Shown here: positions 1 to 64,000 of the stretch, in pieces
How positions within the stretch are numbered: the first letter of the stretch is position 1
How the letters are laid out: every line of letters begins with the position of its first letter
Source of the DNA: Planctomycetota bacterium
GTDB lineage: Bacteria > Planctomycetota > SZUA-567 > H5-PLA8
Direction of reading: 5' to 3'
DNA length: 64,000 nucleotides
NCBI GenBank assembly: GCA_026184295.1
Contig: JAHCJK010000001.1
Span: 24,862 to 88,861, forward strand
Position numbers and translations under genes: made by a program
Notes under the pieces: model-generated
Databases searched by the model: none
What the model saw: only the letters and a program-made list of their open reading frames with translations
What the model was told of the DNA's origin: nothing

Positions 1-70
1 TGGTCGGCTTGACGGAGAATTCCGCGCGCTTTAAGAGCATTCTCATCTTCGGCTGGGAATTCTAAGCCCG

Positions 71-766
71 ATGAATCGCAGAACGCTCCTGCCTGTGATC
101 CTGCTGGCGGCATCCGCATGCGCGGGTGCCGCCGGCGGCTTGCATGCCGAGGAGGCCCCTGCCGTCCTGGACGGCGGCGTCCTCCAGATCGGCGGCAAGA
201 CGATCAAGCTCGAGAAGGAAAAGGACCTCGCCAAGTTCGGCAAGGCGATCCTGGCCGCGGGCGGCGAGGCCCTGAAGGGCAAGGACGCCTCGCTGAAGCT
301 GTCGCTGGGCGAAAAAGCCCGCTGGGCCGACCTCCAGCGCGTGCTGCTCGCGGCGGCCGCGGTCCGGGTGCGCTCGGCCGGCGTCAGCGCCGGAACTGAA
401 GCCCCCGTGGTGCTCGACCTGCCCGGCGCGGACGGGCAGAACGGGGAGGTCGTGGACCTGCCGCTCAGCCGGGGCGCCAAGGGCGAACTGCGGACCGAGA
501 CCGGCGGGCAATCCTTTCAGCTCGACGCGGACCTGGTGAAGGGCCTTGTCCAGCAGGCCCCCGGCGCGGTGGTGAACGTCGTCGCGCCCGCCGATCTGCC
601 GGCCCGCGACGTGCTCCGCGCGCTGAAGCTTTTAAAAGATGCGTCCGCGAAGGCCGCGTACCTGCCGCACAAGGCCCTGGCCGAAGCGCAGCCCGCCGGC
701 GGAAAAAACGATTCGGAAGAGCACGAAAGCGGCGCCTCGCGCATGGCGAAGGGCCTGAGCGAATAG
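71..766 (+). CDS. Secreted hypothetical protein (N-terminal signal peptide MNRRTLLPVILLAASACAGAAG)
   Basis: ORF with signal-peptide-like N-terminus and non-degenerate composition. No family recognised. Confidence 0.5.
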   Translation: MNRRTLLPVILLAASACAGAAGGLHAEEAPAVLDGGVLQIGGKTIKLEKEKDLAKFGKAILAAGGEALKGKDASLKLSLGEKARWADLQRVLLAAAAVRVRSAGVSAGTEAPVVLDLPGADGQNGEVVDLPLSRGAKGELRTETGGQSFQLDADLVKGLVQQAPGAVVNVVAPADLPARDVLRALKLLKDASAKAAYLPHKALAEAQPAGGKNDSEEHESGASRMAKGLSE

Positions 767-1207
767 CTACGGCGTCTTGGCCAGCATGGGATAAAGCAGC
801 AGCGCCAGCACCCCCAGCAGCACCAGAATCCCGACCGCGATCAGGAGCACGTTCGCCTTGGGCGGCGGGGGATCCTTGACCTCGCGCTGCGATTCGGCGC
901 GCGCGATCGCGGCGGCTTCGGTAAAGGGCTTCGAGGACATCATCCGCGACTCGCTGACGTACTGCTGCATCACGGCTTCGCGGAATTTGCTGGAGCCCTT
1001 CACGCCTTCCCAGTTCTGCACGATATTTTTAAGGCCCGCGAGGCGCGTGGATTCGTTGACGCACTTCACGCAGGTGGCCAGGTGGTGCTCCACCTCGGCC
1101 TTCTCCTGCGCGGAGATCTCGCGGTCCACGTACTCGGAAAGCATCTCGCGGCATTGCTCGCAGGTGATCTCCCGCGGCGCCGTTTTGGCCAGTTCCTGTT
1201 CGCTCAT
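767..1207 (-). CDS. Zinc-binding anti-sigma factor (ZAS-type), membrane anchored
   Basis: HxxxCxxC motif (VEHHLATCVKC) typical of RsrA/ChrR-like anti-sigma factors. C-terminal hydrophobic helix LLIAVGILVLLGVLALLLYP. Lies directly downstream of an ECF sigma gene on the same strand. Confidence 0.65.
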   Translation of the reverse strand: MSEQELAKTAPREITCEQCREMLSEYVDREISAQEKAEVEHHLATCVKCVNESTRLAGLKNIVQNWEGVKGSSKFREAVMQQYVSESRMMSSKPFTEAAAIARAESQREVKDPPPPKANVLLIAVGILVLLGVLALLLYPMLAKTP

Positions 1208-1255
1208 ACCCGTCGTCCCGTCACCCGAAGTGTAACCGTGCGCCGCCCCTGGGCG

Positions 1256-1861
1256 TCACTTGCTCTCGGCCTGCAAGATCTTCAGCGTCTCGCGCAGGGT
1301 CTCGCGGGCGCGTTTGACGCGCATCTTGATGGCGCTGACCGTCACGCCCAGAATCTCCGCGATCTCCTGGTATTGCATGTGGTGGTACTCGACCATCACC
1401 AGCGTCGTGCGCTGGTCGTCGGGCAGGTGCGCGATGGCCCGGTCGATCAGGCGCTGCGCCTCGTGCTTTTCGGCCTCGTTCAGCGGCGCGTCGGCCTTGT
1501 TGGCCAGCCGTTCGATGATGCGCGTCCCGTCGGGGTCGCTTCCGGCCGGTTCGTCCAGCGAACGGCTGCTGCGCAACTGGCCCTTTTTCAGCTCGTTGAT
1601 GCAGAGGTTCGCGGCGATCTTGTACAGCCAGGTGGTGAACTTGGCGACGGGCTGGTAGCGCCCCGCGTTGCGGAAGACGCGCAGGAAGGTCTCCTGCGCC
1701 ATGTCTTCCGAGGAATCCCGGTTGCGCATGAAGGCGTAGCAGAAGGTAATGACCTGCGTCTCGTAGCGGCGCAGCAGTTCTTCAAAGGCTTCGTGGTTGC
1801 CCGCGGCCAGTTCGGCCATGAGCTGCTCGTCGCCTTGTTCTTTCAGCCGCGCGTCGGACAT
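1256..1861 (-). CDS. ECF (sigma-70 family, group 4) RNA polymerase sigma factor
   Basis: Region 2 (ETFLRVFRNAGRY, FTTWLYKIAANLCINELKK) and region 4 (YQEIAEILGVTVSAIKMRVKRARETLR) motifs. Paired with the downstream anti-sigma factor. Confidence 0.85.
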   Translation of the reverse strand: MSDARLKEQGDEQLMAELAAGNHEAFEELLRRYETQVITFCYAFMRNRDSSEDMAQETFLRVFRNAGRYQPVAKFTTWLYKIAANLCINELKKGQLRSSRSLDEPAGSDPDGTRIIERLANKADAPLNEAEKHEAQRLIDRAIAHLPDDQRTTLVMVEYHHMQYQEIAEILGVTVSAIKMRVKRARETLRETLKILQAESK

Positions 1862-1916
1862 CCGTTATCCTTGCGTATACCGTAGTAACCGGAGGCCGCG
1901 CGCCGGGTCACCGCTC

Positions 1917-3317
1917 TTAGTGCGTGCTGAAAACGCTGACGATCAGCGAGGAGATCGTGGCGATCGCCACCACCACCACGCCGACGAGAATCGCCCACTT
2001 CAGGCTCAGGTTGGTCGAGACCGGCGCGTGCACCGCGCTGCGCGCGCGAAGGATGTTGCTCTGCCCGGGGTTCCGCCGCGCCGCGCCGATGCGTGAGGTG
2101 CTCGATCCCGGCGGGCCGCCGACCGGCGCGAGCATCTCGTCGAGTTTCTCGAGGTTCTCGTTCACTCCGCGGGCTTCGTGCCGCTGCGAGGTGGCGCTCG
2201 AGCGCGCCCCGTGTTCGGCGTGGGCCCCCGCCGGCCGCGCGATGCTCGACCGGCCCGCCGCCGGGCGCACGCTCACGGGCGGCTTGCCCTCGCTGAGCAG
2301 CGTCAGGTCGGAAAGCAGTTCGGCCGGCGTCTGGTAGCGCTCGGCGGGATCCTTGGCCAGCATCTTCTCGAGCACGTGGCAGAAACCCATCGAGATGCCG
2401 CGGTCGATGTCGTGCGGGCTCGGCACCTGTTCGTTCAAGTGCTTCATCATCACCACCGCGGCGGTCTCGCCGTCGAACGGCGGGCGCCCGGTGACCATCT
2501 CGTAGACGGTCGTGCCCAGCGAGTAGACGTCGGAGCGGATGTCGATCTCGGTCTTGCCCTGAATCTGTTCGGGCGAGAGGTAAAAGGGCGTGCCCATCGC
2601 GATGCCGGCCTTGGTGATGCGGCGGCGGCCCTGCTGTTCCTTGTCCACGGCCAGGCCCATGTCGGCCAGCTTGGCCACGCCCGCGGCGGTGACGAGGATG
2701 TTCTCGGGCTTGATGTCGCGGTGCACCAGGCGTTCGCCGTGGATGTGGTCCAGCGCCGAGGCCACCTGTTCCAGAATCTTGACGGCTTCCTTCTCGTTGA
2801 AGCGGCCCTTCTGTTCCAGCAGGCTGTAGACGTCCTGGCCCTCGACGTACTCCATGACCAGGAAGTAGTAGCCGTCGGCGTGGGCGAAATCGAGCCCGCG
2901 GACGATGTTGGCGTGGTCGAGTTCGAAGGCCGCGCGCGCTTCGGCTTCGAAGCGCTTCAGGAACGTGCCGTCCCGCGCGCGCGAACGCGGCAGGACCTTC
3001 AGCGCCACGATCTCGTTGTTGCGCGTGTCCTTGGCCTGGTAGACCGCGCCCATCCCGCCTTCGCCCAGCTTGCGGATCAGCTCGTACGAACCGATGCGCG
3101 TGACCTTTTGCAGGGCCTCGCGCTGCATGGAAAGCAGGCGTTCAAGCTGGGTGCGGGTCAGGAAGCCGTGCCCGATCAGGATTTCGCCGAGCTGTTCGTA
3201 GTTGCCGTTCTGCTCGTTGCGGTGCTGCTCGGCCAGGCATTCTTCGATTTCGAGCGGCTGGGCCAGCCCTTGCGCCACCGCGAGCTGGCCAAGGCGGATA
3301 TCTTCGAGGGTCGGCAT
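1917..3317 (-). CDS. Serine/threonine protein kinase with C-terminal transmembrane segment
   Basis: Kinase motifs: glycine loop GEGGMGAVYQAKD, catalytic VHRDIKPENILV, ADMGLA, GTPFYLSPEQ. C-terminal hydrophobic helix. Directly upstream of the ECF sigma gene. Confidence 0.85.
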   Translation of the reverse strand: MPTLEDIRLGQLAVAQGLAQPLEIEECLAEQHRNEQNGNYEQLGEILIGHGFLTRTQLERLLSMQREALQKVTRIGSYELIRKLGEGGMGAVYQAKDTRNNEIVALKVLPRSRARDGTFLKRFEAEARAAFELDHANIVRGLDFAHADGYYFLVMEYVEGQDVYSLLEQKGRFNEKEAVKILEQVASALDHIHGERLVHRDIKPENILVTAAGVAKLADMGLAVDKEQQGRRRITKAGIAMGTPFYLSPEQIQGKTEIDIRSDVYSLGTTVYEMVTGRPPFDGETAAVVMMKHLNEQVPSPHDIDRGISMGFCHVLEKMLAKDPAERYQTPAELLSDLTLLSEGKPPVSVRPAAGRSSIARPAGAHAEHGARSSATSQRHEARGVNENLEKLDEMLAPVGGPPGSSTSRIGAARRNPGQSNILRARSAVHAPVSTNLSLKWAILVGVVVVAIATISSLIVSVFSTH

Positions 3318-3490
3318 TCAACTCGGTCCTTGGCGCACGCCTCGTCTGGGGGCCGACCAAAAAGCTATCGAGCGTACAAGTATGCATAAGAATTAGGGTT
3401 GTCAAGAAGCCTCAGGCTGCGCGGCATTCCTCCTTGTGCCCCGGGCGTCCGCGCCTAGGATGCCGGGAAATCCATTCGATGGGAGTTCGC

Positions 3491-4429
3491 ATGGCGCGCA
3501 AGCAACCCGCACGTTCCAACCACACCGTCGCGATCCTGGGGGTGCCCATGGACCTGGGTTCCAGCCTGCGCGGCGTCGATATGGGGCCTTCGGCCATACG
3601 CATTGCCGGCGTGCGCGAACGCTTGGGACGCCTGGGCTTTAAAGTGCAGGACCTGGGCAACGTGGAGGTCCCGCACGCCAGCGTGGCGGGGCGGGGGTCG
3701 CCGCGTTTGAAGTACGTCCAGCCGATCCGGCGCGCCTGCCGAGTGCTCGCGCATACGGTCAACCGCACGCTTTCGGCCGGCGCGAAGCCGCTGGTGCTCG
3801 GCGGGGACCATTCCATCGCCATCGGGACCCTGGCCGGCCTGGCCCTGCACGCCCGCCAGCGCAAGAAGAAGCTCGGGCTCCTGTGGGTCGATGCCCACGG
3901 CGACTGCAACACCTCCCGCACCAGCCCCAGCGGGAACATCCACGGCATGCCCCTGGCCGTGGCCCTGGGCGCCGGGAACCGCCTGCTGACCGCGCTGGCC
4001 GGGAAGAGCCCCATGATCGACGCGCGCCGCACGGTCCTCTTCGGCGTCCGCGACCTCGACATGGGCGAACGCGCCAACATCCGCAAGCTGGGCCTGCGCG
4101 CGATCACCATGCGCGAGATCGACGAGCACGGCGTCTACGCGATGATGCAGGAGGCGCTCAAGATCGTGGCGGCCGAGAGCGGCGACGGCTTCCACCTCTC
4201 CTTCGACATCGACAGCCTGGACCCCAGCTACGCCCCGGGCGTCGGGACGCCGGTGCCCGGCGGGCTGACCGTGCGCGAGGCGCACCTGATCATGGAACTG
4301 GTGGCCGACACCGGGCGGATGCTCTCGTGCGAACTCGTGGAGGTCAACCCGGTGCTCGACCGGGCCAACGCGACGGCCAAACTGGCCGTGGACCTGCTCG
4401 AATCGGCCTTCGGCGCCAGCATTCTGTAA
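3491..4429 (+). CDS. Arginase / ureohydrolase family enzyme
   Basis: Ureohydrolase manganese-binding signatures GGDHSIAIG, DAHGDCNT and SFDIDSLDP. Start chosen at MARKQ within ORF 3434..4429. Confidence 0.8.
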   Translation: MARKQPARSNHTVAILGVPMDLGSSLRGVDMGPSAIRIAGVRERLGRLGFKVQDLGNVEVPHASVAGRGSPRLKYVQPIRRACRVLAHTVNRTLSAGAKPLVLGGDHSIAIGTLAGLALHARQRKKKLGLLWVDAHGDCNTSRTSPSGNIHGMPLAVALGAGNRLLTALAGKSPMIDARRTVLFGVRDLDMGERANIRKLGLRAITMREIDEHGVYAMMQEALKIVAAESGDGFHLSFDIDSLDPSYAPGVGTPVPGGLTVREAHLIMELVADTGRMLSCELVEVNPVLDRANATAKLAVDLLESAFGASIL

Positions 4430-4464
4430 AAGGGTAAATTCCGGCCTGCCGCGCAATTCGAGCG

Positions 4465-5757
4465 GTGTATACCCTTGCAATGGACGCGTGCACTAGTACA
4501 CTTGGACGGCGGAAAAACGAGGGTGCCGCCGTGAACCGAAACGCCCGCAAGGCTCGCAAGACCCCCGCCGCCGCGCCCGGCTGGACCGGCGCGGTCAAGC
4601 TCCACCGGGGCGCCGACCGCGACCCGCTCTTCGTGCAGCTCCGCGAAGGCATCCGCCAGTCGATCCTCGACGGGCGCCTGCGCCCCGGCGACGCGCTCCT
4701 GCCGCAGCGGCAGCTCTGCCGCACCTTCAAGATCAACCAGGTCACCGCCACGCAGGCCGTCAGCGACCTGCTCCGCGAAGGCCTCCTGCGCAGCGAACAC
4801 GGGCGCGGCATCTTCGTCAACGACGTGCGCCCGCCGCTGGTCGCCGTGGTCTACCCCAAATCCGAAAAGAAGATGCGCGAGGGCGGCCTGTACCAGAACA
4901 TGCTCGCCGCCGCCGTGGAACGCCTGACCCGCGAGAACCTGCGCGTCGCCTACTGCACCCGCGAACAGGAAAGCCGCGCCTTCCGCTTCGGCCCGCCGCT
5001 CGAAGAAGTGCTCGCGATGGACGCCGCCCTGTACCTGACCGTCGGCATTCAGAACGAGGAATACCTCGGCGCGCTGGCCGCGACCGGACGACCGGTGGTG
5101 GCCCTCGACGCCGCGCCGACCTCGGTCTCCTTCGACGGCGTGGTCTTCGACACCTTCCGCGACGGGTATCTGTGCACGCGCCGGCTGCTGGAAGCCGGGC
5201 ACCGCCGCATCGCCTGCATCGGCCACGACCGCGGCGCGCACCCGGTCGATGCCAGCGGGCGCACGCGCATCCCCGAACCCGACGCCTTCAAGCGCCAGTC
5301 CGGGTACCTGTACGCGATGGCGCAGGCGGGCCTGGGCTTCGACGCGCGGGAACTCTGCGCGATCCTGCCTGCGGGCGAACGCCCCGCCGCCTGGCTGCGC
5401 GCGCGCATGGGCGAAGGCGTCACCGCGGCCGTCGCGACCGAACACACGGCCGAATGGCTGGCCGGACAGGCCGAGGTGCCCAAGGCCCTGAGTCTGGCCG
5501 TGATGGGGCTCGAACGCCCCGGCACGCGCTGGAGCGGCACGTACATGAACCTGGCCGCCGCGGGGCAGGCCGCGGGCGCGCAGGCGCTGCGGCGATTGCG
5601 CCGGAGCGCCGGGGGGCAGCCGCTGGGGCAGGGCGCGCTGGTGGTCTGTCCGCCGGAACCGGTCGAAGGAGACTCGATCGCGGTCGTCGGCCCGCCGCCG
5701 GAAAGCTACGCATTCTTTTCCCGGCAGGCCGCCTCGGCCCGGGAGGCGCGGCCATGA
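4465..5757 (+). CDS. GntR-family HTH regulator fused to a periplasmic-binding-protein-like (LacI-type) sugar-binding domain
   Basis: N-terminal winged HTH (LPQRQLCRTFKINQVTATQAVSDLLREGLLRSEHGRGIFV) followed by a PBP-like domain. Stop overlaps the next gene's start (ATGA). Confidence 0.7.
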   Translation: MYTLAMDACTSTLGRRKNEGAAVNRNARKARKTPAAAPGWTGAVKLHRGADRDPLFVQLREGIRQSILDGRLRPGDALLPQRQLCRTFKINQVTATQAVSDLLREGLLRSEHGRGIFVNDVRPPLVAVVYPKSEKKMREGGLYQNMLAAAVERLTRENLRVAYCTREQESRAFRFGPPLEEVLAMDAALYLTVGIQNEEYLGALAATGRPVVALDAAPTSVSFDGVVFDTFRDGYLCTRRLLEAGHRRIACIGHDRGAHPVDASGRTRIPEPDAFKRQSGYLYAMAQAGLGFDARELCAILPAGERPAAWLRARMGEGVTAAVATEHTAEWLAGQAEVPKALSLAVMGLERPGTRWSGTYMNLAAAGQAAGAQALRRLRRSAGGQPLGQGALVVCPPEPVEGDSIAVVGPPPESYAFFSRQAASAREARP

Positions 5758-6455
5758 ACCTCCTCTACGATTGGGACGCCGCGCGGCGCACGAGCGACTG
5801 GAAGCTGGAAGGCCACGGCGAAGTCCTGCTCGGCGCGGGCGGCGAACTGCATCTGCGCACCTTCCACTGCGGCCCCGGCCGGCGCGCGACGACCGTCTGG
5901 CTCCGCGACCTGATCCTGCCCAAGCATTTTCGCGTCGAATGGGTCTTCCGCAGCGCGGCCGCCGACGGCAACACGATGCTGATCTTCAACGCGCGGCCCC
6001 ACGGCCTGTCCGACCTCTTCGAAGACCCGCGCCCCGACGCGCGCTACTGCGACCTGGCGAGTTACGGCAAGATCGTCGCGCACACGGTGGGCTTCCACCG
6101 CGGCGTCTACGGGCGGCCCTCGGTGTTGCGCAAGATCGGCGGGCACGTCCCGCTCGAATGGGGGCAACTCGCCTGGGACGGCCCGCACAACGCGGCCTTT
6201 GAAAAGGCGTCCACGCTCAGTTCGCGCCCCGAACCGTTCTGTTCCGAAGACCGCGGCAAGCCGCACGCTTTCGCGCTGGAACGCGAGGGCGCGGCCCTGC
6301 GCTTCTGGGTCAACGGCACGCTTCTGCACGATCTTCGTGACGACGGCGCATACCCGTATTACCGCGAACCGCTCGAAGGCGGGCGGATCGCGTTCCGGAA
6401 CTTCGGCGGCTACGCCGACGACTTTTACACCGGCCTGCGCGTGACCGCGCTCTGA
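5754..6455 (+). CDS. Hypothetical protein, possibly concanavalin-like/DUF1961-like fold
   Basis: 233-aa ORF starting MNLLYDWD. ATGA overlap with the upstream regulator. The family assignment is a guess. Confidence 0.45.
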   Translation: MNLLYDWDAARRTSDWKLEGHGEVLLGAGGELHLRTFHCGPGRRATTVWLRDLILPKHFRVEWVFRSAAADGNTMLIFNARPHGLSDLFEDPRPDARYCDLASYGKIVAHTVGFHRGVYGRPSVLRKIGGHVPLEWGQLAWDGPHNAAFEKASTLSSRPEPFCSEDRGKPHAFALEREGAALRFWVNGTLLHDLRDDGAYPYYREPLEGGRIAFRNFGGYADDFYTGLRVTAL

Positions 6456-6481
6456 CCGGACTCTGGCACGGAGGACTTTTC

Positions 6482-8452
6482 ATGCGCTCCCGCATTCCGC
6501 TCACGCTCTTCGCCGCGCTGCTCTCCACGGCCGTCCTCGCCGCCGACCTGTACTGCGTTCCCGACACGTATAAGTTCCGGCCCGACGGCAGCGTGATCGA
6601 ATTCTCCGGCAAGCCCGCCGGCGCGCTGGCCGACGGCAACACGGTCTGGTCCAAGGCGCAGAAGTCGGTGACGCTGGCCTCGGCGCGCAACGAGACCGCC
6701 GCCTTCCAGGTCGTCGTCGCGGGCGAAGCCAAGGGCGTGCGCCTGGGCGTGAGCGCGCTGAAGGGAGAAGGGGAGTCCGCGATTCCCGCCGCGGGCGTCT
6801 CGGTCTCGCTGATCGCCTTCACGAACACCGTCGCGGCCGACGGCGGAGGCATCTTCGCCGACATCTGCGTGCCGCTCGAAAAACTCGGCGGGGCCTTCGA
6901 CGTGCCCTATTCGGCCAAGGGCCTGCTGGCGCCGCCGGAACAGAAGGTCGGCCTGGCGCTCGTCGAAATATACGTTCCGCCCGGCACCAAGCCCGGCAAG
7001 TACGAAGGCGAACTCTCCGCGAGCGGCGGCGTGGAAGCGAAGATCAAGATCGCCCTGACGGTCTGGCCGATCGACCTGCCGGCGCGCCCGAGCATCATCT
7101 TCGACGTGAACAACTACAGTTCGCCCGTGGCCAGCCTGGGCGTGGCGGACACGCAGAACCCGTACAAGGCGACCGCCAAGGAGACCATCGAGGCCGAACA
7201 CAACTGCTACCGGCTCTTCAACCGTCACCGCATGTACCTGAACATCATGCCCTACCATTCGCAGCGCGGGTATCCGCGCTACGCGCCCATGCTCTCCGGC
7301 AACGGCGCCGAGACCCAGGTGGACTGGAAGCACTTCGACGAACGCTTCGGCCCGGTGCTCTCGGGCGAAATCTTCGACGACAAGGAACCGCCGCCGCACT
7401 TCTACCTGCCCTTCAACCTGCACTGGCCCTACGGCTATTCGCACGACGAAAGCCTGGCCGACAAGCGCCTGAACTTCCGCAAGAACCCCAAGGACTACAA
7501 GGCCACGCTCGTCCCGGCCTACGAGGAAACCTTCAAGGCCGTCTCGAAGCAGTGCGTGGACCACTTCGCCGAAAAGGGCTGGACCAAGACCGGCTTCCAG
7601 GTCTTCCTCAACCACAGCGACCAGGAGAACGCCAACAGCCCCTGGCGCCTGGACGAACCGTACAACAAGTACGGCTTCGCAGTCTTGCAGTGGTACGCCA
7701 AGCTGACCAACCAGCACATGCGCGACAACGACAAGGGCGTGAAGGTGAACTACCGCATCGACATCGGCCACTGGAACTGCCGCGATCCCAAGTGCCAGTG
7801 CTACAAGGCCAAGAACTGGGAACCCGACGACGGCGAGGGCATGCTGGAACCCCACATCGACGCCTGGTACATCGGCGCGGTCCACGCCTACGCGAACAAG
7901 CACCGCTTCGCGGCGCTCAAGGCCAAGGGCCCGGCGCACGAAGTCTTCATCTACGGCGGCGGCGACCGCGTCTCCGGGCCGGCGACGGGCACGCGCGGTT
8001 CGATGTGGACCTTCTACGACATCGGGCTCGACGGCTTCTGCGCCTGGAAGGTCGGCGCCGAACCCGCCTCGGGCGCGGCGCCCGTCAACGGCGGCGACAA
8101 CATGGCCTACAGCGGCGCGCCGCTGGGGATTCCGGAACTCCTCCCGAGCCTGCGCATGAAGATCTTCCGCCGCGGCAGCTACGACGTCGAATACCTCAAG
8201 CTCGCCGCCGCCAAGGACGCCGAAAAGGTCAAGGCGCTCCTGAAGGAGATGATCGAGTACAAGACCAGCCCCGGGAACAAGTACACCGTCGTGGAATTCC
8301 CCAGCCCGAACAACAACCCCGCCGACTACGAGATCGCGCGCCTGGAACTCGCGGGCATCATCCTCGGCATGGACCTCGCCAAGGGCCTCAAGCGCCAGGG
8401 GCGCATCGACGGCCCGCCCGAAGCTTTCGTGGATCAGATTCAGGGCTACTGA
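6482..8452 (+). CDS. Secreted 656-aa hypothetical protein, possibly carbohydrate-active (polysaccharide-processing)
   Basis: Clear signal peptide (MRSRIPLTLFAALLSTAVLAADLY). Long non-degenerate ORF immediately followed by a heparinase-like gene. No family confidently recognised. Confidence 0.5.
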   Translation: MRSRIPLTLFAALLSTAVLAADLYCVPDTYKFRPDGSVIEFSGKPAGALADGNTVWSKAQKSVTLASARNETAAFQVVVAGEAKGVRLGVSALKGEGESAIPAAGVSVSLIAFTNTVAADGGGIFADICVPLEKLGGAFDVPYSAKGLLAPPEQKVGLALVEIYVPPGTKPGKYEGELSASGGVEAKIKIALTVWPIDLPARPSIIFDVNNYSSPVASLGVADTQNPYKATAKETIEAEHNCYRLFNRHRMYLNIMPYHSQRGYPRYAPMLSGNGAETQVDWKHFDERFGPVLSGEIFDDKEPPPHFYLPFNLHWPYGYSHDESLADKRLNFRKNPKDYKATLVPAYEETFKAVSKQCVDHFAEKGWTKTGFQVFLNHSDQENANSPWRLDEPYNKYGFAVLQWYAKLTNQHMRDNDKGVKVNYRIDIGHWNCRDPKCQCYKAKNWEPDDGEGMLEPHIDAWYIGAVHAYANKHRFAALKAKGPAHEVFIYGGGDRVSGPATGTRGSMWTFYDIGLDGFCAWKVGAEPASGAAPVNGGDNMAYSGAPLGIPELLPSLRMKIFRRGSYDVEYLKLAAAKDAEKVKALLKEMIEYKTSPGNKYTVVEFPSPNNNPADYEIARLELAGIILGMDLAKGLKRQGRIDGPPEAFVDQIQGY

Positions 8453-8465
8453 ACAAAGGAGCTGT

Positions 8466-10442
8466 ATGCCGAAGGCATCCCCCGCTGCGCCGCCGACCGT
8501 GAACGCCGCGATCGTCCGCAAGGACCCGCATCCCAAACGGCCGCCCGACCCCGCGGCGCTGGTGCCCTGGACGAACGCGGTCTGCCGGCGCCCGCACGTG
8601 CTGGCCACGCCCGAGGAACTGGACGAACTGCGCAGCCGCCTGGAACGCCCGGTCGAGGCCGAGATGCTCCGCCGCCTGCGCGAACGCGTCGAACTGGGGC
8701 GAACCAAGGACCGCCTGCCCAAAAAGGGCGAGACGATCGCCGACCGGACGTTCACCCAGTGGCAGGGGCCCGCCGCGCTGCTGTACGCGCTCACCGGCGA
8801 CCCGCAGGCGCTTGCCTTTGCCAGGGACGCCACGCTGGCCCTCGCGCGCGCCAACGCCGGCGACGCCTCGCACGATCTCTCCGCCGCGCAGGCGCTGGCC
8901 TCGCTGGCCTGGAGCTACGACCTGCTGCACGATCAGTGGTCGGGGGCCGAACGCCGCGAGATTCTCGATTTCGCGCGGGAGTTCGGAACCGGCTTCTTCT
9001 CGCTCACGGCCACGCCCGTCTGTTACTGGGCCGGCATCCTGCTCCAGAACCACTGCCACGTCGCCTGGACCGGCATCGGGCTGGCCGGGATGGGCTTTTA
9101 CGGCGAGATCGACCAGGCGGCCGAATGGGCGCGCTGGGCGCACCGAACGTATCGCACCATCGCCTGGCTCCAGCCGCCCGACGGCACCAATCTGGAAGGA
9201 CCGAGCTACGGGGCGTACGGCATCGAACGCCGTTTGATGTACTACGAGTCCGCGAAGCGCTGCATCGGCGAGGACCTGTACAACAAGGCCGACGCGCGCG
9301 CGGCGCAGTGGTTCCTGCACCAGACGCTGCCCGATCCCAAGCCCTTCCGCAACGCGCTGCGCTGGGGCGACACGCCCGAACACTTCGACTGGCACGGCCC
9401 CGCGCACAGCCTCTTCGCGCTGGCCAAACGCTTCAAGGACCCCGTGGCCCAGGCGCAGGCGCTGCGCTTCTGGCGGCGCAAGGTCGGCCTCGCCCGCAAC
9501 CTGCTCTTCCTCGACCTGCTCTACTACGATCCCAAGGTGCCGGAGGGGAACCTGGAGGAACAGCCGGGCTCGCGCCATTTCGAAGACCTCGACCTCGTCT
9601 GCGCGCGCTCCTCGTGGAAGGAAGACGCGACGGTCGTCTCGTTCCTCTGCGGTCCGTACCAGGGCCACCGCGTGATGCGCGTGGGCAGCGGCGACCTGGG
9701 CGGCGCGCACTGCCACGCCGACACGGCCTCGCTGCAGGCCTATTCGCGCGGCGAAGTGCTGCTCGCCGATCCCGGCTACGAACACTTCAAGCGCACCGAA
9801 CACCACAACACCGTGCTCGTGGACGGCCACGGGCAACTCGGCGAAGGCACCAAGTGGTTCAACGTGAATCGCGTGCTCCATTTCAACGGCACCGCGGAAG
9901 TGCTCGCGTACCGCGACGAACCCGCCGCCACCGCGTGGGTGGGCGAGGCCGCGCGCATCTATGTCCCCGAGGCCGGGCTGCTGCGCTTCCGCCGCCACGT
10001 CTACTACGCGCGCCCCGACCTGCTCGTCGTCTACGACGATCTGGAAGCGCAGGAACCGCGCGTCTTCACGCAGCTTTGGCACGCGGAATCGGCCTTCGCC
10101 GCGCAGCCGGACGGGCGCTGGGGCTTCGTGCAGGGCGGCGCGGCGCTGAGCCTGCGGGCGCTGGCGGTGGGCGGGCAGGACGGCGATTTGAAGGTGACCG
10201 CGCGCCACCAGGACCTGCCCGACATGAGCGAGCCCGGGCGCTCGCAGTACGAACTGCGCGTGGAGAGCCCGCGGGTGAAGGCCTGGCGCTTCGCCACGGC
10301 CATCGCCTTCGGCGACGCGGCCTCCGGCGTGCCCGGCCTTTCGGCGCACGCGAACGGCGCGGAAGTCTCGATTGAGAGCGGGCCCGGCGCGCCGCGCACG
10401 GTCCGCTTTGCGCTGGACGGAAGCGAAGCGCCGACGGCCTAG
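8466..10442 (+). CDS. Heparinase II/III-like polysaccharide lyase family protein (no signal peptide)
   Basis: C-terminal HHNTVLVDGHGQ motif characteristic of heparinase II/III-like proteins. N-terminal alginate-lyase-like helical region rich in W/A. About 660 aa, as expected for the family. Confidence 0.6.
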   Translation: MPKASPAAPPTVNAAIVRKDPHPKRPPDPAALVPWTNAVCRRPHVLATPEELDELRSRLERPVEAEMLRRLRERVELGRTKDRLPKKGETIADRTFTQWQGPAALLYALTGDPQALAFARDATLALARANAGDASHDLSAAQALASLAWSYDLLHDQWSGAERREILDFAREFGTGFFSLTATPVCYWAGILLQNHCHVAWTGIGLAGMGFYGEIDQAAEWARWAHRTYRTIAWLQPPDGTNLEGPSYGAYGIERRLMYYESAKRCIGEDLYNKADARAAQWFLHQTLPDPKPFRNALRWGDTPEHFDWHGPAHSLFALAKRFKDPVAQAQALRFWRRKVGLARNLLFLDLLYYDPKVPEGNLEEQPGSRHFEDLDLVCARSSWKEDATVVSFLCGPYQGHRVMRVGSGDLGGAHCHADTASLQAYSRGEVLLADPGYEHFKRTEHHNTVLVDGHGQLGEGTKWFNVNRVLHFNGTAEVLAYRDEPAATAWVGEAARIYVPEAGLLRFRRHVYYARPDLLVVYDDLEAQEPRVFTQLWHAESAFAAQPDGRWGFVQGGAALSLRALAVGGQDGDLKVTARHQDLPDMSEPGRSQYELRVESPRVKAWRFATAIAFGDAASGVPGLSAHANGAEVSIESGPGAPRTVRFALDGSEAPTA

Positions 10443-11161
10443 GGCGCTTCGTCTTCTCGGCGCTGCGGCATGAAGATCTGCGGGTTCGCCTGAAAGACGT
10501 CCATGCAGGACGGACAGCAGAAGTGGAACTCCTCGTTGGCCAGGTAGAGCGTGTATTCGCCCTTGCCTTCGTTGTGGCGCAGGACGGGGCAGGGGTGGAA
10601 CTGCGCGACGACCGGCTTGTCGGCCGCCTTTTTCACGATCGCCGACACGTACGGGTCGTACTCCGGCCCGGGCCGCGTCACCAGCCGCCCGCGCGCCTTG
10701 CCCGGCACGCGCCCGCTGTACGGGTCGGCCTGCTGCATGAACTCGCAGTGGAACTCGCGCGTGACCGGGTTGTACTGGAAGACGCAGGCCGCGTGGTAGA
10801 ACTCGTGTTCTTCCTGGTGCGTCGCGTTGCGGAAGGCGATGTAGATCGTCTCGTTGTTCACCGTTCCCACGCCGGCGACCAGCGGCCAGGCCTTCGTGTA
10901 GGTCGCCTTGAGAAACCAGGCGCTCCCGTAGACCAGGTTTTCGTGCCGGTAAAAGACGAGCCCGCCCTCGTGCGGCATCGGCGTGTCGCCGGCCATCTCC
11001 GTCCAGGCCACGCAGACGGGACCCCGCGCGAGCAGTTCCGTCAGGCCCGGAGGTTCGGCGGAGACCGCCGGCACGGGGGCCGGTTCCGGGGCGTTGCCCA
11101 GCGCGGCGAGCACGGCCAGGCCGAGCAGGATTCCGAAGAGCGGCGCGATCAGGGCTTTCAT
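10439..11161 (-). CDS. Secreted protein with C-terminal YHS/TRASH-like metal-binding motif
   Basis: Signal peptide MKALIAPLFGILLGLAVLAALG. C-terminal FHFCCPSCMDVFQANPQIF matches the YHS consensus YYFCS..C...F..NP..Y. Confidence 0.55.
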   Translation of the reverse strand: MKALIAPLFGILLGLAVLAALGNAPEPAPVPAVSAEPPGLTELLARGPVCVAWTEMAGDTPMPHEGGLVFYRHENLVYGSAWFLKATYTKAWPLVAGVGTVNNETIYIAFRNATHQEEHEFYHAACVFQYNPVTREFHCEFMQQADPYSGRVPGKARGRLVTRPGPEYDPYVSAIVKKAADKPVVAQFHPCPVLRHNEGKGEYTLYLANEEFHFCCPSCMDVFQANPQIFMPQRREDEAP

Positions 11162-11269
11162 GGGCGAGTGGCTCGAAGCGGTGGTTTCGGGCTATTCTCG
11201 CGTTTTTCAGGATCGATCAAGCGCCGAATCCGGGTACGCTGCGTTGATTCGAAACTGATCGGACACCGC

Positions 11270-12406
11270 ATGCCGCGCCCCGACCACCTCTACCGCAAGA
11301 TGCTCGACGAACTGCGCCGCCAGGTCACGGGCTCGTTCGCGGGCGGCGAGACGCTGCCGTCGCAGCGCGTGCTCGCGTACATGCACGGGGCGGGGCAGGC
11401 CACGATCCACCGCGCGCTCACGCAGCTCGCGAAGGAAGGCCTGGTCGAAGCGCGCCCGCGCCTGGGCTGGGTGCGCGTGGGCGAACGGCCCACGGCGCGT
11501 TCGCGGCTGAAGTCCATCGGCATCGTCACGCGGCGCAACCAGCGCGAAGTGGCCTCCAAGGGCAACCCGCTCTACGCCGGCCTGGCCGACGAGGCCGCGC
11601 GTCGCGGCTTCGCGACGGCCTTCCACACCAATCCCAAGCAGCACCATCCCACGCCCGGGCGCAACCGCGTCGAACTCAGCCGCGTCGCGTGGAACAGCTT
11701 CGACGTCGCGCTGCTCGTGGAACTCGAAGACGCCGTCACGCTCGCCGATCCGCTCCTGCGCGCCCACCCGGTGCTCAGCGTGGACCTCGACGCGACCGTC
11801 TACGGGCATTCCAGCGTCACCTTCGACGACGTGGCCGCCGGGCGCCTGGCCGCGCGGCACTTCTTCGAACTCGGGCACCGCCGCTTTTCGGTGGTGGACG
11901 AAGTGAACCAGGCCGGCTGGCCCGCGGAGGCCACGTGGATGGTCCGGCGGCAGGCCTTCGAAGCCGAAGTCGGCCGGCTGGGCGGCGCGATCCACCCGCT
12001 CTGGCGCATCCCCAACGGCCGCCACGGCAGGAACGAAGGGCAGGCCGCCGCCGCCGTAAAACGCTGGATGGACTTTCCCGCCGCGCAGCGTCCGACCGCG
12101 CTCTTTGCCGTGGACCTGGGCCCGGTGCCGGCGGTGATCCAGGAACTGGAAGCGCGCGGCCTGCGCGTGCCGCGCGACCTTTCGATCATGACCGTGCAGT
12201 GGAACGACTCCGTGGCCGCGCCCGCGCCGAACCGGCGCTTCACCCGCGTGGAACTCGACCCGCACGACCTCGTCCGCCGCGCGCTCGACGCCGCCGAGGA
12301 CGTGCTGGCGCGCTCGGCCAAAGCCGCGCCGGTGCCCGAGGCGAAGCTCTACACCGCGCCGGTGGTGCTGGCCGAAGGCGTGACCACCGCGCCCGCGCCG
12401 TCCTGA
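11270..12406 (+). CDS. GntR-HTH / sugar-binding-domain transcriptional regulator
   Basis: Starts MPRPDHLYRKMLDELRRQ. HTH region ETLPSQRVLAYMHGAGQATIHRALTQLAKEGLVEARPRLGWVRV followed by a PBP-like domain. The 5' part of ORF-track entry 10523..12406 is a shadow ORF. Confidence 0.7.
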   Translation: MPRPDHLYRKMLDELRRQVTGSFAGGETLPSQRVLAYMHGAGQATIHRALTQLAKEGLVEARPRLGWVRVGERPTARSRLKSIGIVTRRNQREVASKGNPLYAGLADEAARRGFATAFHTNPKQHHPTPGRNRVELSRVAWNSFDVALLVELEDAVTLADPLLRAHPVLSVDLDATVYGHSSVTFDDVAAGRLAARHFFELGHRRFSVVDEVNQAGWPAEATWMVRRQAFEAEVGRLGGAIHPLWRIPNGRHGRNEGQAAAAVKRWMDFPAAQRPTALFAVDLGPVPAVIQELEARGLRVPRDLSIMTVQWNDSVAAPAPNRRFTRVELDPHDLVRRALDAAEDVLARSAKAAPVPEAKLYTAPVVLAEGVTTAPAPS

Positions 12407-12498
12407 CGCGCGCCCGCGGCGACTGTCCCGGTTTTCACGCTTGGAGCCCGCCGCGCAACCCGCTACCCTGACGAGCACTTGGCCCCAGGAAACCTCGC

Positions 12499-13380
12499 AT
12501 GATACGCCGCCTGCTCCGTGCCGGAATCGCGTTGCCTCTTTTGTGGCTGCTGGCCTCGGCGGCCGCGGGCGAAGGCGAAGCCAAGTCCGTGGTGCGCGAG
12601 TACAAACTCAGCATCGTCTCCACGACCACGCTGGCGTCCGCCGAGACCGAAAAGAAATCGGAGGCCGACACGGACCTCGTCTTTCACACGGTCCAGACGG
12701 GGAACAAGGTGGCGTACGGATGCCGTTCGCTTTTCGTCCGGACGCGCATGGACGGGCAGGAGATTCAGTACGCCGACATGGCCGAAGAGAAATATATCGT
12801 AAAGGATCGCGACGGAAACACGGTCGAAACCGATATCAAGTCCGCGCCCGCCGAATTGAAGGAGATGCTCAAGGACTATTTTACGACACCGATTGCGACG
12901 CTGACCGTCGATGCTCAGGGCAAAGAGACCGCGCGCGAAGTCAGCGACAAGCCCAACCTCAAGCCGCTGATCCACAACGGCATGTTCGCCAATATGTGCC
13001 TGTTCGTGTCGTCGTACGGGTCCGAGCCCACCTGGAAGGAAGCGAAGGAGATGAGCCTCGGCAAGGGCGGCTTCGCGAAGGGCGAATTCACCTTTACCAA
13101 GGTCGCCGCGGGCAAGGACAACGCGCATCCCGGGCGCGTGGACGTGAAGGTGCAGGGCGCGCTCGCCGCGGATGTCTACAAATTGGCCAACGGGACCAGC
13201 ATCCACAAGGCCAGGTTCGAGATTGCCGGCATGCAGACCTGGGACGCCGAACTGCGCTGCTGGATCGCCGGCGACCTGGGCGTGCGCGTCGAATACGAAG
13301 TCCACGAAGGCGATAAGACGCTCTTCACCGCCAGCGGCAAGGTGATCGCCAGCCTGGCGCTGACCCGCCCCAAACCGTAG
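12499..13380 (+). CDS. Secreted hypothetical protein
   Basis: Signal peptide MIRRLLRAGIALPLLWLLASAAAG. Non-degenerate composition. Confidence 0.5.
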   Translation: MIRRLLRAGIALPLLWLLASAAAGEGEAKSVVREYKLSIVSTTTLASAETEKKSEADTDLVFHTVQTGNKVAYGCRSLFVRTRMDGQEIQYADMAEEKYIVKDRDGNTVETDIKSAPAELKEMLKDYFTTPIATLTVDAQGKETAREVSDKPNLKPLIHNGMFANMCLFVSSYGSEPTWKEAKEMSLGKGGFAKGEFTFTKVAAGKDNAHPGRVDVKVQGALAADVYKLANGTSIHKARFEIAGMQTWDAELRCWIAGDLGVRVEYEVHEGDKTLFTASGKVIASLALTRPKP

Positions 13381-13449
13381 GCCTCCGCCGCGCGTTTTTT
13401 TGAAGGTCCCGCCTCGGCGCGGCGTTGCTCCTATAGAGGGAGCCTCGCC

Positions 13450-14013
13450 ATGCGCACGAGCCAAGGAATCTTTCACGCCGCGATGCTGGCGCTTTCGACC
13501 ATGATGCTGCCCGACGGGGCCGGCGCGGACGACGACGCCATGTCCGGCGCGCGCGCCGAAGTCTCCGGCGTGGATATGGACGACACCGACGAGGGCGAAT
13601 CCATGGCCACCGATCCGCTCGATCCGGTCCTCGATTCCTGCCGCAGGCAGCGCAGGCTCTTCAAGCAGCGCTGGCGCGAGGCGCTCGGCGCGTGGGCCCC
13701 CGGCCGCGTGGACGACCTGCGTCAGCGCGCGATCAACTATTTCTGCGTGCTGGTGCTGCTGGACGCGGACGCGAACCCGCTGACGCAGTACGCGCGAAAG
13801 GAAGTCCTGAACCGCCTCTGCCGCGAAGTGCCCGGCGAAGAGATCGTCGCCGCGATGACCAAGCTGGAACTCGAACCCGGCGAATGCGCGGTGCTCACCA
13901 GCGCCCCGGAACTGGGCCTGCCCGAGGCCTGCGCCGAAGCCGAGGTGCGCCGCCGCTGCTCGAAGATGGTCCGCGAGTTCCTCTACAGCCTGACCTCGGA
14001 TTGCGCGATCTAG
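13450..14013 (+). CDS. Hypothetical acidic protein with N-terminal hydrophobic segment
   Basis: ORF with hydrophobic N-terminus. No family recognised. Confidence 0.4.
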   Translation: MRTSQGIFHAAMLALSTMMLPDGAGADDDAMSGARAEVSGVDMDDTDEGESMATDPLDPVLDSCRRQRRLFKQRWREALGAWAPGRVDDLRQRAINYFCVLVLLDADANPLTQYARKEVLNRLCREVPGEEIVAAMTKLELEPGECAVLTSAPELGLPEACAEAEVRRRCSKMVREFLYSLTSDCAI

Positions 14014-14025
14014 GCGCTTTTATGC

Positions 14026-14238
14026 TCACGCAAAGCCGCCAAGACGCTAAGAACTGCTAAGAACAACAAGAACAGCAGAAACGGCCATTATCCACGAAGG
14101 ACACGAAGGCACACGAAGAACTGCATTGCAGTCCGTTCTTCGTGTTACTTCGTGTCCTTCGTGGATGCATCCGTTCGGCCGTTCTGGTAGTTCTTGCCGT
14201 TCTTGGCAGTTCTTAGCGTCTTGGCGGCTTTGCGTGAG
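14026..14238. repeat. About 213-bp near-perfect inverted repeat (about 100-nt arms) filling the convergent intergenic region
   Basis: Left arm ctcacgcaaagccgccaagacgctaagaactgctaagaac... Right arm ...gttcttggcagttcttagcgtcttggcggctttgcgtgag is its near-exact reverse complement. Centre near 14132. Confidence 0.8.
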
Positions 14239-14256
14239 AATAGAAAGCCCAGGAGC

Positions 14257-16221
14257 CTACTTCGCCGAGTACTCCACGTACACGCACTCGGTCTTCTCGC
14301 CGGTCTTCAGGGTCCAGGTGGCGTCGGGCTGCCCGGGGGTGCCGGGGTACGAATGGCTCTCGGTCTTCAGGTCGCCGCCGTTTTCCTTCCAGGCAAAGGT
14401 CACGTCCACGGGCCCGTTCTTCTCGACCTGGTAGACGAGATGCGCTTCGGCGCGCACGATCGGCTTGTTGGCGCTGTTGCTGAAGCGCACGCGCACCGGG
14501 CCGGTGGCGTCGGCGATTTCCACGTCGCCGTAGCACATGCTCTGGCTCCAGAAGTCCGGCGCCTCGACGCCACGGCGCAGAATCTTCCAGTCCTTCACCA
14601 CCGGCTTCCATTCCTTCCCGCCGTCGGTGGAGTACTCGATCTGATACAGCACCTTGTCGGAGGGCGGGCTGCCGGAGGCCACGTGCGCCATGGCGTAAAT
14701 GCGCACGGCCTTTTCCTTGCGGGGCGTGGCGAGTTCCAGCGTCACCGTCGGCGTCCCAAACTTGCCGTCGACGATGCTCGGGGAAGCCTGCGTCACGTTG
14801 GGCCCGGCCGAGACCACCGCCTGCCCGCTCGCTTCGAACGTGATCTTGTTCTCGCCGTCCTTCAGGCGCGGGATCACCGTCTGCGCGCACTGGCAGACCG
14901 TGCGGATCGTCAGGCCCGCGTCGGCCAGGCTCGCGGGCGCGGCCTCGAAGCGCAGCCAGTACTGGTGCGAACCCTTGACGAGATCGGTCAGGTCCAGCGC
15001 CTCGCCGCCGGAACCCGAGGGCGCGTCCTTCCAGGTCGCGCCGCGGTCCACGGAGACCTTGACGGGGCAGGTGACCTTGCCCTTCACGACCAGGCCGTTC
15101 TTGCCGCCGTCTTCGTAGACGCGCAGCTTGCCGGTCTTGGTCTCGTTCTCCATCACGGCGGGCGTGCAGCCGATCACGTACGGCGACTGGAACTCGAACG
15201 TCACCTGCTTCTCGTCTTCGCTCACCACGCCTTCTTTGTAGCTGCCGCTCTTGAAGTCGGGGACGTACGTGTAGACCGCGTTGCCGTAGCGCACCTGCCC
15301 GGGAATCCAGCGCGAGCCCGTCTTGCTCTGGTACATCTTTTCCGGCTGGTTCACCCACGTGCGGCTGCGTTCGGGCCCGGGGATTTCGGCCGCGTCCTTC
15401 GCGCCCTTGCACATGTAATTCATGCCCCAGAAGACGAACGTCTTGCCGTCCTCCAGGCCGGGATTGATGTAGCGCCGCAGCGTCTCGCCCGTGCGCAGGC
15501 TCACCATCGGCGGCGGCCCGTAATAGCCGAACTCGTAGCTCACGTTCTTGAAGTCGTCGTACGCCTGCGGGTCCTTGTCGTGCAGGCCGCCGACTTTCCA
15601 GCCGCGCTGGCGTTCGGGCTTGAAGCCCGCGTTGGTGTACTTGTCGAACTCCGCGTCGATCTCCTTGATCGAGAGCAGTTCGGAGCCGTCCTCCTTGAAG
15701 ATCACCGTCGAGATGTCGTGGTCGAGCAGCACCCACTTGCCTTCGCCGTACGGCCCGCCCGTCAGGTAGACTTCGAAGCTGGTGTGCCCGGGCACGCCCA
15801 CCGCGCGGGCGCGGCAGTGGCCGAGCAGCTTTTCCATCTCGCCGCACCACTGCGCGTGCGTGGTAAAGCAGAGGCTGAAGCCGTAGCCGAAATGCCCGCG
15901 CCAGAACTCGCGGTTGTTGTCGGTCTTCCCGAAGCCGGTGCCGAAGTAATCGCACTTGGCGTCGTCGGCGTGCGCGTGGTTGAGGTTGCGCCAGAACCAC
16001 GCCGCGAGCGCCTTGTCCTCGTCGGTCTTGACGTCCTTGCCGGTCACCCGCTTGTAGAGGTCCGCTTCGGTCTTGAAAAGGCGCTCGAAGGTGGAGCAGG
16101 AGAGTTCCCCCGGGTACCAGGGGTGGTCGCTCTTGACCTGCGGGTCGCCGCTGGCCGCCATGGCCACTCCGGAAATGGCTAACACCCAAAAAGCCATCAG
16201 TTTATGCGATGAACCAAGCAT
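14257..16221 (-). CDS. Secreted 654-aa hypothetical protein with possible Cys-His-Asp (transglutaminase-like) core
   Basis: Signal peptide (MAFWVLAISGVAMAASG). Candidate catalytic motifs GFSLCFTTHAQW, VPGHTSFEVY, LLDHD. The overlapping ORFs 14213..16189(-) and 14194..16182(+) are shadow frames. Confidence 0.6.
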   Translation of the reverse strand: MLGSSHKLMAFWVLAISGVAMAASGDPQVKSDHPWYPGELSCSTFERLFKTEADLYKRVTGKDVKTDEDKALAAWFWRNLNHAHADDAKCDYFGTGFGKTDNNREFWRGHFGYGFSLCFTTHAQWCGEMEKLLGHCRARAVGVPGHTSFEVYLTGGPYGEGKWVLLDHDISTVIFKEDGSELLSIKEIDAEFDKYTNAGFKPERQRGWKVGGLHDKDPQAYDDFKNVSYEFGYYGPPPMVSLRTGETLRRYINPGLEDGKTFVFWGMNYMCKGAKDAAEIPGPERSRTWVNQPEKMYQSKTGSRWIPGQVRYGNAVYTYVPDFKSGSYKEGVVSEDEKQVTFEFQSPYVIGCTPAVMENETKTGKLRVYEDGGKNGLVVKGKVTCPVKVSVDRGATWKDAPSGSGGEALDLTDLVKGSHQYWLRFEAAPASLADAGLTIRTVCQCAQTVIPRLKDGENKITFEASGQAVVSAGPNVTQASPSIVDGKFGTPTVTLELATPRKEKAVRIYAMAHVASGSPPSDKVLYQIEYSTDGGKEWKPVVKDWKILRRGVEAPDFWSQSMCYGDVEIADATGPVRVRFSNSANKPIVRAEAHLVYQVEKNGPVDVTFAWKENGGDLKTESHSYPGTPGQPDATWTLKTGEKTECVYVEYSAK

Positions 16222-16313
16222 GGAAAAGCTCCCCAGAGTTTACCTGTATAGACGACCATCACCCTTGGAAGAGTACACCGCCGAGGGGGCCTTTCGGACA
16301 CAAACTCTTCGAT

Positions 16314-17522
16314 TTACGGGGCTTGGTGGCGTGGCCGCCGGAGCGCCGAGGCCGGCTGGCCCGTCACCTTCTTAAAGGTTGCGGAGAACTGCACCAGGCC
16401 CCCGAAGCCCGTCCGCCGCGCGATCTCGCCCAGGGCCAGGTCGGTCTCGAGAATCAGGCGCCGCGCGCGCTCGATGCGCACGCGCTGAATCTCCTGGAGC
16501 GGGCTGCGCCCAAGCGTTTGGCGGAACTTCACTTCCAGCGCGCGCCGCGAGACCGGGACCGCGCGGAGGATTTCCTTCACCGCCAGCGGCCGGTCGCAGC
16601 GTTCGTTGATGAAGCGCACGGCTGCCGCGAGGTCCGGGTCCTCGATGGCGAGCACGTCCGTCGATTGGCGCGTCACCACGCCTTTGGGCGCGAGCAGCAG
16701 CGGAGCCTTGGGCGCGCATTCTCCGTGCAGCAATCGGTCGAGCAACCCCGCGGCCTCGTAGCCGATCTCGCGCCCCGGCCCCGCGATGCTCGAAAGCGGC
16801 GGATGCGCCAGCGTGCACTGGAACTCGTCGTTGTCCACGCCCAGCAGCGCCAGGTCTTCCGGCACGCGCAGCCCGGCGCTCGCGCAGACTTCCGCGACCG
16901 ACCAGCTCACGCCGTCCGTCGCGCAGAAGACCGCCGCGGGCCGGGGGAGGCCTTTCAGAAAAGTAAGCAGCGAGGCGCCTGGGTCGTCGGCGAATAGGAC
17001 CTCGCGACCTGCCGCGCGCAATGCCCGCGCATACGCCGCAAGGCGTTCGTCCGAATACGGCACCCCGCGGTGCCCGACAAACGCGAAGGTGCGGTAGCCC
17101 TTGTCCAGAAAGTGGCGCGCCGCCGCTTCGCCGATCAAATCCTCGCGCGCGCCGACCCTGGGGAGTCGCGCCTCGCGTACGTGATAGCTCACGTTCACCG
17201 CCGGCCGCCCCCAGCGCCGCAGCAGCGCGGCGGTCTCGGCGTTGGGCACCGGCATCAGCGCCGCATCGGGCCGCCAGCCGCGCAGCAGGCTCTGCGCCGA
17301 AGCCAACGTCGGCTGCGCCATCCGAAAGTCCCACGGCCGCCGCGCCTTCGCGTAGTCCATCACCCCGCGCAGCAGATCGCGGTAGTAGCCCCAGGACATG
17401 TCGAGCAACAGCGCTACGCGGATCGGCTCCGCGCCCGCCGCCGCTCCTTGGTTACGCGTCCGCGTGCGCGAACGCCTCTGCGGCCGCGTTTGCGTGCGCG
17501 CATCCCGTCGTCTGTTCGCCAT
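16314..17522 (-). CDS. XylR-like regulator: periplasmic-binding-like sensor domain plus C-terminal AraC-type HTH
   Basis: C-terminal AraC HTH (LAVKEILRAVPVSRRALEVKFRQTLGRSPLQEIQRVRIERARRLILETDLALGEIARRTGFG). Sugar-binding-like domain upstream. Start chosen at MANRRRD. Confidence 0.7.
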   Translation of the reverse strand: MANRRRDARTQTRPQRRSRTRTRNQGAAAGAEPIRVALLLDMSWGYYRDLLRGVMDYAKARRPWDFRMAQPTLASAQSLLRGWRPDAALMPVPNAETAALLRRWGRPAVNVSYHVREARLPRVGAREDLIGEAAARHFLDKGYRTFAFVGHRGVPYSDERLAAYARALRAAGREVLFADDPGASLLTFLKGLPRPAAVFCATDGVSWSVAEVCASAGLRVPEDLALLGVDNDEFQCTLAHPPLSSIAGPGREIGYEAAGLLDRLLHGECAPKAPLLLAPKGVVTRQSTDVLAIEDPDLAAAVRFINERCDRPLAVKEILRAVPVSRRALEVKFRQTLGRSPLQEIQRVRIERARRLILETDLALGEIARRTGFGGLVQFSATFKKVTGQPASALRRPRHQAP

Positions 17523-18160
17523 AGCCTGCGTCCCACCCCTTTGATCGTGCTGCGCCAGCACGGCCATCCCTTGGGCTTCCTTCGCCAGCGCGTCCCTCCC
17601 TTGGGCTCTCTTCGCCAGCGCGGCCAGCGAGCCGTTGTAGCGCCGGCCTCCGGCCGGCAGTATCGCCGGCGTCCTCGCCGGCCGTTCGAAGGCCCTTTCG
17701 CAGGGCATTCGCCCTGGGCAAGAATCCCTGCCGTTTCCCGCCATCCAGGCTGGCCCGTGGCATGCGCCGTTGTCGTTAGCCGCGTGAGCGGCGTCAGTAT
17801 GTGGCCCAGGACGTAAGTCCTGGGAGTGAGCGCATTCGACGAAGCGAGTCCCGTAGGGACGACAGATCTGTTCCGAGTGCTTCTGCCGCCCCTGCGGGGC
17901 TGCATCGCTGTTAGGCGCTCACTCCCAGGGCTTACGCCCTGGGCCACAAAATGACGCCGCTACGCGGCTATTCATCCAAGAGTAGAGTTGCTCAGCAACA
18001 CCTCCCATGGGCAGACCCACAAACCCGCCAACTACGATAGCCGTCGATGCTGCGCAATCCATTAAATTAATTACGAATATGCGCAGATGGATTCCTGAAA
18101 TCGAGGGGTATCTTTCCTTCATGCGCCCACCGGAACGGGCGCGGGTCCGGGAGATTCGCC

Positions 18161-19012
18161 ATGCACGCCACGCTGGATGCCGCCGGCACGCGCATCGATT
18201 ACCGCATCAACGACCAGACGCCCGCGGGGACCGCGCGCCCCGTGGACGTCCACGCCACGCCCGAGGAACTCGCGCGCTTCGAGGCCGACGGCTACCTCGT
18301 GCGCGAACGGCTCTTCCAGGGCGACGCGCTCGAACATCTGCGCCGCTGCATCGACGAGATCGTGGACGAGGAGTCGCGCCGCGAGGGCTTCCGGATCGGC
18401 ACCGGGCGCGGCTTCGGCGGCGTCTTCATCCGCCGGTTGCTCGACCGGCACGAGGGCCTGCACGTCTTCCTGGCCTGCGACGCGCTGACCTCCGTCGCCC
18501 GCGCGATGCTCGGCCCGCAGGTCTGGATGCGCGACATGGTCGCGCGCGTCAGCTACCCCGGGCAGCCGAACCAGGAGACCGAGTGGCACTGGCACCAGCG
18601 CGTCGTCCCGCAGCCGGTTCCGCCGTGGTTCAGCTTCCCGCACATCGTCGATGCGCTCGTCTACCTCGACGATCTGACCGACGCCACCGGCCCCATCTGC
18701 GTCGTGCCGGGCTCGCACAAACGCATCCACGAAGGGCTCCCGTCGCACGATTTCGCCGACAAGGCCGGCCAGGCCACGCTGCGCCTCCCGGCCGGCAGCG
18801 CGGTCCTGATTCACGGGAACCTGTGGCACCGCGCGATGCCGACGCTCCCGCACGGCACGCGCCGCCGCCTGATCATCGCCGGCTTCGCGCCCACATGGAT
18901 CAAGGCGCCGCCCTTCGACAAGTTGCCCAACCCCGACGGCCTGATGGCGCGCCGCTGCAAGGACGGCAGCGCGGAAGACCGCGAATTGCTGGGGCTGACG
19001 GGATTTTACTAA
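18161..19012 (+). CDS. Phytanoyl-CoA dioxygenase (PhyH) family Fe(II)/2-oxoglutarate-dependent oxygenase
   Basis: His/Asp facial-triad motifs WHWHQ ... HGNLWHRAMPT. Length and order typical of PhyH. Confidence 0.75.
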   Translation: MHATLDAAGTRIDYRINDQTPAGTARPVDVHATPEELARFEADGYLVRERLFQGDALEHLRRCIDEIVDEESRREGFRIGTGRGFGGVFIRRLLDRHEGLHVFLACDALTSVARAMLGPQVWMRDMVARVSYPGQPNQETEWHWHQRVVPQPVPPWFSFPHIVDALVYLDDLTDATGPICVVPGSHKRIHEGLPSHDFADKAGQATLRLPAGSAVLIHGNLWHRAMPTLPHGTRRRLIIAGFAPTWIKAPPFDKLPNPDGLMARRCKDGSAEDRELLGLTGFY

Positions 19013-19022
19013 CGGCAGGGGA

Positions 19023-19062
19023 CAGGATTCAGGATTTAGATTTAGGATTTAGGATTCAGGGA
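19023..19062. repeat. Tandem heptamer array (caggatt / taggatt units) immediately after the PhyH stop codon
   Basis: acaggattcaggatttagatttaggatttaggattcaggg. Member of the dispersed heptamer-repeat family (see findings). Confidence 0.7.
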
Positions 19063-19075
19063 AAAAGACGGCGGC

Positions 19076-20425
19076 TCAGGCGCCTTGCAGCTTCGCGCGC
19101 GCCTGGGCGATCTCGGCGGCGATGGCGGCCTCGAGTTCCTGGAGTTCCTTGGTCAGGCGCGCGTAGTCGGTCTTCGAAAGCTGGCTCAGTTCGCGCGCGG
19201 GCGGCAGCGCCGCGCGGGCGAAGACCGCGCCCTGCATGGCCCGCTTGAGCTGCACGAGCACGAGCCCGTACGTGTCGGACTCGTCGCCTTCCTCGGCGTT
19301 GCTGCCGAGCGCCTGCGAGAGCCCGCCGCTGATCTCGAGGATCCCGTGGATCGCCTGGCCGAGGTAGCTTTCGGGGCCGGCGTTCTTGCGGTCGGGCATG
19401 CGCAGCACGCGCATGGTCAGCTTCTCGCTCTGCTGCATCAGCGGGTGGTTGCGGCGGCGGCGGCGCGCGGCGGTCAGGTCCGATTCGTCTTCGGCGCCTT
19501 CCTCTTCGTCATCGCCCGTTTCTTCCTCCGCCGGCTGCTTCCAGGATTCCTCCGGCGGGCCGGCGTCTTCGAAGGCCGTCTCGACCGGGTCTTCTTCTTC
19601 CTCGCCCGGCAAACCGGTAATGCCCTCGTCGCGCAGCGTGGCGTCGAAGGCTTCGCTGGGGTCCTGCCCGAGCAGCGTGCGTTCTTCCATCCCGCGCATC
19701 ATGCGCGACTGGCGCCGCACCTGTTCCTGGTAGGACGCGTCCCATTCGGCCTCGGTGCCGAAACACTGCGGGTCGAAGTCCTCGTCGTCCTCGCCGGCAA
19801 ACTGCACGGGCGGATGCTCCGCGGGCCGCAGCACCGCCTGGCGCACCTGCTCGATCGCCTGCGCCACGCGCTGCGCCATCGCCTGGGCCTCGCGCGGCTC
19901 GGGCGTCTCGCCGCGAGCCGAGAGAATCACGCCGAGCGGCGCGCCGGTCGCGTAGCCGGCCGAGTCTTCGATCTCGAGTTCCGGGATCAGCTTCTCGCGC
20001 AGCGCGGCGAGCATCTCGTGGAGCACCGCGTGGGCTTCGGGCGGGGCGTGGCCGGTGCGCACCTGGATCCAGGGCGTGGCCGTCAGCGGCCCGCGCTCGG
20101 CCTCGGCGAGGAATTCGTACGGCACCAGCAGGCCCTCGGGCGAGAGCATGAGCGAGATGGTCTCGGCGCCGGGCCAGAGGTTCAGCAGCGCGCCGCGGAT
20201 CATGCGCGGTTCGGGCCGGGGCTTCTCGGCCGCGCCGGCCTTCGCCGCGCGTTCGGACTTGGCGCGCTTGATGCGTTTCGCCCGCGTCGTCTGCGGCGTC
20301 GCGACGCTGCGCCAGATGCGCGCGTAGCCGCTCACGGCCAGCGCCACCTCGATCAGCCGGTCTTCGAAAGTCTCGATTTGCGAAGGCTTGGCCAGCCGCC
20401 CCCGGAAACGGATCACGGTTTCCAT
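19076..20425 (-). CDS. Hypothetical acidic protein (449 aa)
   Basis: Long ORF with normal composition. The opposite-strand ORF 19085..20458 is an Arg/Gly-rich shadow frame. Confidence 0.5.
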   Translation of the reverse strand: METVIRFRGRLAKPSQIETFEDRLIEVALAVSGYARIWRSVATPQTTRAKRIKRAKSERAAKAGAAEKPRPEPRMIRGALLNLWPGAETISLMLSPEGLLVPYEFLAEAERGPLTATPWIQVRTGHAPPEAHAVLHEMLAALREKLIPELEIEDSAGYATGAPLGVILSARGETPEPREAQAMAQRVAQAIEQVRQAVLRPAEHPPVQFAGEDDEDFDPQCFGTEAEWDASYQEQVRRQSRMMRGMEERTLLGQDPSEAFDATLRDEGITGLPGEEEEDPVETAFEDAGPPEESWKQPAEEETGDDEEEGAEDESDLTAARRRRRNHPLMQQSEKLTMRVLRMPDRKNAGPESYLGQAIHGILEISGGLSQALGSNAEEGDESDTYGLVLVQLKRAMQGAVFARAALPPARELSQLSKTDYARLTKELQELEAAIAAEIAQARAKLQGA

Positions 20426-20514
20426 GCCATCCGTCTATCACGCATCGCGCAAAGTTAAAATGAAACTCCGCGGTCGCGCGCGCCCCGGGGCCGATGGGGG
20501 CCTTTTGGAACCGC

Positions 20515-21828
20515 TCAGGCCGTCGGCGCGGGCGGCGCGTCGGGCGCCGAACCGTTCGCGCCTTCCGGCGGGGCCGGTGGCGCGGGCGTGGACGGCGGTG
20601 CGGCCGGCGGCGGTTGCGGCGGCGCTTGCGCGGCGTCGGCGGGCGGCGCGCCCGTGCCTTGGTGCGCGCGGGCCTGGCGCGTGCGGATATGGCGCGCCAT
20701 CGCTTCGCCCTTGCGCTCGTCGCCGCGCGTCATCCGCACGAGCAGGAAAAGGCCCAGGCCCATCACCACGGCGGCCACGAGCACCACGCCGCCGGTGCCG
20801 GACTCGGGCGTCTCCAGGTGTTCCATCTTCAGCGCGACGTAGATGGGCATCGTGTCCCACTGCTGGTCGGCGCGCACGTAGGACCAGCGCTGCAAGAACA
20901 GCCCCGTCCAGCGCACGCGGTCGGGCGCGTCCACGTCGTCCTTCGAACGGAACCCGCCGATGTCCTGCGGGACCAGCAGCGCGTAAAAATGGAGCCGGTC
21001 GTCGCGGCAGATGACCATCCAGGTGTCGCGCACGCCCGACTTGTTTTCCGCGTCCATCCCCCAGTTGCGGATCTGGTATTTCTTGATGAGGCTGCCTTCG
21101 AACTTGTACGCCTGCCCGCGGTAGTGGTCGGGGTTGGTCATCACGTTGGAGAACGTCGCCAGCGCGCGGTTGGGCCCCAGCGCCTTCGAATTGGCTTCCT
21201 TGCGCGCCTGGTAGTAGGCCTCCAGGGTCTCGGGGCGGTCGGCGTGGGTGCGCAGGTAGCGGAAGAGCATCCAGATCGCCTCGGCGCCGTGGTCCACCTC
21301 GCTCGCCGCCACCAGCCCTTCGGCGTTGGAAATGTTGTCGTCGAAGATCACTTCAAACGCGTCGGTGAAGGACTGCGCGCCCGGGTCCAGGTCTTCCAGC
21401 TTCTCGAAATTCGGGAGCATCTCCTGGAACTTGCGCACCTTGGCTTCGTCCACCGTGTACTTGCGGCGCTGCGGTTCTTCGGAAGCGGGCGCTTCGGCTT
21501 CGGCGCCGGGCGTTTCTTCCGCGCCGGGCTTCCGTTCGCCGGAAGCTTCGGCGGGCTCGGCCGCGATCGGCTTGCCCTGCGCGTCCACGACGGTGCCTTC
21601 GGCGCGCTTGTTGATCGTGGGGTGGGGGTGCGCGGGCAGCGTCGGGTTGACGTGCGTGCGGCTGGAATCGATGATCTTCTGCAGTTCGCCGCCTTGGCTC
21701 GCGGCGCGCCCGCGGCTGCGGAGCATGCTCACGCCCGCCGCCAGCAGCCCGGCCATCAGCAGCAGCATGATGAAGCGGCCGGTCAGGAAGTCCATGAGCG
21801 ACTTGGGGCGGTCCTGCACCCATTTCAT
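20515..21828 (-). CDS. Hypothetical membrane protein (two predicted transmembrane helices, Pro/Ala-rich C-terminal tail)
   Basis: Start chosen at MKWVQDRPK. TM helices FIMLLLMAGLLAAGV and GVVLVAAVVMGLGLFLLV. Co-directional with 19076..20425. Confidence 0.45.
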   Translation of the reverse strand: MKWVQDRPKSLMDFLTGRFIMLLLMAGLLAAGVSMLRSRGRAASQGGELQKIIDSSRTHVNPTLPAHPHPTINKRAEGTVVDAQGKPIAAEPAEASGERKPGAEETPGAEAEAPASEEPQRRKYTVDEAKVRKFQEMLPNFEKLEDLDPGAQSFTDAFEVIFDDNISNAEGLVAASEVDHGAEAIWMLFRYLRTHADRPETLEAYYQARKEANSKALGPNRALATFSNVMTNPDHYRGQAYKFEGSLIKKYQIRNWGMDAENKSGVRDTWMVICRDDRLHFYALLVPQDIGGFRSKDDVDAPDRVRWTGLFLQRWSYVRADQQWDTMPIYVALKMEHLETPESGTGGVVLVAAVVMGLGLFLLVRMTRGDERKGEAMARHIRTRQARAHQGTGAPPADAAQAPPQPPPAAPPSTPAPPAPPEGANGSAPDAPPAPTA

Positions 21829-22111
21829 TTCGCTGACGCTGCGCGGCGCCTGCCACGCCTGGCGTTCGGGCGGCTTGTCGCGACGGGCACTGAATTTGGG
21901 GATATCCACGCCGATTGAACCTCCTGGAAAGCCGCCGCCGACCATGAGTACAACGTGCAACGCCCGCGTCTCTTGCTAGGTTACCATGAAGATTTGGACC
22001 CGTCCGGCCCTTTTCATCCTTCTCTAACGCAGGATGGGTACGAAGGTTGACGCCGATTTCGCCATCGTCCAAAATCGCGCCCGCACAGGTCCAGGCCGGA
22101 GGGAGCCCCGC

Positions 22112-23299
22112 ATGGATTTCCTGAAGAACGTCACCGTTCTCGATTTCAGCCACGTCCTGGCCGGGCCCTATTGCACGATGATGCTCGCCGATTACGGCGC
22201 CGACGTCGTCAAGATCGAACGCCCCGGCATCGGCGACGACACCCGCGCCTGGGGGCCTCCGTTCGCCGGCGGCGAAAGCTGCTACTTCATGTCGATCAAC
22301 CGCAACAAGCGCAGCCTGGCGGTGAACATGAAGACCGAGGACGGCAAGCGCATCATCCGCGAACTGGCCGCTAAGGCCGACGTCGCCATCGAGAACTTCT
22401 GCCCGGGCACCATGCAGCGCCTCGGCTTTGCCTACGAAGACCTGAAGGCCATCAACCCCGGCATCGTGTACTGTTCGCTCAGCGGCTACGGGCAGACCGG
22501 CCCCGACCGCGACCTGCCCGGCTTCGACGTCGTGGTGCAGGCGCGCGGCGGCATGATGAGTTTGACCGGGCCCGCCCAGGGCGAACCTTCCATCGTCGGC
22601 ATCTCCATTATCGACATCTTCGCCGGGCTCCACGCGCTCAGCGGCATCCTGGCGGCCTTGAAGGGCCGCGACGCCACCGGCCAGGGCTGCTACCTCGACA
22701 TGAGCCTCCTCGACAGCCAGGTGAACATCCTCACGCATCAGGCCACGAGCTACCTCATGACCGGGCGCGTGCCGTCGCGGCGCGGCAACAGCCACAACAA
22801 CATCGTCCCGTACCAGACCTTCAAGACCAAGAGCTGCTACATCAACATCGCGGCCGGCAACGACAAGCTGTACCAGAACCTCTGCAAGGTCCTCGGCCGC
22901 GAGGAACTCGCCACGGACGAACGCTTTTCCACAAACGGCAAGCGCGTCGAGAACCGCACGGTGCTCTGCCCGATCCTGGAAGGCCTGGTCGCCGAGATGG
23001 ACGGGCGCGACCTCGTCCGCCGCCTGGGCGAAGCGCACGTCCCCGCCGCCGTCGTGCAGGACATGCAGGGCGTCTTCAGCGATCCGCAGGTGCGGGCACG
23101 CGAGATGATCGCGGAGATGCCGCACCCGACCGCGGGCACTCTGCGCGTGCCGCACGCCGCCGGAACCGTGGACGGAAAGAAGCCCGCGCTGCGCCGCCCC
23201 CCGCCGCTCCTGGGCGAACACAGCGCCGAAATCCTCAAGGAAAAGCTCGGCTACGACGACGCGAAGATCGCGGCGCTCAAGGCCGGCGGCGTCATCTGA
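22112..23299 (+). CDS. CoA-transferase family III (CaiB/BaiF-like)
   Basis: N-terminal family signature VLDFSHVLAGPYCTMMLADYGADVVKIERP. Start at MDFLKN. Confidence 0.85.
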   Translation: MDFLKNVTVLDFSHVLAGPYCTMMLADYGADVVKIERPGIGDDTRAWGPPFAGGESCYFMSINRNKRSLAVNMKTEDGKRIIRELAAKADVAIENFCPGTMQRLGFAYEDLKAINPGIVYCSLSGYGQTGPDRDLPGFDVVVQARGGMMSLTGPAQGEPSIVGISIIDIFAGLHALSGILAALKGRDATGQGCYLDMSLLDSQVNILTHQATSYLMTGRVPSRRGNSHNNIVPYQTFKTKSCYINIAAGNDKLYQNLCKVLGREELATDERFSTNGKRVENRTVLCPILEGLVAEMDGRDLVRRLGEAHVPAAVVQDMQGVFSDPQVRAREMIAEMPHPTAGTLRVPHAAGTVDGKKPALRRPPPLLGEHSAEILKEKLGYDDAKIAALKAGGVI

Positions 23300-23317
23300 T
23301 CTGTTGGGAGGTTCCGC

Positions 23318-24294
23318 TCAGGCGCGCCCGTGCCAGGCGAGCACGCGCAGCGCGCGCAGGGTATTCCAGCGGCTCGGCCGGCCGACCTCGTCGCCGAGGT
23401 CCACCAGGTTCGTACCTTTGTAGGCGACGTCCAGCGGCCAGCGCCCGTCGGCATCGCGCCGCGCCGCGAGCCCTTTCACGGCTTCGGCGGTGCGTTCGTC
23501 CGGCGGCACGCCCGCGCGGCGCAGGTAGTCGAGCGCGCGCAGCGTGTCGTAGTGCCACCACGCCGGGAAGGCCAGGGCGGTAAACGACGCGCGGCTCTTG
23601 CGGTCCTGCGCGATCGCTTCGCCCGTGGACTTGCGCCGCAGCAGCCGGCGGTCGAGCAAATACGCCTGCCCGCGACGGCGTGCCGCGGCCACCTTCGGAT
23701 CGGGCGCGATGCACTGTTCGTACTCGAGCAGCGCTTCCAGCACGCAGAGGGTGGTGTTGAACGAGCCGCGCGTCGAACCGCGTTCGGCCTCGCAGTTCCA
23801 CCCGCCGTCGGGCAGTTGTTCGGCGAGCAGCCGGTCGACAATCCCGCGGACATCCTGGCCGAAGTACGCGCCCGCCACGGCCACCTGCCCGTTGATGCAG
23901 GGTTCGACCTCGCCCTGAAAGTAGCGGTGGTGCTCGATCTCTTCCGGGCCGGAGCCCATCCATGTCACTCCCGCGCGAACGGCCTCGAGCGCGCGGCGCG
24001 CCGGCGCGGCGGCCTGGTCGAGCCCCAGTTCGCGCAGCAGCCAGAGCGCGTGCATGGTGGAATTCCAGCCGCGGTTCCAGGCCATGCCCGACCAGCTTCC
24101 GTCGGCGCGCCCTGGAGCGCGAGCACGCGCGCGCCCAGCCCTTCGGTGGCCACGCGCGCGCGTTCGGCCGCGACGGCCTCGGCCGGAGCGCCGCCGAGGT
24201 CGCGCAGCGCCTGCCAGCGGATCGCGGGGTCGCCTTCGAGCAGCCAGGCCATCACGGGATGCGTCGTTTCGAGCATGCCGGCATCTTCGCCCAT
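23318..24294 (-). pseudogene. Terpene-cyclase-like / prenyltransferase-alpha-alpha-toroid repeat protein, apparently frameshifted
   Basis: N-terminal part (MAWLLEGDPAIRWQALRDL...LALQGAP) is in the frame of ORF 23965..24294. C-terminal part (DGSWSG...WNCEAERGS...RDADGRWP) is in the frame of ORF 23318..24904. The two frames join near 24100 at a G-run, consistent with a 1-nt indel. Confidence 0.5.
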
Positions 24295-24508
24295 TCGCGC
24301 GCGGTCTCAAGCCCATGCCAGGCCTCTCGCGATTCGGGAATGCGCCGCGCGCCGCTCGACATGAGAACCGTTGAGCGCGTGGGCGTTCGACGGGAGGCAA
24401 GCGGAGGGAGCGTTCGATAGATAAACAAGAGGTGCGCCAGGCGCCGGTGAGGCGCGGGTTAGGGTGCAACCGAACGGGAACGGACGGCCTATAAAAGGAG
24501 AGCCTGCC

Positions 24509-24874
24509 ATGAGTCTGGAAAGCGTAGCCAACCAATTCGTCGCGCTGTGCCGCCAGGGGAAGAATTTCGACGTGATGCGCACGATGTACGATCCGAACAT
24601 CGTCTCGGTCGAGGCCGACGGCGCGGAGACCGCGGGGCAGGGCCCCGTGATCAAGAAGTCCGAAGATTGGGTCTCCGACAAGGAATTCCACGGCGAGACG
24701 GTCGCCGGGCCCTTCTACAACGGCGCGAACCCGGACCAGTTCGCGGTCTACTTCACCCTCGACGTGACCCTGCGGGCCACCGGCCAGCGCATCACGCTCG
24801 ACGAGGTCGGCATCTACACGGTGAAGAACGGCCTGATCACGCGCGAGCAGTTCTTCTACAGCGGCAAGCACTAA
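24509..24874 (+). CDS. SnoaL-like / NTF2-fold small protein
   Basis: 121-aa ORF starting MSLESVANQF with RBS aaaaggagag. NTF2-like length and pattern. The overlapping minus-strand ORF is spurious. Confidence 0.5.
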   Translation: MSLESVANQFVALCRQGKNFDVMRTMYDPNIVSVEADGAETAGQGPVIKKSEDWVSDKEFHGETVAGPFYNGANPDQFAVYFTLDVTLRATGQRITLDEVGIYTVKNGLITREQFFYSGKH

Positions 24875-24958
24875 GCCGGCCGCACGACCCATCGCCAAAC
24901 GCACGGGCCGCGGAGATCTCCGCGGCCCGTGCCGTTTGTGCCGAAATCCGATACGCGT

Positions 24959-26392
24959 CTACGACGAGAGATTGCTGCTCGACCAGTGCTGCACGAACTG
25001 CGCCAGGCCCGGCGCGCGGTTGCCGCGGCTCTGGTGCTTGTGCTTGTACGGCAGCGGCTGGCCCAGAAACGCCTCGATCTTCCCGCGCAGGTCCTTCACC
25101 ACCGCGGGCTGCGCGGCGGCGACGTTCTCGGTCTCGCGCGGGTCCTTGGCCAGATCGTACAGTTCCACGCGCTTGCCCGGTTCCAGGCTGTGCATCGAGA
25201 GCTTGTGCGTCTCGGTGCGGATGAAGACTTCGTCCGACCAGCCGGCGATCACGTGCGGGTACTTGCTCTTCGCGCGCCCTTCCACGATCGGCATCAGGTC
25301 CTGCCCGTCGTACGGTTCCGTGCTTTCCACGCCCAGCAGGTTGCAGACGGTCGGCGCCAGGTCGATGTTCATCGCGAAGGCGTCCTTCGTCTGCCCCGCG
25401 AACGCGCGGTCGGGATGGCGCACGATCATGTTGATGCGGGTGTTGAAGTCCTGCTGCCGCACGGCGCTCTTCCCGAACTGGTCCACGTCGAGCAGTTCGG
25501 TGCCGTGGTCGCTGGTGAAGACCACCACCGTGTCGTCCCAGAGCTTGTGTTCGTCGAGCTTCTGCATGAAGCGCCCGATCCAGCGGTCCACGAACGTGCA
25601 GTAGCCGTAGTAGAGCGCCTTCGTGCGCGCGATCTCGTCCTCGGTGAACTTGAAGCGCTTCTGGAAGAACTGCGGGTACAGGTAATCGACCACGCCGTCC
25701 TTCTTGAAGTACGCGTCGGCGAACGAGGCCGGCGGATCCCAGAACTCGTGCGGCGCGAAGCTTTCGATGTGCAGATAGAACGGTTTCTGCTTCGCGTTGT
25801 CGTCGACCCACTGCATCGCGCTGCGGAAGACGCGCGCCGGGAGGTACTCTTCCTCGCCCGCGCGGTCCATCATGTTCAGGAGGTACTGCGTGTAGCCGCT
25901 GTGGCGCTTGAAGTCGGTCTCGTCGGGATGCATGTAGCGCTTCAGGTCCACCTTGTCGAGCGGCCCGCTGCGCACCCGGTCGGTCTCCTGGCCGCGGATG
26001 TAGTCGTAGCTGGTGAAGCCGCGCGTGAAGTTCATCGTCGGCTTGAATTCGTGGTACAGGTCCGAGACCAGCCCGGTCAGCACGCCGTTGGCGCTCAGGG
26101 TTTCCGCGAGCGTCGTGTATTCGCCGGGGATCGCGTACCAGCCGACCAGGTTCGGCACCGAGCCGCGGTCGTCGATGTCGTGCTGGAACGGGAAGGCGCG
26201 CCGCCCGGTGTAGAAGCCGCGCCGCGACGGGATCGTCGGGTACGCGTCGCCGTACGCGCGGGTAAAGGTGGTGCCTTCGGCGCGCAGGCGGTCCACGTTG
26301 GGCATCGCCACCGGGTCCTTCCAGGTGTGGTCCACCACGTCCGCGCGCAAGGTATCGCAGCAGATCACGACGACGTTCATTTTCTTAGGCAT
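24959..26392 (-). CDS. Sulfatase-family (alkaline-phosphatase superfamily) enzyme with Thr at the formylglycine position
   Basis: N-terminal metal-binding block VVVICCDTLRAD and signature region AYPTIPSRRGFYTGR. Aligned to the canonical C-x-P-x-R, the Cys is replaced by Thr. No signal peptide. Confidence 0.75.
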   Translation of the reverse strand: MPKKMNVVVICCDTLRADVVDHTWKDPVAMPNVDRLRAEGTTFTRAYGDAYPTIPSRRGFYTGRRAFPFQHDIDDRGSVPNLVGWYAIPGEYTTLAETLSANGVLTGLVSDLYHEFKPTMNFTRGFTSYDYIRGQETDRVRSGPLDKVDLKRYMHPDETDFKRHSGYTQYLLNMMDRAGEEEYLPARVFRSAMQWVDDNAKQKPFYLHIESFAPHEFWDPPASFADAYFKKDGVVDYLYPQFFQKRFKFTEDEIARTKALYYGYCTFVDRWIGRFMQKLDEHKLWDDTVVVFTSDHGTELLDVDQFGKSAVRQQDFNTRINMIVRHPDRAFAGQTKDAFAMNIDLAPTVCNLLGVESTEPYDGQDLMPIVEGRAKSKYPHVIAGWSDEVFIRTETHKLSMHSLEPGKRVELYDLAKDPRETENVAAAQPAVVKDLRGKIEAFLGQPLPYKHKHQSRGNRAPGLAQFVQHWSSSNLSS

Positions 26393-26426
26393 GCGTGGGC
26401 TCCCTGTTCCCTTGTTCGATTCGAAA

Positions 26427-27935
26427 TTACGCCTGCGCGCAAAGGCCCAGGCGGGCTTCCTGTTCGGCCGGCGCGCCGACCTGCTTTAAGAAGGCGCGCA
26501 GCCCCTGTGCCAGCCGGTCGGCCTGTTTAGGCTCGTCCGCCAGCACGTTCCTTTCCTGCTTCGGGTCGGCGGCGATGTGCCACAGCGCGTCGCGCGCCGG
26601 CCCGCGCACGTGATCGACGGGAAAGCGCATCCGCTCGCGTTCGAACGGCCCGATGCCCTTCGGCACGATAAAGCGCGGCGGTTCCGCCGAATACCAGTAC
26701 AGCGGCGCGTTGCCGTCCTGCGGCGGCCATTTGCTCAGCGTCCACGCCCCGTCGGTGACGTGGATGCCTTCGCCGTACTTCCCGAAGCAGGCGAAATCCC
26801 GCGTGCGTGCCTCGGACGAACCGAGCGCGCCCATCAGCGAGGTCCCGTGGATTTCGTGGTCGGGCCGCGCCGCGCCCATCGCGTCGAGCACCGTCGGGAA
26901 GTAGTCCACCGGCTGCGCCAGGCACGTCCGGCGGCTGCCCGCCTGCGAGCGGAAATCCGGGTGATAGACGAGCAGCGGGATGTGCGCCATCTCCTGGTAG
27001 AGCGTCGAATCGCCGTGCCCGCTGCCGGGCTTGCCGATCATGCCGTGTTCGCCGAAGAGATGCCCGTGGTCGGTGGTGACGACGATCATCGTGTCGTCCA
27101 TCAGGCCCAGCGTTTCCAGGCGTTCCATGAAGTGCTTGAACCAGCGGTCCACCAGCGTCACCTTGCCGGCGTAAAGCGCGCGGATATCCGCGAGTTCTTC
27201 CGGCGTGTAGCGGTCGGCCTTGCCGTAGATCGGCCAGCGCACGCGTTCCGCGGGCACTTCGCCGTTTGTGTAAAGTGTGTCGTACGGGGCGGGGGGGTCG
27301 AAGGGTTCGTGCGGGTCGAAATGGTCGATGGTGAGGAAGAAGCCTTTCTCGCGCAGTCCGTGGTGGTTGCCCAGCCATTCCGCCGCGGCCGCGAAGGTCT
27401 GCGCCGTAAAGGTGTGGCGTTCGTCCTTCCATTTCCCTTCGGCGTCGCGCCATTTGGCGGTGTTGCGCATGTACTGCGCCCAGCGGAAGTGGCACTTAGT
27501 CTTTTCCGGCGCGGGAAAGCGCGGCGGGATCGTCGGGTCGGCGACCCAGTGGTCGTTTTCCTGGCCGCGGATGAAGTCCCACGAATCGTAGTGGAAGTGG
27601 TAGTTCCCCGAGCCGTTTTCGAAAAGGTGGTAGTGGTCGGTCACCAGCGCGGTGTTCGTGCCGCCCTTCTGCAGGACGCCGGGCAGGTCGTGGTCCCACG
27701 GTTCGAGCGGGCCCCAGCCGCGGAAGGGGAACTCGTAGCGCCCGGTCATGATCTCGCGGCGCGCCGGCATGCAGGGCGAGGACGCCAGGTACGCGTTGTC
27801 GAAGATGACCGAGCGCGACGCGAAGGCATCCAGGTTCGGCGTCTGAATCCAGCCGTTGCCGTAGCAGCCCAGGTGGTCGCGGCGCAGCGTGTCGATGACG
27901 ATCAGGATCGTGTTCACAGGTGGTTTCCCGTTCAA
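26427..27935 (-). CDS. Cys-type sulfatase (arylsulfatase family), no signal peptide
   Basis: ILIVIDTLRRDHLGCYG metal-binding block and canonical signature SPCMPARREIMTGR (C-x-P-x-R). Confidence 0.8.
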   Translation of the reverse strand: MNGKPPVNTILIVIDTLRRDHLGCYGNGWIQTPNLDAFASRSVIFDNAYLASSPCMPARREIMTGRYEFPFRGWGPLEPWDHDLPGVLQKGGTNTALVTDHYHLFENGSGNYHFHYDSWDFIRGQENDHWVADPTIPPRFPAPEKTKCHFRWAQYMRNTAKWRDAEGKWKDERHTFTAQTFAAAAEWLGNHHGLREKGFFLTIDHFDPHEPFDPPAPYDTLYTNGEVPAERVRWPIYGKADRYTPEELADIRALYAGKVTLVDRWFKHFMERLETLGLMDDTMIVVTTDHGHLFGEHGMIGKPGSGHGDSTLYQEMAHIPLLVYHPDFRSQAGSRRTCLAQPVDYFPTVLDAMGAARPDHEIHGTSLMGALGSSEARTRDFACFGKYGEGIHVTDGAWTLSKWPPQDGNAPLYWYSAEPPRFIVPKGIGPFERERMRFPVDHVRGPARDALWHIAADPKQERNVLADEPKQADRLAQGLRAFLKQVGAPAEQEARLGLCAQA

Positions 27936-27939
27936 AAGG

Positions 27940-28599
27940 TCAGCGGAGCATGTCCAGCAGGCGCGTGCGCACCTGGTCGAGGTGCCGTTCGGCGGCCTGG
28001 CGCGCCTGGGCCGGATCGCCGGAGGCCAGCGCGTCGAGCATGTCGTAGTGGGTGACGGCCCATTCGGGCGGTGTCTGGCCCAGGCGGTCTTCGAACGGAT
28101 GGCGCGCCATCTCGCTGCGCACGATCATGCGTCCGCGCTGAATCGTATCGATCAAGGCCTGGCAGCCGCTGGCGTCCACAATCGCGCGGTGGAACTGGCA
28201 GTTCGCCACGCGCGTCTCGTAGTAACGTCCCGCCAGCCGGTGCTCCTTATATTGGTCCGCAAGCGCGCGGAGATTCCGCTCGACCTCGGGGCTCCAGCGC
28301 CGGCAGACCATCTCCGCGGCCAGCCCTTCCAGTTCCTTGCGGACGAGGAAGAGTTCCGCGACTTCCAGCGGCGTGATCTCGCGCACGAACGCCCCGACGT
28401 TGGGAATCAGCTTCACCCAACCCATCTCGGCCAGGCGCGTGAGCGCGTCGCGGAGCGGCGTGCGGCTGACGCCCATGCGTTGCGCGAGCGCCGTCTCGCG
28501 CAGATGCGTGCCCGGCGGCAGCTCGTTCGTGACGATCAGGTCTTCGAGCCGCTCGATCAAAGATTTTGGTTCGGTTTGGACGGGCATTTCTGTTTGCAT
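27940..28599 (-). CDS. GntR-family regulator, FadR/FCD subfamily
   Basis: N-terminal wHTH (ETALAQRMGVSRTPLRDALTRLAEMGWV) and C-terminal FCD-like helical domain. Confidence 0.8.
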   Translation of the reverse strand: MQTEMPVQTEPKSLIERLEDLIVTNELPPGTHLRETALAQRMGVSRTPLRDALTRLAEMGWVKLIPNVGAFVREITPLEVAELFLVRKELEGLAAEMVCRRWSPEVERNLRALADQYKEHRLAGRYYETRVANCQFHRAIVDASGCQALIDTIQRGRMIVRSEMARHPFEDRLGQTPPEWAVTHYDMLDALASGDPAQARQAAERHLDQVRTRLLDMLR

Positions 28600-28792
28600 A
28601 CATATTGTATACAATCCTATAAGACGTTCGGCAACGTGAATTTTTAAATTCTGCTGCGGTTTTTTTAGGCCACGCTTGAACGGAATTTGAACAAATTCTC
28701 ACTCGATGTAGTTGCAAATTAAAATCAAATTGATAGAAGTTCACCCTTGCTAATTGAGAACAATTCGCAACAATACGAGGAGGAAACGGGTC

Positions 28793-30208
28793 ATGCGTTG
28801 GTTCATCGGGGCGATCGTGATGGTCGCGATGGGATCGTTGATGGCAGGCGAAGTGAGCAACGCGGAACTTCTCGCGGAGATCAAGGCGATGCGTGAAGCG
28901 TACGAGGGCCGCATCTCGACGCTGGAATCCACCATCAAGACGCTGCAGGCCGAGAAGGCCGACGGCGCCCGCCGCGTCGATATCAAGAAGGGCATCGACA
29001 AGGCGCTGGGCGAAGACAAGGTCGCGACGGCGGTCGTCGAACGCCCCGGCCCGAAGTCGGCGCTGAGCGGCAACGCGGTGCGCGCGGCGACCAACGTCAC
29101 CCTGGGCGGCTACACCGAATTCAGCTACATCGACCGCGGCGACCGCACCAAGTCCTTCGACCAGACGCGCACGGTGCTGGAAATCGGCGCGCAGGTCCAC
29201 GAACGCATCACCTTCTACACCGAATGGGAGATCGAGCACGGCGCGATCATCGCCGGCGGCGAAGAGAGCGACGGCGAACTGGAACTCGAGCAGGCCTGGG
29301 TCGATTTCAACATCAACGACGCGCTGAATTTCCGCACGGGCATGATTCTGGTCCCGGTCGGCCACTACAACCTGTACCACGAAGGCTGGATCAACAACTT
29401 CGTCGACCGCCCGCTGGTGGACCGCCGCGTGATCGGCACCACCTGGTTCGAGGAAGGCGCCGGTTTCCACGGGCAGGTGCTGGACACCGAGAGCCTGGGC
29501 CTTTCGTACGAAGCCTACGTCTTCAACGCGTCCGACGCGCGCGAAGTCGGCGCCAGCGGCTTCCGCGGCATCCGCCGCGAAGGCAACGGGCCGGTCTACC
29601 GCAACCAGAAGGCCGGCGCGTTTCGCGTCGCGTTCGAACCGGCGCGGTCGCTCAAGCGCTTCGCGGACCAGTTCGAGATCGGCGTCAGCGGCTACATCAG
29701 CGGGTTTAACGGGCTGCGCGAGGACGACGACGCTCCGAAGCTGGGCGGCGACGGCACCGTGCAGATCTTCGCCATCGACGCGACCTACGAGAAGTCTTTC
29801 AAGGAGAAGGGCACGCTGGGCGTGCGCGGCGAAGCCGCCATGGCCCACGTTTCGCCCGGCCGCGAACCCGGCGCGCCCGGCCAGCAGTCCTGGGGCTACT
29901 ACCTCGAAGGCTACTACTCGTTCTGGCCCGGCTTCCTGACGGAGTCGCCGTTCGGGAAGGGCTTCAAGGATCCGCGCCTGGTCTTTGCCGTGCGCTACGA
30001 CTGGGTGGATGCCGACATCGATTCGTTCGACCGCAAGGATCTGAGCCGCACGAGCGTGGGCATCTCGTACCGCCCGACCTCGCGCGTCGTCTACAAGCTG
30101 GATTACCAGATCGACCACGCCGAATCGCGGGACGGCTCGGGCCTCTCGGATTCGGGCGATGGCAGCCGCACCGACGCCTTCCTCTTCGGCGTCGCGCTGG
30201 GCTTTTAA
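28793..30208 (+). CDS. Outer-membrane beta-barrel porin-like protein
   Basis: Signal peptide MRWFIGAIVMVAMGSLMAG after a gaggagg RBS. N-terminal coiled region, then alternating beta-strand-like pattern. C-terminal aromatic residue (…FGVALGF) typical of OM barrels. Confidence 0.6.
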   Translation: MRWFIGAIVMVAMGSLMAGEVSNAELLAEIKAMREAYEGRISTLESTIKTLQAEKADGARRVDIKKGIDKALGEDKVATAVVERPGPKSALSGNAVRAATNVTLGGYTEFSYIDRGDRTKSFDQTRTVLEIGAQVHERITFYTEWEIEHGAIIAGGEESDGELELEQAWVDFNINDALNFRTGMILVPVGHYNLYHEGWINNFVDRPLVDRRVIGTTWFEEGAGFHGQVLDTESLGLSYEAYVFNASDAREVGASGFRGIRREGNGPVYRNQKAGAFRVAFEPARSLKRFADQFEIGVSGYISGFNGLREDDDAPKLGGDGTVQIFAIDATYEKSFKEKGTLGVRGEAAMAHVSPGREPGAPGQQSWGYYLEGYYSFWPGFLTESPFGKGFKDPRLVFAVRYDWVDADIDSFDRKDLSRTSVGISYRPTSRVVYKLDYQIDHAESRDGSGLSDSGDGSRTDAFLFGVALGF

Positions 30209-30273
30209 CGGCAGGAAGCGCGCGTCATCCCGGACCGGGCCAGGAACTACCTCCTCCTCGGGCTCGGTTCGGG

Positions 30274-30753
30274 ATGCGCGCGGTTGTAATGGGGATGAAC
30301 GGCATGCGCACGATCCGCGAACTGGCCGGCATGGACTGGGTGCTTCCCGAACTGCACCGGACCTCCCGGCGCAAGCTCTTTGAAAACGCCGAAGGCTGGT
30401 GGATTCTCGGGCAGGACCGCAACGCCTGGGATTACTTCGAAGCCTACAAGCGTTCCATGGCCCCGGTGCAGATCATCAAGCACTGCCGCGAACGCGGCGT
30501 GATCTCGCTGATTACCCCCTGCATCCAGACCGACGGCCGCTTCGAACTCTTCGTCAACGGCGACGTGCACCGCTTCTGCTGCTACCGCTGCGCGTACAAG
30601 CGCGTCTGGGACGGCATGGACGTGCTGCTGCCGCAGCCCGAACATTTCATGATCTACATGATGCTGGATTCCATCGGCTACATCGAAAGCCCGGACGCGC
30701 CGCGCGAACCCGCCCGCGGCCTGCGCCGCCGCGGAGGCCCGAGCGAAGCATGA
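30274..30753 (+). CDS. Hypothetical protein with C-terminal YHS-like Cys motif (HRFCCYRC)
   Basis: 159-aa ORF. Stop overlaps the start of the downstream Rieske gene (ATGA). Confidence 0.45.
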   Translation: MRAVVMGMNGMRTIRELAGMDWVLPELHRTSRRKLFENAEGWWILGQDRNAWDYFEAYKRSMAPVQIIKHCRERGVISLITPCIQTDGRFELFVNGDVHRFCCYRCAYKRVWDGMDVLLPQPEHFMIYMMLDSIGYIESPDAPREPARGLRRRGGPSEA

Positions 30754-31226
30754 ACGACCGGGAGATGTCCCGCCGCGACGTCCTGAACTGGCTGGCCGCC
30801 GCCGCGGCCACCGGCTGGATGCTCGACGCCTGCGCCTGGGGCGAAGAGAAGGACGAGAAGTCCAAGCGTCCGCCCAAGCTCGCCAGCCTGATGGCCCTGC
30901 CCAACGATTCCGCCAAGGGCATCGACGAACCGAAGGTGATCGTCGTCCGCACGGCCAAGGGCGTGGCCGCCTTCCCGCGCGTCTGCACCCACCGCCACCA
31001 GGAACTCGACGTGGACGAGAAGGACGGCTCGATCTACTGCCCGCTGCACGGCAGCCGCTTCAGCCTGGAAGGCAAGCCCACCAACGGTCCGGCTTCCCGC
31101 GCGCTCAAGTGGTACAAGGTGGAACTCGACCAGGACGGCAGCGTGCGCGTGGACACCCGCAAGAACGTGGACGCCGGCGCCTGGGCTCCGCTGCCCGACT
31201 GGGCCAAGCCCAAGTCCGGCAAGTAG
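30750..31226 (+). CDS. Rieske [2Fe-2S] domain protein with Tat-type signal
   Basis: SRRDVLNWLAAAAATG twin-arginine motif. Rieske boxes CTHRHQ and CPLHGSRF. Confidence 0.75.
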   Translation: MNDREMSRRDVLNWLAAAAATGWMLDACAWGEEKDEKSKRPPKLASLMALPNDSAKGIDEPKVIVVRTAKGVAAFPRVCTHRHQELDVDEKDGSIYCPLHGSRFSLEGKPTNGPASRALKWYKVELDQDGSVRVDTRKNVDAGAWAPLPDWAKPKSGK

Positions 31227-31231
31227 CACGT

Positions 31232-32173
31232 TCAGGGCGTTTCTTCGCCCCACGATCCGTACCACAGGTCCACGATAGGCAGCGAGAACCCCCGGTATTC
31301 CTCGCCCGGCGTCTCGATCTCGATCCCCAGGCTGAAGCCGTCCAGCGGAACCTCGCCGTCCACCGTGAAGAAGTACTCCAGCTTCGCTTCCGCCGGCCAG
31401 CGGCCGTGTTCGGTGATCCCGTCGAGCATCGGCTTGATTACGTTATCGATGAAGGCGCGCCCGCGCGGGCCTGCGTAGTGTTTTTCGTACTTGGTCCAAC
31501 CGCGCTTGATGGCCGCGACCACCATGTCCTTCCGCACCAGAGGAACGTAGTGGGTGTGGCCGTCCGCCGTCAGGCGCGCGCTTACATCCTGCAGGGCTGC
31601 GTCCAAAGTCTGGTGCATGCGGAATTCCTTTCGTGGAAGAGCCGGTAGGCCGGCCTGCGTTCTCAAGTAAGAGCGTGCTTCGAAGAGACGCCGTTTGACC
31701 GTGCCTTCGGGGCAGGAGGCCTGCGCGGCAATCTCGCGGACCGAACGCCCCTCGGCGTAAAAGGCCTCGGCGATCGCGCGGAGTTTGCGGGGCGCGGACG
31801 CGAGCGCCTCGCGCAGAGCGGCTCCGTCTTCGTGCGGCGCGGGCGCTGCCCGGTCGGGCAGCCGCGAAGGGTCTTCGACCGCGACGATCCGCGCATCCCG
31901 GCGCCGCGCTTGCAGAAACCGTACGCACGCGCGCCGCGCCAGCGTCCCCAGCCAGTAACGGAAACTGCTCGGCTCCTGCAGGCCCGGCAGGTCCAGCCAC
32001 GCGCGCATCAGCACCTGCTGCAGGACATCGTCCGCGTCCGCCGGATGCGGCACGAACGCGCGCACCAGATCGGCCAGGTAGGCCCTGTGCGCGTCGGCCA
32101 CGCGGTCGAACGCGGCGCGGTCGCGGGCCTGCGCGGCCTGGAGATCGTGGGGAAGGTCGTCCATCGTCTTCAT
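31232..32173 (-). CDS. ECF sigma factor fused to a C-terminal extension of about 130 aa
   Basis: Sigma-70 region 2 (VLQQVLMRAWLDLPGL) and region 4 (RSVREIAAQASCPEGTVKRRLFEARSYLR), followed by a continuous C-terminal domain with no intervening stop. Confidence 0.65.
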   Translation of the reverse strand: MKTMDDLPHDLQAAQARDRAAFDRVADAHRAYLADLVRAFVPHPADADDVLQQVLMRAWLDLPGLQEPSSFRYWLGTLARRACVRFLQARRRDARIVAVEDPSRLPDRAAPAPHEDGAALREALASAPRKLRAIAEAFYAEGRSVREIAAQASCPEGTVKRRLFEARSYLRTQAGLPALPRKEFRMHQTLDAALQDVSARLTADGHTHYVPLVRKDMVVAAIKRGWTKYEKHYAGPRGRAFIDNVIKPMLDGITEHGRWPAEAKLEYFFTVDGEVPLDGFSLGIEIETPGEEYRGFSLPIVDLWYGSWGEETP

Positions 32174-32410
32174 CTTAAGGGAGTAGGGGCCGCGAACCCC
32201 CGGCCAGGTTCGGAATAGTGGAGGATTTCGGGACGGGGATTGGGCATGCGGTGAGCTTCCTTTGAGACCGTTCCGGCTCCTTTTGTATCGATAATACCGG
32301 TTATAATAATCGCTATAGAAGCGCTATCGGACCTGCTGTTCTGCGCACCGCGGCATGTTTTACAGTCCTCACTTCGCACCGAGAATGATAAACTTCTCCC
32401 ACGGCGTTCT

Positions 32411-33454
32411 ATGCGGAGGTCTTCCATGCTGCGATGGGTCGGTATCCTGGCGGTCCTGGCGTTGGGGTGGGCGGCTGCGGCCGAAGACCCGCTCGAATTG
32501 AAGCCCAGCGACGACACGTATCTCACGCCGGACGTCTCGGGCAAGCCCGGCGGGCGCGGCGCGCGCGACGAATTCCAGATCTACGGCGGCGCGGATAAGA
32601 AGCAGTTCCGCGCGCTCCTCAAGTTCGACCTCAGCGAGGTCAAGACGGCGCCCACGCAGGCGATCCTCAGCATTTACGTCTGGAACATCGGCTCGCCGAA
32701 AAAGTCCGAGACCATCCGCTGCCATCCGGTGCTGCGCGACTGGGACGAGAAATCCGCGAGCTGGGACATGTGCCACGCCGACGACCTGTGGACGAACCCC
32801 GGCGGGGATTTCGATCCCGTGGCGCTGGCCGGCAACATGGTCGCGAACACGATGGGCGGCCAGAAAGGCTGGTGGCTCGACTTCGACGTCACCCCGATGG
32901 TCCAGATGTGGGTGGCCAAGCGCAAGCCGAACTACGGTTTCGCGCTGCTCTTCGATCCCGACTGCACGGCCGAAGTGCGCGTGAAGAGCAAAGAAGGCAA
33001 CCCCGCGCCCAAGCTGCAGCTCGCCTGGGCCGCGAAGCTCGACCGTGGCCAGGGCATGATCCCCGGCAACAAGCTGCGTCCGTACGGCGACCCGGTAAAG
33101 ATGGAACCCGTGCTCAACGCGGGCGGCCTGAACATGGTCCGCGTCGGCGAGAAGTTCTCGCAGACGATCAAGGCGCGCGGCGGCGCGAAGCCGTACAAGT
33201 TCAGCGCGACCGGCCTGCCCGAAGGCGTGGCGCTTGGCGAAGACGGCGTGCTTGCGGGCACCCTCGAGAAGGAAGGCCGCTTCGGCTTCAGCGTCACCTG
33301 CGCCGGCGCCGACGGCAAGCGCGCGACCCTGCGCTACGAACTCGTGGCGCAGAAGGGCGGCGTGGCCGAAGTCGCCGGCGGCGGCGACAATCCTCCCGCG
33401 AAGAAGCCCGAAGACGCCCAGAAGACCAAGGCCGGCGGCCTAGAAGACGAGTAG
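32411..33454 (+). CDS. Secreted protein with C-terminal Ig-like (putative cadherin-like) domain
   Basis: Signal peptide MLRWVGILAVLALGWAAAA. C-terminal PYKFSATGLPEGVALGEDGVLAGT motif typical of the putative Ig domain family. AT-rich promoter-like region upstream. Confidence 0.5.
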   Translation: MRRSSMLRWVGILAVLALGWAAAAEDPLELKPSDDTYLTPDVSGKPGGRGARDEFQIYGGADKKQFRALLKFDLSEVKTAPTQAILSIYVWNIGSPKKSETIRCHPVLRDWDEKSASWDMCHADDLWTNPGGDFDPVALAGNMVANTMGGQKGWWLDFDVTPMVQMWVAKRKPNYGFALLFDPDCTAEVRVKSKEGNPAPKLQLAWAAKLDRGQGMIPGNKLRPYGDPVKMEPVLNAGGLNMVRVGEKFSQTIKARGGAKPYKFSATGLPEGVALGEDGVLAGTLEKEGRFGFSVTCAGADGKRATLRYELVAQKGGVAEVAGGGDNPPAKKPEDAQKTKAGGLEDE

Positions 33455-33469
33455 CCCCGCGTCTTTCGC

Positions 33470-34096
33470 TCAGGCTTTCCGGGCAAAGTCTTCGCCTTCG
33501 TACACACGCACGGGATTCCCGCGCTCTAGCGTATTGTGGCAGCTCCAGAGGTCCTGGCGGAAGCCCGCGCGGCGTTCGGCATCGCGGGCGGCCAGCGCGT
33601 GGGCCAGCCGCGCCAGCGCCAGGCGCCGGTTCGCATGCTGCGAGCGTTCCTCTCGCGCAAGCACGCTCAGGCCGCTTGGCAGATGCGTGACCCGCACGGC
33701 CGACTCGGTCTTGTTCACGTGCTGCCCGCCGGGTCCCGACGCGCGCAGCGTCTGAAAAGAAAGATCCTTCGGCGACCACGCGAACGCGTCCGGCTCGCGC
33801 AGCGCCTCGACGCCCACGAACCAGTTCTTGCGTTTGTGCCCGGGGCGGAACGGGCTGCGCCCGATCCACTGCACCGTCCCCAGCCAGCCGCGCAGAAACG
33901 TTTCCGCGCCCGGGCTTTCCAGTCCAAAGAGCGCCGAGACCAGCGTTCCCGCGCGCGGCCCCGGCGTCTGTTCGATCGCATCGGCGCGGCAGCCGGCCTG
34001 CGCGGCCTCGTCCGCGAAGAGCCGCGCGATGCGCGGGACCACCCACGCGCACTCGGAAGGCCCGCGCCCCGCGCTGATCTGCACCCAGGTTTTCAC
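33470..34096 (-). CDS. prfH: Peptide chain release factor H (RF-H)
   Basis: GGQ motif in SGPGGQHVNKTESAVR. About 200 aa. GTG start overlaps the upstream rtcB stop (GTGA). Confidence 0.8.
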   Translation of the reverse strand: MKTWVQISAGRGPSECAWVVPRIARLFADEAAQAGCRADAIEQTPGPRAGTLVSALFGLESPGAETFLRGWLGTVQWIGRSPFRPGHKRKNWFVGVEALREPDAFAWSPKDLSFQTLRASGPGGQHVNKTESAVRVTHLPSGLSVLAREERSQHANRRLALARLAHALAARDAERRAGFRQDLWSCHNTLERGNPVRVYEGEDFARKA

Positions 34097-35223
34097 GCGC
34101 CGGCCCTCCGCACCTTGTACGTGATCAGCGGCCGCAGCTTTGCGACCACGCGCACCAGGCCCGCCTCGACCAGGTCGCCCACCACGGCCTCGATCTTCTT
34201 GTACGCCTGCGGGGCTTCCTCGTAGAGCAATTCGCGGTCCTCGCAGATCACGCGGCTCCCAAGCTCGGTGCGCACGAGATCGTCCTCGCCGTAGCGTTCG
34301 CGCAGCCGCGCGCGGCAGTCGCTGCGGTTCCACTTGCGCCCGGCCCCGTGCGCGACGCTGCGCGCGTTGGCCTCCTGCGGCCCGGCCGGTTCCACCAGGT
34401 AGCTGAAACTCCCGCGGTTGCCCGGCACCACCAGCGCGCCCCGATTCGACGGATTCGCGCCCTTGCGGTGAATCCAGGCCGCGCATCCGCCGAGGGTTTC
34501 GCGCGCGACGAAGTTGTGCGGCAGGTCCAGCGCCACGCGCGCCTCCGAACCCAGCGCATGCAGGAACCGCCACGCGATCAGCGCGCGGCTGGCCTGCGCC
34601 CAAGCCACGGCGTGATCGTGCCGCGCAATGTACGCGCGCGCGTCGTCGCCCGCCGCGTCCAGCCCGGCGTAACCGTGATTCGCCATGTGCCCGGCCAGGA
34701 CCTCGCGGCCGAGTCCGCGGGAACCGCTGTGCACCAGCAGGACCAGACGGTCCTCGTCGAGCCCCAGCGCGGCGAAGGCGGCGCGGTCTTCGACGTCCTC
34801 CACCTGCTGGAGTTCCGCGAAGTGATTGCCGCCGCCGATGGTCCCGAGCGATTCGTCCTGATCGCCCGGGGCGAGGTCAAACTGCGCGAGCCACCCGGCG
34901 CGGTCGCCGTCCCAAGGGCGGTCGAGGTCCACGAGCCGGCGTTCCCAGCGCTCGAACTTCGGCTTGCGCGCGCTCAGGTCCGAGGCCCACAGGCCCATCC
35001 CGCAGCCGACGTCATTGCCGATCAGGTGCGGATACAGCGTGTCCTCCGTGACGAACGCCGCGCCCACCGGGCCGCTCTTGCCCGGATGCAAATCCGGCAG
35101 GCCCACCGCCAGGCGCATGCCCGGCAGCGCGGCCGTGCCACGCAGTTGCGCGAGCGCGTTGCCTTCGATCCAATTCTTCTCCGATGCGAACACGCGAACG
35201 TTTCCAGCGTTCAGGTCGGTCAT
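34093..35223 (-). CDS. rtcB: RtcB-family RNA ligase (RtcB2 type, paired with prfH)
   Basis: RtcB motifs (PDLHPGKSGPVGAAF, GNDVGCGMG, HNAGR-like HGAGRKW). Start at MTDLNAG with upstream ggaggtgg RBS. Confidence 0.85.
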   Translation of the reverse strand: MTDLNAGNVRVFASEKNWIEGNALAQLRGTAALPGMRLAVGLPDLHPGKSGPVGAAFVTEDTLYPHLIGNDVGCGMGLWASDLSARKPKFERWERRLVDLDRPWDGDRAGWLAQFDLAPGDQDESLGTIGGGNHFAELQQVEDVEDRAAFAALGLDEDRLVLLVHSGSRGLGREVLAGHMANHGYAGLDAAGDDARAYIARHDHAVAWAQASRALIAWRFLHALGSEARVALDLPHNFVARETLGGCAAWIHRKGANPSNRGALVVPGNRGSFSYLVEPAGPQEANARSVAHGAGRKWNRSDCRARLRERYGEDDLVRTELGSRVICEDRELLYEEAPQAYKKIEAVVGDLVEAGLVRVVAKLRPLITYKVRRAGA

Positions 35224-35562
35224 ACCACCTCCGGAAGTTCCCGTCGAAAACGGGATCACAAAGCCCCTGCGCCGCATGCCGGGCGGCATGCGTGCACGGT
35301 CAGGCCGAAGGCGCGCGGCGCGAACATGCGCAGGCATGACGCGGCGCGGCAGGGGCCGGACGGCTGTTAGATTTGGAGTGGGGAAGGGACCGAAGGCGGG
35401 ACTACGGGAGGCCTCGGCGTGGCCGAGGGTCAGCGACCGGCGAAGAACTTACGCGGCGAAGCCCGGCGTCTCCATCTTCAGCACCTGGTTCGTCGTGGTT
35501 CGCGGCATCTTCGTTCCTCCAAGGATGGACTCGGGGCAAATAACCCGATGAATCCAGGCTTG

Positions 35563-36093
35563 TCAATGTTCGAGCTTAAAATTGGCGACGGGAGCGTGGG
35601 TGCTATCTCCGGGCGATAGGAGATCGAAGCCATTGGGATTCCCCATGCTTCCGTCTTTGCGAGGATCGGAGGGACCTTGGCGATGAAAGCCGTTGCTCGC
35701 CTCGTCGTAAAGGATGGCCTGGCCCCACTCGTCGATGATTTCGGGCGCGCCGTTGTCGTCGAGGTCTTTCAACGGTATTTGGCTTACGTCAATATAGGGG
35801 CCGTAGTCTTCGGACGCCTGGACCTCCTTCGCCTGCGGATGCTTTCGGAATGCGGTGGTCAGGAAATGGAGGAGCGCTTCGCTGCTTTTCAGCCTTATGC
35901 CCTGCGCCACGATTTCATCGGGGGGATACGCGCCAAAGTCGAGATGATACGCTTCGCACGCGGTTTCCAGACTCTTTTGGAGCGTTCGCGTTTGCGATTG
36001 CACCCTGGGCCTTGGCCCTCTTGAACCGCCGATGATCGGAAAAAGCATCGCCAACGCGACCACCAAGAGAAACACCGCGATTAAGCGCAGCAC
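35563..36093 (-). CDS. Membrane-anchored hypothetical protein
   Basis: Only the 3' 177 codons of ORF-track entry 35563..37047 look real (TM helix VLRLIAVFLLVVALAMLF, then a soluble domain). Start is uncertain (GTG). Confidence 0.35.
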   Translation of the reverse strand: MLRLIAVFLLVVALAMLFPIIGGSRGPRPRVQSQTRTLQKSLETACEAYHLDFGAYPPDEIVAQGIRLKSSEALLHFLTTAFRKHPQAKEVQASEDYGPYIDVSQIPLKDLDDNGAPEIIDEWGQAILYDEASNGFHRQGPSDPRKDGSMGNPNGFDLLSPGDSTHAPVANFKLEH

Positions 36094-36179
36094 GAGGGTC
36101 TTGTGGAAGCCTTGGGGCGGCGCGCGCCCGATCCCGCCGCGCGCCGTCTCGTCGCGCGGACCGTCCTGGCCGTCCGCGC

Positions 36180-36767
36180 TCACTTGAACGACGTCACCAG
36201 CGCCTCGAACGCGGCCTTGGCGACCTCCACGGTCTTCTTCGGGCCGGTCAGCTTCAGGAAGTACTGGCCTTCCTTCGCCGGGATGATCGCGCCGAACATT
36301 TTGAAATCCTTCTTCGGCTCCGGCTTCTGACCGCCGAACGCCATCGCGGTGTACTCGCCTTCCAGTTCCACCACGGTGGCCTCCGTGCCGTCCGCCGTCT
36401 TCACCTTGGTCTGGCCCTTCACGGAATCTTTTCCGCCGAACTGTTTCGCCCAGCGTTCGACGTTGGCCTCCACCGTGCCGCTGGCCGGCAGGAGAAAGAA
36501 GCCCAGTTCGCCGCCCTCGGCGTCGCCTTCGGCCTTGGGCAGGCTGAAGGTGGCCAGGCGCATCGGCCGGTCGGCCCCCTTGGTCCACGCCGTGGGGACG
36601 GTGACCGTGCGCTTCGGCTCGTCGCCGAACTCGAAGGCCTTGGTCTCGCCCTTCGGCGCGTCCTTGGCTTCCTCGGTCTTGGCCTCGCTCTTGCCTTCTT
36701 CCGAAAACGCGGGCGCGGCCAGCAGCGCGCAGCCCAGCAGAAGGAACATGCCCGTGCGATGCGTCAT
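36180..36767 (-). CDS. Secreted hypothetical protein, paralog of the adjacent lipoprotein
   Basis: Signal peptide MFLLLGCALLAAPAFS. Shares blocks with 36777..37481 (YTAM.F, K.FKMFGAI., YFLKL.GP, AFE.L.TSF). Confidence 0.6.
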   Translation of the reverse strand: MTHRTGMFLLLGCALLAAPAFSEEGKSEAKTEEAKDAPKGETKAFEFGDEPKRTVTVPTAWTKGADRPMRLATFSLPKAEGDAEGGELGFFLLPASGTVEANVERWAKQFGGKDSVKGQTKVKTADGTEATVVELEGEYTAMAFGGQKPEPKKDFKMFGAIIPAKEGQYFLKLTGPKKTVEVAKAAFEALVTSFK

Positions 36768-36776
36768 GTGCGGCTC

Positions 36777-37481
36777 CTATTTCTTGAGGTCGAAACTCGT
36801 GATCATCTCTTCGAAGGCGTCGCGCTGCGCGTCGATGGTCTCGCGCGGGCCGACGAGCTTGATGTAAAAGGTCCCTTCGTCGGTGGGCACGATTGCGCCG
36901 AGCATCATGAAGTGCTCGCGCGGTTCCTTCTTGTCGGGCGAGAAGTCCATCGCCGTATACGTGCCGGAAAAGACCGCGACGGTGGCCTCGGCGCCCAGCT
37001 TCGTCTTCAGCTCGCGGCGTTCTTCCATGGCGTCCGCGCCGCCCCACTGGCTGTTCTGCCAGCGCTTGAGCGTCTCCTCCGCCGTCCCCGCGCCGCTCAT
37101 CTTGAAGATCTGGAGCTGCGCGTCTTCCTTGTCCTCGCCCTGCTTGGGGACGCGCGCCTGGTAGGTGCGCATCTTGTTCTCGGGTTCCTCGGACTGCCAG
37201 GCCTTCGGCATGCGCGCGGTAAAGAGGACCTTCTTGCCGAACTCGACGTCCACCGAACCCGCGTCCGCCTTGGGGGCGTCGGTCTTCGCGTCGGACTTGG
37301 CTTCGGGCGATTTCTCTTCGGTCTTGGGATTGCCTTCGGGCGCGACGGTCTTTTCCGTGGGCGCCGGCTGGGGCGCGCGTTCGGGCGCGGGGCCCGGGGC
37401 TTTATAGCCGCCGCCGCATCCGGCCAGCAGCAGGGCGCAGGCGGCTGCCGCGGTTCCGGTCACGCGCGTACGCATAGGCAC
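36777..37481 (-). CDS. Lipoprotein, tandem paralog of 36180..36767
   Basis: Lipobox-like LLLAGCGGG. Same C-terminal blocks (YTAMDF, HFMMLGAIVP, FYIKLVGP, AFEEMITSF). Confidence 0.6.
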   Translation of the reverse strand: MPMRTRVTGTAAAACALLLAGCGGGYKAPGPAPERAPQPAPTEKTVAPEGNPKTEEKSPEAKSDAKTDAPKADAGSVDVEFGKKVLFTARMPKAWQSEEPENKMRTYQARVPKQGEDKEDAQLQIFKMSGAGTAEETLKRWQNSQWGGADAMEERRELKTKLGAEATVAVFSGTYTAMDFSPDKKEPREHFMMLGAIVPTDEGTFYIKLVGPRETIDAQRDAFEEMITSFDLKK

Positions 37482-37510
37482 CTCCGTGCGCGGCGCGGGT
37501 ACTTCCGCGC

Positions 37511-38281
37511 TCAGGCGCTCTTGAATTCGCCCGGTTTGGGCAGATCGGCCGCGGACTTGAGGCCGAAGTGTTCGAGGAATTCGTTGCTGACCGTATAGAG
37601 GAGCGGCTGGCCGAGCCCCGTGCCGCGTCCGGCGATCTTGATCAGCTTGCGGTCGAGCAGCAGGCGCAGCACCGGGCCGGCGTCCACGCCGCGGACCGAT
37701 TCGATCTCCGAACGCGCGATCGGTTCCTTGTTGTAGGCGATCAGCGCGAGCGTCTCCAGGCCGGCCTGCGTCAGCTTGCGCTGCACGCGGTGGGCCTTCA
37801 GCTTCTGGATCGCGGGATGGTGTTCGGGGCGCGTGACAAGCTGGTAGCCGTTGGCGATCTCGGCAAGTTCGTACGGGCGGTGCTGTTCTTCGAGCTGCTC
37901 GCGCAGGCTGACGATGGCCTTGCGCACGTCCGCGGTGCGCACGCCGGCCGCGCGCGCCATCTCGCGCGGCGTCAGCGCCGTCTCGCTCGCGAAGAGCAGG
38001 GCCTCGATGGTGCGGCCGAGCGCCACCAGGTCCACCGGCGCGGCCGGTTCCTCGGGCTCCGTCTCGGTGCTCTCGGCCGCCGGCTGTTCGGCCAGCTTCG
38101 AACGGCTCAGGTCCAGGCCTTCGCTTTCGGCGTCCGCTTCGCCTTCCGGTTCCGCGGCTTCGGCGTCCGTCTCGCCGGCTTCGGCGTCCGTCTCGCCGGC
38201 TTCCGCGTCTTCCGCGGAGGTCGCTTCGGCGTCAGCGGGCGCGGCGCCGGCGGGCTCGTTCTTTTCGTCGGGATCGATCAT
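37511..38281 (-). CDS. scpB: Segregation and condensation protein B
   Basis: ScpB winged-helix region (LEALLFASETALTPREMA, YELAEIANGYQLVTRPE, LETLALIAYNKEPIARSEIESVRGVD) after an acidic N-terminal extension. Confidence 0.8.
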   Translation of the reverse strand: MIDPDEKNEPAGAAPADAEATSAEDAEAGETDAEAGETDAEAAEPEGEADAESEGLDLSRSKLAEQPAAESTETEPEEPAAPVDLVALGRTIEALLFASETALTPREMARAAGVRTADVRKAIVSLREQLEEQHRPYELAEIANGYQLVTRPEHHPAIQKLKAHRVQRKLTQAGLETLALIAYNKEPIARSEIESVRGVDAGPVLRLLLDRKLIKIAGRGTGLGQPLLYTVSNEFLEHFGLKSAADLPKPGEFKSA

Positions 38282-38304
38282 GTTCGAATCGGTTCTTCCT
38301 TGAG

Positions 38305-39576
38305 TCACTTTTTCAGGAACGCGCCGACGCGCTTGCAGGCTTCCTGGATGCGCGCCTCGGTGTCCACCAGCGCCATGCGCAGGCAGCCTTCGCCTTCCTC
38401 GCCAAAGCCGCCGCCGGGCGTGAAGCTGACGCCGGTCTCCGCCGCGAGCTTGAAGCTGAAGTCCACCGAGTTCATGTGGCGGAACTTCTCCGGCAGGCGC
38501 TGCCAGGTGAACATCGTCGCGCGGTTCTTCACCGTCGGGCCCCAGCCGTTGGCTTCCAGGCCCGCCAGCAGCGCGTCGCGGCGCTTCTGGTACAGCGCGG
38601 CCTGCGCCTTGATCAACCCGTCGCCCTCGTCGAGCGCCGTGGCCGCCGCGAGCTGGATGCTCTGGAAGATGCCGTAGTCGAAGTAGCCCTTGATGCGCGC
38701 GAGGCAATCGACGAGCAGCGGGTTGCCGGCCAGGAATCCGACGCGCCAGCCGGCCATGTTGTACGGCTTGGACATCGTAAAGGTCTCGACCGCGACGTCC
38801 TTCGCGCCCTTCACCTGCAGGATGCTCGGCGCTTTGTAGCCGTCGAAGCACGAATGCCCGTATGCGAAATCGTTGAGCAGCCAGAAGCGGAAGTGCTTCG
38901 CCATCGCCACGGCTTCTTCGTAGAAGGCCAGGTCCACGGTCTTGGCCGTCGGGTTGTGCGGGAAGTTCAGCACCAGGAACTTCGGGCGCGGGCGCACGGA
39001 TTCGAAGACGCGCTTGATGTCGCCGAGCAGCTTCGCGCCGGGGTTTTCCTCGCTCATGAAGACGCCGATGGGGTTCGCGCCCGCGATGATCGGCGCATAC
39101 ATGTGGATCGTGAAGGCCGGGGTCGGCACCACGCAGGCGTCCTGCGGCCCCAGGATCGCGAGACACAGGTGCGAGAAGGCTTCCTTCGAACCGATGGTCG
39201 CGATCACTTCCTTGTTCGGGTCGAGATCGACGTGGTAGTGCCGCTGGTAGTGGCGCGAAAACGCCTGCTTGAGCGGCAGGATGCCCTTGGCCTGCGAGTA
39301 CCGATGGTTCTTCACCTCTTTAAGCGAATCGATCATCGTCTGGACGACTTCGGGCTGGACGGGATCGACGGGGTTGCCCATGCCGAGGTCGATGACATCG
39401 ACGCCCTTGGCGCGCAGTTCGTCGTTGTGCGCGTTGATCCGGCCGAGCAGGTACGGCGGCAGCAGGCCCATGCGCAGCGCTTCGGGGCGGGGGAAGCCGG
39501 CGGGCACGGCCGCGTCCGCGGCGGCCGTGGAACTCGCCCCCGTGGTCGGCGCCGGCGCGATCGTCTTGGTCCCCAT
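38305..39576 (-). CDS. Class I/II pyridoxal-phosphate aminotransferase (AlaA/LL-DAP-aminotransferase-like)
   Basis: PLP-lysine region TFTMSKPYNMAGWRVGFLAGN. N-terminal GMGNP. About 400 aa. Confidence 0.85.
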   Translation of the reverse strand: MGTKTIAPAPTTGASSTAAADAAVPAGFPRPEALRMGLLPPYLLGRINAHNDELRAKGVDVIDLGMGNPVDPVQPEVVQTMIDSLKEVKNHRYSQAKGILPLKQAFSRHYQRHYHVDLDPNKEVIATIGSKEAFSHLCLAILGPQDACVVPTPAFTIHMYAPIIAGANPIGVFMSEENPGAKLLGDIKRVFESVRPRPKFLVLNFPHNPTAKTVDLAFYEEAVAMAKHFRFWLLNDFAYGHSCFDGYKAPSILQVKGAKDVAVETFTMSKPYNMAGWRVGFLAGNPLLVDCLARIKGYFDYGIFQSIQLAAATALDEGDGLIKAQAALYQKRRDALLAGLEANGWGPTVKNRATMFTWQRLPEKFRHMNSVDFSFKLAAETGVSFTPGGGFGEEGEGCLRMALVDTEARIQEACKRVGAFLKK

Positions 39577-39925
39577 GGCATGGCCCTCACCCGATGAAAA
39601 ACAGCCGCAGGATTGTAGCGACGTTGCCCCGCGCGCGCCAGCAAACGAATACCTGGACTTGATTCACCACGGAGACACGGAGGCACGGAGAAAGACGCAC
39701 GCTGAACTAAACGTTGTAGGACAGGCGTCTCGCCTGTCTGTAGCTTGCCCTGCGCATTCAACGCATCGGTTCGTTAAGGAAGCTGAAAAAAGTTGCCGCT
39801 GTACAGACCCGCATGAGGAGTCAACCCTTCTGCCCGAGGCACCTTCACGGCGCGGACAAACGTTGGGTTGAGAGCATGTATCCAGCCGTGCTCCGTGTCT
39901 CCGTGCCTCCGTGGTGAAAAACGGA

Positions 39926-40933
39926 TCACCCGATGAACTTCAGCATCTCCTGCGTCACGATGTAGCGCGGCTTCTCGCCGGCGAAGAAGCGTTCGAGTTC
40001 CTCGGCGGCCATCGCGCCGAGGCGCTTGCGCCCGCGGCCGACGGAACCGGCGATGTGCGGGGTCAGCGTCAGGTTCGGGCAGCCGTAAAGAGGAGAGCCG
40101 GCCACGGGCGGTTCGGGGTCGGTGACGTCCAGGAAAGCCCAGATGCGCTTCTTATGGAGTTCCGCGACGAGCGCGGTCTCGTCGATCAGGCTGCCGCGCG
40201 AGGTGTTGATCAGGGTCGCGCCGTCCTTCATGGAAGCCAGCCGCGCCGCGTTGACCAGGTGCAGGGTCTCGGGCAGCGAAGGCGCGTGCACGCTGACGAT
40301 GTCGCTGCGCTGGAAGAGTTCGTCCACGTCCACTTTTTCCGCGCCGTATTCCTTGGCCTTTTCGGCGCTGACGAAGGGATCGGTGAGCAGAATCTTGACC
40401 TCGAAGGGCTGGAGCAGGCGCATCACGTTCCGCCCGACGTGGCTGGCGGCGACGATGCCGACGGTGCAGTCGCGCAGGTCGTCGCTGGCGCGGTGGGCCT
40501 TGCGTTCGCGCCACTGGCCCGCGGTGACCTGCGGCGCGACTTCCATCACGTTCTTGCGGCCGATCACCATCAGCCCGATCGCGTAGTGCGCCACGTCCAC
40601 CGCGATCCCCGCCGCCGCGCTGGTGACGAGGATGCCGCGCTTCCACAGGTCGTCGCTGACGAACGGCTTCACGCTGCCCGCCGAATGGGCCATGATCTTG
40701 ATCTTGGGGCACTGCGCGAGCACTTCGTTGGAAAGGCACGGGCTGCCCCAGCCGGTCATGCAGCCGTCCGCGTCCTTCAGCAGCGCCAGCGTCTCCGCCG
40801 CGTCGATCTTGCCCTCGGCCTTCGGCCAGCGCGCGTCGAAGCGTTCGTTGATGCGCGCGACGGTCTCGGCGTTCAGCACATCCTTCTGCGTGCCCTTGGG
40901 GACGATGATCGCAACGACCGGCTTGGCAGCCAT
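39926..40933 (-). CDS. D-isomer-specific 2-hydroxyacid dehydrogenase family (NAD-binding)
   Basis: NAD-binding GxxGxxG-like VGIVAASHVGRNV. Catalytic region SVHAPSLPETLHLVN ... TPHIAGS. Start at MAAKPVV. Confidence 0.8.
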   Translation of the reverse strand: MAAKPVVAIIVPKGTQKDVLNAETVARINERFDARWPKAEGKIDAAETLALLKDADGCMTGWGSPCLSNEVLAQCPKIKIMAHSAGSVKPFVSDDLWKRGILVTSAAAGIAVDVAHYAIGLMVIGRKNVMEVAPQVTAGQWRERKAHRASDDLRDCTVGIVAASHVGRNVMRLLQPFEVKILLTDPFVSAEKAKEYGAEKVDVDELFQRSDIVSVHAPSLPETLHLVNAARLASMKDGATLINTSRGSLIDETALVAELHKKRIWAFLDVTDPEPPVAGSPLYGCPNLTLTPHIAGSVGRGRKRLGAMAAEELERFFAGEKPRYIVTQEMLKFIG

Positions 40934-41038
40934 GCTGGAGTCCTCGGTGGTTTGGAATGGCGTGATCGAGACCCAGTGTAGAGCGTCGGTGGTCCGCGGC
41001 GAGTAGAGATCGGCGGGCGATTTCCACCGCGCGCGGGC

Positions 41039-42088
41039 GTGGACTGGCCGTACAATGCCGCCATGGCGCGCAGAGTTTCCATTACCACCGTGGCCGGCAA
41101 GGCGGGCGTCTCGCTCACCACGGTCTCGATGGTGCTGAACGGCAAGTCCGAACAACTGCACATCAGCGAGACCACGCGCCGCCGCGTGCTCGAGGTCGCG
41201 CGCAAATTGGGCTACCGGCCGCGCGTCCCGGAACTCTTCGCCGCGGGCGTGCGCGGGCTCCTGCGGCACGTCAGCCTCGCGTTCGTCGATCCAAGAGGCC
41301 GCGAGACCCATGAATTTTTCGGGCCCGCGCTCTACGAGATCGTCCGGCTGGCCGGCCGCGAAGGCCTGCTCGTCCACGGCAGCGACGGCGTGAAACCCGC
41401 GCGCGTGGGCGCCTACTGCCGCGAACGCCTGCGCCAGGACTCCGACGGCCTGATCCTCTTTACGTTCGAGACGCGGCCGGCCGCGTGGCTCGACGAGGTC
41501 CGGCGCAGCGGCTTGCCGTGCGTCGTCTACAACCGCGCTTTTGAAGGCATGAACGGGGTGGTGATGGACCACGCCGGGCAGGCCGCGCGGCAGGCGCGCA
41601 AGGTTCTCGACCTGGGCCACAGGCGCATCGCCTGCCTGGCGAACCAGGGCATCGGTTCGGCCGAACCCCGGTTCGCGGGCTTCCACGCCGAACTCGAACG
41701 CGCCGGCTGCTTCGACGAAGAGATGCTCGTGCACGCGGGCTACGACCTCGACGCTTCCGCGGCCGCCGCGTCGCTGCTCTTCGATCGAGGCGGTTTCACG
41801 GCCATCCTCTGCACCCACGACCTCGGCGCGATGGGCGTGCTGCGCGCGGCGCGGCGCAAGGGCGTGGAGATTCCGCGCGACTGCTCGGTGGTCTCGCTGG
41901 ACGGCTACGAATTCGGGCGCATGGCCGAGCCGCCCCTGGAAAGCGTGGCCTATCCGCGGGTGGAAATGGCCCGCGCGGCCCTGGCCCTGCTGCGCAAGAT
42001 CTGCCTGAAACCCCAGCGCCGCTGTGCGCATAAGGTGATACGCGGCAAGGAACTGCGCGGCGGCACTTTGGCGGCTCCGCGTGCTTGA
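41039..42088 (+). CDS. LacI-family transcriptional regulator
   Basis: N-terminal HTH ITTVAGKAGVSLTTVSMVLNG and C-terminal PBP-like domain. Confidence 0.8.
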   Translation: MDWPYNAAMARRVSITTVAGKAGVSLTTVSMVLNGKSEQLHISETTRRRVLEVARKLGYRPRVPELFAAGVRGLLRHVSLAFVDPRGRETHEFFGPALYEIVRLAGREGLLVHGSDGVKPARVGAYCRERLRQDSDGLILFTFETRPAAWLDEVRRSGLPCVVYNRAFEGMNGVVMDHAGQAARQARKVLDLGHRRIACLANQGIGSAEPRFAGFHAELERAGCFDEEMLVHAGYDLDASAAAASLLFDRGGFTAILCTHDLGAMGVLRAARRKGVEIPRDCSVVSLDGYEFGRMAEPPLESVAYPRVEMARAALALLRKICLKPQRRCAHKVIRGKELRGGTLAAPRA

Positions 42089-42200
42089 AGCGCAGCGCGT
42101 TCGGGCCGCGCGGTTCCTTTTATGGAAAGCTATTGACCTCAAATCCCCGGAACCGGTGTATTTACTAAAGTATTTTAGTAACCACCACGGAGACCCGGCC

Positions 42201-43736
42201 ATGAACCTCTCGAAACGTGCCGCCGTAGTCCTTCTCTTGCTCCTTCAGGCGTTCCTCCTGAGAGCCCGCGCGGCCGAAGAAGCGCCGCCGCCGGCGCTGG
42301 CCTTCGAAGTCCAGCCGGCCGAAAAGACGGGGCTGACGCATGCGCTCGACAGCAATCAGGTGAAGTACCCGTGGCTCTCGCCGCTGGTGGACATCGACGG
42401 CGACGGCCACCTGGACGCGCTCTGGTACGGCCACCACGGCGGCGGCGCGGGCGTCTGGATGGGGAAGGGCGGCGGAACCTTCGCCTTCGACGAAAGCGGC
42501 TACGCCGCTCGCTGGGTCTTCGCAGGGCGCGACCCGATCTGGTGGGACCTGAACGGCGACGGCAAGGCCGACGGGATCGGCACCGAACACGTCGCCGGCA
42601 AGACCTTTCTCAACACCGGCGACGGCCATTGGAAGCCGCTGGAAGGCTGGGCCAACTTCGGCGGCGGCATGATCTGGCTCGATGCCGACGGCGACGGGCG
42701 CTACAACGAAGTCTTCACCAACAAGAACAGCATCGTGTCGATGGAACCCATGATGAGCGCCTGGGCCGCTCAATTCCCCGAAAAGGTCGCGCTCAAGCTG
42801 TATGCGAAAATCGAGGAACTCGTGCCGTGGCCCGAAAAGGTCGAACGCAATCCGCACCCGCTCGCGGCGAACTTCCACAACATCTACTGCGTGGACCTGG
42901 ACGGCGACCACGTCAACGAACTGATCGTGACCTTCTCGGGCCCGCAGTTCACCTGGGTGCTCAAGCGCGACGCCTCCGCGCCCAAGGACGCGGGCGCCAA
43001 GGCCTGGAAAGACGCCACCGCGTCCGCCGGCCTGCCGACCGGCCCCGGGCACTGGCTCTTCCCGGAAGACCTGGACTGCGACGGCGACCTGGACCTGCTC
43101 GACTTGAACAACGGAGCCTGGTACGCGAACGACGGCAAAGGCGTCTTTACCGCCGCGCCCGAGAAGGCCTGGGATGCCTCGAAGCGCAAGACCGGCGCGC
43201 CCTGGAGCGGCGACGGGGAACTGGAACTCCAGGACCTGGACAACGACGGTCGCCGCGACCTGATCTTCGGCAACGACCACGGCAACGAATGCGGCGTCTT
43301 TCTCGGCATGGGCAAGGGCCGCTTTACCGAAGTCCCCGGCATCGGCGGCAGCCGCCGCAACCGGCGCTTTGGCGACGTGGACGGCGACGGCGACCTGGAC
43401 ATGATCTCCACTGCCGCGACGCTTGTGCTGACGAAGAATCAGACCGCGAACAAGGGCCTGGCGCTGCGCTTCCAGCCCGCCGCGCCCGCCGAATCGTTCC
43501 TGGGCGCGAAGGTGTGGGTCTACGAACCCGGCAAGATGGGCGATGCGTCCGCGCTGATCCAGTACCGGCAAGGCTTCTTCGAACGCAACTCGAACCGTTC
43601 GAACGTGCTGATTCCTGAGTGGCACATCGGCATCGGTTCGCGCGATTCGTGCGACATCCGCGTCCGCTACCCCAGCGGCAAGGTCGTCGAAATCCCCGGC
43701 GCGAAAGCCGGCACGAAGGCGGTGGCGAAGGAGTGA
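42201..43736 (+). CDS. Secreted FG-GAP repeat / ASPIC-UnbV family protein (paralog A)
   Basis: Signal peptide. Repeated D.DGDG..D calcium-binding FG-GAP-like motifs (DIDGDGHLD, DADGDGRYN, DLDCDGDLD, DVDGDGDLD). C-terminal ASPIC/UnbV-like tail. About 50% identity to 54135..55748. Confidence 0.7.
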   Translation: MNLSKRAAVVLLLLLQAFLLRARAAEEAPPPALAFEVQPAEKTGLTHALDSNQVKYPWLSPLVDIDGDGHLDALWYGHHGGGAGVWMGKGGGTFAFDESGYAARWVFAGRDPIWWDLNGDGKADGIGTEHVAGKTFLNTGDGHWKPLEGWANFGGGMIWLDADGDGRYNEVFTNKNSIVSMEPMMSAWAAQFPEKVALKLYAKIEELVPWPEKVERNPHPLAANFHNIYCVDLDGDHVNELIVTFSGPQFTWVLKRDASAPKDAGAKAWKDATASAGLPTGPGHWLFPEDLDCDGDLDLLDLNNGAWYANDGKGVFTAAPEKAWDASKRKTGAPWSGDGELELQDLDNDGRRDLIFGNDHGNECGVFLGMGKGRFTEVPGIGGSRRNRRFGDVDGDGDLDMISTAATLVLTKNQTANKGLALRFQPAAPAESFLGAKVWVYEPGKMGDASALIQYRQGFFERNSNRSNVLIPEWHIGIGSRDSCDIRVRYPSGKVVEIPGAKAGTKAVAKE

Positions 43737-43762
43737 TCCTTCCGCCTGCGCGGAAGGATCAA

Positions 43763-43965
43763 GGGGTCAGGGGACAGGGCTCAGAGGTCAGGGAACTGCA
43801 AATACAGACGTGCACGCGCCGCCTTAAACGATGGTTCCCTTGGTCGAGCTTTTGTTTGGTTGTTCCCTGACCTCTGATCCCTGTCCCCTGATCCCTGGTA
43901 GTAAAAAAGCCACCGGTTCCCCAGTGGCCTTTCCCTGAATCCTGAATCCTGATTCCTGACCCCTG
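43763..43965. repeat. Heptamer-repeat hairpin element (inverted arrays 43763-43796 and 43862-43895, plus a third array near 43935-43965)
   Basis: ggggtcaggggacagggctcagaggtcagggaac versus gttccctgacctctgatccctgtcccctgatccc, then ccctgaatcctgaatcctgattcctgacccctg. A short hairpin cgtcgtcggcttcgccgacgacg directly abuts the convergent PhyH stop. Confidence 0.75.
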
Positions 43966-43988
43966 CGTCGTCGGCTTCGCCGACGACG

Positions 43989-44885
43989 CTACATCGCCAT
44001 CGCCGGCTTCGGCTTCACGCGATGCATCTGCTTACCCTTGCCGTCCACGTGGGCCTTCTTCCAGCGCGACACCCAATCCTCGTAGTCGCGGGTCACGCTG
44101 TTCGGCGCGGCCTTGCTGCGCACGGGAAAGTCCGGGTGGAACGGACGGCCGGTCGGCGTGCCCGTGCGCTGGTAGCGCAGGTCGATCGTCCAGCGCACCT
44201 GCTCGCTCAGGTTCGGTTGGCCGCGGTGCGGGGTGTACTTGGTCATGAAGACCACGCCGCCGCGCGGGCATTCGGCGCAGAGCGGCTCGGTCTTGGGCAG
44301 CAGGTCGGGGCGAATGGTCGTGCCGCCTTCGGCGACGTGTTCCAGGTGGCCGAGCTTGTGCGCGCCGGGGATCACTTCCATGCAGCCGGTTTGCCTGGTC
44401 GCGTGAATGAGCGGGATCCAGCAGGTGACGATGTCGCTCGAATCGGCCTCTTCCAGCGTGACGCCGGCGTCCTGGTGCCACGGCACGAGACCGTGCTTGC
44501 CGCCGTCCTTGCCGCCCGGCATGCGCGCGCGCAGGTGCTGGATCGGGCTGCACGTCAGTTCCGGTCCGATCAGGCTTTCGACCGCGTCGAGCAAATTATC
44601 GTTGTGGAGGAAGCCGAACATCTGCTTGCCGAGCAAACTCATGATGTCGATGCCGCGTTCGATCTCGGGGCATTGTTCGAAGAGCAACCCGATGCGCTTG
44701 TCGAAGGGCGCGTCCTCGTGCAGGTCCTTGATCTTGCCTTCGGCCTGGAGCTCGCGCGCGCGGCGGTCGATGTAGGCGCTCGTCTCGGCCTCGACGCCCG
44801 CGAAGTCGGCCTCCGTCAGCACGTTCTTGGCGATCAGGACGCCGTTTTCCCGAAACTCCCCCACCTGCTGCGCGCTCAGAAACAT
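43989..44885 (-). CDS. Phytanoyl-CoA dioxygenase (PhyH) family oxygenase
   Basis: PWHQD ... GAH ... HRG motifs in PhyH order. 298 aa. Confidence 0.75.
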   Translation of the reverse strand: MFLSAQQVGEFRENGVLIAKNVLTEADFAGVEAETSAYIDRRARELQAEGKIKDLHEDAPFDKRIGLLFEQCPEIERGIDIMSLLGKQMFGFLHNDNLLDAVESLIGPELTCSPIQHLRARMPGGKDGGKHGLVPWHQDAGVTLEEADSSDIVTCWIPLIHATRQTGCMEVIPGAHKLGHLEHVAEGGTTIRPDLLPKTEPLCAECPRGGVVFMTKYTPHRGQPNLSEQVRWTIDLRYQRTGTPTGRPFHPDFPVRSKAAPNSVTRDYEDWVSRWKKAHVDGKGKQMHRVKPKPAMAM

Positions 44886-45023
44886 GGTCGCTCGTCTCCC
44901 GGTTCCCTGGGCGAACCCCTGGGCTCGCCTTGCATGGTATGGACAATACGTGCTTAGAACGCCTTAAACAATGGACACAAACGCCTGTGTTTTGTACTAT
45001 TTATCCCAAGCGAGGGGTTTCGT

Positions 45024-45953
45024 ATGGACATCGTCAACCGCGTCTATGCCAATCCGGTGGTCCCTGAAGCACACACGGGGGTGCTCTGGATCCCCTTTGA
45101 GGAACCGTACTTCGCGCACATTCTCCATACCACGTTTCGCAACCTCGGGCGGCCTTCGCGCAACGCCCGCCACACGCATGTGCATGATGTCTACCACGTC
45201 GTCCTGGTCTCGAAGGGGAAGGGGCACTTCGTCATCAACGAGCAGGTCCCCGTCGCCGAACCGGGGCGGCTCTTCCTGACCAGCCCGGGCGAATGGCATT
45301 CCTTCGGCCTGGCCGAACACGAAGACACCGAATACTGCGAGGTGACCTTCGAGTTCCGGACGCGGGCGGGCAAGGTGCTCACGCGGCCGATGCACGAAGT
45401 CGTCGCCGCCTGGACCGGACGTCCGTGCCGGGCCGCGACCGTGGTGGCCGCGACGGCCGACCTGCACCTGCTGATCATGGAAGAGATCGAACGGATGGCG
45501 CGGACGGGCTTCGCGCACGAACCCAACTACGCGCTGCGGATGAACGCGAGCCTCTCGCGGGTGCTGCTGGCGCTGTACGAACACGTCTTTTCGGAACGCG
45601 CCGCGTCGGCGCCCGAAGGCATTCCCGCTGCCTTCGACTACATCCAGCGCCACTACCAGGAACCGCTCGCCCTGGAAGAACTCGCGCGCCTGGCCGGCTG
45701 TTCCGCGAACTACCTCTCGCGCCGCTTCAAGGCCCTGTACGGCGCGACGCCGATCGTCTACCAGCAGCGCCTGCGCATGCAGACCGCCGCGCAGCTCCTG
45801 CGCACGACGCAGTACCCGATCAAGCAGATCGCGGAACTCGTCGGCTTCGGCGACGTGTACTTCTTCTCGCGCACGTTTCGAAAAGTCCTGGGCACGCCGC
45901 CGGGCCGCTACCGCAAGGCGCAGGACGACGCGGAGGCGCCGATTGCGGATTGA
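45024..45953 (+). CDS. AraC-family transcriptional regulator
   Basis: C-terminal double HTH (LEELARLAGCSANYLSRRFKALYGATPIVYQQRLRMQTAAQLL, IKQIAELVGFGDVYFFSRTFRKVLGTPPGRY). N-terminal cupin-like sensor. Confidence 0.8.
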   Translation: MDIVNRVYANPVVPEAHTGVLWIPFEEPYFAHILHTTFRNLGRPSRNARHTHVHDVYHVVLVSKGKGHFVINEQVPVAEPGRLFLTSPGEWHSFGLAEHEDTEYCEVTFEFRTRAGKVLTRPMHEVVAAWTGRPCRAATVVAATADLHLLIMEEIERMARTGFAHEPNYALRMNASLSRVLLALYEHVFSERAASAPEGIPAAFDYIQRHYQEPLALEELARLAGCSANYLSRRFKALYGATPIVYQQRLRMQTAAQLLRTTQYPIKQIAELVGFGDVYFFSRTFRKVLGTPPGRYRKAQDDAEAPIAD

Positions 45954-46160
45954 GGCGCGGCCTTACGCGCTTGGGCTGACGCCGAGGCGTTTGACCAGTT
46001 CGTGGGTGATGGCCATGCCGAGGCCCGTGGTCTTTTCGCCCGACGTGCCGAAGCGGCGGACCTTGGAATACGGGGCGAAGATCGCCTTGATCTTCTCCGA
46101 GCGTGACGCGTTCCTGTTTTCGTCCGAGCGTGCTGCGTCCGGCGCGCTGCCCGATACGCG

Positions 46161-47393
46161 TTACAGGTCGGCCGGGATGTGCTCGCCGCGCAGCAGGTCT
46201 TCCGCCGTCTGGCGCTCGCGGATCAGAATCGGTTTGCCGTTGGACACGAGCACTTCCGGCGCCAGGGGCATCGTGTTGTAGTTGCTGCCCATCACGAATC
46301 CGTACGCGCCCGCGCAGTGCAGGGTGAGCAGGTCGCCTACCTGCATCTTGGGCAGCTTGCGGGTCTCCACATAGCCGCCTTCCGCCTGCGTGAAGATGTC
46401 GCCCGATTCGCACAGCCGCCCGCCGACCACGACGTCCTGCGTCTCGCTGGGCGCGGCGCCCTGCGGGCAGACCGAGATCGGGTGATACGAACCGTACATC
46501 ACCGGCCGCGCCAGGTTGTTGAAGCCCGCGTCCAGCAGCGCGTAGGTGTACGTGCCCTGCTTCTTGACCGCGCGGACCTCGGTGATCAGGTTCCCGGCTT
46601 CGGCGACGAGGTAGCGGCCGGGTTCGACCTCGAGCTTGATCTTGCGGCCCAACTGCTTTTCCATGCGCGCCTGGGTGTCCAGCCAGAGCTTGGTAAAGGC
46701 GCCGATGTCGAGCGGCTTGTCGGCGGGGCGATAGGGCGTGGGCAGGCCGCCGCCGCCGCTGATGTGCGTCAGGTCCGGCAGGCGCGACGCGATCTTGATC
46801 AGGGCGTTGCCGACCTGGGCCAGGTGTTCGAAGTCGGAACCGGAACCGATGTGCAGGTGCAGGCCCGTGACCTTCAGGCTGTACTTCTTCGCCGCCGCGA
46901 GGCATTCGTCGATCAGTTCGTGCCAGATGCCGTGCTTGGAGCCTTCGCCGCCCGTGTTGGTCTTCTGGCTGTGCCCGTGCCCGAAGCCGGGGTTGATGCG
47001 CAGGGTGATCTCGCGGCCCGGGCAGCGTTCGCCGTACTGCGCGATCATGTCCAGGGAGCCGCAATTGACGGGCATGCGGTGTTCCACGATCAGTTCCAGC
47101 GAGGCGCGATCGAAGATGTCCGCGGTGTAGACGACGTCATCGGGCTTGAAGCCGGCCTTGAGCGCGCGGTGGATCTCGCCGGCGCTCACCGCGTCCACCA
47201 CGACGCCGCGCTTGCGCATCAGCGAGAGGATCGCGATGTTCGAACAGGCCTTCTGGGCAAAGCGGATGACGGGGAAGCCCTTCAGGTCCGCGATGCGCTG
47301 TTCGATGATCGCGCGATCGTAGACGAACACGGGAGTGCCAAAGTCGCGGGCAAGCGCCTTAATCTCGACGCCGCCGATGTGAGTCTGAAGCAC
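46161..47393 (-). CDS. Orn/DAP/Arg decarboxylase family 2 (diaminopimelate decarboxylase-like)
   Basis: PLP-lysine region (FAQKACSN), GGGLP and C-terminal beta-domain. About 410 aa, as for LysA. Confidence 0.8.
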   Translation of the reverse strand: MLQTHIGGVEIKALARDFGTPVFVYDRAIIEQRIADLKGFPVIRFAQKACSNIAILSLMRKRGVVVDAVSAGEIHRALKAGFKPDDVVYTADIFDRASLELIVEHRMPVNCGSLDMIAQYGERCPGREITLRINPGFGHGHSQKTNTGGEGSKHGIWHELIDECLAAAKKYSLKVTGLHLHIGSGSDFEHLAQVGNALIKIASRLPDLTHISGGGGLPTPYRPADKPLDIGAFTKLWLDTQARMEKQLGRKIKLEVEPGRYLVAEAGNLITEVRAVKKQGTYTYALLDAGFNNLARPVMYGSYHPISVCPQGAAPSETQDVVVGGRLCESGDIFTQAEGGYVETRKLPKMQVGDLLTLHCAGAYGFVMGSNYNTMPLAPEVLVSNGKPILIRERQTAEDLLRGEHIPADL

Positions 47394-47547
47394 GGAGTTC
47401 TCCTCTTCGGGTGCAAAAGGCCAAATTTTGAAAGCATGAGGGCAAAAGTCAAACGCATGGAGTGCACGCTGTGCGTGGCTTTTGGTCGGATGAAGGAAAG
47501 GGGGAAGTACCGTCAGAGGGCGAGGGGCGTCAGGTCGGAACAGGGCC

Positions 47548-48003
47548 TCAGCCGCGCCATTCGCCGATGCCGTTCCATTTGTACTCGAGATCGCGCGCGA
47601 CGGCGGGGCCCATGACGCTGCGGAGTTCGTCGCAGACGGCCACCATGCCGGGGTTCCCGAACTTCTCGTTGAGTTCCTTGCCGATCTCCTGGACTTCGGG
47701 GTCGCCCAGACCGCCGGTGGTGGCTTGAATCTTGCAGAGCCGCGTGAGGTACGGTTTCAGTTCCGGATCCAGAATGGGCTGCGGCTTTTGCGAGGGCGAC
47801 GAGGCGCCCGAGTGGAATTGTGCTTGGAGCAGACTCGCCTGATGCGCGGCCCGGTTGCGGTCCCGCTTTTCCATGCCTCTGGGGCCGATCAACTCGCGCA
47901 GTTGTTCTTCCGGCGACGGCGGCTTCTGGCTCGCGCTGCGCATCACGAGCGCCACGATCACAATCCCGACGACCACCAGCCCGACGATGACCGTGCCATC
48001 CAT
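47548..48003 (-). CDS. Membrane-anchored hypothetical protein
   Basis: N-terminal TM helix IVGLVVVGIVIVALV. Small ORF upstream of the decarboxylase on the same strand. Confidence 0.4.
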   Translation of the reverse strand: MDGTVIVGLVVVGIVIVALVMRSASQKPPSPEEQLRELIGPRGMEKRDRNRAAHQASLLQAQFHSGASSPSQKPQPILDPELKPYLTRLCKIQATTGGLGDPEVQEIGKELNEKFGNPGMVAVCDELRSVMGPAVARDLEYKWNGIGEWRG

Positions 48004-48233
48004 CGAAGCGCCTCCGGAAGGTCCGTTGTCTACGCTTTCTATGTTCCAGCATGCGGAGGTCAGACGCCATGCCGAAAAACCGACGCGGGTATCCTGGGCC
48101 TAGGGTGGGGGACACCCACCTTGGTACGTCCGAACCAACATCGGCCGAAAATTCCTGAAGTTTGCCTAAAACGTGGCCGATTCAAGCACATGCACGCTGC
48201 GAAGGCGTGCGGCACTAACCTGTTAATTGGAAA

Positions 48234-49667
48234 ATGTTTACGCTGGAGGGGCCCTCCGTGCTCAAGAACGCTTACCTGGGCAAGCGCGTCACCATCATGG
48301 GGTTGGGACTGTTCGGCGGCGGCGTCAGCGCGGCGCGGTTCTTTGCCACGCAGGGCGCGCAGGTGACCGTCACCGACAAGCGCTCGGAACTCGACCTGCG
48401 CCCCAGCGTCGAGGCTCTGACTGACCTCCCGATCCGCTACGTGCTCGGCAAGCACGAATCCCAGGACTTCCGCTCGGCCGACCTGGTCGTCGTCAACCCG
48501 GGCGTCCCCATGGACAACCCGCTGGTGACGATGGCCCGCGGCGCCGGCGCGCAGATCGAACGCGAGATCAACCTCCTCTTCAAGCTCACGCCGAACAACC
48601 CCAAGCTGGGCATTACCGGCTCGAACGGCAAATCGACCACCACCGCGCTGCTGGGCGAAATGCTGCGCATCTTCGACGGCCGCACCATGGTCGGCGGGAA
48701 CATCGGCAAGTCCCTGATCTGTGACTGCGTGGGTCTGGAATCCGGGGTCCCGCTGGTGCTTGAACTCTCGTCTTTCATGCTCGAAGGCATGCGCGAACTC
48801 GAAGAGAGCCCCCACATCGCCATTGTCACGAACCTCTCGCCGAACCACCTCGACCGCCACGTTACCTTGGAAGCGTACTACCACGCCAAGCGCGCGATCC
48901 TGGATTACCAGAACCCCGAAGACACCGTGGTGCTCAACGCCGACGACCCCGAACTGAGCCAGTGGGGCGCGTACGCGCGCGGGAAGGTGATCTGGTTCAG
49001 CACGCAGGGCGAACCCGAAGGCGACGCCGCGTTCCTGGACGGCGCGAAGTTGATCGTGCGCATCGGCGGGGAAGAGGAAGTTGTCGCCCTGCGCCAGACC
49101 TTGCGGCTGCCGGGTTCGCACAACGTGGCGAACGCGCTGGCCGCCAGCGCCGCGGCCCTGGCCCACGGCGTCAAGCCCTGGCAGATCGCGGAAGCACTCG
49201 CGACCTTCAACGGCCTGCCGCACCGCCTGGAAATGGTCGCCCGAACGCCCGACAACGTGACCTACTTCAACGACTCCATTGCCACGACGCCCGAATCGGC
49301 CATCTGCGCGCTCGAATCCTTCGAAGGCCCGATCACGCTCATCGCCGGCGGCTACGACAAGGGCACGCCCTTCGACGAACTCGGCCGCGCCATCGCGCGC
49401 AAGGCCCGCCGCGTGGTCCTGCTCGGCGCGACGGCCGCGAAGATCGAAGAATGCATCGCCCGGGCCAGCGGCGAACTGATGCGCGGCCCGAACATCCTGC
49501 GCGCCCGCAACCTGGAAGACGCGATGAAGGTGGTCAAGGAAGGCGCGGTCCCCGGCGAAGTGGTCCTGCTCTCGCCCGCCTGCGCCAGCTACGACCAGTT
49601 CCGGAACTTCCAGGAACGCGGCGACCTCTTCAAAATCCTCGCGCGCCGGATGGCTCAGGCGAGCTGA
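48234..49667 (+). CDS. murD: UDP-N-acetylmuramoyl-L-alanine--D-glutamate ligase
   Basis: Mur ligase ATP-binding motif GITGSNGKSTTTALLGEML. N-terminal Rossmann VTIMGLGLFGGG. About 470 aa. Confidence 0.85.
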   Translation: MFTLEGPSVLKNAYLGKRVTIMGLGLFGGGVSAARFFATQGAQVTVTDKRSELDLRPSVEALTDLPIRYVLGKHESQDFRSADLVVVNPGVPMDNPLVTMARGAGAQIEREINLLFKLTPNNPKLGITGSNGKSTTTALLGEMLRIFDGRTMVGGNIGKSLICDCVGLESGVPLVLELSSFMLEGMRELEESPHIAIVTNLSPNHLDRHVTLEAYYHAKRAILDYQNPEDTVVLNADDPELSQWGAYARGKVIWFSTQGEPEGDAAFLDGAKLIVRIGGEEEVVALRQTLRLPGSHNVANALAASAAALAHGVKPWQIAEALATFNGLPHRLEMVARTPDNVTYFNDSIATTPESAICALESFEGPITLIAGGYDKGTPFDELGRAIARKARRVVLLGATAAKIEECIARASGELMRGPNILRARNLEDAMKVVKEGAVPGEVVLLSPACASYDQFRNFQERGDLFKILARRMAQAS

Positions 49668-49833
49668 TTGCAGGCCGTTTCTTTCGATGGGATATAGACT
49701 TGTGTGACCGGCCCGGGCTTGCCCGGGCCGCGTCTTTGAGGCGCTTTCGCATTCCCGTTTTTCTTGCCAAATTATGCCAACGTTTTGCGCCCATGATCCT
49801 TCTCTACGTACAAGCGGAGACGAGGAGAATCCT

Positions 49834-50229
49834 ATGCTTAAGATCGTGCTGGGCTCGATGCTCATGATGCTGGCCGTCGGACTTTCGCCTCGCGCTTTCG
49901 CGGCCAACGCGGACGCGGGCAAGCAGATCGACGACCACACCTGGCAGGGGCGCGTCTCCATCGAGCAGGACGTGCCGCGCATCTCGGTGAACAACAAGAT
50001 CCTCAAGCTGGTGCTCTCGGACAAGGCCGATCAGAACGCCAAGGACACCTTTAAAGACCCGTCCAAGTTCAAGGTCAAGGGCCACGGCTTTATGAAGGCC
50101 ACCGTCACCGGCGCGCTGCAGAAGGACAAGGAAGGCAGCGAGTTCCTCCTCGTGGACACGATCAAACTCGAAGCGCCCCCCGAGAACCCCAAGAAGCCCG
50201 CCGACAAGAAAAAGAAGAAGAACGGCTAG
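49834..50229 (+). CDS. Small secreted lysine-rich protein
   Basis: RBS ggagacgaggag. Signal peptide MLKIVLGSMLMMLAVGLSPRAFA. Confidence 0.55.
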   Translation: MLKIVLGSMLMMLAVGLSPRAFAANADAGKQIDDHTWQGRVSIEQDVPRISVNNKILKLVLSDKADQNAKDTFKDPSKFKVKGHGFMKATVTGALQKDKEGSEFLLVDTIKLEAPPENPKKPADKKKKKNG

Positions 50230-50304
50230 CGCAGGCAGACCGTAGTTCACCCAACGCCCTTCGCCGTCCCTTAACGTTCAAAGAGGGGCGGCGAAGCCGT
50301 TCCA

Positions 50305-50400
50305 CCCCTGACCCCTGAATCCTGATTCCTGACCCCTGCCGTTCGAAGCCGCTCCATCCCTTACCCCTAAATCCTGATCCCTGACCCCTGCCGTTCGAAG
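50305..50400. repeat. Heptamer-repeat arrays (two direct copies of ..cctga..cccctgccgttcgaag) overlapping the last codons of the GH4 gene
   Basis: cccctgacccctgaatcctgattcctgacccctgccgttcgaag ... cccctaaatcctgatccctgacccctgccgttcgaag. The GH4 C-terminal residues GSGIRI are encoded by the array. Confidence 0.75.
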
Positions 50401-51722
50401 TTCGGCAACCACTCCCGGTTCCGCTCGATCATCTCGGCCAGCATCGCGCGGGCGTCGGTGACGCGGCGGACGAGCGGGTCGCTGGCGAGCAGTCGCACGC
50501 AGCGTTCGAAGTCGCCCGTCAGCGCCGCCTCGATGCTCGCTTCCTGACGCAGGATGTGCGGGCGCACGATCGCGTCGAGCGCCGCCGGGAAGGGCTGGCC
50601 GATGGTCATGGGGTGCACGCCCAGGCGGTCCACGCGGCAGAGCGTCTCCAGGTTGGCCCGCGCGGGCAGCTCCGGAATCTGACCGACGTTCTCGACGTTG
50701 AGCGTCGTGACGTAGACTCCGTGGCCTTCCAGCGCGTCGATCATCTGAATTACCGGCGCATGCGTGTCGGGAATCGTCAGGCGCTCGGGCGCCTGGGTCA
50801 TGTGCAGCGTGCGTTCGCGTCCGCGCTCGCGCCCGCGGCGACGGTCCTCGATGGTCGTGCGCGCGATCCCGTAACGTTCCATCTCGGCCTTATCGGTGAT
50901 GAAGTGCGCGAAGTTTTCCACCATATGGCGGTCGCCGATGCCCGGCAGGTGCCCGTATTCCTTCCAGAGCGCGAAGCCCGCGCGCGTCCCGACGCCGATG
51001 TTCAGGTGGCTGTCGTGGCTCGCGCCGGCATCCTGCGCCGAAAGGTCGCTGCGGCAGAGCCCTCGCTCGCGCAGCATTTCGATGCCGTCGCGCCCGCCGA
51101 TCTTGAGCTGCAGGAGCCACGGGCAGTGGTCGATGCCCGCGGTGACGAACTGGACGTCGTGGGCGGGATCGTGCCCGAGCAGCCGCGCGAGGTAATCGAC
51201 GTGTTCGACGACGCCCTGGCAGAGCCCCGCGGCCTTGATGCGGGTGTGCTTGGTCACCGCGCGAGTCAGCGGCGAGAGCGGGTTCGAGAGATTCAGCAGC
51301 CAGGCGTGCGGGCAGTACTGTTCCATCTTCAGCCCGAGATCGACGAGCACCGGGACGTTGCGCAGCGCGCGCGACATGCCGCCGGGGCCGACGGTATCGC
51401 CGACGGTGTGGTAGATGCCGAACTTTTCGGGCACCTCCAGGTCCGCGCGCATCGCCTCCAGACCGCCGGTGGAGATCGTCAGCGAGACGTAGTCCGCGCC
51501 GTCAAGGGCCTCGCGAAGGTCCGTCGTGCGCGAAACCGCCACGCCGGACTTCAGGTGGCGCTTCAAGGCCAGCGCGAGCGCGAAGATCTCCTCCGCGGCG
51601 CGCGCGTCGGCGTCCATGACGACGACCGAATGCTCCTGGAAGGTGGGCGTCTTGAGCAGCCGCCCCAGAATGGAAGGCATCCAGAGGTAACTGCCGCCTC
51701 CGACGAACGCGATCTTGGCCAT
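50367..51722 (-). CDS. Glycoside hydrolase family 4 (NAD+/Mn2+-dependent glycosidase)
   Basis: N-terminal MAKIAFVGGGSYLW NAD-binding motif. GH4-typical length of 451 aa and internal Cys/His region. The 5' extension of ORF 50367..52529 is spurious. Confidence 0.8.
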   Translation of the reverse strand: MAKIAFVGGGSYLWMPSILGRLLKTPTFQEHSVVVMDADARAAEEIFALALALKRHLKSGVAVSRTTDLREALDGADYVSLTISTGGLEAMRADLEVPEKFGIYHTVGDTVGPGGMSRALRNVPVLVDLGLKMEQYCPHAWLLNLSNPLSPLTRAVTKHTRIKAAGLCQGVVEHVDYLARLLGHDPAHDVQFVTAGIDHCPWLLQLKIGGRDGIEMLRERGLCRSDLSAQDAGASHDSHLNIGVGTRAGFALWKEYGHLPGIGDRHMVENFAHFITDKAEMERYGIARTTIEDRRRGRERGRERTLHMTQAPERLTIPDTHAPVIQMIDALEGHGVYVTTLNVENVGQIPELPARANLETLCRVDRLGVHPMTIGQPFPAALDAIVRPHILRQEASIEAALTGDFERCVRLLASDPLVRRVTDARAMLAEMIERNREWLPNFERQGSGIRI

Positions 51723-51839
51723 GGCGCGGGCTCCTGGGGTGTTGGGTTCCGTCCTCCCAAAGGTACGCCGCGCCGCCGCGCCGGGCGTTGCGATTAGCGC
51801 CCGGGGATTTATTATTTTCAACCGGACCGGGAGCGCGCC

Positions 51840-52712
51840 ATGCGACGCTGGAATCCGCCGTGGGAGATCAAGCAGGCCTTCAAGGCCGGCCTCGCCGTCG
51901 TTCAGCATAAAAAGAAGGGCCGCCAGGGCACCGTCGGCCCGTGCACCTCCGCCGCGGACGAATGCTACGCCGTCGTCCAGGGCGACCTGGAAGGCTTCGA
52001 CGGCCGGCGCTGGGGCCCGATGCCGGCGCGTTCCCTGGCCTGGTTCCCACGCGACCGGCGCTACGGCATCCGCGCGCGCCTCGGCTACGCCGGCCCCGTG
52101 CGCATCGTCAGCATCCTCTTTAAGGCGCCGCCGGGCTTCGGAAGCGGCCTGCCGCGCGGCCCCGTGCGCCTGCCCGCGCCGTGGTGGCGGCGCTTCCTGG
52201 AACTCGAAGCAAGCTGCGACTACGACGAACGCGGCCAGCGCACGCTCGCCGTGGCCGACCTCGCCGCCTTCATCGAACGGCTCGCGCGCGCCCTCGCGCC
52301 CGGCCGCGCGCGTACGCTTCGCCGAAGCACCAAGCCGTCCGCCGCGAAACTCGCCGCCGCCGAACCCAGCCGCCCCGACACCGAAGCCGAATGGCTCGAA
52401 GCGTGGACGCGCGCCGAGGACGTGATCCGCGACCGCGCCGGCCAGGGCCTGACGGTGGACGAACTCGCCGAAGCCGTGCAAGTCTCCCCGACGCAGCTCC
52501 GCCGCGTCTTCCACGCCTCGCGCGGCCAATCGCCCAAGGCCGCCCTGACCGCCTGGCGCATCGACGAAGCCAAACGCCTGCTCGCGCAGGGCAGACTCAA
52601 CGTGACCCAGGTGGGGGAAGCCGTCGGCTTCGGCAGCCTGCCGAGGTTCTCCGCCGCCTTCAAAGCCGCGACCGGCCGTTCGCCCAGCGCGTTTGCTAGA
52701 AGCAGGGGGTAG
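51840..52712 (+). CDS. AraC-family transcriptional regulator (divergent from GH4)
   Basis: C-terminal AraC HTH (LTVDELAEAVQVSPTQLRRVFHASRGQSPKAALTAWRIDEAKRLL, VTQVGEAVGFGSLPRFSAAFKAATGRSP). Confidence 0.7.
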   Translation: MRRWNPPWEIKQAFKAGLAVVQHKKKGRQGTVGPCTSAADECYAVVQGDLEGFDGRRWGPMPARSLAWFPRDRRYGIRARLGYAGPVRIVSILFKAPPGFGSGLPRGPVRLPAPWWRRFLELEASCDYDERGQRTLAVADLAAFIERLARALAPGRARTLRRSTKPSAAKLAAAEPSRPDTEAEWLEAWTRAEDVIRDRAGQGLTVDELAEAVQVSPTQLRRVFHASRGQSPKAALTAWRIDEAKRLLAQGRLNVTQVGEAVGFGSLPRFSAAFKAATGRSPSAFARSRG

Positions 52713-52721
52713 GGCGGAAGG

Positions 52722-52772
52722 CAGGGGTCAGAATTTAGGGGTCAGGGGTCAGGATTCAGGGGTCAGGGAAGG
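52722..52772. repeat. Heptamer-repeat array immediately after the AraC stop
   Basis: caggggtcagaatttaggggtcaggggtcaggattcaggggtcaggga, followed by ggagcggctgcgccgcc. The related ggagcggcttcgccgc motif accompanies other family copies. Confidence 0.7.
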
Positions 52773-52789
52773 AGCGGCTGCGCCGCCCA

Positions 52790-52968
52790 TTTCTGCGTTG
52801 CCTGGTGGTCTGGAATGCGCAACTAGTTTATATAATTAAGTTTATGTGGCAGTGCCCTCCTCGCTCGGGTCTCTTCCGAATTGGAATTCAGAATTCCGTG
52901 AAAATGCTTGGCCGAGAACATCGGGGGCGGGTTACTAGATATATAGATAGTGTAGATAAGGATTATAT
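52790..52968. promoter_or_regulatory. AT-rich island / probable promoter region upstream of the GntR-type regulator
   Basis: agtttatataattaagtttatg ... tagatatatagatagtgtagataaggattatatatg. A local drop to much lower GC in a 68%-GC background. Confidence 0.4.
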
Positions 52969-54117
52969 ATGGCCCGCGACGTCTTCTCGGTGACCCTGGA
53001 CAGAAAGAGCGGGATACCGGCCTATCGGCAGGTCCAGGAGGAGTACCGCAACCGCATCCTCGGCGGCGTTTTTCCGGAAGGCATGGTCTTCCCGTCCGAA
53101 GGGGCCATGGCGCGGGAGCTGCGCCTGAACAAATTGACGCTGCGCCGGGCGATTCTCGAACTTGAGAAGGAAGGACTGGTCCGGAAGGCTCAGGGGCGGC
53201 CCACGCTGGTCAGCCAGCGTTCGGAGTGGGTGCAGACGCAGCGCAGGGCGGTCGTTTCCATCATGATCCCCGACGATGTCTTCGAGCCGTACAAGGAAGA
53301 ACTGCTGGGGCACCTCTGCCGGCACTGCGTGCGGCTGGGGATGGATGTGCGGGTATGCCGCGAGGCCGAGGCCGGGGCGTCCCTGGAAAGCATCCCGCAG
53401 AACGGCGTGGACGGCATCTTGACGTATCCTTCGCCGCGCCCCGAGTACGCGGCCAGGCTGGAAAAGGTGACGGTGCCGCTGCTGGTGTTCGAGATGCGCG
53501 AGGACATCCCCGGCCACGCGGATCGCGTGGTGGTGGACAACCTGAACGGGTACCGGCAGGCGCTGGAACACCTGAAGGCGCTGGGGCACCGCGAGATCTT
53601 CTACATTGGCGCGCTCGTCGGGCGGAAGAACCTGGACGGGACCATCCGGTACGCCATGCTGCGCAACACGCATTTCAACACGCTGTTTTTTCGCAGGGCG
53701 ATGGAAGACGCGGGCTTGGATGCCTCGCCGGAACGCTGTCTGGAGATGCCCTTTCAGCAGGAAGGCGCCGACGCGCTCATCCGGAAACTCATGGAGGCCC
53801 GGGAGCGCCCGACGGCCCTGATCGTTTTCAACGACGAGCTGGCGCAATTCGCGATACGCGCGCTGAACCGCCGGGGGCTCACCGTGCCGGACGATATCAG
53901 CGTGGTGGGCGGCGGGCGTTTTCCCGACGCCGTGGCGGAAACGAGGCTGGCCACGGTGGCGGTGGACCGCGACGAGATGGCCAGAACCGCGGCGCAGCGG
54001 ATGCATGAACGAATGAAAAACGGCGGCCTGGCCGGGCTGGTGATCGAGATCGCCACGCGCTTCGTAAACGGCGCGACCGTCGGGCCGGCGCCGAAGAGAC
54101 AGCCGGTTGAACCCTGA
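52969..54117 (+). CDS. GntR-HTH / LacI-type sugar-binding-domain regulator
   Basis: N-terminal GntR wHTH (PSEGAMARELRLNKLTLRRAILELEKEGLVRKAQGRPTLV) plus PBP-like domain. Confidence 0.75.
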   Translation: MARDVFSVTLDRKSGIPAYRQVQEEYRNRILGGVFPEGMVFPSEGAMARELRLNKLTLRRAILELEKEGLVRKAQGRPTLVSQRSEWVQTQRRAVVSIMIPDDVFEPYKEELLGHLCRHCVRLGMDVRVCREAEAGASLESIPQNGVDGILTYPSPRPEYAARLEKVTVPLLVFEMREDIPGHADRVVVDNLNGYRQALEHLKALGHREIFYIGALVGRKNLDGTIRYAMLRNTHFNTLFFRRAMEDAGLDASPERCLEMPFQQEGADALIRKLMEARERPTALIVFNDELAQFAIRALNRRGLTVPDDISVVGGGRFPDAVAETRLATVAVDRDEMARTAAQRMHERMKNGGLAGLVIEIATRFVNGATVGPAPKRQPVEP

Positions 54118-54134
54118 TCCGGGTGAGTACTTGA

Positions 54135-55748
54135 ATGGAGAACAGCATGAGACCTGAGCGCATGAGCAAGACCGCCGGCCGCCTGCCGGGCGCCGCCTTC
54201 GCCGCCTTCGCGGCGATCGTAGCCATCCTTGGCCTCGGCCGGCATCTGGCTGCCGCCGAGGCGCCTCCGCCCGGCGGCCCTTCGGCCCCGCCGGCGCTGG
54301 CGTTCGTGGAGGTGCCGGAGGCGCAGTCCGGCCTGACGCATGCGATGAACAGCGATCCCAAGCTCGGCGAGGTGAAATGGCCGTGGATGTCGCCGCTGGT
54401 GGACGTAAACAACGACGGACACCTTGATATCCAATGGTACGGCCATCACGGCGGCGGCGCGGGCGTCTGGCTCGGCAAGGGCAATGGTGTCTTCGAATTC
54501 GAAACGACCGGGTACTTTTCGCGATGGGTGTTCGGGGGCCGCGATCCGCTCTGGTGGGATGCGAACGGCGACGGGTTCATGGATGGCATCGGCACCGAGC
54601 ACGAACCCACGGGCAAGCTTTACTTGAACGACGGGACGGGCCACTGGAAGAAGACCGGCGTCGAACTCCTGGGCGTGCTCACCGACCTCGACGGCGACGG
54701 CCGCCACGACGACCTGCTCAAGCAGAATAAGGCGTACTCGGTGGAACCTCGGCCGCGCGATTGGGCCGGAAAAATCCCCGACAAGGTGGCGCTCAAGGAA
54801 CTCTGGGACGCCGAGAAGCTCGTGGGAGGCGTGGAAGGCCAGGACATGAAGGCGCACGCGGTCGGGTTCAGGACCTGCCATGCGGCCGACTTCGACCAGG
54901 ATGGCCGCAACGAACTCGTGCTCGGTTTCAGCGGGTGCAAACTCAAAGCGGCCTTTTCCTCGGCGGAGTACCAGCAATCCTGGCTGTTCGTCCGGGAGGC
55001 CGCCGGCTGGAAGGAAGTCGCCGCGGCCCGCGGCCTTCCCGCCGGCCCCGGGCACCGGTTCCTGCCCGAAGACGTGGATGCCGACGGCGACCTCGACCTC
55101 ATCGATCTTTGCACCGGCCAATGGCACGCGAACGACGGCAAAGGCACGTTCACGGTTTCCGATAAGCGCATCTTCGATCCGGAAAAGCGCAAAGGCAAAT
55201 TCCCCTTTGACGGCGATGGCGAGATGGAACTCCTGGACCTCGACAACAACGGGTATCGCGACCTCGTGCTTTCAAGCGACCACACCACTTCCAGCGGCGT
55301 GTTTCTCAACGCCGGGGGCGGGAAATTCGTCGAAGTCCCGGGCATTCGCATCAACCGCCGCGACCGAAAATTCGGCGACGTGGACGGAGATGGCGACCTG
55401 GACATGGTGGCGCAGAGCGCGGACGGCAAAAAGATGGTCCTCTTCCGGAACGAGACTTCCAACGCTGGGCTGTTCTTGAAGGTGACGCCCAAGGCGCCGG
55501 CCGAGGCGTCGTTGGGCTGCAAGATCTGGGTGTATCGCGCCGGCAAACTGAACGAGGCCTCCGCGCTGCTTCACTACCGCCAGATCTTCCTCCTGAATGC
55601 CCGCACGCGGGGCAACGTGATGGAGAACCGGATTCACCTGGGTCTGGGCCAGGAGCAGGCCGTCGATATTCGCGTCTGCTTCCCGTCCGGAGAAGTGCGG
55701 GACCTCCCGGGCGCCAAAGCCAAGACGGTGGTCGAAGCGAAGGAGTAA
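54135..55748 (+). CDS. Secreted FG-GAP repeat / ASPIC-UnbV family protein (paralog B)
   Basis: Collinear with 42201..43736 (LAFVEVPEAQSGLTHAMNSDPKLGEVKWPWMSPLVDVNNDGHLD, GHHGGGAGVWLGKGNG, DVDGDGDLDM). True start may be an internal Met (MSKTAG). Confidence 0.7.
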   Translation: MENSMRPERMSKTAGRLPGAAFAAFAAIVAILGLGRHLAAAEAPPPGGPSAPPALAFVEVPEAQSGLTHAMNSDPKLGEVKWPWMSPLVDVNNDGHLDIQWYGHHGGGAGVWLGKGNGVFEFETTGYFSRWVFGGRDPLWWDANGDGFMDGIGTEHEPTGKLYLNDGTGHWKKTGVELLGVLTDLDGDGRHDDLLKQNKAYSVEPRPRDWAGKIPDKVALKELWDAEKLVGGVEGQDMKAHAVGFRTCHAADFDQDGRNELVLGFSGCKLKAAFSSAEYQQSWLFVREAAGWKEVAAARGLPAGPGHRFLPEDVDADGDLDLIDLCTGQWHANDGKGTFTVSDKRIFDPEKRKGKFPFDGDGEMELLDLDNNGYRDLVLSSDHTTSSGVFLNAGGGKFVEVPGIRINRRDRKFGDVDGDGDLDMVAQSADGKKMVLFRNETSNAGLFLKVTPKAPAEASLGCKIWVYRAGKLNEASALLHYRQIFLLNARTRGNVMENRIHLGLGQEQAVDIRVCFPSGEVRDLPGAKAKTVVEAKE

Positions 55749-55759
55749 CAGGCAGGATA

Positions 55760-55888
55760 CAGCCATCGGGATACAGGATTCAGGATTCAGGATACAGGGG
55801 AGGAGCGGCTTCGCCGCTTTTCCCTTAAAGAAAAGGAGCAGCGCCACGCGCTGCTCCTCCCCTGATCCCTGAATCCTGACCCCTGCTG
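55760..55888. repeat. Heptamer-repeat hairpin element after FG-GAP paralog B
   Basis: gatacaggattcaggattcaggatacaggggaggagcggcttcgccgc ... gctcctcccctgatccctgaatcctgacccctg (inverted arrays). Confidence 0.75.
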
Positions 55889-56626
55889 TTACCGCCCCGA
55901 TTCCCCGCGGTCCACGCCGGTCTTGGTGCCGCGGACCATGAAGCGGGCCTTGGCGAAGTCGTACGCCAGGTCGTCCTTGCTCGCGTCGCGGTAGGTGCTG
56001 ATCAGCGCCCAGCGGTCCCGGCCGCTCTTGTTGGGGAAGCTGGCGTGCAGGGTCAGGTCGTGGAAGAAGATCGCGCCGCCTGCGCGCACGGGCGCGACGA
56101 TGGCCTTGCTCTCGTCCACGTCTTCGGGGCGCAGGCGGTTGTTGAAGCCGATGCCGTCGCTGTCCTGGCCGCCGTGGCTGGCGTGCTTCATGTGCGAACC
56201 GGGAATCAGCTTCAGGCAGCCGTTCTCGGGGCTCGCATCGTCGAGCGCGATCCAGACGGAAAACTTCGAGGTGCCCTTCCAGTAGGGCCAGTCCTGGTGC
56301 CAGGGCGAACCGAAATCGACGCCCGCGGACTTGTAGACGACCTTGTCGCTCCAGAATTCCAGGTTCGGGCCGACGCACTGTTCCAGCACGTCGAGCACGC
56401 GCGGATCGGCGTTCAGCTTCTTGAAGAAGTCGCTGTTGAGCGTGATGCCGACGAAGACGCCGTTGTCCTTGGGCACGTTGCCGTCCTTGTCCTTCGTGCG
56501 CTTCGAGTCGAGGATGCGGCGAATCTCCTGCTTGGCCGCCGCCATCTCCTCGCGCGTAAAAAGGTCTTCCACCAGCACGTAGCCATCGCGCGCAAACATC
56601 GTCTTGTAATCCGCCGCCACCAGCAT
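55889..56626 (-). CDS. Phytanoyl-CoA dioxygenase (PhyH) family oxygenase
   Basis: PWHQDWPYW ... IPGSH ... HDLTLHAS motifs. 245 aa. Confidence 0.75.
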   Translation of the reverse strand: MLVAADYKTMFARDGYVLVEDLFTREEMAAAKQEIRRILDSKRTKDKDGNVPKDNGVFVGITLNSDFFKKLNADPRVLDVLEQCVGPNLEFWSDKVVYKSAGVDFGSPWHQDWPYWKGTSKFSVWIALDDASPENGCLKLIPGSHMKHASHGGQDSDGIGFNNRLRPEDVDESKAIVAPVRAGGAIFFHDLTLHASFPNKSGRDRWALISTYRDASKDDLAYDFAKARFMVRGTKTGVDRGESGR

Positions 56627-56669
56627 GACCGGCTCCTTTCGAAGGTTTCCGCCCCGTCATCCCCCGGAA

Positions 56670-56683
56670 TGGGAACGTTCCCA
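56670..56683. promoter_or_regulatory. 14-bp perfect palindrome TGGGAACGTTCCCA (candidate LacI-family operator) about 44 bp upstream of the PhyH start
   Basis: gaatgggaacgttcccaat. The identical 19-mer recurs at 57762. Confidence 0.6.
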
Positions 56684-56708
56684 ATCCAATCCAAAATAAA
56701 TGGCCCGC

Positions 56709-57725
56709 CTAGGCCTGCGACGACGCCCGCGCGTACAGCATCCCGAGCACCTCGCGGGGCTGCGCCTTCGCGCGCCCGTCGCTCAGCCAGCGGTCGATCT
56801 CTTCCACGGCGATCTCGCCCATGCGCATGAACGGTTGCTCGTACGACGTGCACGCCGGATCGAGGTACCGCGGCGCCTCCAGGTCGTCGAAGGTGACCAC
56901 CTTCACGTCCGAACCGATGCGAATTCCGCGCGCCTTCAAGAACGCGTACGCCTGCAAGAGGCCCTCCTTGTGGCCCATCAGCAGGCCGTCGGGCGCATCC
57001 GCGCCGCCAAAGGCGTTCTCCAGCGCGGCCTGGACTTCGGCGCCGTGCATGTACGCCGCGCCGGCGTGCAGCGTCAGGTGCTGCGCGTCGAGGCCGAAGC
57101 TGCGCCAGGCCGCGCGGATGCCGTCGCCGAACGCGCCGTACTGGGCGCTCAGCCAGTCGAACGCGAGCACCCGCCGGCAGCCGCTCTGGACCAGATGCCC
57201 GCAGAGCGTCCGGCCCGCATGGGTGAAATCGGTCCAGGCGTACAGGTCGCGCGGGCGTTCCGGGTGCCGCCAGTTCACGCCGATCCAGGGGATGCGGTAC
57301 TTGTCGAGCAGTTCGAGGGTGGGGATGGGCATCGGGCCGAGCAGGAAGACCGCGCGCACGTACTTTTCGACCGCCAGGCGCCGCAGCGCTTCGCCGTCGT
57401 GGATGTTCTCGATGAAGATCTGCAGGTCGTAGCCGAGCCGCTTCGCGCCGCGCGCAATGCCTTCCAGTTTGGGAGCCGCGACGAGGCTGCTCAGCGCGCC
57501 GAACGACTGGTGGTCGGGCACCACGATGCCGAGCACGCGGTTCTCGCCCTTGCGCAGCGTCCGCGCGGCCGCGTTGGCGCGGTAGCGCATCGTCCGGGCG
57601 ATCGCGAGCACCCGCTCGCGCGTCGCCTCGCTTACGCTGCCGTTCCCGGAAAGCACGCGCGCTGCCGTGGACTTGCCGACCCCGGCGCGGCGGGCGATCT
57701 CGACGATGTTGGGCGCGCTCTGCAT
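56709..57725 (-). CDS. LacI-family transcriptional regulator
   Basis: N-terminal HTH IVEIARRAGVGKSTAARVLSG and PBP-like C-terminal domain. Start at MQSAPN. Confidence 0.8.
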   Translation of the reverse strand: MQSAPNIVEIARRAGVGKSTAARVLSGNGSVSEATRERVLAIARTMRYRANAAARTLRKGENRVLGIVVPDHQSFGALSSLVAAPKLEGIARGAKRLGYDLQIFIENIHDGEALRRLAVEKYVRAVFLLGPMPIPTLELLDKYRIPWIGVNWRHPERPRDLYAWTDFTHAGRTLCGHLVQSGCRRVLAFDWLSAQYGAFGDGIRAAWRSFGLDAQHLTLHAGAAYMHGAEVQAALENAFGGADAPDGLLMGHKEGLLQAYAFLKARGIRIGSDVKVVTFDDLEAPRYLDPACTSYEQPFMRMGEIAVEEIDRWLSDGRAKAQPREVLGMLYARASSQA

Positions 57726-57761
57726 GAAGGCTCCGGTGGTTCCACGGTTCCCTGTTCTGAA

Positions 57762-57775
57762 TGGGAACGTTCCCA
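57762..57775. promoter_or_regulatory. Second copy of palindrome TGGGAACGTTCCCA, about 37 bp upstream of the LacI regulator start (candidate autoregulatory operator)
   Basis: ctgaatgggaacgttcccaatatt. Confidence 0.6.
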
Positions 57776-57963
57776 ATATTAGCCCGGCGGGCCGCGCTGT
57801 CAACAGGTTCTTTTGCGATACCGGACGGCCGGGCGTGGAGGCCCGGTACCAGGGGTAGCGCGGATAGGCCAGTCCGAGAGGCCGGCACCCCGACCGCCTG
57901 CCATTGGCAAGATGTGAAATTTCGCTATCCTCCTGGGGTTCGGCAACCTCTCGAGGAGCCTTC

Positions 57964-59007
57964 ATGCCGTCATCCAATTCCGGCCAGATCACCACCATCG
58001 AACGCCACATCCTCGACCAGCAGCACCATTACCCGGATGCCAGCGGCGCGCTGACCAACCTGCTTTACGACCTGGCCCTGTGCGGCAAGATCATCGCCAG
58101 CAAGGTCATCCAGGCCGGCCTGATGGACGTGCTCGGCAAGACCGGGCTCCAGAACGTCCAGGGCGAGGAAGTGCAGAAACTCGACGAGTTCGCCGACGAG
58201 ACCATCTTCAAGCTCAACGACCACACCGGCCGCCTGGCCGTGATGGGCAGCGAAGAACACGACGAGATCATCCCGATCCCGAAGAAGTACAAGACCGGCA
58301 AGTACGTCCTGCTCTACGACCCGCTCGACGGTTCCTCGAACATCGACGTGAACGTGAGCGTCGGGTCGATCTTCGCGATCTTCAAACGCAAGTCGCCCGA
58401 AGGCACCCCCGGCACGCTGGAAGACGTGCTCCAGCCGGGCCGCGACCTCGTCGCCGCCGGCTACATCATCTACGGGTCGAGCACCATGCTGGTGTATTCG
58501 ACGGGGCAGGGCGTGCACGGCTTCACGCTCAACCGCATGCTCGGCGAGTTCCTCCTCTCGCACCCGAACATCCGCACGCCCGAAAAGCCCAAGTACTACA
58601 GCGTCAACCAGGCGTACGAACCCTACTGGAGCCCCGGCGTGCTGCGGTACGTGCGCTACCTCCAGACGGGCGAAGGCGAGCCCGAAAAGCTGGGGCTCTC
58701 GCTGCGCTACATCGGTTCGCTGGTCGCGGATTTCCACCGCAACCTGCTCAACGGGGGGCTCTTCTGCTACCCGGCCGACCGCAAGGATCCCAAGAAGCCC
58801 GGCGGCAAGCTGCGCCTGCTGTACGAGGCCGCGCCGCTCGCGTTTCTGGCCGAACAGGCCGGCGGCGCCGCCACCGACGGGCGCCAGCGCATCCTCGACA
58901 TCGCGCCGGCCTCGCTGCATCAGCGCGTGCCGCTGTACATCGGCGACAAGAAACTCTGCGAGAAGGCCGAGCAGTACATCCAGAAATACGACGGGGCGGG
59001 CGCGTGA
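57964..59007 (+). CDS. fbp: Fructose-1,6-bisphosphatase class I
   Basis: Strong family similarity throughout ([59 protein letters not shown]). Confidence 0.9.
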
Positions 59008-60608
59008 GCGACGCGCCGGCGCTCTCGGCGGCCGAAGCGTCAAGCCGGGCCTCCCAGGGGCGCACGCGCACCGTGCTGTACCTGTACGTCGGCGCGCCGT
59101 CCGAATGGACCGACGAGGCCGCCGCCACGCAGCCCGACGGGCCCGACCGCGAACTCCAGCGCCTCTTCGATCCCATCGTCCGGGCGCTCGGCGGCTCGGT
59201 CATGAAGGCCGCGGGCGGGGCGTTTCTGGTCGAATTCTTCAGCGCCACCGACGGCGTCGTCTGCGCGCTCGCGATGCTCGACGCGCTGCGCCAGCGCAAC
59301 GACCACCTCCCGGAAATCCAGACCCGCCGCGCGCGCGCCGCGCTCGACACCGGCCGCGTCGAGGAACTCGACGGCGTGCCCATCGGCGCGGCTCTGGAGA
59401 TCGCCCAGGGCCTGGCCGAATGCACCGCCGAAGGCGATGTCTGCCTGACCGAACAGACGCAGCGCCTGGTGGACGCGTCCTTCCTGCCGTCGAAGGCCGT
59501 CGGCGACCGCGAAATCCCCGGCGCGGGCTGCTCGCGAAGAATCTTCCGCGCGGTCAACGACGCGCATTCGCCGGCGATCCGCAGGATCGTGGCGGCCGTG
59601 CGGGTGAAGGACGGCGCGGCCGAAATCCGCGGGCTCGTCGCGCAGGACCGCCGCGCCAAGCGCTGGGTGCTCGCCGCGGCCGCGGTCTCGCTGCTGCTGG
59701 CCGCGGCGCTGGTCTTCGGGACGTGGTTCGTGCGCCAGGGCGGCTTCGGGCGCGATCCCGCCGCCTTCGCGCGCGAACAGCTCGCCCGGGGCGACGCCTT
59801 CGGCGCCTACCAGACCGCCGCCGCCGCGCTGAGCCGCCGGCCGGGCGACCCGAAGCTCGCCGAACTGGCCGTGGACGCCGCCGGCAAGCACGTGGACGAC
59901 CTCGCGCGCCGCCGCGCAAGCGAAGCGGCGCTCAAGTGGCTCGACGCCGAGATGATCCTGCACGAGGAACTGCAGCCGCTGGCCGGGCGCCGCGCCGTCC
60001 TGGACGTCGAAGTCTCCGTAGAGAAACTTCTGGCCAGCGGCAAGTCCGCGCCGGACGTTATGGACGGCGTCCGCGAACTGCTCGCCCGGCACCCGCAGCC
60101 CGACGTGCCCGTCGTCGCCGCCGCGCGCATCCGCCGCCGCAACCTCGGCGCCAGCGAACTCTGGCTGTACGAAGAAGCCTTCCGCCGCGGGTTCAAGGCG
60201 ACCAACCTGGACATCTTCGACGCCTGCGTGGAAACGCTCGCCCGGCACGCCCCGCGCGCCCCCGACGCGCAGCGCGCGCACGAACTGATCCGCCGGAACT
60301 TCCCCAAGGAACGCCTGGCCTGGGCCGAGAAGACGCTCGACAAGGGCGACGGCTTCGCGTGGATCAACGCCTACGCGATCGTGGACGAACTGAACCTCCC
60401 GAAGGAAAAGGACCCGCTGTACGAGTCGCTCGCGAAGGTGCTGAACGGCGAAGAGATCGACCAGTTCGGCAAGATTCTGCTGCGCCTGCGCAAGGACGAA
60501 CGCCGCCGCGCCGGCTTCATCCTCGCCAAGTCCCTCGAAGCGAACGCGATCGGCGGCTCCGCCCGCGACGAAGTGGAGACGCTGGCGCAGAAGCTGCGGA
60601 CGGAGTGA
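59004..60608 (+). CDS. Membrane protein with degenerate cyclase-homology-like N-terminal domain and helical C-terminal domain
   Basis: GTG start overlapping the fbp stop (GTGA). N-terminal region resembles a class III nucleotidyl cyclase domain ([33 protein letters not shown]) but lacks the canonical metal-binding Asp pair. TM helix [23 protein letters not shown]. Confidence 0.4.
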
Positions 60609-60679
60609 GCCGCGCTTCGCATGTTGTTGCGGTCTGACCGACGTCCTCGCTAAGTGCCCGAGAACATCCCAACGAAAGC

Positions 60680-60900
60680 ATCCCTCGCCCCCGCGAAGTG
60701 CGGGGGAGAGGGCGCAGGGTGAGGGGGCGCAGGGTGAGGGGGCGCAGGTGTGCCTGCCCAACCCGCGCAAGCAAGCGTTCCGGCCAGAAGGTCTTCCGCG
60801 CGATTTGACGGTTGCATTTCCGGGACACCGGCGCCCCCTCACCCTCAATCTCTCTCCCCCACAACAGCGTGGGGGCGAGGGAAGGGTGCAAGTGTGGGAT
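60680..60900. repeat. G-rich direct and inverted repeats in intergenic region (gagggggcgcagggt x3 and complementary gcgccccctcaccctc)
   Basis: ccctcgcccccgcgaagtgcgggggagagggcgcagggtgagggggcgcagggtgagggggcgcaggtg ... ggcgccccctcaccctcaatctctctcccccacaacagcgtgggggcgaggg. Confidence 0.6.
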
Positions 60901-61155
60901 TTTGACTCTTAGCAATTCGAAAGCGATGGAGCACGAGATATCGACAGGCGAATGGAATGCGATGGCTTATCCACTCGGCACTTCCTTGCCAACCTATAAA
61001 GAGCAATGCCCCATCAGGTTCCCCGTGGATCACGGCTCCGGACCAATCCAAAATCCCCAATCCAAAATCGAAAATAGCCGTAACCCATTCGCCTTCCTCC
61101 TTCTCTCCACGGTGACGCCGGTCCGGCGAAACCAAGGAATGAAAGGAGCTTACCT

Positions 61156-61590
61156 ATGTCCGTCGATGCAAAGGCTGCCGCGGTGGCGGCGTTCAAGGAA
61201 GGCTGGGGGGATGCGGCGCCGCCCGTGGCGGCGACCGAAGACGAAAAGACTTGGGGGATGCTCGCGAACCTCCTGGGCCTCTTCTTCGTCGTCGGCCCGG
61301 CCATCGCCTGGTTCCTCAAGGGCGATTCGAAGTACGTGAAGTTCCACGCGCTGCAGATGATCCTGGTCAACCTCGCGAGCTTCGCGGTGGGCATCGTGCT
61401 CGGCGTGGTCTTTACGGTGCTCGCGGCGGTCCCCGCCGTGGGCTGGACGGTGATCTCCATCGTCAGCCCGCTCTTTTCGCTCTGCATGCTGGGCCTGCTC
61501 GCCTTTCTGGCGCTGAAGGCCAAGAACGGCGTGCTCTTCAAGGTTCCGGCGCTCGGCGCCTTCGCGTTCAAGACCGTGTACCCGGCCTAA
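61156..61590 (+). CDS. Small integral membrane protein (DUF4870-like, HALQ motif)
   Basis: Multiple TM helices. FHALQ motif typical of DUF4870-type proteins. Confidence 0.55.
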   Translation: MSVDAKAAAVAAFKEGWGDAAPPVAATEDEKTWGMLANLLGLFFVVGPAIAWFLKGDSKYVKFHALQMILVNLASFAVGIVLGVVFTVLAAVPAVGWTVISIVSPLFSLCMLGLLAFLALKAKNGVLFKVPALGAFAFKTVYPA

Positions 61591-61634
61591 ACCGCGCGAA
61601 CCCTCCGGTTCGCCACAACCAAGGAGAATGATCG

Positions 61635-62195
61635 ATGAAAGCGTTCGCCAGTTTCATGTTCGCCCTCTTGGCCGTCGTGCAGTTGGGGTGTTCCGCCGCC
61701 GATACGAAGACGACCGCCGCGGAGAATCCCTACAAGAAGGCCAAGGTCGGGCAGTGGTCGGAATACAAGACCGTCAGCGAGATCATGGGCACCAAGACCG
61801 AGGTGAAGGCGAAGACCACCATCACCGCCAAGGACGAGGCCTCCGTCACGCTCTCCACCGTGACCGAAGTCAACGGGACCGCGCTGCCCGCGCAGACGGT
61901 GGTGATCAAGTTCGAGGACCTCGAGAAGGCGCAGCAGACGGTCAAGTCCGAGGAACTTGAGAAGGGCAGCGAGACCCTGAGCGTCGGCGGGAAGTCGTAC
62001 GCATGCACCTGGGTCAAGACCAAGGTCACGGCCGAGGCCAACGGCGCGAAGTCCGTCACCATCGCCAAGGTCTGGGTCTGCGAAGACGTGCCCCTGAGCG
62101 GGCTGGTGAAATCCGAATCGACGACCACCACCGAGATGAACGGCAACGAGATGAAGACCGTCGCGACGATGGAACTGCTGGGCGCGGGAAGCTGA
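61635..62195 (+). CDS. Lipoprotein, hypothetical
   Basis: Signal peptide with lipobox-like LGCSA. Thr/Lys-rich mature part. Confidence 0.55.
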   Translation: MKAFASFMFALLAVVQLGCSAADTKTTAAENPYKKAKVGQWSEYKTVSEIMGTKTEVKAKTTITAKDEASVTLSTVTEVNGTALPAQTVVIKFEDLEKAQQTVKSEELEKGSETLSVGGKSYACTWVKTKVTAEANGAKSVTIAKVWVCEDVPLSGLVKSESTTTTEMNGNEMKTVATMELLGAGS

Positions 62196-62410
62196 ACGCA
62201 GTGAACAGTGGTCAGTGATTAGTGGACAGTGATTAGTGAACAGTGATCAGTGAACGGCAACAGCAACGGCAGGGATCGTGGGCGCACGCCACGATCCCTG
62301 CGTTGCTTTTCACTGATCACTGATCACTCTTCACTGATCACTCTCCACTGTCCACTGATCACTGTCCACTGATCCCCGTCCACTCGTCACCGATCACTGC
62401 CCACTGCTCG
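62196..62410. repeat. Heptamer-repeat hairpin element, cagtgat variant
   Basis: cagtgaacagtggtcagtgattagtggacagtgattagtgaacagtgatcagtgaac ... central hairpin ggcagggatcgtgggcgcacgccacgatccctgc ... cactgatcactgatcactcttcactgatcactctccactgtccactgatcactgtccactgatcc. Confidence 0.8.
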
Positions 62411-62446
62411 ATTGTCTTACGTCCGATCCGGGATAGGCTGTGCCCT

Positions 62447-63181
62447 ATGGTCGGCTTCGAAACCTCGGCGGTCGGCGGCAAAGGCGCGTTTCCGTCCACG
62501 CGCTGGACGGTCGTGCTGCGTGCGAAGGGCGGGGGAGAAGGCGAGGGCGACCGCCGCGAGGCCCTCGGTGCGCTGATCGAAGCCTACTGGCGGCCGCTTT
62601 ACTTCTACCTGCGCGGCACGCGCCTGACCGTCGAAGACGCCAAGGACCTCACGCAGGCCTTCTTCGCCGCGCTGCTCGAGAAGGACTTCCTCAAGGTCGT
62701 GGACCGCGAGAAAGGCAAGTTCCGCACCTTCCTGCTCGTCGCGATCAAGCACTTCGTCAGCAACGAACGCGACAAGGCGCGCGCGCAGAAGCGCGGCGGC
62801 GGGCGCAAGCACCTGCCGCTCGACTTCGACGACGCCGAACGGAACTTCTCGCGCGAACCGGCCACGCTGGAGACCCCGGAAAAGCTCTTTCTGCGCAAGT
62901 GGGCCCAGGACCTGAGCGCCCTCGCGCTGGCACTGCTGGAAGCGGATTTCGCCGAACGCGGCAAGGGCAAGCTCTTCCAGGCCCTGCGCCCGCACTTGGC
63001 CGGCGGCAAGGACTACGAAGCCCTGGCCGAAGAACTCGGCATGTCCGTCGCGAACCTGAAGGTGACCGTGCACCGCGCGCGGCAGCGCTACGCCGAGGTG
63101 CTCCGCCAGGCCGTCCGCGACACGGTGCGCTCCGACGCCGACGTGGACGACGAACTGCGCGAACTGCTCGACGCGCTGTAG
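62447..63181 (+). CDS. ECF sigma factor of the kinase-associated type (PSTRWT signature)
   Basis: FPSTRWTVVLRA N-terminal signature. Region 2 (AYWRPLYFYL) and region 4 (YEALAEELGMSVANLKVTVHRARQRY). Immediately followed by a Ser/Thr kinase. Confidence 0.7.
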   Translation: MVGFETSAVGGKGAFPSTRWTVVLRAKGGGEGEGDRREALGALIEAYWRPLYFYLRGTRLTVEDAKDLTQAFFAALLEKDFLKVVDREKGKFRTFLLVAIKHFVSNERDKARAQKRGGGRKHLPLDFDDAERNFSREPATLETPEKLFLRKWAQDLSALALALLEADFAERGKGKLFQALRPHLAGGKDYEALAEELGMSVANLKVTVHRARQRYAEVLRQAVRDTVRSDADVDDELRELLDAL

Positions 63182-63245
63182 CGGAAAGCCCCGCGCCTCC
63201 GAATATTTCCTGTAACCCGGCGGGCCCCTTCTGTAATACCTAGGC

Positions 63246-64000
63246 ATGGCAACCACGGCTCCCTTGTGTTCGAAATGCGGCAGCGCATTGGATGGCGGCA
63301 GCGGCGACGTCTGCTCCAAATGCCTCCTTAAACTGGGCCTGTCCACCCGCGACGACGAGGCCCTCCAGCCGGGGCAGGTCTTCCACGGCCTGGAGATCGA
63401 ACGGAAACTCGGCGCGGGCGGCATGGGCGTGGTCTACAAGGCGCGCCAGGCCAACCTCGAACGCTCCGTCGCGATCAAGGTGCTGCCGAGGGCCCTCAGC
63501 GAAGACCCCGAATTCACCCTGCGCTTCATGCGCGAAGCGCGCGCGCTGGCGGCGCTGAACCATCCGAACATCGTCGCGGTCTACGATTTCGGCGAGGAAG
63601 GCGGGCGCTACTTCTTCGTCATGGAATTCGTGGACGGCACCAGCCTCCGCCCGGTGCTCGACCGCAAGGCCATGACCGCGCCCGAGGCGATCAAGATCGT
63701 CCCGATGCTCTGCGACGCCCTGGAATACGCCCACGCCGAAGGCGTCGTGCACCGCGACATCAAGCCCGAGAACATCCTGATCGACAAGAAAGGCCGCGTG
63801 AAGATCGCCGACTTCGGCCTGGCCAAGCTGCTCGACAAGACCGGCTCGCGCCAGGAAACCAAGATGACGCAGACCAACGTCGTCATGGGCACGCCGCACT
63901 ACATGGCCCCCGAACAGTACGAGAACGCCAAGAGCGTGGACCACCGCGCGGACATCTATTCGATGGGCGTGCTCTTCTACGAGATGCTCACCGGCGAACT
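63246..64000 (+). CDS. Serine/threonine protein kinase (3' end runs off the window)
   Basis: Manual translation from ATG near 63246: N-terminal Cys4 cluster (CSKCGSALDGGSGDVCSKC). Kinase motifs LGAGGMGVVYKA, AIKVL, HRDIKPENILI, DFGLAK, GTPHYMAPE. Not in the ORF track because no stop lies within the window. Confidence 0.85.
   Translation, partial: MATTAPLCSKCGSALDGGSGDVCSKCLLKLGLSTRDDEALQPGQVFHGLEIERKLGAGGMGVVYKARQANLERSVAIKVLPRALSEDPEFTLRFMREARALAALNHPNIVAVYDFGEEGGRYFFVMEFVDGTSLRPVLDRKAMTAPEAIKIVPMLCDALEYAHAEGVVHRDIKPENILIDKKGRVKIADFGLAKLLDKTGSRQETKMTQTNVVMGTPHYMAPEQYENAKSVDHRADIYSMGVLFYEMLTGE

Follow-up and report, generated by a model that had tools for sequence, protein, structure and literature searches.

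The convergent intergenic gap around positions 14018–14245 of the window (the whole 64-kb stretch of Planctomycetota DNA analyzed here) is taken up by a 228-nt quasi-palindrome, which we assign with high confidence to a widespread intergenic class of 7- to 10-nt tandem-unit arrays, where it stands out as compound and unusually long. In this class, arrays point inward from ORF boundaries with the purine-rich strand leading, usually as inverted pairs. Most likely, the element would form an RNA hairpin in both directions of transcription, thereby ending or protecting the two mRNAs. We put this hairpin mechanism, taken as a whole, forward tentatively, and the complete explanation, which joins class identity, mechanism, and origin, stands at about even chances.

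The original prediction placed a near-perfect inverted repeat at 14026–14238, filling the whole gap between convergent stop codons at 14013 and 14257. Such a repeat exists and is somewhat larger (14018–14245), and the stop codons are where they were said to be: the palindrome starts 4 nt after the upstream TAG (14011–14013, plus strand), and its other edge is 11 nt from the facing stop codon (CTA at 14257–14259, minus strand), so the gap is indeed fully occupied. A repeat search resolved outer arms at 14018–14086 and 14177–14245 (69 nt, 86% complementary) and inner arms at 14090–14121 and 14135–14166 (32 nt, 94% complementary). Aligned globally, the left arm and the reverse-complemented right arm agree at 97 positions, with 11 mismatches and 12 gap columns in 4 indel blocks; the arms are near-exact as described, the expected count of fewer than 10 mismatches was slightly optimistic, and mid-arm indels are present as well. 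The outer 33 nt are mismatch-free, with 14025–14057 being the reverse complement of 14206–14238, and these perfect ends suggest either recent homogenization or constraint on the termini. There is also a central palindrome, at 14121–14131 rather than at 14132.

Folding of the element is far beyond chance expectation. The RNA minimum free energy (MFE) is −170.5 kcal/mol for the plus strand and −169.4 kcal/mol for the minus strand, compared with −72 ± 4 kcal/mol for 200 dinucleotide shuffles (z = −23 and −21, respectively), and the DNA MFE is −109 kcal/mol (z = −22). Thus, the folding check bore out a strong hairpin on both strands, with a stem of about 100 bp vs. 5–20 bp in a terminator. Base composition is opposite in the two arms (left arm, A 0.38 and T 0.13; right arm, A 0.11 and T 0.37), and the 3′ flanks of the hairpin are A-rich, not U-rich, on both strands (AATAGAAAG and CATAAAAG).

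The arms (~110 nt, 11 units each) are built as collinear chains of degenerate 8- to 10-nt tandem units, and Tandem Repeats Finder (TRF) reported periods of 9, 10, and 18 on 14046–14225. These units account for the short gaaga/aagaac repeats noticed originally. From the outside inward, an arm reads CTCAC, then about six GCNAAG/AAGAAC units, then three CACGAAGRN units; that is, an outer array (GCNAAGNN)n opens with CTCAC and is followed by an inner (CACGAAGRN)3 array. The middle segments of the two arms are collinear yet diverged, with indels. The features of the element and the two flanking genes are as follows:

13450–14013, plus strand: upstream convergent gene (187 aa), without a Pfam domain; the L121 ortholog is 43% identical
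14025–14057, plus strand: left outer terminus and first units, CTCAC-GCAAAGCC-GCCAAGAC-GCTAAGAACTGC, a perfect 33-mer
14058–14089, plus strand: left middle segment, degenerate AAGAAC-type units TAAGAACAA / CAAGAACA / GCAGAAAC / GGCC
14090–14121, plus strand: inner left array, ATC-CACGAAGGA-CACGAAGGCA-CACGAAGAAC, with CACGAAG at 14093, 14102, and 14112
14121–14131, no strand assigned: central mini-palindrome CTGCATTGCAG, the hairpin apex
14135–14166, minus strand: inner right array, with CTTCGTG at 14138, 14148, and 14157; 94% complementary to 14090–14121
14167–14205, minus strand: right middle segment, corresponding in diverged form to 14058–14089, with an extra GAACGGATGC-type insertion
14206–14238, minus strand: right outer terminus and first units, the 33-mer in reverse complement
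14257–16221, minus strand: convergent gene (654 aa), with BNR repeats (PF02012) in relatives

The element has the attributes that define the class. Its arrays are inverted on opposite strands with the purine-rich one first; on both sides, the 5′ end of the purine-rich strand lies within about 50 nt of an ORF, on the coding strand after the stop codon; and each arm holds at least three degenerate 7- to 10-nt tandem units. The 654-aa protein is 100% identical to a Planctomycetota MAG protein (KIS92_00185).

Comparison of the orthologous region showed that the element is missing in five relatives, so this is not a conserved terminator region. The gap in these relatives is just 16, 6, 27, 35, and 3 nt, which indicates that the element is a recent lineage-specific gain and not a conserved regulatory site; since the relatives have no hairpin at all at this site, a terminator is not required there. 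Tandem-unit hairpins were also absent from the 26 kb available for two relatives with sequence. The search for further copies found one copy in the 64-kb window and no second one in the collections of plasmids, phages, and metagenomes. Scanning metagenomes for a 24-nt pattern specific to the element gave three matches, all of them different hairpins of the same grammar rather than copies, and BLAST against plasmid and phage collections returned nothing except one chance match inside a Streptomyces gene.

Within the window, the GCNAAG and CACGAAG unit types are confined to 14018–14245; at least four further hairpins and four single tracts are built from other unit types. The hairpins are:

39663–39918: hairpin of CACGGAGA units, with the unit itself at 39668–39690
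43762–43964: hairpin of CAGGGGT units
55753–55885: hairpin of CAGGATW units
62199–62407: hairpin of CAGTGAT units

All window hairpins have the purine-rich arm first, with the 5′ end of that arm adjoining an ORF, and arrays in the window start 3–25 nt past stop codons. In a window scan, all period-7/8 tracts (10/10) were intergenic. Three heptamer tracts (52722–52795, 55753–55815, and, on the opposite strand, 50400–50292) lie between a stop codon and a separate small GC hairpin with a T-tract; mature mRNA there may hold the purine arm alone. Canonical terminators flanked by arrays are a pattern limited to the heptamer modules of this window. The window also has an ordinary bidirectional terminator at about 24905–24945, and the gene flanking the hairpin at 55749–55888 is just 55% identical to its nearest relative.

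The unit grammars of the element recur far beyond its own lineage. Three features had escaped the original prediction: the build of the arms from tandem units, the occurrence of several members of the class in the window, and a unit grammar common to many phyla and to viral contigs. The outer 18-mer GCAAAGCCGCCAAGACGC has at least 119 exact matches in species genomes from many phyla, vs. about 17 expected by chance by our own estimate for random sequence, and these matches have common flanks outside the search pattern (TCTCAC upstream, AAAG downstream). An nhmmer profile of other genomes' arms, made from 45 independent partner arms chosen by ≥19/26 complementarity to arms with the element's 18-mer, matches 14021–14055 on the plus strand (E = 7.6e-8) and 14242–14209 on the minus strand (E = 3.5e-8), and it matches just these two arms in the whole window. 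The family pattern is TCTCA-(CGCMAAGN)n. The (CACGAAGRN)3 grammar occurs in more than 100 viral contig stretches, and both unit families are present in IMG/VR viral contigs, often several per contig, which argues for either an expression effect or active spread. Complete genomes of cultured strains (CP197413, CP197417) carry the same architecture, and Planctomycetaceae SH248 has two copies (L109 and L119) with extended flanks in common. Cultured carriers of such arrays are Aeoliella sp. SH292, Planctomycetaceae SH248, Geomonas spp., and Geobacter metallireducens, the last with class 2 sites. A literature search on the literal repeat sequences of the element found no relevant paper.

The geometry of these arrays is consistent across families. 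Adjacent arrays (<400 nt apart) are ordered purine-first by 65:9, 40:0, 7:0, and 2:0 in four unit families. With genes in the foreign loci called crudely as longest ORFs, the purine strand has its 5′ end nearer to an ORF (median 19 nt vs. 102 nt; 44/61 arrays closer at that end), and gaps between divergent genes are depleted in arrays (5/52). The neighbor at the 5′ end is a sense stop in 38 cases vs. an antisense start in 29, which rules out the purine arm as a strictly sense 3′-UTR element; for single arrays in genomes, the counts are 18 vs. 11. In a typical member of the family, complementarity between the arms covers just 3–4 units and does not extend to inner positions, and single unpaired arrays are common. 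Together, pairing over 3–4 units and the mix of sense stops and antisense starts mean that a reading at the level of DNA or insertion geometry fits the family at least as well as one at the level of RNA. Of the 45 family hairpins, only 12 have four or more U within 8 nt downstream of the stem, and terminators are not enriched in the spacers between paired arrays (4/61 vs. 1.6 in shuffles).

The closest described counterparts are in Geobacter metallireducens, where Aklujkar et al. (2009; PMC2700814) annotated “putative global regulator binding sites” of classes 1–3. These are intergenic, multi-copy arrays of 3–5 tandem 7- to 9-nt units, mostly in opposite-strand pairs at variable distance, and compound sites joining two classes were noted; they were treated as a feature of one genome, with IHF/HU DNA sites proposed without experiment (PMC2700814). 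Reverse-complementing the class 2 unit TCTCCGTS gives the CACGGAGA unit of our window, and class 3 MTYCTGA matches the CAGGATT tracts of the window, whereas the GCNAAG and CACGAAG units of the element fall outside the Geobacter classes listed in PMC2700814, and its arms (about 110 nt, 11 units) are paired over their full length, unlike the 3- to 5-unit Geobacter arrays. TAACTGA heptamers of Beggiatoaceae, Cyanobacteria, and Bacteroidetes likewise occur in distant phyla, intergenically and near ORF boundaries; unlike the arms of the element, they are nearly always direct and unpaired, and they lie on the coding strand immediately before start codons (MacGregor 2015; PMC4679880). GGGNATC heptamers of Xanthomonas and Nostoc, including cyanobacterial STRR, are transcribed and lie in non-coding DNA, with inverted copies noted; they occupy the coding strand ≤50 bp past stop codons and are rare between divergent ORFs (Rehm et al. 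2015; PMC4692102). They are G-quadruplex-capable with four units preferred (PMC4692102), whereas the element is dominated by a very long hairpin. The units of the element have no G-runs, so a G-quadruplex is not an option here.

The cyanobacterial STRR were reportedly described in 1990. Other intergenic palindromes, such as REP, ERIC, Correia, and YPAL, are transcribed in mRNAs in E. coli, Neisseria, and Yersinia, where they affect mRNA stability, termination, RNase III/RNase E processing, and stop-proximal translation. Like these and the BIME/REPIN composites, the element is an intergenic imperfect palindrome between convergent genes or after stops. It is not a REP or REPIN itself: REPs measure 20–40 nt, are tagged at one end with GTAG or CGTC, number hundreds of nearly identical copies, and are linked to RAYT (Y1 HUH) transposases, none of which was seen in the window, whereas the ends of the element are (T)CTCAC...GTGAG(A) and its arms about 110 nt, and tandem-unit arms with a cross-phylum unit grammar are foreign to REPs (REP families are reviewed in PMC3733652).

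Several other classes were considered and rejected. The idea of an extended bidirectional terminator holds for the position, since bidirectional intrinsic terminators have the same convergent-stop placement and symmetric stem-loop, and fails for the U-tract, conservation, and a recognizable terminator site. The stem is ~100 bp at 50% GC without the A-tract/U-tract frame, the flanks are the opposite of those expected, and the site is unconserved, so the element falls outside the definition of an intrinsic terminator (a short GC-rich stem and a U-tract, with an A-tract before it). Promoter and terminator scans found no site in the gap, with none of the seven terminator-like sites of 9000–19000 falling within 14014–14256. 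The suggested structured or antisense small RNA is not borne out, as the locus has no Rfam family, promoter-like site, or conservation; Rfam 15 gave nothing at the locus at gathering thresholds, and permissive E-values gave a generic hairpin match alone (mir-6536, 36 bits vs. a threshold of 100). The outer core sites of an integron attC are RYYYAAC...GTTRRRY, whereas the outer ends of the element are CTCACGC...GCGTGAG, and by inspection its internal GTTCTTR motifs have no purine run. A Rho-loading (rut) pyrimidine arm is ruled out for the element since G (0.28) exceeds C (0.23), and the terminal units gave no outward sigma-70 promoter in the scan, with just a weak match visible by eye.

In the hairpin mechanism that we tentatively favor, polymerase leaving either gene would first transcribe the A/G-rich arm, 4–11 nt past the stop codon, followed by the U/C-rich arm, and the RNA would fold into an imperfect ~100-bp hairpin acting as a bidirectional punctuation mark. 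The hairpin could stall or dislodge RNA polymerase without a canonical U-tract, because each unit of the 3′ arm (GUUCUUNNN) gives a U-rich segment behind the growing stem. It may also block 3′-exonucleases, and its length would suffice for an RNase III substrate. Such punctuation would end both mRNAs and prevent antisense run into each other's gene. As to origin, the element either results from inverted duplication of one ~110-nt array or came in already palindromic; it could have been produced by slipped-strand unit expansion combined with copying through fold-back or template switching, or else by a TIR-like element inserting itself.

A pure hairpin function does not explain why the unit grammar is conserved across phyla. 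It is possible, if on balance doubtful, that the short units (CGCMAAGN, CACGAAGRN, CACGGAGN, CAGGNNT, and others), the TCTCAC-type end, and the strict inward polarity form the cis-grammar of one undescribed multi-phylum and phage system. Such a system could consist of non-autonomous elements moved by an unrecognized enzyme that leaves no target-site duplication (TSD), or of punctuation signals at gene boundaries that a conserved nucleic-acid-binding factor recognizes. Under either option, the 228-nt element would be a nested double member.

The main competing explanation, which we consider unlikely, is a non-autonomous mobile element whose arrays are terminal inverted repeats (TIRs) with subterminal tandem protein-binding motifs and a terminal TCTCAC, inserted between abutting genes with only an incidental effect on transcription. 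Mobility would simply explain the ORF-abutting ends, the fixed polarity, the variable spacer, the empty sites, and the spread across phyla and phages. The empty site in relatives, the conserved outer TCTCA followed by (CGCMAAGN)3, and polarity and ORF abutment regardless of gene orientation all fit, as do the extended common flanks of the SH248 copies, the several copies per viral contig, and a GC content of 0.50 that contrasts with 0.667 for the 64-kb window. The same arms are found in an Anaerolineales MAG (JAUXWL01) within a ~215-nt MITE of at least 16 copies, with TIRs CAGCAATTCCAAATC.../...GATTTGGAATTGCTG and 9-bp TSDs (CGTTACAAT, TCCAGAAAG, ATCTCTCAT); however, the true TIRs of that MITE are outside the arrays. 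The suggestion of a MITE-like insertion is upheld for lineage-specific gain and for related arms in a true MITE elsewhere, and not for TSDs or, within the 64-kb window and the collections searched, for multiple copies. No direct repeat brackets 14018–14245, and the sole candidate pair, AGGCGC / AGGAGC, is poorly positioned, one of the two falling within the palindrome. The single copy in 64 kb, the three unrelated metagenome hairpins, and the lack of plasmid or phage matches in GenBank also speak against mobility, and genomes are alike in grammar (recombined short units) rather than in whole-element identity. A Pfam scan of 15 window ORFs found no transposase, and none was obvious between longer-range purine-first pairs (ORF lists of two cases, inspected by eye). 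In the two long-range pairs inspected, the ORFs carry arrays at their ends.

Rather less probable is that the arrays serve a DNA-binding protein, as suggested originally, or an RNA-binding one, with one site per 8- to 10-nt unit, as in (CGCAAAGN)3 and (CACGAAGRN)3. The protein could be an IHF/HU-type nucleoid protein or a single-strand RNA-binding protein on a purine-rich 3′-UTR tract, and the palindrome would be a by-product of having the same oriented array beside both genes. The IHF consensus, WATCAANNNNTTR, is absent from the element, and the 8- to 9-bp period is unlike the DNA helical repeat. What is conserved in the family is unit sequence and not pairing, given partner matches over 3–4 units only, frequent unpaired arrays, and recurrence of the same units across phyla; the heptamer tracts of the window, where mRNA may carry the purine arm alone, and the annotation of such pairs as putative global-regulator sites by Aklujkar et al. 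(PMC2700814) point the same way. However, the arms of the element are collinear over 11 units and paired over ~100 bp, which points to one inverted duplication and not to two independently placed arrays.

We consider it improbable that the element is a functionless by-product of replication, generated by slipped-strand expansion and an intrastrand template switch and tolerated in a convergent gap. Adjacent units are the most alike (GCTAAGAACT / GCTAAGAACAA / CAAGAACA / GCAGAAAC), the arms differ by unit-sized indels, and each window locus has its own unit; moreover, Rehm et al. (PMC4692102) found the length of such repeats to be highly variable between close Xanthomonas species. This leaves unexplained the unit grammar and terminal TCTCAC shared by many phyla, the purine-first polarity, the ORF proximity, and the several copies in single viral contigs. 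An assembly artifact can be set aside with near certainty: the source is a MAG and chimeric fold-back reads can yield long palindromes, but such artifacts give perfect ones, whereas these arms differ by 11 mismatches and 4 indel blocks, and the same architecture is found at four other window loci and in the complete cultured-strain genomes CP197413 and CP197417.

Paired 7- to 10-nt arrays at gene boundaries were known earlier as single-genome curiosities (Geobacter in 2009, Xanthomonas/Nostoc in 2015). Here, we add that their unit grammars and terminal motif recur in many phyla, in cultured strains, and in viral contigs; that they follow two geometric rules, with the purine-rich arm leading and its 5′ end against an ORF; that a position lacking them in relatives can acquire them; and that nesting of different unit families is possible. 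In genome annotation, the labels sRNA and ordinary terminator should be avoided for such elements, and the arrays account for some ORFs that seem to extend into repeats. Altogether, these points bear on a long-standing puzzle in bacterial intergenic DNA.

A repeat search recovered a quasi-palindrome of 228 nt at window 14018-14245, which fills most of the gap between two convergent genes.

Layout of the element and its flanks (window coordinates; arms from the repeat search)
14011-14013, + strand: stop codon TAG of the + strand gene, 4 nt from the element
14018-14086 and 14177-14245: outer arms, 86% complementary
14090-14121 and 14135-14166: inner arms, 94% complementary
14121-14131: apex, CTGCATTGCAG
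14257-14259, - strand: stop codon of the - strand gene, 11 nt from the element

Alignment of the left arm with the reverse complement of the right gave 97 matches, 11 mismatches, and 12 gap columns, with a perfect outer 33 nt (CTCACGCAAAGCCGCCAAGACGCTAAGAACTGC at 14025-14057, reverse complement at 14206-14238). RNA from either strand is predicted to fold into a single long hairpin (-170.5 and -169.4 kcal/mol; z = -23 and -21, shuffled sequences about -72 +/- 4 kcal/mol) with a U-rich 3' arm (T 0.37, A 0.11); the element as DNA folds at -109 kcal/mol (z = -22). Its GC content is 50%, versus 66.7% for the window. The structure is real and striking. Repeat search, arm alignment, and folding all bear out in substance the original prediction of a near-exact inverted repeat in this gap, foldable as RNA; the site was right, but the true span is slightly wider than the predicted 14026-14238, and the arms, strongly complementary as claimed, differ at somewhat more positions.

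Both arms are strings of degenerate tandem units (TRF periods 9, 10, and 18). Read inwards on either strand, these run CTCAC, GCAAAGCC, GCCAAGAC, GCTAAGAACT, GC(T/C)AAGAAC.., two to three further decayed AAGAAC units, GGCC and, innermost, (AT)C-CACGAAGGA-CACGAAG(GC/TA)A-CACGAAGAAC. Because the arm alignment places the units in the same order in both arms, the palindrome stems from a single inverted duplication or was already palindromic on arrival, and not from two arrays that grew independently. The arm ends are identical, while the middle has since diverged. The inner unit, CACGAAGRN, belongs to a separate family from the outer GCNAAG-type unit, and the element is therefore compound, with one family nested inside the other.

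Both families belong to a broader class of intergenic arrays of degenerate 7-10-nt tandem units, usually paired in inverted orientation. A scan of a species-representative genome collection recovered the outer 18-mer GCAAAGCCGCCAAGACGC exactly at least 119 times, against about 17 occurrences that we estimate for random sequence of that size. The matches listed come from Chloroflexota, Planctomycetota, Verrucomicrobiota, Acidobacteriota, Bacteroidota, Desulfobacterota, Nitrospirota, Nitrospinota, Ignavibacteriota, Hydrogenedentota, Latescibacterota, and some Pseudomonadota, and include complete genomes of cultured strains. Among these listed matches, some are chance occurrences inside genes, most have common flanks outside the pattern ((A/T)TCTCAC upstream, AAAG downstream), and 55 of 124 have a complementary array on the downstream side, versus 6 with one upstream. 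Forty-five partner arms share the consensus TCTCA-(CGCMAAGN)3; their profile, trained on arms chosen for complementarity to arms carrying the 18-mer, matches the window only at the element's two arms (E = 7.6e-8 and 3.5e-8). In IMG/VR viral contigs, (CACGAAGRN)3 occurs in more than 100 stretches, up to 6 per 14 kb, and the GCAAAG grammar in 44. In one viral contig (L249), predicted proteins run on into the repeat, and translation of its CACGAAGGA units gives them HHEGHE... tails. In soil metagenome contigs L122 and L124, tracts such as CCACAGATTTCACAGATGAACGCAGATCAATCC adjoin GCNAAG hairpins; CACAGAT is a further unit type here, so a single intergenic region holds several neighboring array families.

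Four other intergenic hairpins in the window have tandem-unit arms, each with its own unit.

Other tandem-unit hairpins and tracts (window coordinates)
39663-39918: hairpin, unit CACGGAGA
43762-43964: hairpin, unit CAGGGGT-like
55753-55885: hairpin, unit CAGGATW
62199-62407: hairpin, unit CAGTGAT
19023-19060, 50292-50400, 52722-52768, and 61043-61075: single tracts

A simple detector of periods 7 to 10 placed all the tracts that it found in the 64-kb window (10/10) in intergenic DNA. Every window hairpin has its purine-rich arm on the 5' side. The window arrays begin 3-25 nt after stop codons, and those that do not follow a stop codon lie on the non-coding strand closely upstream of a start. 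Ordinary GC-rich terminators are also present in this genome (e.g., ~24905-24945).

Several of these loci have features of their own. Three CACGGAGN octamers make up each of the paired arrays at 39663-39690 and 39891-39918, which stand 200 nt apart between two - strand genes. Heptamer tracts (CAGGATW/CAGGGGT) occupy 55753-55885, 52722-52795, 50292-50400, and 43762-43964, and all except the last precede a small conserved hairpin (GGAGCGGCTTCGCCGC / GGAGCGGC(TTC/TGC)GCCGC) with a T-run, a combination that recurs as a dispersed "tract + terminator" module. The convergent gap at 55753-55885 has two of these modules in face-to-face orientation, and at 50292-50400 a 52-nt unit holding the module is tandemly duplicated. 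At 50367-50470, the - strand ORF of a GH4 glycosidase extends 33 residues beyond its Pfam C-terminal domain and reaches its stop only after crossing the heptamer repeat, which seems to have captured the gene's 3' end. The 62199-62407 hairpin, between co-directional genes, has CAGTGAT/CAGTGGA heptamers (8 units in one arm, ~13 in the other) around a GC-rich hairpin plus TTTT; loci of Anaerolineales (L011) and Syntrophales (L019) also have CAGTGGT/CAGTGAT tracts. Each of two paralogous CRTAC1/VCBS-repeat genes (42081-43736 and 54135-55748, ~50% identical) has a heptamer hairpin downstream and a PhyH-family dioxygenase gene as its convergent partner (43989-44885; 55889-56626), and a third PhyH gene (18161-19012) likewise precedes a heptamer tract. 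A 533-nt gap holds a G-rich 15-nt tandem repeat (GGGTGAGGGGGCGCA, ~3 copies, 60702-60748) and its complementary C-rich partner (60822-60845), enclosed by a second inverted pair (60681-60706 / 60857-60882). Finally, the Rfam motif Acido-Lenti-1, first described in Acidobacteria and Lentisphaerae, occurs in this Planctomycetota genome as inverted copies in a divergent intergenic region (17778-17824, - strand; 17924-17969, + strand; 51.3 and 39.4 bits, gathering threshold 37; arms 47 nt, 91% complementary).

The class follows simple geometric rules. When neighboring arrays are separated by less than 400 nt, the purine-rich array comes first in 65 versus 9 pairs for GCNAAG, 40 versus 0 for CACGAAG, 7 versus 0 for CACAGAG, and 2 versus 0 for CACGGAG; the bias is reversed at gene-length spacing. 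Positions relative to genes are approximate, since gene calls in foreign loci are crude longest-ORF calls: the median distance to an ORF is 19 nt from the purine strand's 5' end and 102 nt from its 3' end, the 5' side is nearer in 44 of 61 arrays, its neighbor is a sense stop (38) or an antisense start (29), and divergent gaps are depleted (5 of 52). Typical members pair over 3-4 units only, and paired arrays enclose sequence that shows no relation between loci. Resemblance to canonical terminators is weak (U-rich tail in 12 of 45), and we found no terminator enrichment in the spacers between arrays.

Positional rules equal to these were reported for GGGNATC heptamers in Xanthomonas and Nostoc by Rehm et al., which lie on the coding strand ≤50 bp after a stop or on the non-coding strand closely upstream, seldom occur between divergent ORFs, are transcribed, and differ in length among close relatives; their function "remains to be elucidated" (PMC4692102). 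The tandem arrays listed for Geobacter metallireducens comprise four GTTGCTYN, three TCTCCGTS, and five MTYCTGA (PMC2700814); the "class 2" TCTCCGTS is the reverse complement of the CACGGAGA unit at 39668-39690, and MTYCTGA agrees with our CAGGATT tracts. Another example that crosses phyla is the TAACTGA repeat, common to Beggiatoaceae, Cyanobacteria, and Bacteroidetes (PMC4679880). REP elements, 20-40 nt with GTAG or CGTC tags, are no match (PMC3733652). We found no description of the GCNAAG or CACGAAG families, or of their cross-phylum and viral distribution, in the open-access literature. The compound make-up is new; the underlying sort of intergenic repeat was previously reported, unexplained.

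The 654-aa convergent gene product is 100% identical to protein KIS92_00185 of a Planctomycetota MAG (129-kb contig). Behind its orthologs, the gap is 6 nt in L120 (80% identical) and 16 nt in L121 (72%), DNA of two relatives, and 27, 35, and 3 nt in three others (70-72%); L121 also has the small convergent gene (43% identical). With gaps this short, and no tandem-unit hairpins in the L120 or L121 DNA (26 kb together), the element is a gain of the source lineage. A conserved terminator or regulatory site at 14018-14245 was rejected on these gaps of only 3-35 nt in five relatives; conservation as an ordinary terminator region was one part of the outcome that the original prediction had set against itself.

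We are highly confident that the element is a compound, unusually long member of the class, recently gained in the convergent gap. None of the candidates proposed originally (MITE-like insertion, extended bidirectional terminator, antisense or structured small RNA, protein-binding site) describes it precisely. As to function, we tentatively favor RNA-hairpin punctuation: both convergent transcripts would fold into a ~100-bp stem starting a few nucleotides after the stop codon, which would be expected to impede polymerase and 3'-exonucleases and, given how dsRNA is processed, to be an RNase III substrate. However, the element has no U-tract, relatives manage with nothing at the orthologous position, and the class conserves unit sequence, not pairing.

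The main rival, a non-autonomous mobile element with the arrays as termini, is somewhat less probable. It explains ORF-abutment whatever the gene orientation, fixed polarity, variable interiors, and empty sites, and the same arms lie inside a MITE with TIRs and 9-bp TSDs in at least 16 copies in an Anaerolineales MAG, but the copy here has no convincing TSD, and no second copy was found in the 64-kb window or in metagenome, plasmid, and phage collections. The originally proposed MITE-like insertion is partly supported. The Anaerolineales MITE (JAUXWL01; ~215 nt, high-copy, perfect 15-nt TIRs, CAGCAATTCCAAATC, 9-bp target-site duplications) carries GCAAAG-type arrays immediately inside each end; of its copies (L001, L010, L011, L049, L053, L054, L059, L060, L071, L078, L079, L083, L100, L112, L115, and L117), many are at contig ends, so that it breaks the assembly, and L060 contains a further insertion. 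A protein-binding array is doubtful; for the G. metallireducens arrays, IHF/HU was suggested as putative recognizer by the authors (PMC2700814). A functionless slippage product is more doubtful still, and the imperfect match between the arms makes an assembly artefact unlikely.

The single locus matters less than the repeat grammar that it exposes, which has simple geometric rules and is common to many phyla and phage contigs.

Follow-up and report, generated by a model that had tools for sequence, protein, structure and literature searches.

Heptamer arrays behind stop codons in a Planctomycetota genome: G-rich simple-sequence repeats with a putative role at transcript 3' ends

Why should arrays of tandem heptamers stand directly behind the stop codons of genes? 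The question is raised by a 64,000-nt stretch of Planctomycetota DNA (hereafter the window), for which the original prediction reported such arrays at six loci. With TRF and the sequences themselves, period-7 arrays were recovered at all six (Table 1). In a self-match scan, 27 segments reached 22 or more matches out of 28 at period 7, the sole enriched period, versus 0-1 at periods 4-12. The expression (YAG[GTA][GA]NN), iterated three times or more, matched 12 heptamer arrays at six loci of the window, a count that includes the 19016-63 array twice, as two pieces; it had no match among 50 Markov shuffles of the window. Its output comprised 19016-63+, 43768-95+, 43863-97-, 43931-65-, 50304-38-, 50363-90-, 52722-70+, 55774-801+, 55858-85-, 62199-254+ and 62344-71-, the last being a portion of the 62311-406 array. 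The overall unit is CAGG(G/A)(G/A/T)N with a CAGTGAT variant, and CAGGGGT, CAGGATT and CAGTGAT are the units found after stop codons. The arrays are not CRISPR, as had been stated, and an assembly artefact is unlikely, because a similar array overlaps the GH4 stop of the independent MAG L126 and hundreds of unrelated assemblies carry heptamer arrays of this kind.

Table 1. Arrays and hairpins of the window, with their units and gene context
Feature	Position	Strand	Units or sequence	Context and fold
Array g	19016..19063	+	CAGGGGA CAGGATT CAGGATT TAGATT TAGGATT TAGGATT CAGGGAA	Begins 3 nt past TAA of PhyH gene 18161-19012; occupies most of 63-nt gap before convergent gene 19076-20425(-)
GC hairpin, 12 bp	43734..43761	+		5' of array h; begins within TGA stop of FG-GAP gene (end 43736)
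Array h	43762..43796	+	AGGGGT CAGGGGA CAGGGCT CAGAGGT CAGGGAA	5' arm of inverted pair
Array i	43862..43897	-		Inverted partner of h, beyond minus-strand terminator
Intrinsic-terminator-like hairpin	43903..43933	-	GGCCACUGGGGAACCGGUGGC then UUUUUU	Directly 3' of array a; 142-nt fold, z = -8.2
Array a	43931..43965	-	CAGGGGT CAGGAAT CAGGATT CAGGATT CAGGGAA	23 nt past TAG of PhyH gene 43989-44885(-)
GC hairpin, 11 bp	43966..43988	-	CGTCGTCGGC GAA GCCGACGACG	Between PhyH stop and array a
Hairpin and tail	50279..50303	-	GGAACGGCTTCGCCGC + CCCTCTTTG	3' of array b
Array b	50304..50338	-	CAGGGGT CAGGAAT CAGGATT CAGGGGT CAGGGGT	
Array c and degenerate hairpin copy	50339..50397	-	GGAGCGGCTTCGAACGG (hairpin copy)	Codes terminal QGSGIRI and TAG stop (50367-69) of GH4 gene 50367-51722(-)
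Array d	52703..52770	+	Degenerate first units, then CAGGGGT CAGAATT TAGGGGT CAGGGGT CAGGATT CAGGGGT CAGGGAA	Degenerate first units overlap final codons and TAG stop (52710-12) of AraC-family gene 51840-52712
Hairpin and tail	52771..52795	+	GGAGCGGCTGCGCCGC + CCATTTCTG	
Array e	55749..55801	+	CAGG CAGGATA CAGCCAT CGGGATA CAGGATT CAGGATT CAGGATA CAGGGGA	Begins at TAA of FG-GAP gene 54135-55748
Terminator-like hairpin	55802..55826	+	GGAGCGGCTTCGCCGC then TTTTCCCTT	z = -6.0
Terminator-like hairpin	55827..55857	-	GGAGCAGCGC GUG GCGCUGCUCC then UUUUCUUU	For minus-strand PhyH gene; z = -4.9
Array f	55858..55885	-	CAGGGGT CAGGATT CAGGGAT CAGGGGA	3 nt past TAA of PhyH gene 55889-56626(-)
Array 6a	62199..62254	+	CAGTGAT variant, 8 units	3 nt past TGA of gene 61635/61785-62195
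Inner hairpin	62263..62310	+	13 pairs, 9 G-C, then GTTGCTTTT	
Array 6b	62311..62406	-	(TCACTGA)n on + strand, ~13 units	Inverted partner of 6a

The predicted link of a dispersed family to the 3' ends of genes was borne out. For 11 of the 12 arrays, a gene terminates 5' of the array and has the G-rich strand as its coding strand, and at eight gene ends the first array lies 0-31 nt past the stop, two of them overlapping it. Arrays occupy 4/12 convergent, 2/32 tandem and 0/12 divergent intergenic regions (Fisher p = 0.016), the two loci outside convergent junctions lying between co-oriented genes. The claim that every copy starts 0-25 nt from a stop does not hold throughout: 43863-97 is 91 nt from a stop, past a terminator; 50304-38 arose as copy two within a 52-nt duplication; and 62311-406, instead of following a stop, precedes an ECF-sigma gene (62447-63181+), 40 nt upstream of its start. 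At the GH4 gene, the proposal that GSGIRI at the C-terminus is array-encoded proved correct.

The same rule recurs beyond the window, in two rough samples for which cross-phylum gene calls are approximate. Among 120 loci from many phyla, an array lies within 25 nt past a same-strand stop in 32 cases versus 5 antisense (p = 7e-6), or 29 versus 5 at one array per locus, and 120 IMG/VR contigs gave 27 versus 5 (p = 1e-4). Such a bias could in principle reflect tolerance, neutral or selfish slippage-prone repeats surviving without function wherever they are harmless. A pyrimidine-rich copy in mRNA would pair with purine-rich transcripts or Shine-Dalgarno sequences, or load Rho, and therefore only the purine-rich orientation would survive in transcribed 3' UTRs. 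Rapid turnover is consistent with this reading: in the close relatives, at 64-79% aa identity, no arrays were found in 7-20 kb from each, a span that takes in the PhyH and GH4 ends of those that have them, so that the arrays are dispensable. L126 has two and L122 four with other units. Among the relatives compared, PhyH and AraC ends bear arrays in the window genome alone. Taxonomically, the arrays are scattered very sporadically over a wide range, as are long SSRs (PMC4679880), and the heptamer repeats described by Rehm et al. (2015; PMC4692102) follow no gene-function pattern. However, tolerance alone predicts no excess next to stops, and in the two independent samples half of the same-strand arrays begin no more than 25 nt from a stop, versus ~10% in the opposite orientation. 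Arrays at the GH4 stop also recur in three lineages with different units, namely the window genome, L126 (TAGGATT CAGGACT ...) and L122 (CAGAATC x5), the window protein being the only one of the three with an array-encoded tail. Since the arrays of the window also keep their unit order and hairpin within a module (see below), we regard purely neutral repeats as rather unlikely.

The function might instead lie on the opposite strand, where the unit reads NNCCTGA, C-rich and G-poor, with a TGA each 7 nt that therefore closes all three frames. A wrong-side transcript would lose its ribosomes and expose a Rho-loading site, so that convergent genes would be insulated. This composition and these stop codons come directly from the sequence, four of the six loci are convergent junctions, and 6b, where TCACTGA units precede a start codon, recalls the TAACTGA repeats that Beggiatoaceae carry ahead of their starts. 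An antisense transcript is nevertheless not expected at the two loci between co-oriented genes, and low-GC, mostly cyanobacterial loci obey the positional rule too (15 vs 1), although cyanobacteria are not known to possess Rho. An antisense role appears improbable.

As multivalent RNA-binding platforms in the 3' UTR, the arrays might bind either a CsrA/RsmA-type GGA-binding protein or, as Shine-Dalgarno-like tracts retaining post-termination ribosomes, the 16S rRNA 3' end. The CsrB repeat CAGGA(U/C/A)G has CAGGAU at its core, GGA occurs in most units, and the tight coupling to stop codons suggests a translation-linked cause. The 40 nt past array-bearing stops pair with the anti-SD at -11.0 kcal/mol versus -5.9 for other 3' UTRs of the window, but this is a composition effect, because the arrays pair no more strongly than their own shuffles. 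Moreover, CAGGGGT, CAGGGTT and CAGTGAT lack GGA, and cyanobacteria, which are not known to have CsrA, follow the stop rule too. MacGregor (2015) offers candidate binders only, and we find such platforms very unlikely.

A G-quadruplex, an idea already put forward for the repeats of Xanthomonas and Nostoc, could form from four or more G-tracts in the non-template DNA or nascent RNA past the stop, and would modulate transcription or translation. The units CAGGGGT and CAGGGAT contain G3-4 tracts, arrays d and i hold at least four G3 tracts, and related units form quadruplexes in vitro, with a preference for four units (Rehm et al., PMC4692102). At least four G3 tracts are nevertheless present in just 2/10 window arrays of at least four units; e and g fall short of this number, and 6a and 6b lack such tracts altogether. 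Across phyla, the stop rule is equally strong in the sample for arrays without any G3 tract (9 vs 1) and for G4-capable ones (15 vs 3), which makes quadruplex elements quite improbable.

The original prediction saw no U-tract and nothing like an ordinary intrinsic terminator, a view that did not survive: immediately behind at least four arrays (a, e, f and 6a) stands a GC hairpin that ends in a U-rich tail, and weaker versions follow b and d. Folded regions at these terminator-context arrays reach z -4.9 to -11.9, and the inner hairpin behind 6a is the top terminator-like site in a scan of 43-63 kb. A simple scan of that region counted no more terminator sites than in shuffles (16 vs 17.4). 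At g, b/c and d, canonical U-tracts are weak or absent, and whole-region folds do not surpass those of shuffles (z about 0 to 0.9). Inverted array pairs do yield long hairpins, as had been proposed, with stems of 35-83 nt: the unit variants of i mirror those of h in order (35 nt, 94% complementary, 65-nt loop), and other pairs reach 36 nt at 83% (40-nt loop) and 58-83 nt at 78-81%. Together, 6a and 6b form a stem of ~55 bp (-134.9 kcal/mol, z = -11.9). In other genomes, only ~30% of stop-adjacent arrays precede a significantly stable structure, and the terminator link may thus be restricted to the lineage of the window genome.

Within the window, the predicted conserved motif beside the arrays was found as GGAGCGGCTTCGCCGC, with three copies at no more than one mismatch; an array stands immediately 5' of each, and copies at this threshold adjoin arrays only. 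The motif is itself a hairpin with a U-rich tail, whose stem the final unit of array e lengthens by pairing with the tail. Unit order and hairpin are common to six copies (59 nt at 85% from one locus to another), a and b have 25 identical nt, and b is the second copy of an array-plus-hairpin tandem duplication (TRF: period 52, 2.1 copies, 91%). With nhmmer, matches were limited to the window sites and the GH4 stop of L126. This conserved ~60-nt module of array and GGAGCGGCTTCGCCGC hairpin is new here.

Such dispersal had been compared with REP or MITE elements, and the module or the inverted arrays could owe their spread to a transposase whose gene lies at another site of the genome. The conserved unit order and hairpin and the 52-nt duplication fit this comparison; d and f, moreover, form 36-nt inverted repeats (92%) around a 3-kb segment (GntR and FG-GAP genes) missing between AraC and PhyH in relatives. 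No defining REP or MITE feature was found, however. Target-site duplications were not seen, the inner sequences of different inverted pairs are unrelated, loci differ in unit types, and the ~20 ORFs scanned beside arrays gave no transposase match at the Pfam threshold. Rehm et al. likewise report no mobile-element association for their repeats (PMC4692102), and mobility by transposition seems most improbable.

We put at about even the chances of another explanation, in which slippage-born repeats are kept as the 5' part of 3'-end or terminator modules. Replication slippage would create the arrays and alter their length and, in the window genome, a ~60-nt module of about five fixed-order units, a small GC hairpin and a U-rich tail would have been copied. 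Lying on the coding strand at the stop or a few nt past it, the arrays are therefore predicted to be transcribed as a purine-rich stretch of 3' UTR. This stretch would fold little alone and lead into an intrinsic-terminator-like hairpin, whose stem could be extended by pairing between the last unit (CAGGGRA) and the U/C-rich tail. At convergent gene ends, or after inverted duplication, arrays would pair together in a read-through transcript as a 35-80 bp hairpin, a possible fail-safe that would keep transcription out of the neighbouring gene. Acting as a spacer with an extended terminator stem, the arrays would shape and insulate the 3' ends of transcription units, with no need for G-quadruplex formation. 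A spacer role leaves the heptamer-repeat form of the spacer unexplained.

The arrays had been considered unassignable to a described repeat class, yet G-rich heptamer repeats were already known from Xanthomonas (GGGAATC) and Nostoc (GGGGA(C/T)T) (Rehm et al., 2015; PMC4692102). Heptanucleotide simple-sequence repeats are among the 'long SSRs' of Mrazek (2007), as summarized in PMC4679880. The repeats of Rehm et al., for which Xanthomonas RNA-seq gave no clear termination role, have a modal four units and 70-75 convergent inverted pairs per genome, and lie 0-50 bp past stops on the coding strand, overlaps included (PMC4692102). Their mean distance is 28 nt to the 5' ORF versus 160 nt to the 3' ORF, and they are rare between divergent ORFs (PMC4692102). 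The window arrays share with them stop adjacency, coding-strand orientation and convergent inverted pairs, and differ in their CAGG-type unit. They are G-rich heptameric simple-sequence repeats of the Xanthomonas/Nostoc kind, to which they add this unit in a Planctomycetota MAG, a stop-adjacency rule that recurs in two rough cross-phylum samples, and the extension of that rule to arrays incapable of forming G-quadruplexes.

Period-7 arrays stand at all six of the loci where they had been announced: TRF and the sequences themselves agree on head-to-tail units of 7 nt, with 3.7-12.9 copies per array. In a self-match scan period 7 alone was enriched, with 22 or more matches out of 28 in 27 scan windows, compared with 0-1 such windows at periods 4-12, and three or more consecutive units of the form YAG[GTA][GA]NN were found in 12 arrays and in none of 50 shuffles of this DNA, whose G+C content is about 67%. 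The units are of the types CAGGGGT, CAGGATT, CAGGAAT, CAGGGAT and CAGTGAT. CRISPR, set aside in the original prediction, is rightly rejected, as it would call for repeats of about 23-50 nt with unique spacers, and the units here are contiguous heptamers.

Genes were mapped with Pfam and a codon-position G+C caller requiring GC3 > GC1 > GC2, which recovers the Pfam-supported genes near the arrays and is approximate for other genomes. One of these genes, PhyH 55889-56626, encodes a protein identical to MCW8128810.1 from a Planctomycetota MAG. On this map the G-rich strand is the coding strand of the gene ending 5' of the array in 11 of 12 arrays, and at eight gene ends the array starts -24 to +31 nt relative to the stop codon. 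The claim that every copy adjoins a stop holds for these ends and fails for array 6b, the inverted partner of 6a, which precedes the start of the sigma-factor gene by 40 nt. Both the GH4 and the AraC gene end on the TAG of a repeat unit, and a TAA-C(A/G)G(G)-CAGG junction closes three genes. As predicted, an array encodes the end of the GH4 protein, a QGSGIRI tail missing from its orthologues. Of the intergenic regions, 4 of 12 convergent and 2 of 32 tandem ones hold arrays, and none of the 12 divergent ones does (Fisher p = 0.016). Stop codon usage at array-bearing genes (3 TAA, 3 TAG and 2 TGA, against 8, 14 and 26 at other genes) is suggestive of a difference, with numbers too few to judge. 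Within the Pfam-supported PhyH gene 43989-44885(-), ARAGORN called a tRNA-Gly of 87 nt whose anticodon, ACC, is unusual (44120-44206, minus strand); it is probably a false positive.

Heptamer arrays and other repeats of the window with their flanking genes (positions in the window; elements in forward-strand order, minus-strand elements marked)
Left flank	Elements	Right flank
13450-14013 (+)	palindrome of tandem 9-10-nt units, 14018-14245	14257-16221 (-)
	Acido-Lenti-1 RNA, 17778-17824 (-) and 17924-17969 (+)	PhyH, 18161-19012
PhyH, 18161-19012 (+)	array g	19076-20425 (-)
minus-strand gene	tandem 8-mers, 39663-39690, and inverted copy, 39891-39918	minus-strand gene
FG-GAP, to 43736 (+)	hairpin, array h, array i (-), terminator (-), array a (-), hairpin (-)	PhyH, 43989-44885 (-)
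49774-50229 (+)	hairpin and array b (-), hairpin and array c (-)	GH4, 50367-51722 (-)
AraC, 51840-52712 (+)	array d, hairpin	GntR-type, 52969-54117 (+)
FG-GAP, 54135-55748 (+)	array e, hairpin with U-tail, hairpin with U-tail (-), array f (-)	PhyH, 55889-56626 (-)
59004-60608 (+)	15-mers and inverted copy, 60677-60885	
	heptamers CCAATCC AAAATCC ..., 61043-61075	DUF4870, 61156-61590 (+)
61785-62195 (+)	array 6a, hairpin with U-tail, array 6b (-)	ECF sigma, 62447-63181 (+)

Six of the arrays are part of a larger conserved module of about 60 nt. These copies (a to f) share some five units in the order CAGGGGT-CAGGRRT-CAGGATT-CAGGGGT-CAGGGRA, followed by a hairpin and a C/T-rich tail. Two loci have 59 nt in common at 85% identity, arrays a and b have 25 identical nt, and one module occurs as a tandem duplication (52 nt, 91%); a profile search with the module gave no additional copies within the window. 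Inverted arrays able to form long hairpins, another expectation that was borne out, occur as three pairs. In one of them arm i repeats, in mirror image, the unit variants of arm h (35 nt at 94%), and the two must therefore be true inverted copies, not independently evolved arrays. Slippage alone is insufficient to account for this family, which has spread by duplication or gene conversion.

The original prediction had seen a resemblance to a REP/MITE-like or 3'-UTR structural element family; no defining feature of REPs or MITEs was found. Inverted arms exist, but the sequence between them is unrelated across loci, no target-site duplications were seen, and no transposase reached the Pfam threshold in about 20 ORFs scanned beside the arrays, which makes mobility most improbable. 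The REP/REPIN identity is rejected as well, since direct heptamer repeats with little self-folding are not imperfect palindromes of 20-40 nt. Arrays d and f form 36-nt inverted repeats (92%) around a segment of about 3 kb with the GntR-type and FG-GAP genes (52713-55888); this segment separates AraC from PhyH in the window, and the two genes are direct convergent neighbours in L126, L128 and L129, three loci from relatives. Two FG-GAP paralogues (42283-43403 and 54283-55406, offset by 12.0 kb) are 72-82% identical at the DNA level, and each is convergent with a PhyH gene.

Folding of the sense RNA gave little stable structure for the arrays alone; it is the sequence 3' of them that is structured. 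Array e is followed by a GGGGAGGAGCGGC-UUC-GCCGCUUUUCCCU hairpin (z = -6.0), array f by GGAGCAGCGC-GUG-GCGCUGCUCC and then UUUUCUUU (z = -4.9), array a by GGCCACUGG-GGAA-CCGGUGGC and then UUUUUU (z = -8.2), and array 6a by a 13-bp hairpin and then GUUGCUUUU. Pairing of 6a with 6b adds an outer stem of about 55 bp around this last hairpin (-134.9 kcal/mol, z = -11.9). The statement that there is no U-tract fails because of these hairpins with U-rich tails adjoining arrays a, e, f and 6a; such hairpins are weaker after b and d and absent after g. U-tracts are weak or absent at g, b/c and d, where the folds of the region are at shuffle level, and the arrays themselves do not have the form of an intrinsic terminator (a GC-rich hairpin with an immediate U-tract). 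A consensus terminator scan showed overall no enrichment over shuffles. The conserved motif noticed beside the arrays proved to be itself a small hairpin, GGAGCGGCTTCGCCGC, present three times with at most one mismatch and each time directly 3' of an array; the motif (GGARCGGCTKCGCCGC / GGAGCGGCTTCGCCGC) had no match among 128 other loci.

The analysis establishes where the arrays lie and on which strand, that the module is conserved and which folds are predicted, and we give about an even chance to the inference that arrays and hairpins together help to end transcripts and protect the neighbouring gene. The arrays would be transcribed as the purine-rich beginning of the 3' UTR, their final unit could pair with the U/C-rich tail into a longer terminator stem, and inverted pairs would form a long double-stranded stem in read-through transcripts. 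The physical link to terminator-like hairpins provides a testable hypothesis on 3'-end formation and the insulation of convergent genes. A neutral repeat, filtered by tolerance to the places where it is found, is a possible though clearly less probable explanation. A CsrA sponge of the CsrB/RsmZ type is a small RNA transcribed from its own gene, with many GGA motifs in loops; here most but not all array units contain GGA, and the arrays lie in 3' UTRs and do not constitute a separate sRNA gene. Shine-Dalgarno mimicry is rejected, the pairing of arrays with the anti-SD being no better than that of shuffles; this also speaks against a ribosome platform of that type, and we hold a protein or ribosome platform to be very unlikely.

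A search for three CAGGRDH units followed by CAGG yielded at least 120 loci in 185,579 species genomes and at least 120 contigs in IMG/VR. The matches listed from genomes come from Cyanobacteria, Acidobacteriota, Gemmatimonadota, Planctomycetota, Verrucomicrobiota, Chloroflexota, Lentisphaeria, Bacteroidota and others. Among the matches listed, and with approximate gene calls, arrays within 25 nt after a stop are sense in 32 cases and antisense in 5 for genome loci (p = 7e-6; 29 and 5 when counted once per locus, p = 4e-5), and 27 against 5 on viral contigs (p = 1e-4). Junctions among these matches often consist of a stop and a partial unit, or the TAG is the first unit itself. Arrays without any G3 tract are sense rather than antisense near the stop in 9 cases against 1, and quadruplex-capable arrays in 15 against 3, again among the genome matches listed. 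The two independent samples constitute rough evidence that placement of the G-rich strand immediately 3' of the stop is a rule spanning phyla and independent of quadruplex potential.

The same observation weakens the sole mechanism proposed so far for such repeats, namely the formation of G-quadruplexes (G4), as the stop rule applies irrespective of G3 tracts. At least four G3 tracts, which give the G-rich heptamer class of Rehm et al. (2015) its quadruplex potential, occur in only two of ten window arrays and two arrays have none, and we judge G4 elements decidedly unlikely. The terminator link, for its part, is clear in the window and not general, since a significantly stable fold lies 3' of only about 30% of the stop-adjacent arrays listed elsewhere. 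It would be rather speculative, and in our opinion unlikely, to see in the CAGG-type arrays a G4-independent functional 3'-UTR element of Cyanobacteria, Acidobacteriota, Planctomycetota, Gemmatimonadota, Chloroflexota, Verrucomicrobiota and their viruses. Lying on the coding strand at the stop, such an element might act on a universal machine, be it the terminating or recycling ribosome or the RNA polymerase leaving the ORF, or else as a multivalent platform for RNA-binding proteins setting the fate of the mRNA 3' end.

Arrays of the CAGG type within ORFs were on the same strand in 76 cases and on the opposite strand in 7, spread along the ORFs; they may be real coding repeats or reflect ORFs over-extended through stop-free arrays. 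With these approximate calls, array 5' ends also appear clustered beside divergent start codons, which may be an artefact because TGA in all three opposite-strand frames limits ORF extension. An insulator acting in antisense through Rho or stops is a very unlikely alternative to a role in ending transcripts. Many of the loci collected (L001-L120, L133-L252) carry different heptamer arrays side by side, for instance TGCTAAA, CCAATTA, CTGACAA, ATTCATA and CCAAGAC.

Array presence varies between orthologous loci. In L126, from a Planctomycetes MAG with a PhyH 80% identical, TAGGATT CAGGACT TAGGATT CAGGGGA overlaps the GH4 stop, and in L122 (GH4 68% identical) five CAGAATC units begin 5 nt after it; L121 and L124 (GH4 70-71% identical) have no arrays. 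None were found in L128 to L131 (PhyH 64-79% identical) within the 7-20 kb examined per genome, and among the relatives compared only the window genome has arrays at the PhyH and AraC ends. Array turnover is fast, yet with recurrence at the GH4 end in differing units. The L122 lineage is rich in other heptamers (11350-11481, 13616-13803): its GH4 orthologue is followed by the five CAGAATC and then by 13 CAAGAGC units, and CAAGAGC arrays are found twice more within 2.5 kb, one of them inverted. The PhyH/AraC spacer of L126 (2267-2371) holds another dispersed motif, CGTAGAGCG, three times with inverted copies CGCTCTACG; a tandem array TAGAGCG TAGAGCG CAGAGCG is also present in an Oscillochloris locus (L033 4196-4216).

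Further repeats were observed in the window. The palindrome near 14 kb is made of GCTAAGAAC-like units, three CACGAAGGN and their complements, with outer arms of 69 nt at 86% and inner arms of 32 nt at 94%; it shares the architecture of the inverted heptamer arrays, the purine-rich arm coming first for both convergent genes. The 8-mers near 39.7 kb, three CACGGAGR whose inverted copy is 200 nt distant (28 nt at 93%), sit in a gap of 418 nt, and the 15-mer GGGTGAGGGGGCGCA, present three times past the stop of gene 59004-60608(+), has an inverted copy GGCGCCCCCTCACCC about 100 nt downstream. The purine- or G-rich arm is transcribed first from the upstream gene in all six cases (the 15-mer pair, the 14-kb palindrome, the 39.7-kb 8-mers and three heptamer pairs). 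The heptamers that precede the DUF4870 gene by 80 nt read GGATTNN in the minus-strand direction and closely resemble a CAACAATCCAAAATCGCAAATCCAAAACCC array between convergent genes in L126 (8561-8595). The two Acido-Lenti-1 matches score 39.4 and 51.3 bits against a gathering score of 37; they are inverted relative to each other (47 nt at 91%, separated by 81 nt) and lie in a divergent region of 452 nt.

The purpose of heptamer repeats is an old question, raised by the cyanobacterial STRR in 1990, the long SSRs in 2007 and the Xanthomonas and Nostoc G4 repeats in 2015. The present arrays extend the class to a further phylum with another unit, and are of moderate interest chiefly because a cross-phylum, G4-independent stop-codon rule sharpens that question. 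For annotation, a stop codon and the last few residues of a protein can come from such an array, as in GH4, and the arrays mark the ends of transcription units.

Rfam contained no family reaching the gathering score for the arrays, Acido-Lenti-1 being the only one in the window; an E-value scan of 43-63 kb returned only miRNA-hairpin matches far below threshold, and no bacterial paper emerged when the literature was searched for the exact units. REP/BIME elements of enterobacteria and pseudomonads resemble the arrays as short dispersed 3'-UTR elements between convergent genes with inverted-pair hairpins, which in REP/BIME can stabilise or end transcripts. A REP consists of one imperfect palindrome, 20-40 nt long and bearing a conserved 5' tetranucleotide, and is mobilised by RAYT transposases, whereas the arrays are tandem heptamers. 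The STRR, which Mazel et al. are said to have described in 1990, are reportedly tandem heptamers in non-coding DNA near gene ends, STRR1 being the complement of the Nostoc unit GGGGA(C/T)T. Their units differ from those of the window, and we know of no strand rule or terminator module for them.

Heptanucleotides are the commonest of the long SSRs (5-11 nt) in bacteria according to Mrazek et al. (2007) as cited in PMC4679880, with a sporadic phyletic distribution and polymerase slippage as proposed origin; in that account they are a statistical class with neither stop-codon rule nor terminator module. The TAACTGA direct repeats of Beggiatoaceae, Cyanobacteria and Bacteroidetes (MacGregor 2015, PMC4679880) are likewise intergenic, phyletically scattered heptamers, in 2-43 copies with a stop in each unit, and array 6b, reading TCACTGA 40 nt upstream of a start, is one base off. 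They lie on the coding strand a few nt upstream of starts, whereas the window arrays follow stops with the complementary, G-rich strand as sense.

The original prediction could assign the arrays to no described class; the closest counterpart is that of Rehm et al. (2015, PMC4692102), with GGGAATC in Xanthomonas and GGGGA(C/T)T in Nostoc. It comprises 7-nt units joined head to tail, perfect or heterogeneous, from two units (14 bp) upwards. Each Xanthomonas genome has 183-186 arrays, with a mode of four units, and 70-75 convergent inverted pairs; 89-93% are intergenic and only 7-8% between divergent ORFs. Mean distances are 28 nt to the 5' ORF and 160 nt to the 3' ORF, most downstream repeats are on the coding strand within 0-50 bp of the stop, overlaps included, array length varies between species, a link to mobile elements is absent, and G4 formed in vitro. 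The window arrays share the often heterogeneous tandem 7-nt units, typically about four, with one G-rich strand whose 5' end abuts the ORF 0-50 bp past the stop or overlapping it, the mostly intergenic location, rare between divergent genes, the frequent convergent inverted pairs, the variation in length and sequence among relatives and the lack of mobile-element association. Their unit is CAGG(G/A)DN (= AGGRDNC) or CAGTGAT and not GGGNATC, with the 6-mer GGAATC or GGGATC of some units as sole overlap with the GGGNATC/GGGANTN type, and their conserved small hairpin, U-rich tail and common unit order are unreported in PMC4692102. The window arrays belong to this kind of repeat, and differ from it in unit, host phylum (a Planctomycetota MAG), low G4 potential and the hairpin module.

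Follow-up and report, generated by a model that had tools for sequence, protein, structure and literature searches.

Two adjacent sulfatase-family genes on contig JAHCJK010000001.1 of a Planctomycetota bacterium raise the question of whether a protein that carries threonine where its neighbour carries the cysteine precursor of formylglycine (FGly) is an active enzyme and, if so, which chemical group it transfers. The locus was analyzed within a 64-kb stretch of this contig, referred to below as the window. The two genes, termed sulfA and sulfB, lie on the minus strand together with a regulator gene:

24959..26392, minus strand: SulfA, a cytoplasmic protein of 477 aa with the S1-sulfatase fold and predicted nucleophile Thr53 in PTIPSRR (from Pfam, PDB alignments, an AF2 model and Foldseek)
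26427..27935, minus strand: SulfB, a cytoplasmic Cys-type sulfatase/phosphonate monoester hydrolase (PMH)-like protein of 502 aa with C55 in PCMPARR (from Pfam and the best PDB hits, PMH 4uph included)
27940..28599, minus strand: GntR-family regulator with an FCD effector domain (PF00392, 61.9 bits; PF07729, 78.8 bits), starting with ATG at 28599

Both sulfatase genes proved to be real members of the family, as the original prediction had held. PF00884 (Sulfatase) was matched by SulfA from residue 6 (E 8e-36, 124 bits) and by SulfB from residue 8 (E 1.5e-37, 130 bits), while the C-terminal sulfatase subdomain PF16347 scored 51.4 bits in SulfA, above the cut-off of 29.3, and 24.6 bits in SulfB, below it. 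The longest open reading frame (ORF) of SulfB begins at a TTG codon, with GTG at 27917 as an alternative start. Hidden upstream starts were considered for both genes and rejected, as neither frame offers an earlier start codon between the ORF and the preceding stop. Since neither protein can be extended upstream and the opening beta-strand, which holds the metal-binding Asp, already starts at residues 6–13, no room is left for a signal peptide, and the cytoplasmic location proposed earlier for both proteins was thereby borne out.

The nucleophile position of SulfB is taken by C55, encoded by TGC within SPCMPARR, which gives this protein the canonical C-x-P-x-R motif attributed to it. In SulfA it is taken by T53, encoded by ACG within YPTIPSRR. 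In HMMER alignments to the solved sulfatases 4uph, 7stt and 2w8s, T53 fell on their formylglycine residue, BLASTP of SulfA against SulfB (29% identity, E 8e-47) paired it with C55, and the family profile aligned it with C61 of 9koq, an E. faecium arylsulfatase in which this residue is experimentally proven to be FGly (PMC12421950). The manual alignment behind the original prediction was hence correct. An off-by-one alignment or a sequencing error as the source of Thr53 was rejected, given that the step from ACG to TGC takes at least two base changes and that this Thr does not vary within the family. S56, inside the same motif, occupies a variable family position (S, M, V, A and others) and is therefore not the nucleophile.

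Neither a formylglycine-generating enzyme (FGE) nor an anaerobic sulfatase-maturating enzyme (anSME) was found in the 64-kb window by six-frame motif scans, with hits judged in real frames, or by Pfam scans of 47 candidate genes and ORFs, in agreement with what had been reported for the window. C55 is invariant in 118 of 118 SulfB homologues and SulfB is presumably formylglycine-dependent; conversion of its C55 would then call for an FGE or anSME from another part of the genome.

The stop codon of gntR is separated from the sulfB start by 4 nt and sulfB from sulfA by 34 nt, the latter spacer containing a ribosome-binding site, GGGAG, ahead of sulfA. The three genes form an operon, gntR-sulfB-sulfA, with gntR first. 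This operon is present in six Planctomycetota MAG species, namely that of the window and five others (L011–L015), with differing flanks. The regulator had been correctly described as GntR/FCD. Its best NCBIfam model was phnR_burk (TIGR03338), at 106.7 bits against a cut-off of 271.5; this places it outside PhnR, a phosphonate-utilisation regulator, and the similarity is treated as a lead only. One further element accompanies the regulator:

28594..28614, no strand: candidate GntR operator directly upstream of the gntR start, with a perfect palindrome, TTGTATACAA, at 28605–28614 and a degenerate copy, TTGCATACAT, at 28594–28603

The palindrome TTGTATACAA has a single perfect match in the whole window and is placed identically in every gntR-sulfB-sulfA locus (L001, L002, L011–L015), and the operon is probably autoregulated through it. 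A scan for promoters and terminators gave no more matches than shuffled sequence.

Divergently from the operon, a second group of genes is found on the plus strand:

28793..30208, plus strand: outer-membrane porin-like protein with an N-terminal signal-like segment, a ribosome-binding site and an ATG start; first gene of the porin module
30304..30753, plus strand: small conserved Cys-rich protein of 149 aa with no Pfam family
30750..31226, plus strand: small Rieske [2Fe-2S] protein (PF00355) with a twin-arginine leader, MNDREMSRRDVL, its start overlapping the stop of the preceding gene

The start of the porin gene was confirmed as proposed, while its family match remained weak and partial (PF07396, OprO/P; 27.2 bits against a cut-off of 20.9, profile positions 21–142 of 370), and the same match was also faint or weak for its relatives. 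Alignment of five orthologues of the Cys-rich protein showed C83, C102, C103 and C106 (159-aa ORF numbering) to be invariant; only 4 homologues of this protein were present in a large protein database. The Rieske protein is conserved in L011, L013–L015 and L092–L094.

The original prediction combined the porin, the regulator and the two sulfatases into one unit for uptake and desulfation of a small sulfated compound. The six genes of operon and trio are indeed adjacent and divergent in the window, and the same holds for four of the five related MAG species; in the fifth, L012, a search of 10 kb found no trio gene. The family matched by the porin, OprO/P, is anion-selective. The two groups are separable, however, as the trio occurs without gntR-sulfB-sulfA in L092 and L093; in L094 it lies within right-hand synteny like that of the window. 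The conserved palindrome borders gntR, and the trio loci that lack this gene do not have it. Furthermore, the conserved block encodes no inner-membrane transporter, nothing in it is specific to a sulfated substrate, the porin match is of the partial kind described above, and desulfation by SulfA is itself unlikely. The genes for the porin, the Cys-rich protein and the Tat-Rieske protein are a module independent of the sulfatase operon, and a joint uptake-and-desulfation unit is accordingly considered quite unlikely.

Conservation was assessed in order to place SulfA relative to SulfB. T53 is invariant in 118 of 118 close SulfA homologues, as are D13, R57, D111, H114, K117, H215, D295, H296 and K308. 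Among the 138 best 50%-identity cluster representatives that cover the nucleophile position, 135 have Thr and nearly all keep D13, R57, H215, D295, H296 and K308; H114 is not conserved among the more distant Thr-type representatives. Identity spans 39–90% inside each of the SulfA and SulfB families and 26–37% across them, which on sequence grounds makes them coherent sister groups. About 47 invariant residues are common to both families and, out of the 9 columns that discriminate between them, T/C at position 53 is the sole difference at a catalytic position. The Thr-type SulfA family was encountered at 351 places in a one-genome-per-species collection and amounts to at least 135 clusters at 50% identity, from genomes of mostly uncultured Planctomycetota, Poribacteria and Chloroflexota and some Latescibacterota and Lentisphaerae. 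No description of a T-x-P-x-R clade was found in the literature on TxPxR, Thr-type, Poribacteria or Planctomycetes sulfatases. By these comparisons the Thr clade is large, uncharacterised and, in its close homologues, strictly Thr-bearing. That the Thr of SulfA marks a whole family had been missed in the original prediction.

A SulfA-type gene is usually found alone, without a paired Cys-type gene. In 64 of 80 related loci it has no PF00884 neighbour, and in the other 16 another PF00884 gene, mostly a classical CxPxR sulfatase, lies within 10 kb. All-against-all clustering of ORFs from the 80 loci found no partner common across phyla, synteny being lineage-internal only. In Poribacteria it involves SnoaL, PCMT, M3 peptidase and type ISP R-M genes and in Chloroflexota PMT-like, GT2, DegT and MR/MLE genes; the neighbourhood of a Tat-exported clade member, P0262, was uninformative. 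In total 25 members of the clade bear a leader, with a twin-arginine motif in 24 of these, which indicates export in the folded state. Such export is usual for metal-loaded phosphatases.

These data bear on the suggestion, made in the original prediction, that SulfA could be an inactive paralogue. Such a paralogue might, for instance, be a substrate-binding or regulatory subunit in a heteromer with SulfB. SulfA does adjoin its Cys-type paralogue on the same predicted transcript in six genomes, and the related PMHs and the E. faecium arylsulfatase (EfAS) are obligate oligomers (PMC12421950). Pseudoenzymes normally lose catalytic residues, whereas the Thr, the metal ligands, R57, H215 and K308 are invariant across the at least 135 divergent clusters of the clade. 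Most loci moreover offer no PF00884 partner, and the leader-bearing members are apparently exported on their own. A non-catalytic role for SulfA is therefore regarded as improbable.

The AF2 model of SulfA (pLDDT 94.3) positions T53 at the N-terminus of helix 54–62, and every one of the top 50 Foldseek matches of this model was an FGly sulfatase or a PMH, with 4uph, 2vqr, 2w8s and 9koq among them. PMHs and promiscuous arylsulfatases (RlPMH 2vqr, BcPMH 2w8s, A. radiobacter PMH 4uph, SpAS2 4upl and EfAS 9koq) count among the best matches of both SulfA and SulfB in sequence and in fold, and resemble them in being cytoplasmic and in the architecture of their N- and C-terminal subdomains. The predicted metal ligands of SulfA are D13, T53, D295 and H296, to which R57, H114, H215 and K308 are added as further residues of the site. 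D13, D295, H296, H215 and K308 align with D20, D311, H312, H220 and K324 of EfAS and are invariant in the SulfA family and common to the SulfB family. As in SulfA, the metal site of the PMHs, SpAS2 and EfAS has the ligand pair D-H (Asp/nucleophile/Asp-His) and not Asp-Asn (PMC12421950). That D111, H114 and H215 might form a second metal site in SulfA is speculation, H114 varying among the more distant Thr-type representatives. Unlike SulfA with its invariant Thr, the PMHs and promiscuous arylsulfatases use Cys-derived formylglycine, and identity to them is only about 20–22%. Scores against the NCBIfam model PehA (NF045661) were 129.8 bits for SulfA and 134.6 bits for SulfB at a cut-off of 900, making both proteins relatives but not members.

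SulfA is like the SulfAtlas S1 family in its Pfam domains, fold, x-P-x-R-x-x-x-x-T-G motif and metal ligands (Asp13, Asp317 and Asn/His318 in the numbering of P. aeruginosa AtsA), and in having equivalents of His211 (H215) and Lys375 (K308). Its sequence PTIPSRRGFYTG fails the S1 signature [CS]-x-[PA]-x-R, since Thr stands where Cys or Ser is required and the Ile at +1 is not among the residues allowed there, whereas PCMPARREIMTG of SulfB agrees with this signature and, as far as it is quoted, with the updated catalytic pattern of SulfAtlas. For the second signature, G-Y-x-[TS]-x3-G-K-x-[WY]-H, which contains AtsA residues Lys113 and His115, neither SulfA nor SulfB gave a match to PS00149 or to the updated pattern. 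This region reads S/T-D-x-Y-H in both, with Asp111 in place of Lys, unlike in classical sulfatases. SulfAtlas lists Ser112/Asp113 for 87 of 4058 sequences, and SulfB probably belongs to this minority.

Retention of the S1 fold, xPxR, R57, H114, H215 and K308 would also be expected if SulfA were a genuine sulfatase working with SulfB on sulfated substrates, either through Thr or through an oxidised Thr, the keto analogue of formylglycine. The Cys-type sulfatase genes within 10 kb in 16 of the 80 loci are in line with such a role, as are a gene for a B12-binding radical SAM protein immediately upstream in a single Poribacteria genome and a polysaccharide-degrading context in one Lentisphaerae case. 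Oxidation of Thr, however, yields a ketone and not formylglycine, and the SulfAtlas authors, according to whom this conversion has never been shown, explicitly refuse Thr-bearing PF00884 proteins as sulfatases (PMC5066984). The sulfate-binding Lys113 of classical sulfatases is replaced by Asp in both the SulfA and SulfB families. Human arylsulfatase mutants with Ser in place of FGly are said to trap a dead-end sulfo-enzyme, an observation attributed to Recksiek et al. in 1998 that likewise counts against sulfatase activity. The radical SAM gene was seen in just 1 of the 80 loci and was rejected as a general maturase of the Thr clade. Sulfatase action by SulfA is thus deemed unlikely. That the whole clade consists of true sulfatases without formylglycine, using Thr or a Thr-derived keto residue made by a novel maturase such as the Poribacteria B12-radical SAM enzyme, is highly improbable.

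Enzymes with a Thr nucleophile are known elsewhere in the superfamily. The nucleotide pyrophosphatases/phosphodiesterases (NPPs, PF01663) have such a nucleophile along with a D-H-G metal motif, and SulfA gave a local PF01663 match of 44 bits at residues 267–316, about 50 residues around its DHG. The NPPs are binuclear Zn enzymes with a motif of the T-F-P-N-H type. The overall fold matches of SulfA are sulfatases and not NPPs. In LtaS, EptA/MCR-1 and YejM the Thr is located at a helix N-terminus, the metal is held by an acidic residue, Thr and Asp-His, and no maturase is needed, as in the mechanism proposed for SulfA. By sequence, D13/T53/D295/H296 of SulfA has the same composition as E255/T300/D475/H476 of LtaS, the sites of LtaS and MCR-1 being Glu/Thr/Asp/His (PMC7576196). 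SulfA could by analogy with LtaS, EptA and OpgB be a cytoplasmic transferase that passes a Thr-bound phospho-alcohol group to an acceptor, and some of its relatives in Chloroflexota and elsewhere adjoin glycosyltransferase, PMT-like, DegT or nucleotidyltransferase genes. In contrast to SulfA, LtaS, EptA/MCR-1 and YejM have T-x-N-x-E-type motifs and N-terminal membrane domains, act outside the cytoplasm and lack the sulfatase C-terminal subdomain. NCBIfam scores of SulfA were 25.8 against a cut-off of 970 for LtaS and 23.6 against 825 for YejM, no LtaS or EptA structure was present among its 50 best Foldseek matches, and the neighbourhoods are not conserved across lineages. The chance that SulfA is such a transferase is slim.

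SulfA is most likely an active Thr-nucleophile enzyme from a sister clade of the Cys-type family of SulfB, because the Thr, the metal ligands, R57, H215 and K308 are conserved and the fold is that of FGly sulfatases and PMHs. The two proteins would be paralogous metallo-hydrolases of the arylsulfatase/phosphonate-monoester-hydrolase branch of the alkaline-phosphatase superfamily. In SulfA the S1 fold, x-P-x-R and the Asp/Asp-His metal site are preserved, as are the His and Lys residues for binding the group being transferred. The metal-bound Thr53 alkoxide would most likely attack the substrate directly. The resulting covalent Thr ester would be resolved by water or by an acceptor, in the manner of NPP, LtaS, EptA and MCR-1, and no maturase would be required. 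FGly enzymes free sulfate by hemiacetal elimination, a route closed to a Thr ester, and phosphoryl or phosphonyl transfer is therefore favoured over desulfation. From the mechanism we infer that SulfA would move phosphoryl or phosphonyl rather than sulfuryl groups, possibly from phosphate mono- or diesters or phosphonate monoesters. The best overall explanation of the locus, to which we assign an even chance, is an operon of Cys-type SulfB and Thr-nucleophile, phosphoryl- or phosphonyl-transferring SulfA, with the porin module separate.

Some features of the locus and of the clade speak against this explanation. R57 and H114 serve the aldehyde hydrate in FGly enzymes, and their retention in SulfA is left unexplained by a simple Thr-alkoxide mechanism; a mononuclear site likewise offers no obvious water activation for hydrolysis of phospho-Thr. 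The neighbouring PF00884 genes and some polysaccharide-degrading contexts would fit sulfated substrates, and beyond the closest Planctomycetota the neighbourhoods are lineage-specific with no common theme. The similarities to PhnR and Porin_O_P are weak and the porin gene is outside the operon.

The alkaline-phosphatase superfamily is a textbook case in which a change of nucleophile, among Ser, Thr and formylglycine, accompanies a change of reaction. With the complete scaffold and motif of an FGly enzyme, a fixed Thr and a Cys-type sister family beside it, the Thr clade constitutes a natural experiment on such a nucleophile switch. Everywhere its members carry the annotation "sulfatase" or "arylsulfatase A-like". 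Should they be phospho-esterases instead, the sulfatase counts used for inferring degradation of sulfated glycans in these phyla would be inflated and an overlooked route of organophosphorus turnover would be at hand. If the clade were to consist of true sulfatases, the rule that S1-fold sulfatases need formylglycine would be broken.

The window has a GC content of approximately 67% and originates from a Planctomycetota metagenome-assembled genome (MAG). Within it the two sulfatase-family genes are arranged with a regulator and a divergent gene set as follows:

24959-26392, minus strand: SulfA (477 aa), last gene of three
26427-27935, minus strand: SulfB (502 aa), middle gene of three
27940-28599, minus strand: GntR/FCD regulator, head to tail with sulfB and sulfA
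28793-30208, plus strand: porin-like protein, divergent from gntR-sulfB-sulfA
30304-30753, plus strand: small Cys-rich protein, second gene of the divergent side
30750-31226, plus strand: Tat-signal Rieske protein, third gene of the divergent side

Within the minus-strand unit, 4 nt separate gntR from sulfB and 34 nt separate sulfB from sulfA, which has a GGGAG ribosome-binding site in front of it. Convergent with sulfA is a gene for a SnoaL-like protein of 136 aa (24464-24874, plus strand) that falls outside the block conserved in related genomes. It is overlapped by a long minus-strand ORF (23318-24904) that has no Pfam match and is probably only partly coding.

Both SulfA and SulfB contain the PF00884 sulfatase domain and match the C-terminal sulfatase subdomain, in the case of SulfB below the cut-off. 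As the catalytic domains start at residues 6 (SulfA) and 8 (SulfB), and no upstream start codon was found for either gene, neither protein has a signal peptide. The motif of SulfB is PCMPARR with the presumed formylglycine (FGly) cysteine at C55, while that of SulfA is PTIPSRR with T53 (codon ACG) in its place. T53 was put on the formylglycine position by phmmer against 4uph, 7stt and 2w8s as well as by BLASTP of SulfA against SulfB. The family profile aligned T53, D13, D295-H296, H215 and K308 with C61, D20, D311-H312, H220 and K324 of the E. faecium arylsulfatase EfAS, residues whose roles are described in PMC12421950. No gene for either of the sulfatase-maturating enzymes FGE and anSME is encoded within the window. 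The original prediction had been made on these points, namely replacement of the cysteine by threonine, lack of signal peptides and lack of a maturase in the window, and was correct in all of its factual content.

The threonine is real and more general than could be seen from the window. Threonine occupied position 53 in all 118 full-length homologues found among the 120 best matches (39-82% identity to SulfA), in which D13, R16, R57, D111, H114, K117, R124, R133, R177, H215, R256, D295, H296 and K308 were also invariant. A profile was also run exhaustively against 1.84 billion cluster representatives, and the best 150 matches at 50% clustering were evaluated. These had threonine in 135 cases and cysteine in 3 (SulfB-like, PCMPAR), the others being fragments, and D13, R57, H215, D295, H296 and K308 were retained almost throughout. 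Out of 119 full-length Thr-type representatives, 94 had no leader and 25 began with a leader 30 or more residues long, with a twin-arginine motif in 24 of the 25, so that cytoplasmic as well as exported proteins occur in the clade. Such Tat leaders occur on about a fifth of the divergent representatives, e.g. P0262, P0271, P0276, P0301, P0318 and P0323. In a collection with a single genome for each species, 351 encoding loci were found, the best 80 of which were nearly all from MAGs, of Planctomycetota, Poribacteria, Chloroflexota, Lentisphaerae, Latescibacterota, Armatimonadota, Bacillota and Spirochaetia. Databases annotate the clade in generic terms throughout ("sulfatase" or "arylsulfatase A-like enzyme"; the record of SulfA itself reads "MAG: sulfatase [Planctomycetota bacterium]"), and no description of a T-x-P-x-R clade was found in the literature. 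In some genomes two different Thr-type genes (FPTIPHR and FPTIPCR) adjoin, together with classical CxPxR sulfatase genes (locus L052, 12482-14017, minus strand; locus L078, 8640-10004, plus strand).

SulfA belongs to a large, unstudied sulfatase-fold clade with an invariant threonine at the nucleophile position, sister to a Cys-type family. The latter, to which SulfB belongs, is larger (4053 matches at E<=1e-20) and has an invariant cysteine (PCMPARR in 118 of 118). The two families are clearly distinct (members of the same family are 39-90% identical, members of different families 26-37%) and have approximately 47 invariant residues in common, including the blocks D-T/S-x-R-x-D, P-[T/C]-x-P-x-R-R, D-x-Y-H, R-G-Q-E-x-D, P-H-E-x-x-D-P-P, D-H-G and G-K. 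No more than nine columns tell the families apart, and of these the T/C at position 53 is the only one at a catalytic position. Where classical sulfatases have Gly112-Lys113, both families have Ser/Thr-Asp, a substitution given for 87 of 4058 S1 sequences in the SulfAtlas paper (PMC5066984). Of the updated SulfAtlas catalytic pattern, the portion compared is matched by SulfB, whereas SulfA deviates at the nucleophile and +1 positions. Neither protein falls in any curated NCBIfam equivalog.

In the AlphaFold model of SulfA (pLDDT 94.3), T53 is located at the N-terminus of helix 54-62. Among PDB structures, the 50 top-ranking matches were without exception formylglycine sulfatases or phosphonate monoester hydrolases (roughly 20% identity, TM of about 0.7), with none of LtaS, EptA, MCR-1 or NPP among them. 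The predicted metal site, Asp13/Thr53/Asp295/His296, matches in composition the Glu/Thr/Asp/His site of LtaS and MCR-1, in which threonine is the phosphoryl acceptor (PMC7576196). PF00884 proteins with a threonine of the LtaS-like T-x-N-x-E kind are not accepted as sulfatases by the SulfAtlas authors (PMC5066984).

FGly enzymes free the covalent intermediate by an elimination that starts from the aldehyde hydrate's second hydroxyl and is helped by His115 (PMC5066984). A threonine ester would have no such route and would need attack at the transferred group, which phosphoryl groups ordinarily undergo. With sulfuryl groups, FGly-to-Ser arylsulfatase mutants reportedly end as trapped enzyme, and phospho-type chemistry is therefore ranked above sulfatase activity. 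On these mechanistic grounds SulfA would most likely be a maturase-independent Thr-nucleophile hydrolase or transferase of phosphate mono- or diesters or phosphonate monoesters. Hints of phosphorus consist only of this argument and a sub-threshold PhnR-like score of the regulator. That SulfA is a sulfatase ranks second and is kept alive by the retention of R57 and H114, which the Thr-ester model leaves unexplained, and by classical sulfatase genes near several relatives (16 of 80 loci). A non-catalytic partner ranks third; a pseudoenzyme is unlikely, as all catalytic needs of the fold are conserved except the residue normally turned into formylglycine. The putative function preferred here, phosphate or phosphonate ester chemistry, is one that we infer.

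The unit gntR-sulfB-sulfA recurs in five further Planctomycetota MAG species, with SulfA 64-69% identical and differing flanking genes. In each such locus (the window, L001 at 7711-7720, and the other Planctomycetota loci L011-L015) the gntR start is preceded, at a distance of 5-6 nt, by a perfect palindrome, TTGTATACAA. It is the sole perfect copy within the window, where the region 28594-28614 also has a degenerate adjoining copy, and is a plausible candidate for an autoregulatory operator of FadR/GntR type. Thr-type SulfA and Cys-type SulfB are paired here in one probably regulated operon. Beyond this lineage the Thr-type gene is mostly solitary, with neighbours that vary by phylum. In a Poribacteria MAG (L004 8329-9837, equal to L037 8281-9840) the region directly upstream of it encodes a 502-aa B12-binding radical SAM protein together with a truncated sulfatase fragment, an arrangement absent from the other 79 of 80 loci examined. 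In a 3.6-Mb genome (L010 7054-13706) it is part of a tightly overlapping operon with two hypotheticals, an NTP_transf_3 nucleotidyltransferase, a HAD phosphatase and a fumarate-lyase-family (ADSL-like) protein, which may hint at a phospho- or nucleotide-activated small-molecule pathway.

The porin, Cys-rich and Rieske genes (28793-31226, plus strand) adjoin the operon in the window and in four of the five related MAG species; in the fifth, L012, none of the three was found within 10 kb. The trio was also found at three further loci: L092 (4364-6838), L093 (8461-10935) and L094 (32-2105). In L092 and L093 it occurs without the sulfatase operon and with another gene in the divergent position, and in L094 its right flank is as in the window (CBM96 protein, aminotransferase, 2-hydroxyacid dehydrogenase, PhyH, AraC). 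The palindrome is absent from all three of these loci. Taken together, this assigns the porin to a conserved module of its own. The conserved block contains no inner-membrane transporter, and the proposal of an uptake-and-desulfation unit that includes the porin is unsupported. The Cys-rich protein (149 aa, no Pfam family) has invariant C83, C102, C103 and C106, and its C-terminal half (TPC...FCCYxCA) may resemble a YHS/TRASH-type metal-binding motif.

Elsewhere in the window, an ORF with the release-factor GGQ motif (33470-34603, minus strand; PrfH-like) adjoins and partly overlaps an RtcB RNA ligase ORF (34093-35448, minus strand), which looks like the known rtcB-prfH pairing. Adjoining GH123-N-like and heparinase II/III-like proteins (6341-10442, plus strand) are flanked by GntR/periplasmic-binding-type regulators, and PhyH-family dioxygenase genes at three separate places and genes for two FG-GAP/ASPIC proteins are dispersed over the window (18071-19012, 43989-44963 and 55889-56656 among them).

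SulfA is a variant within a known enzyme type and no new type of system. Its clade is relevant to how nucleophiles are switched within the alkaline-phosphatase superfamily and to a possible over-counting of "sulfatases" in uncultured phyla.
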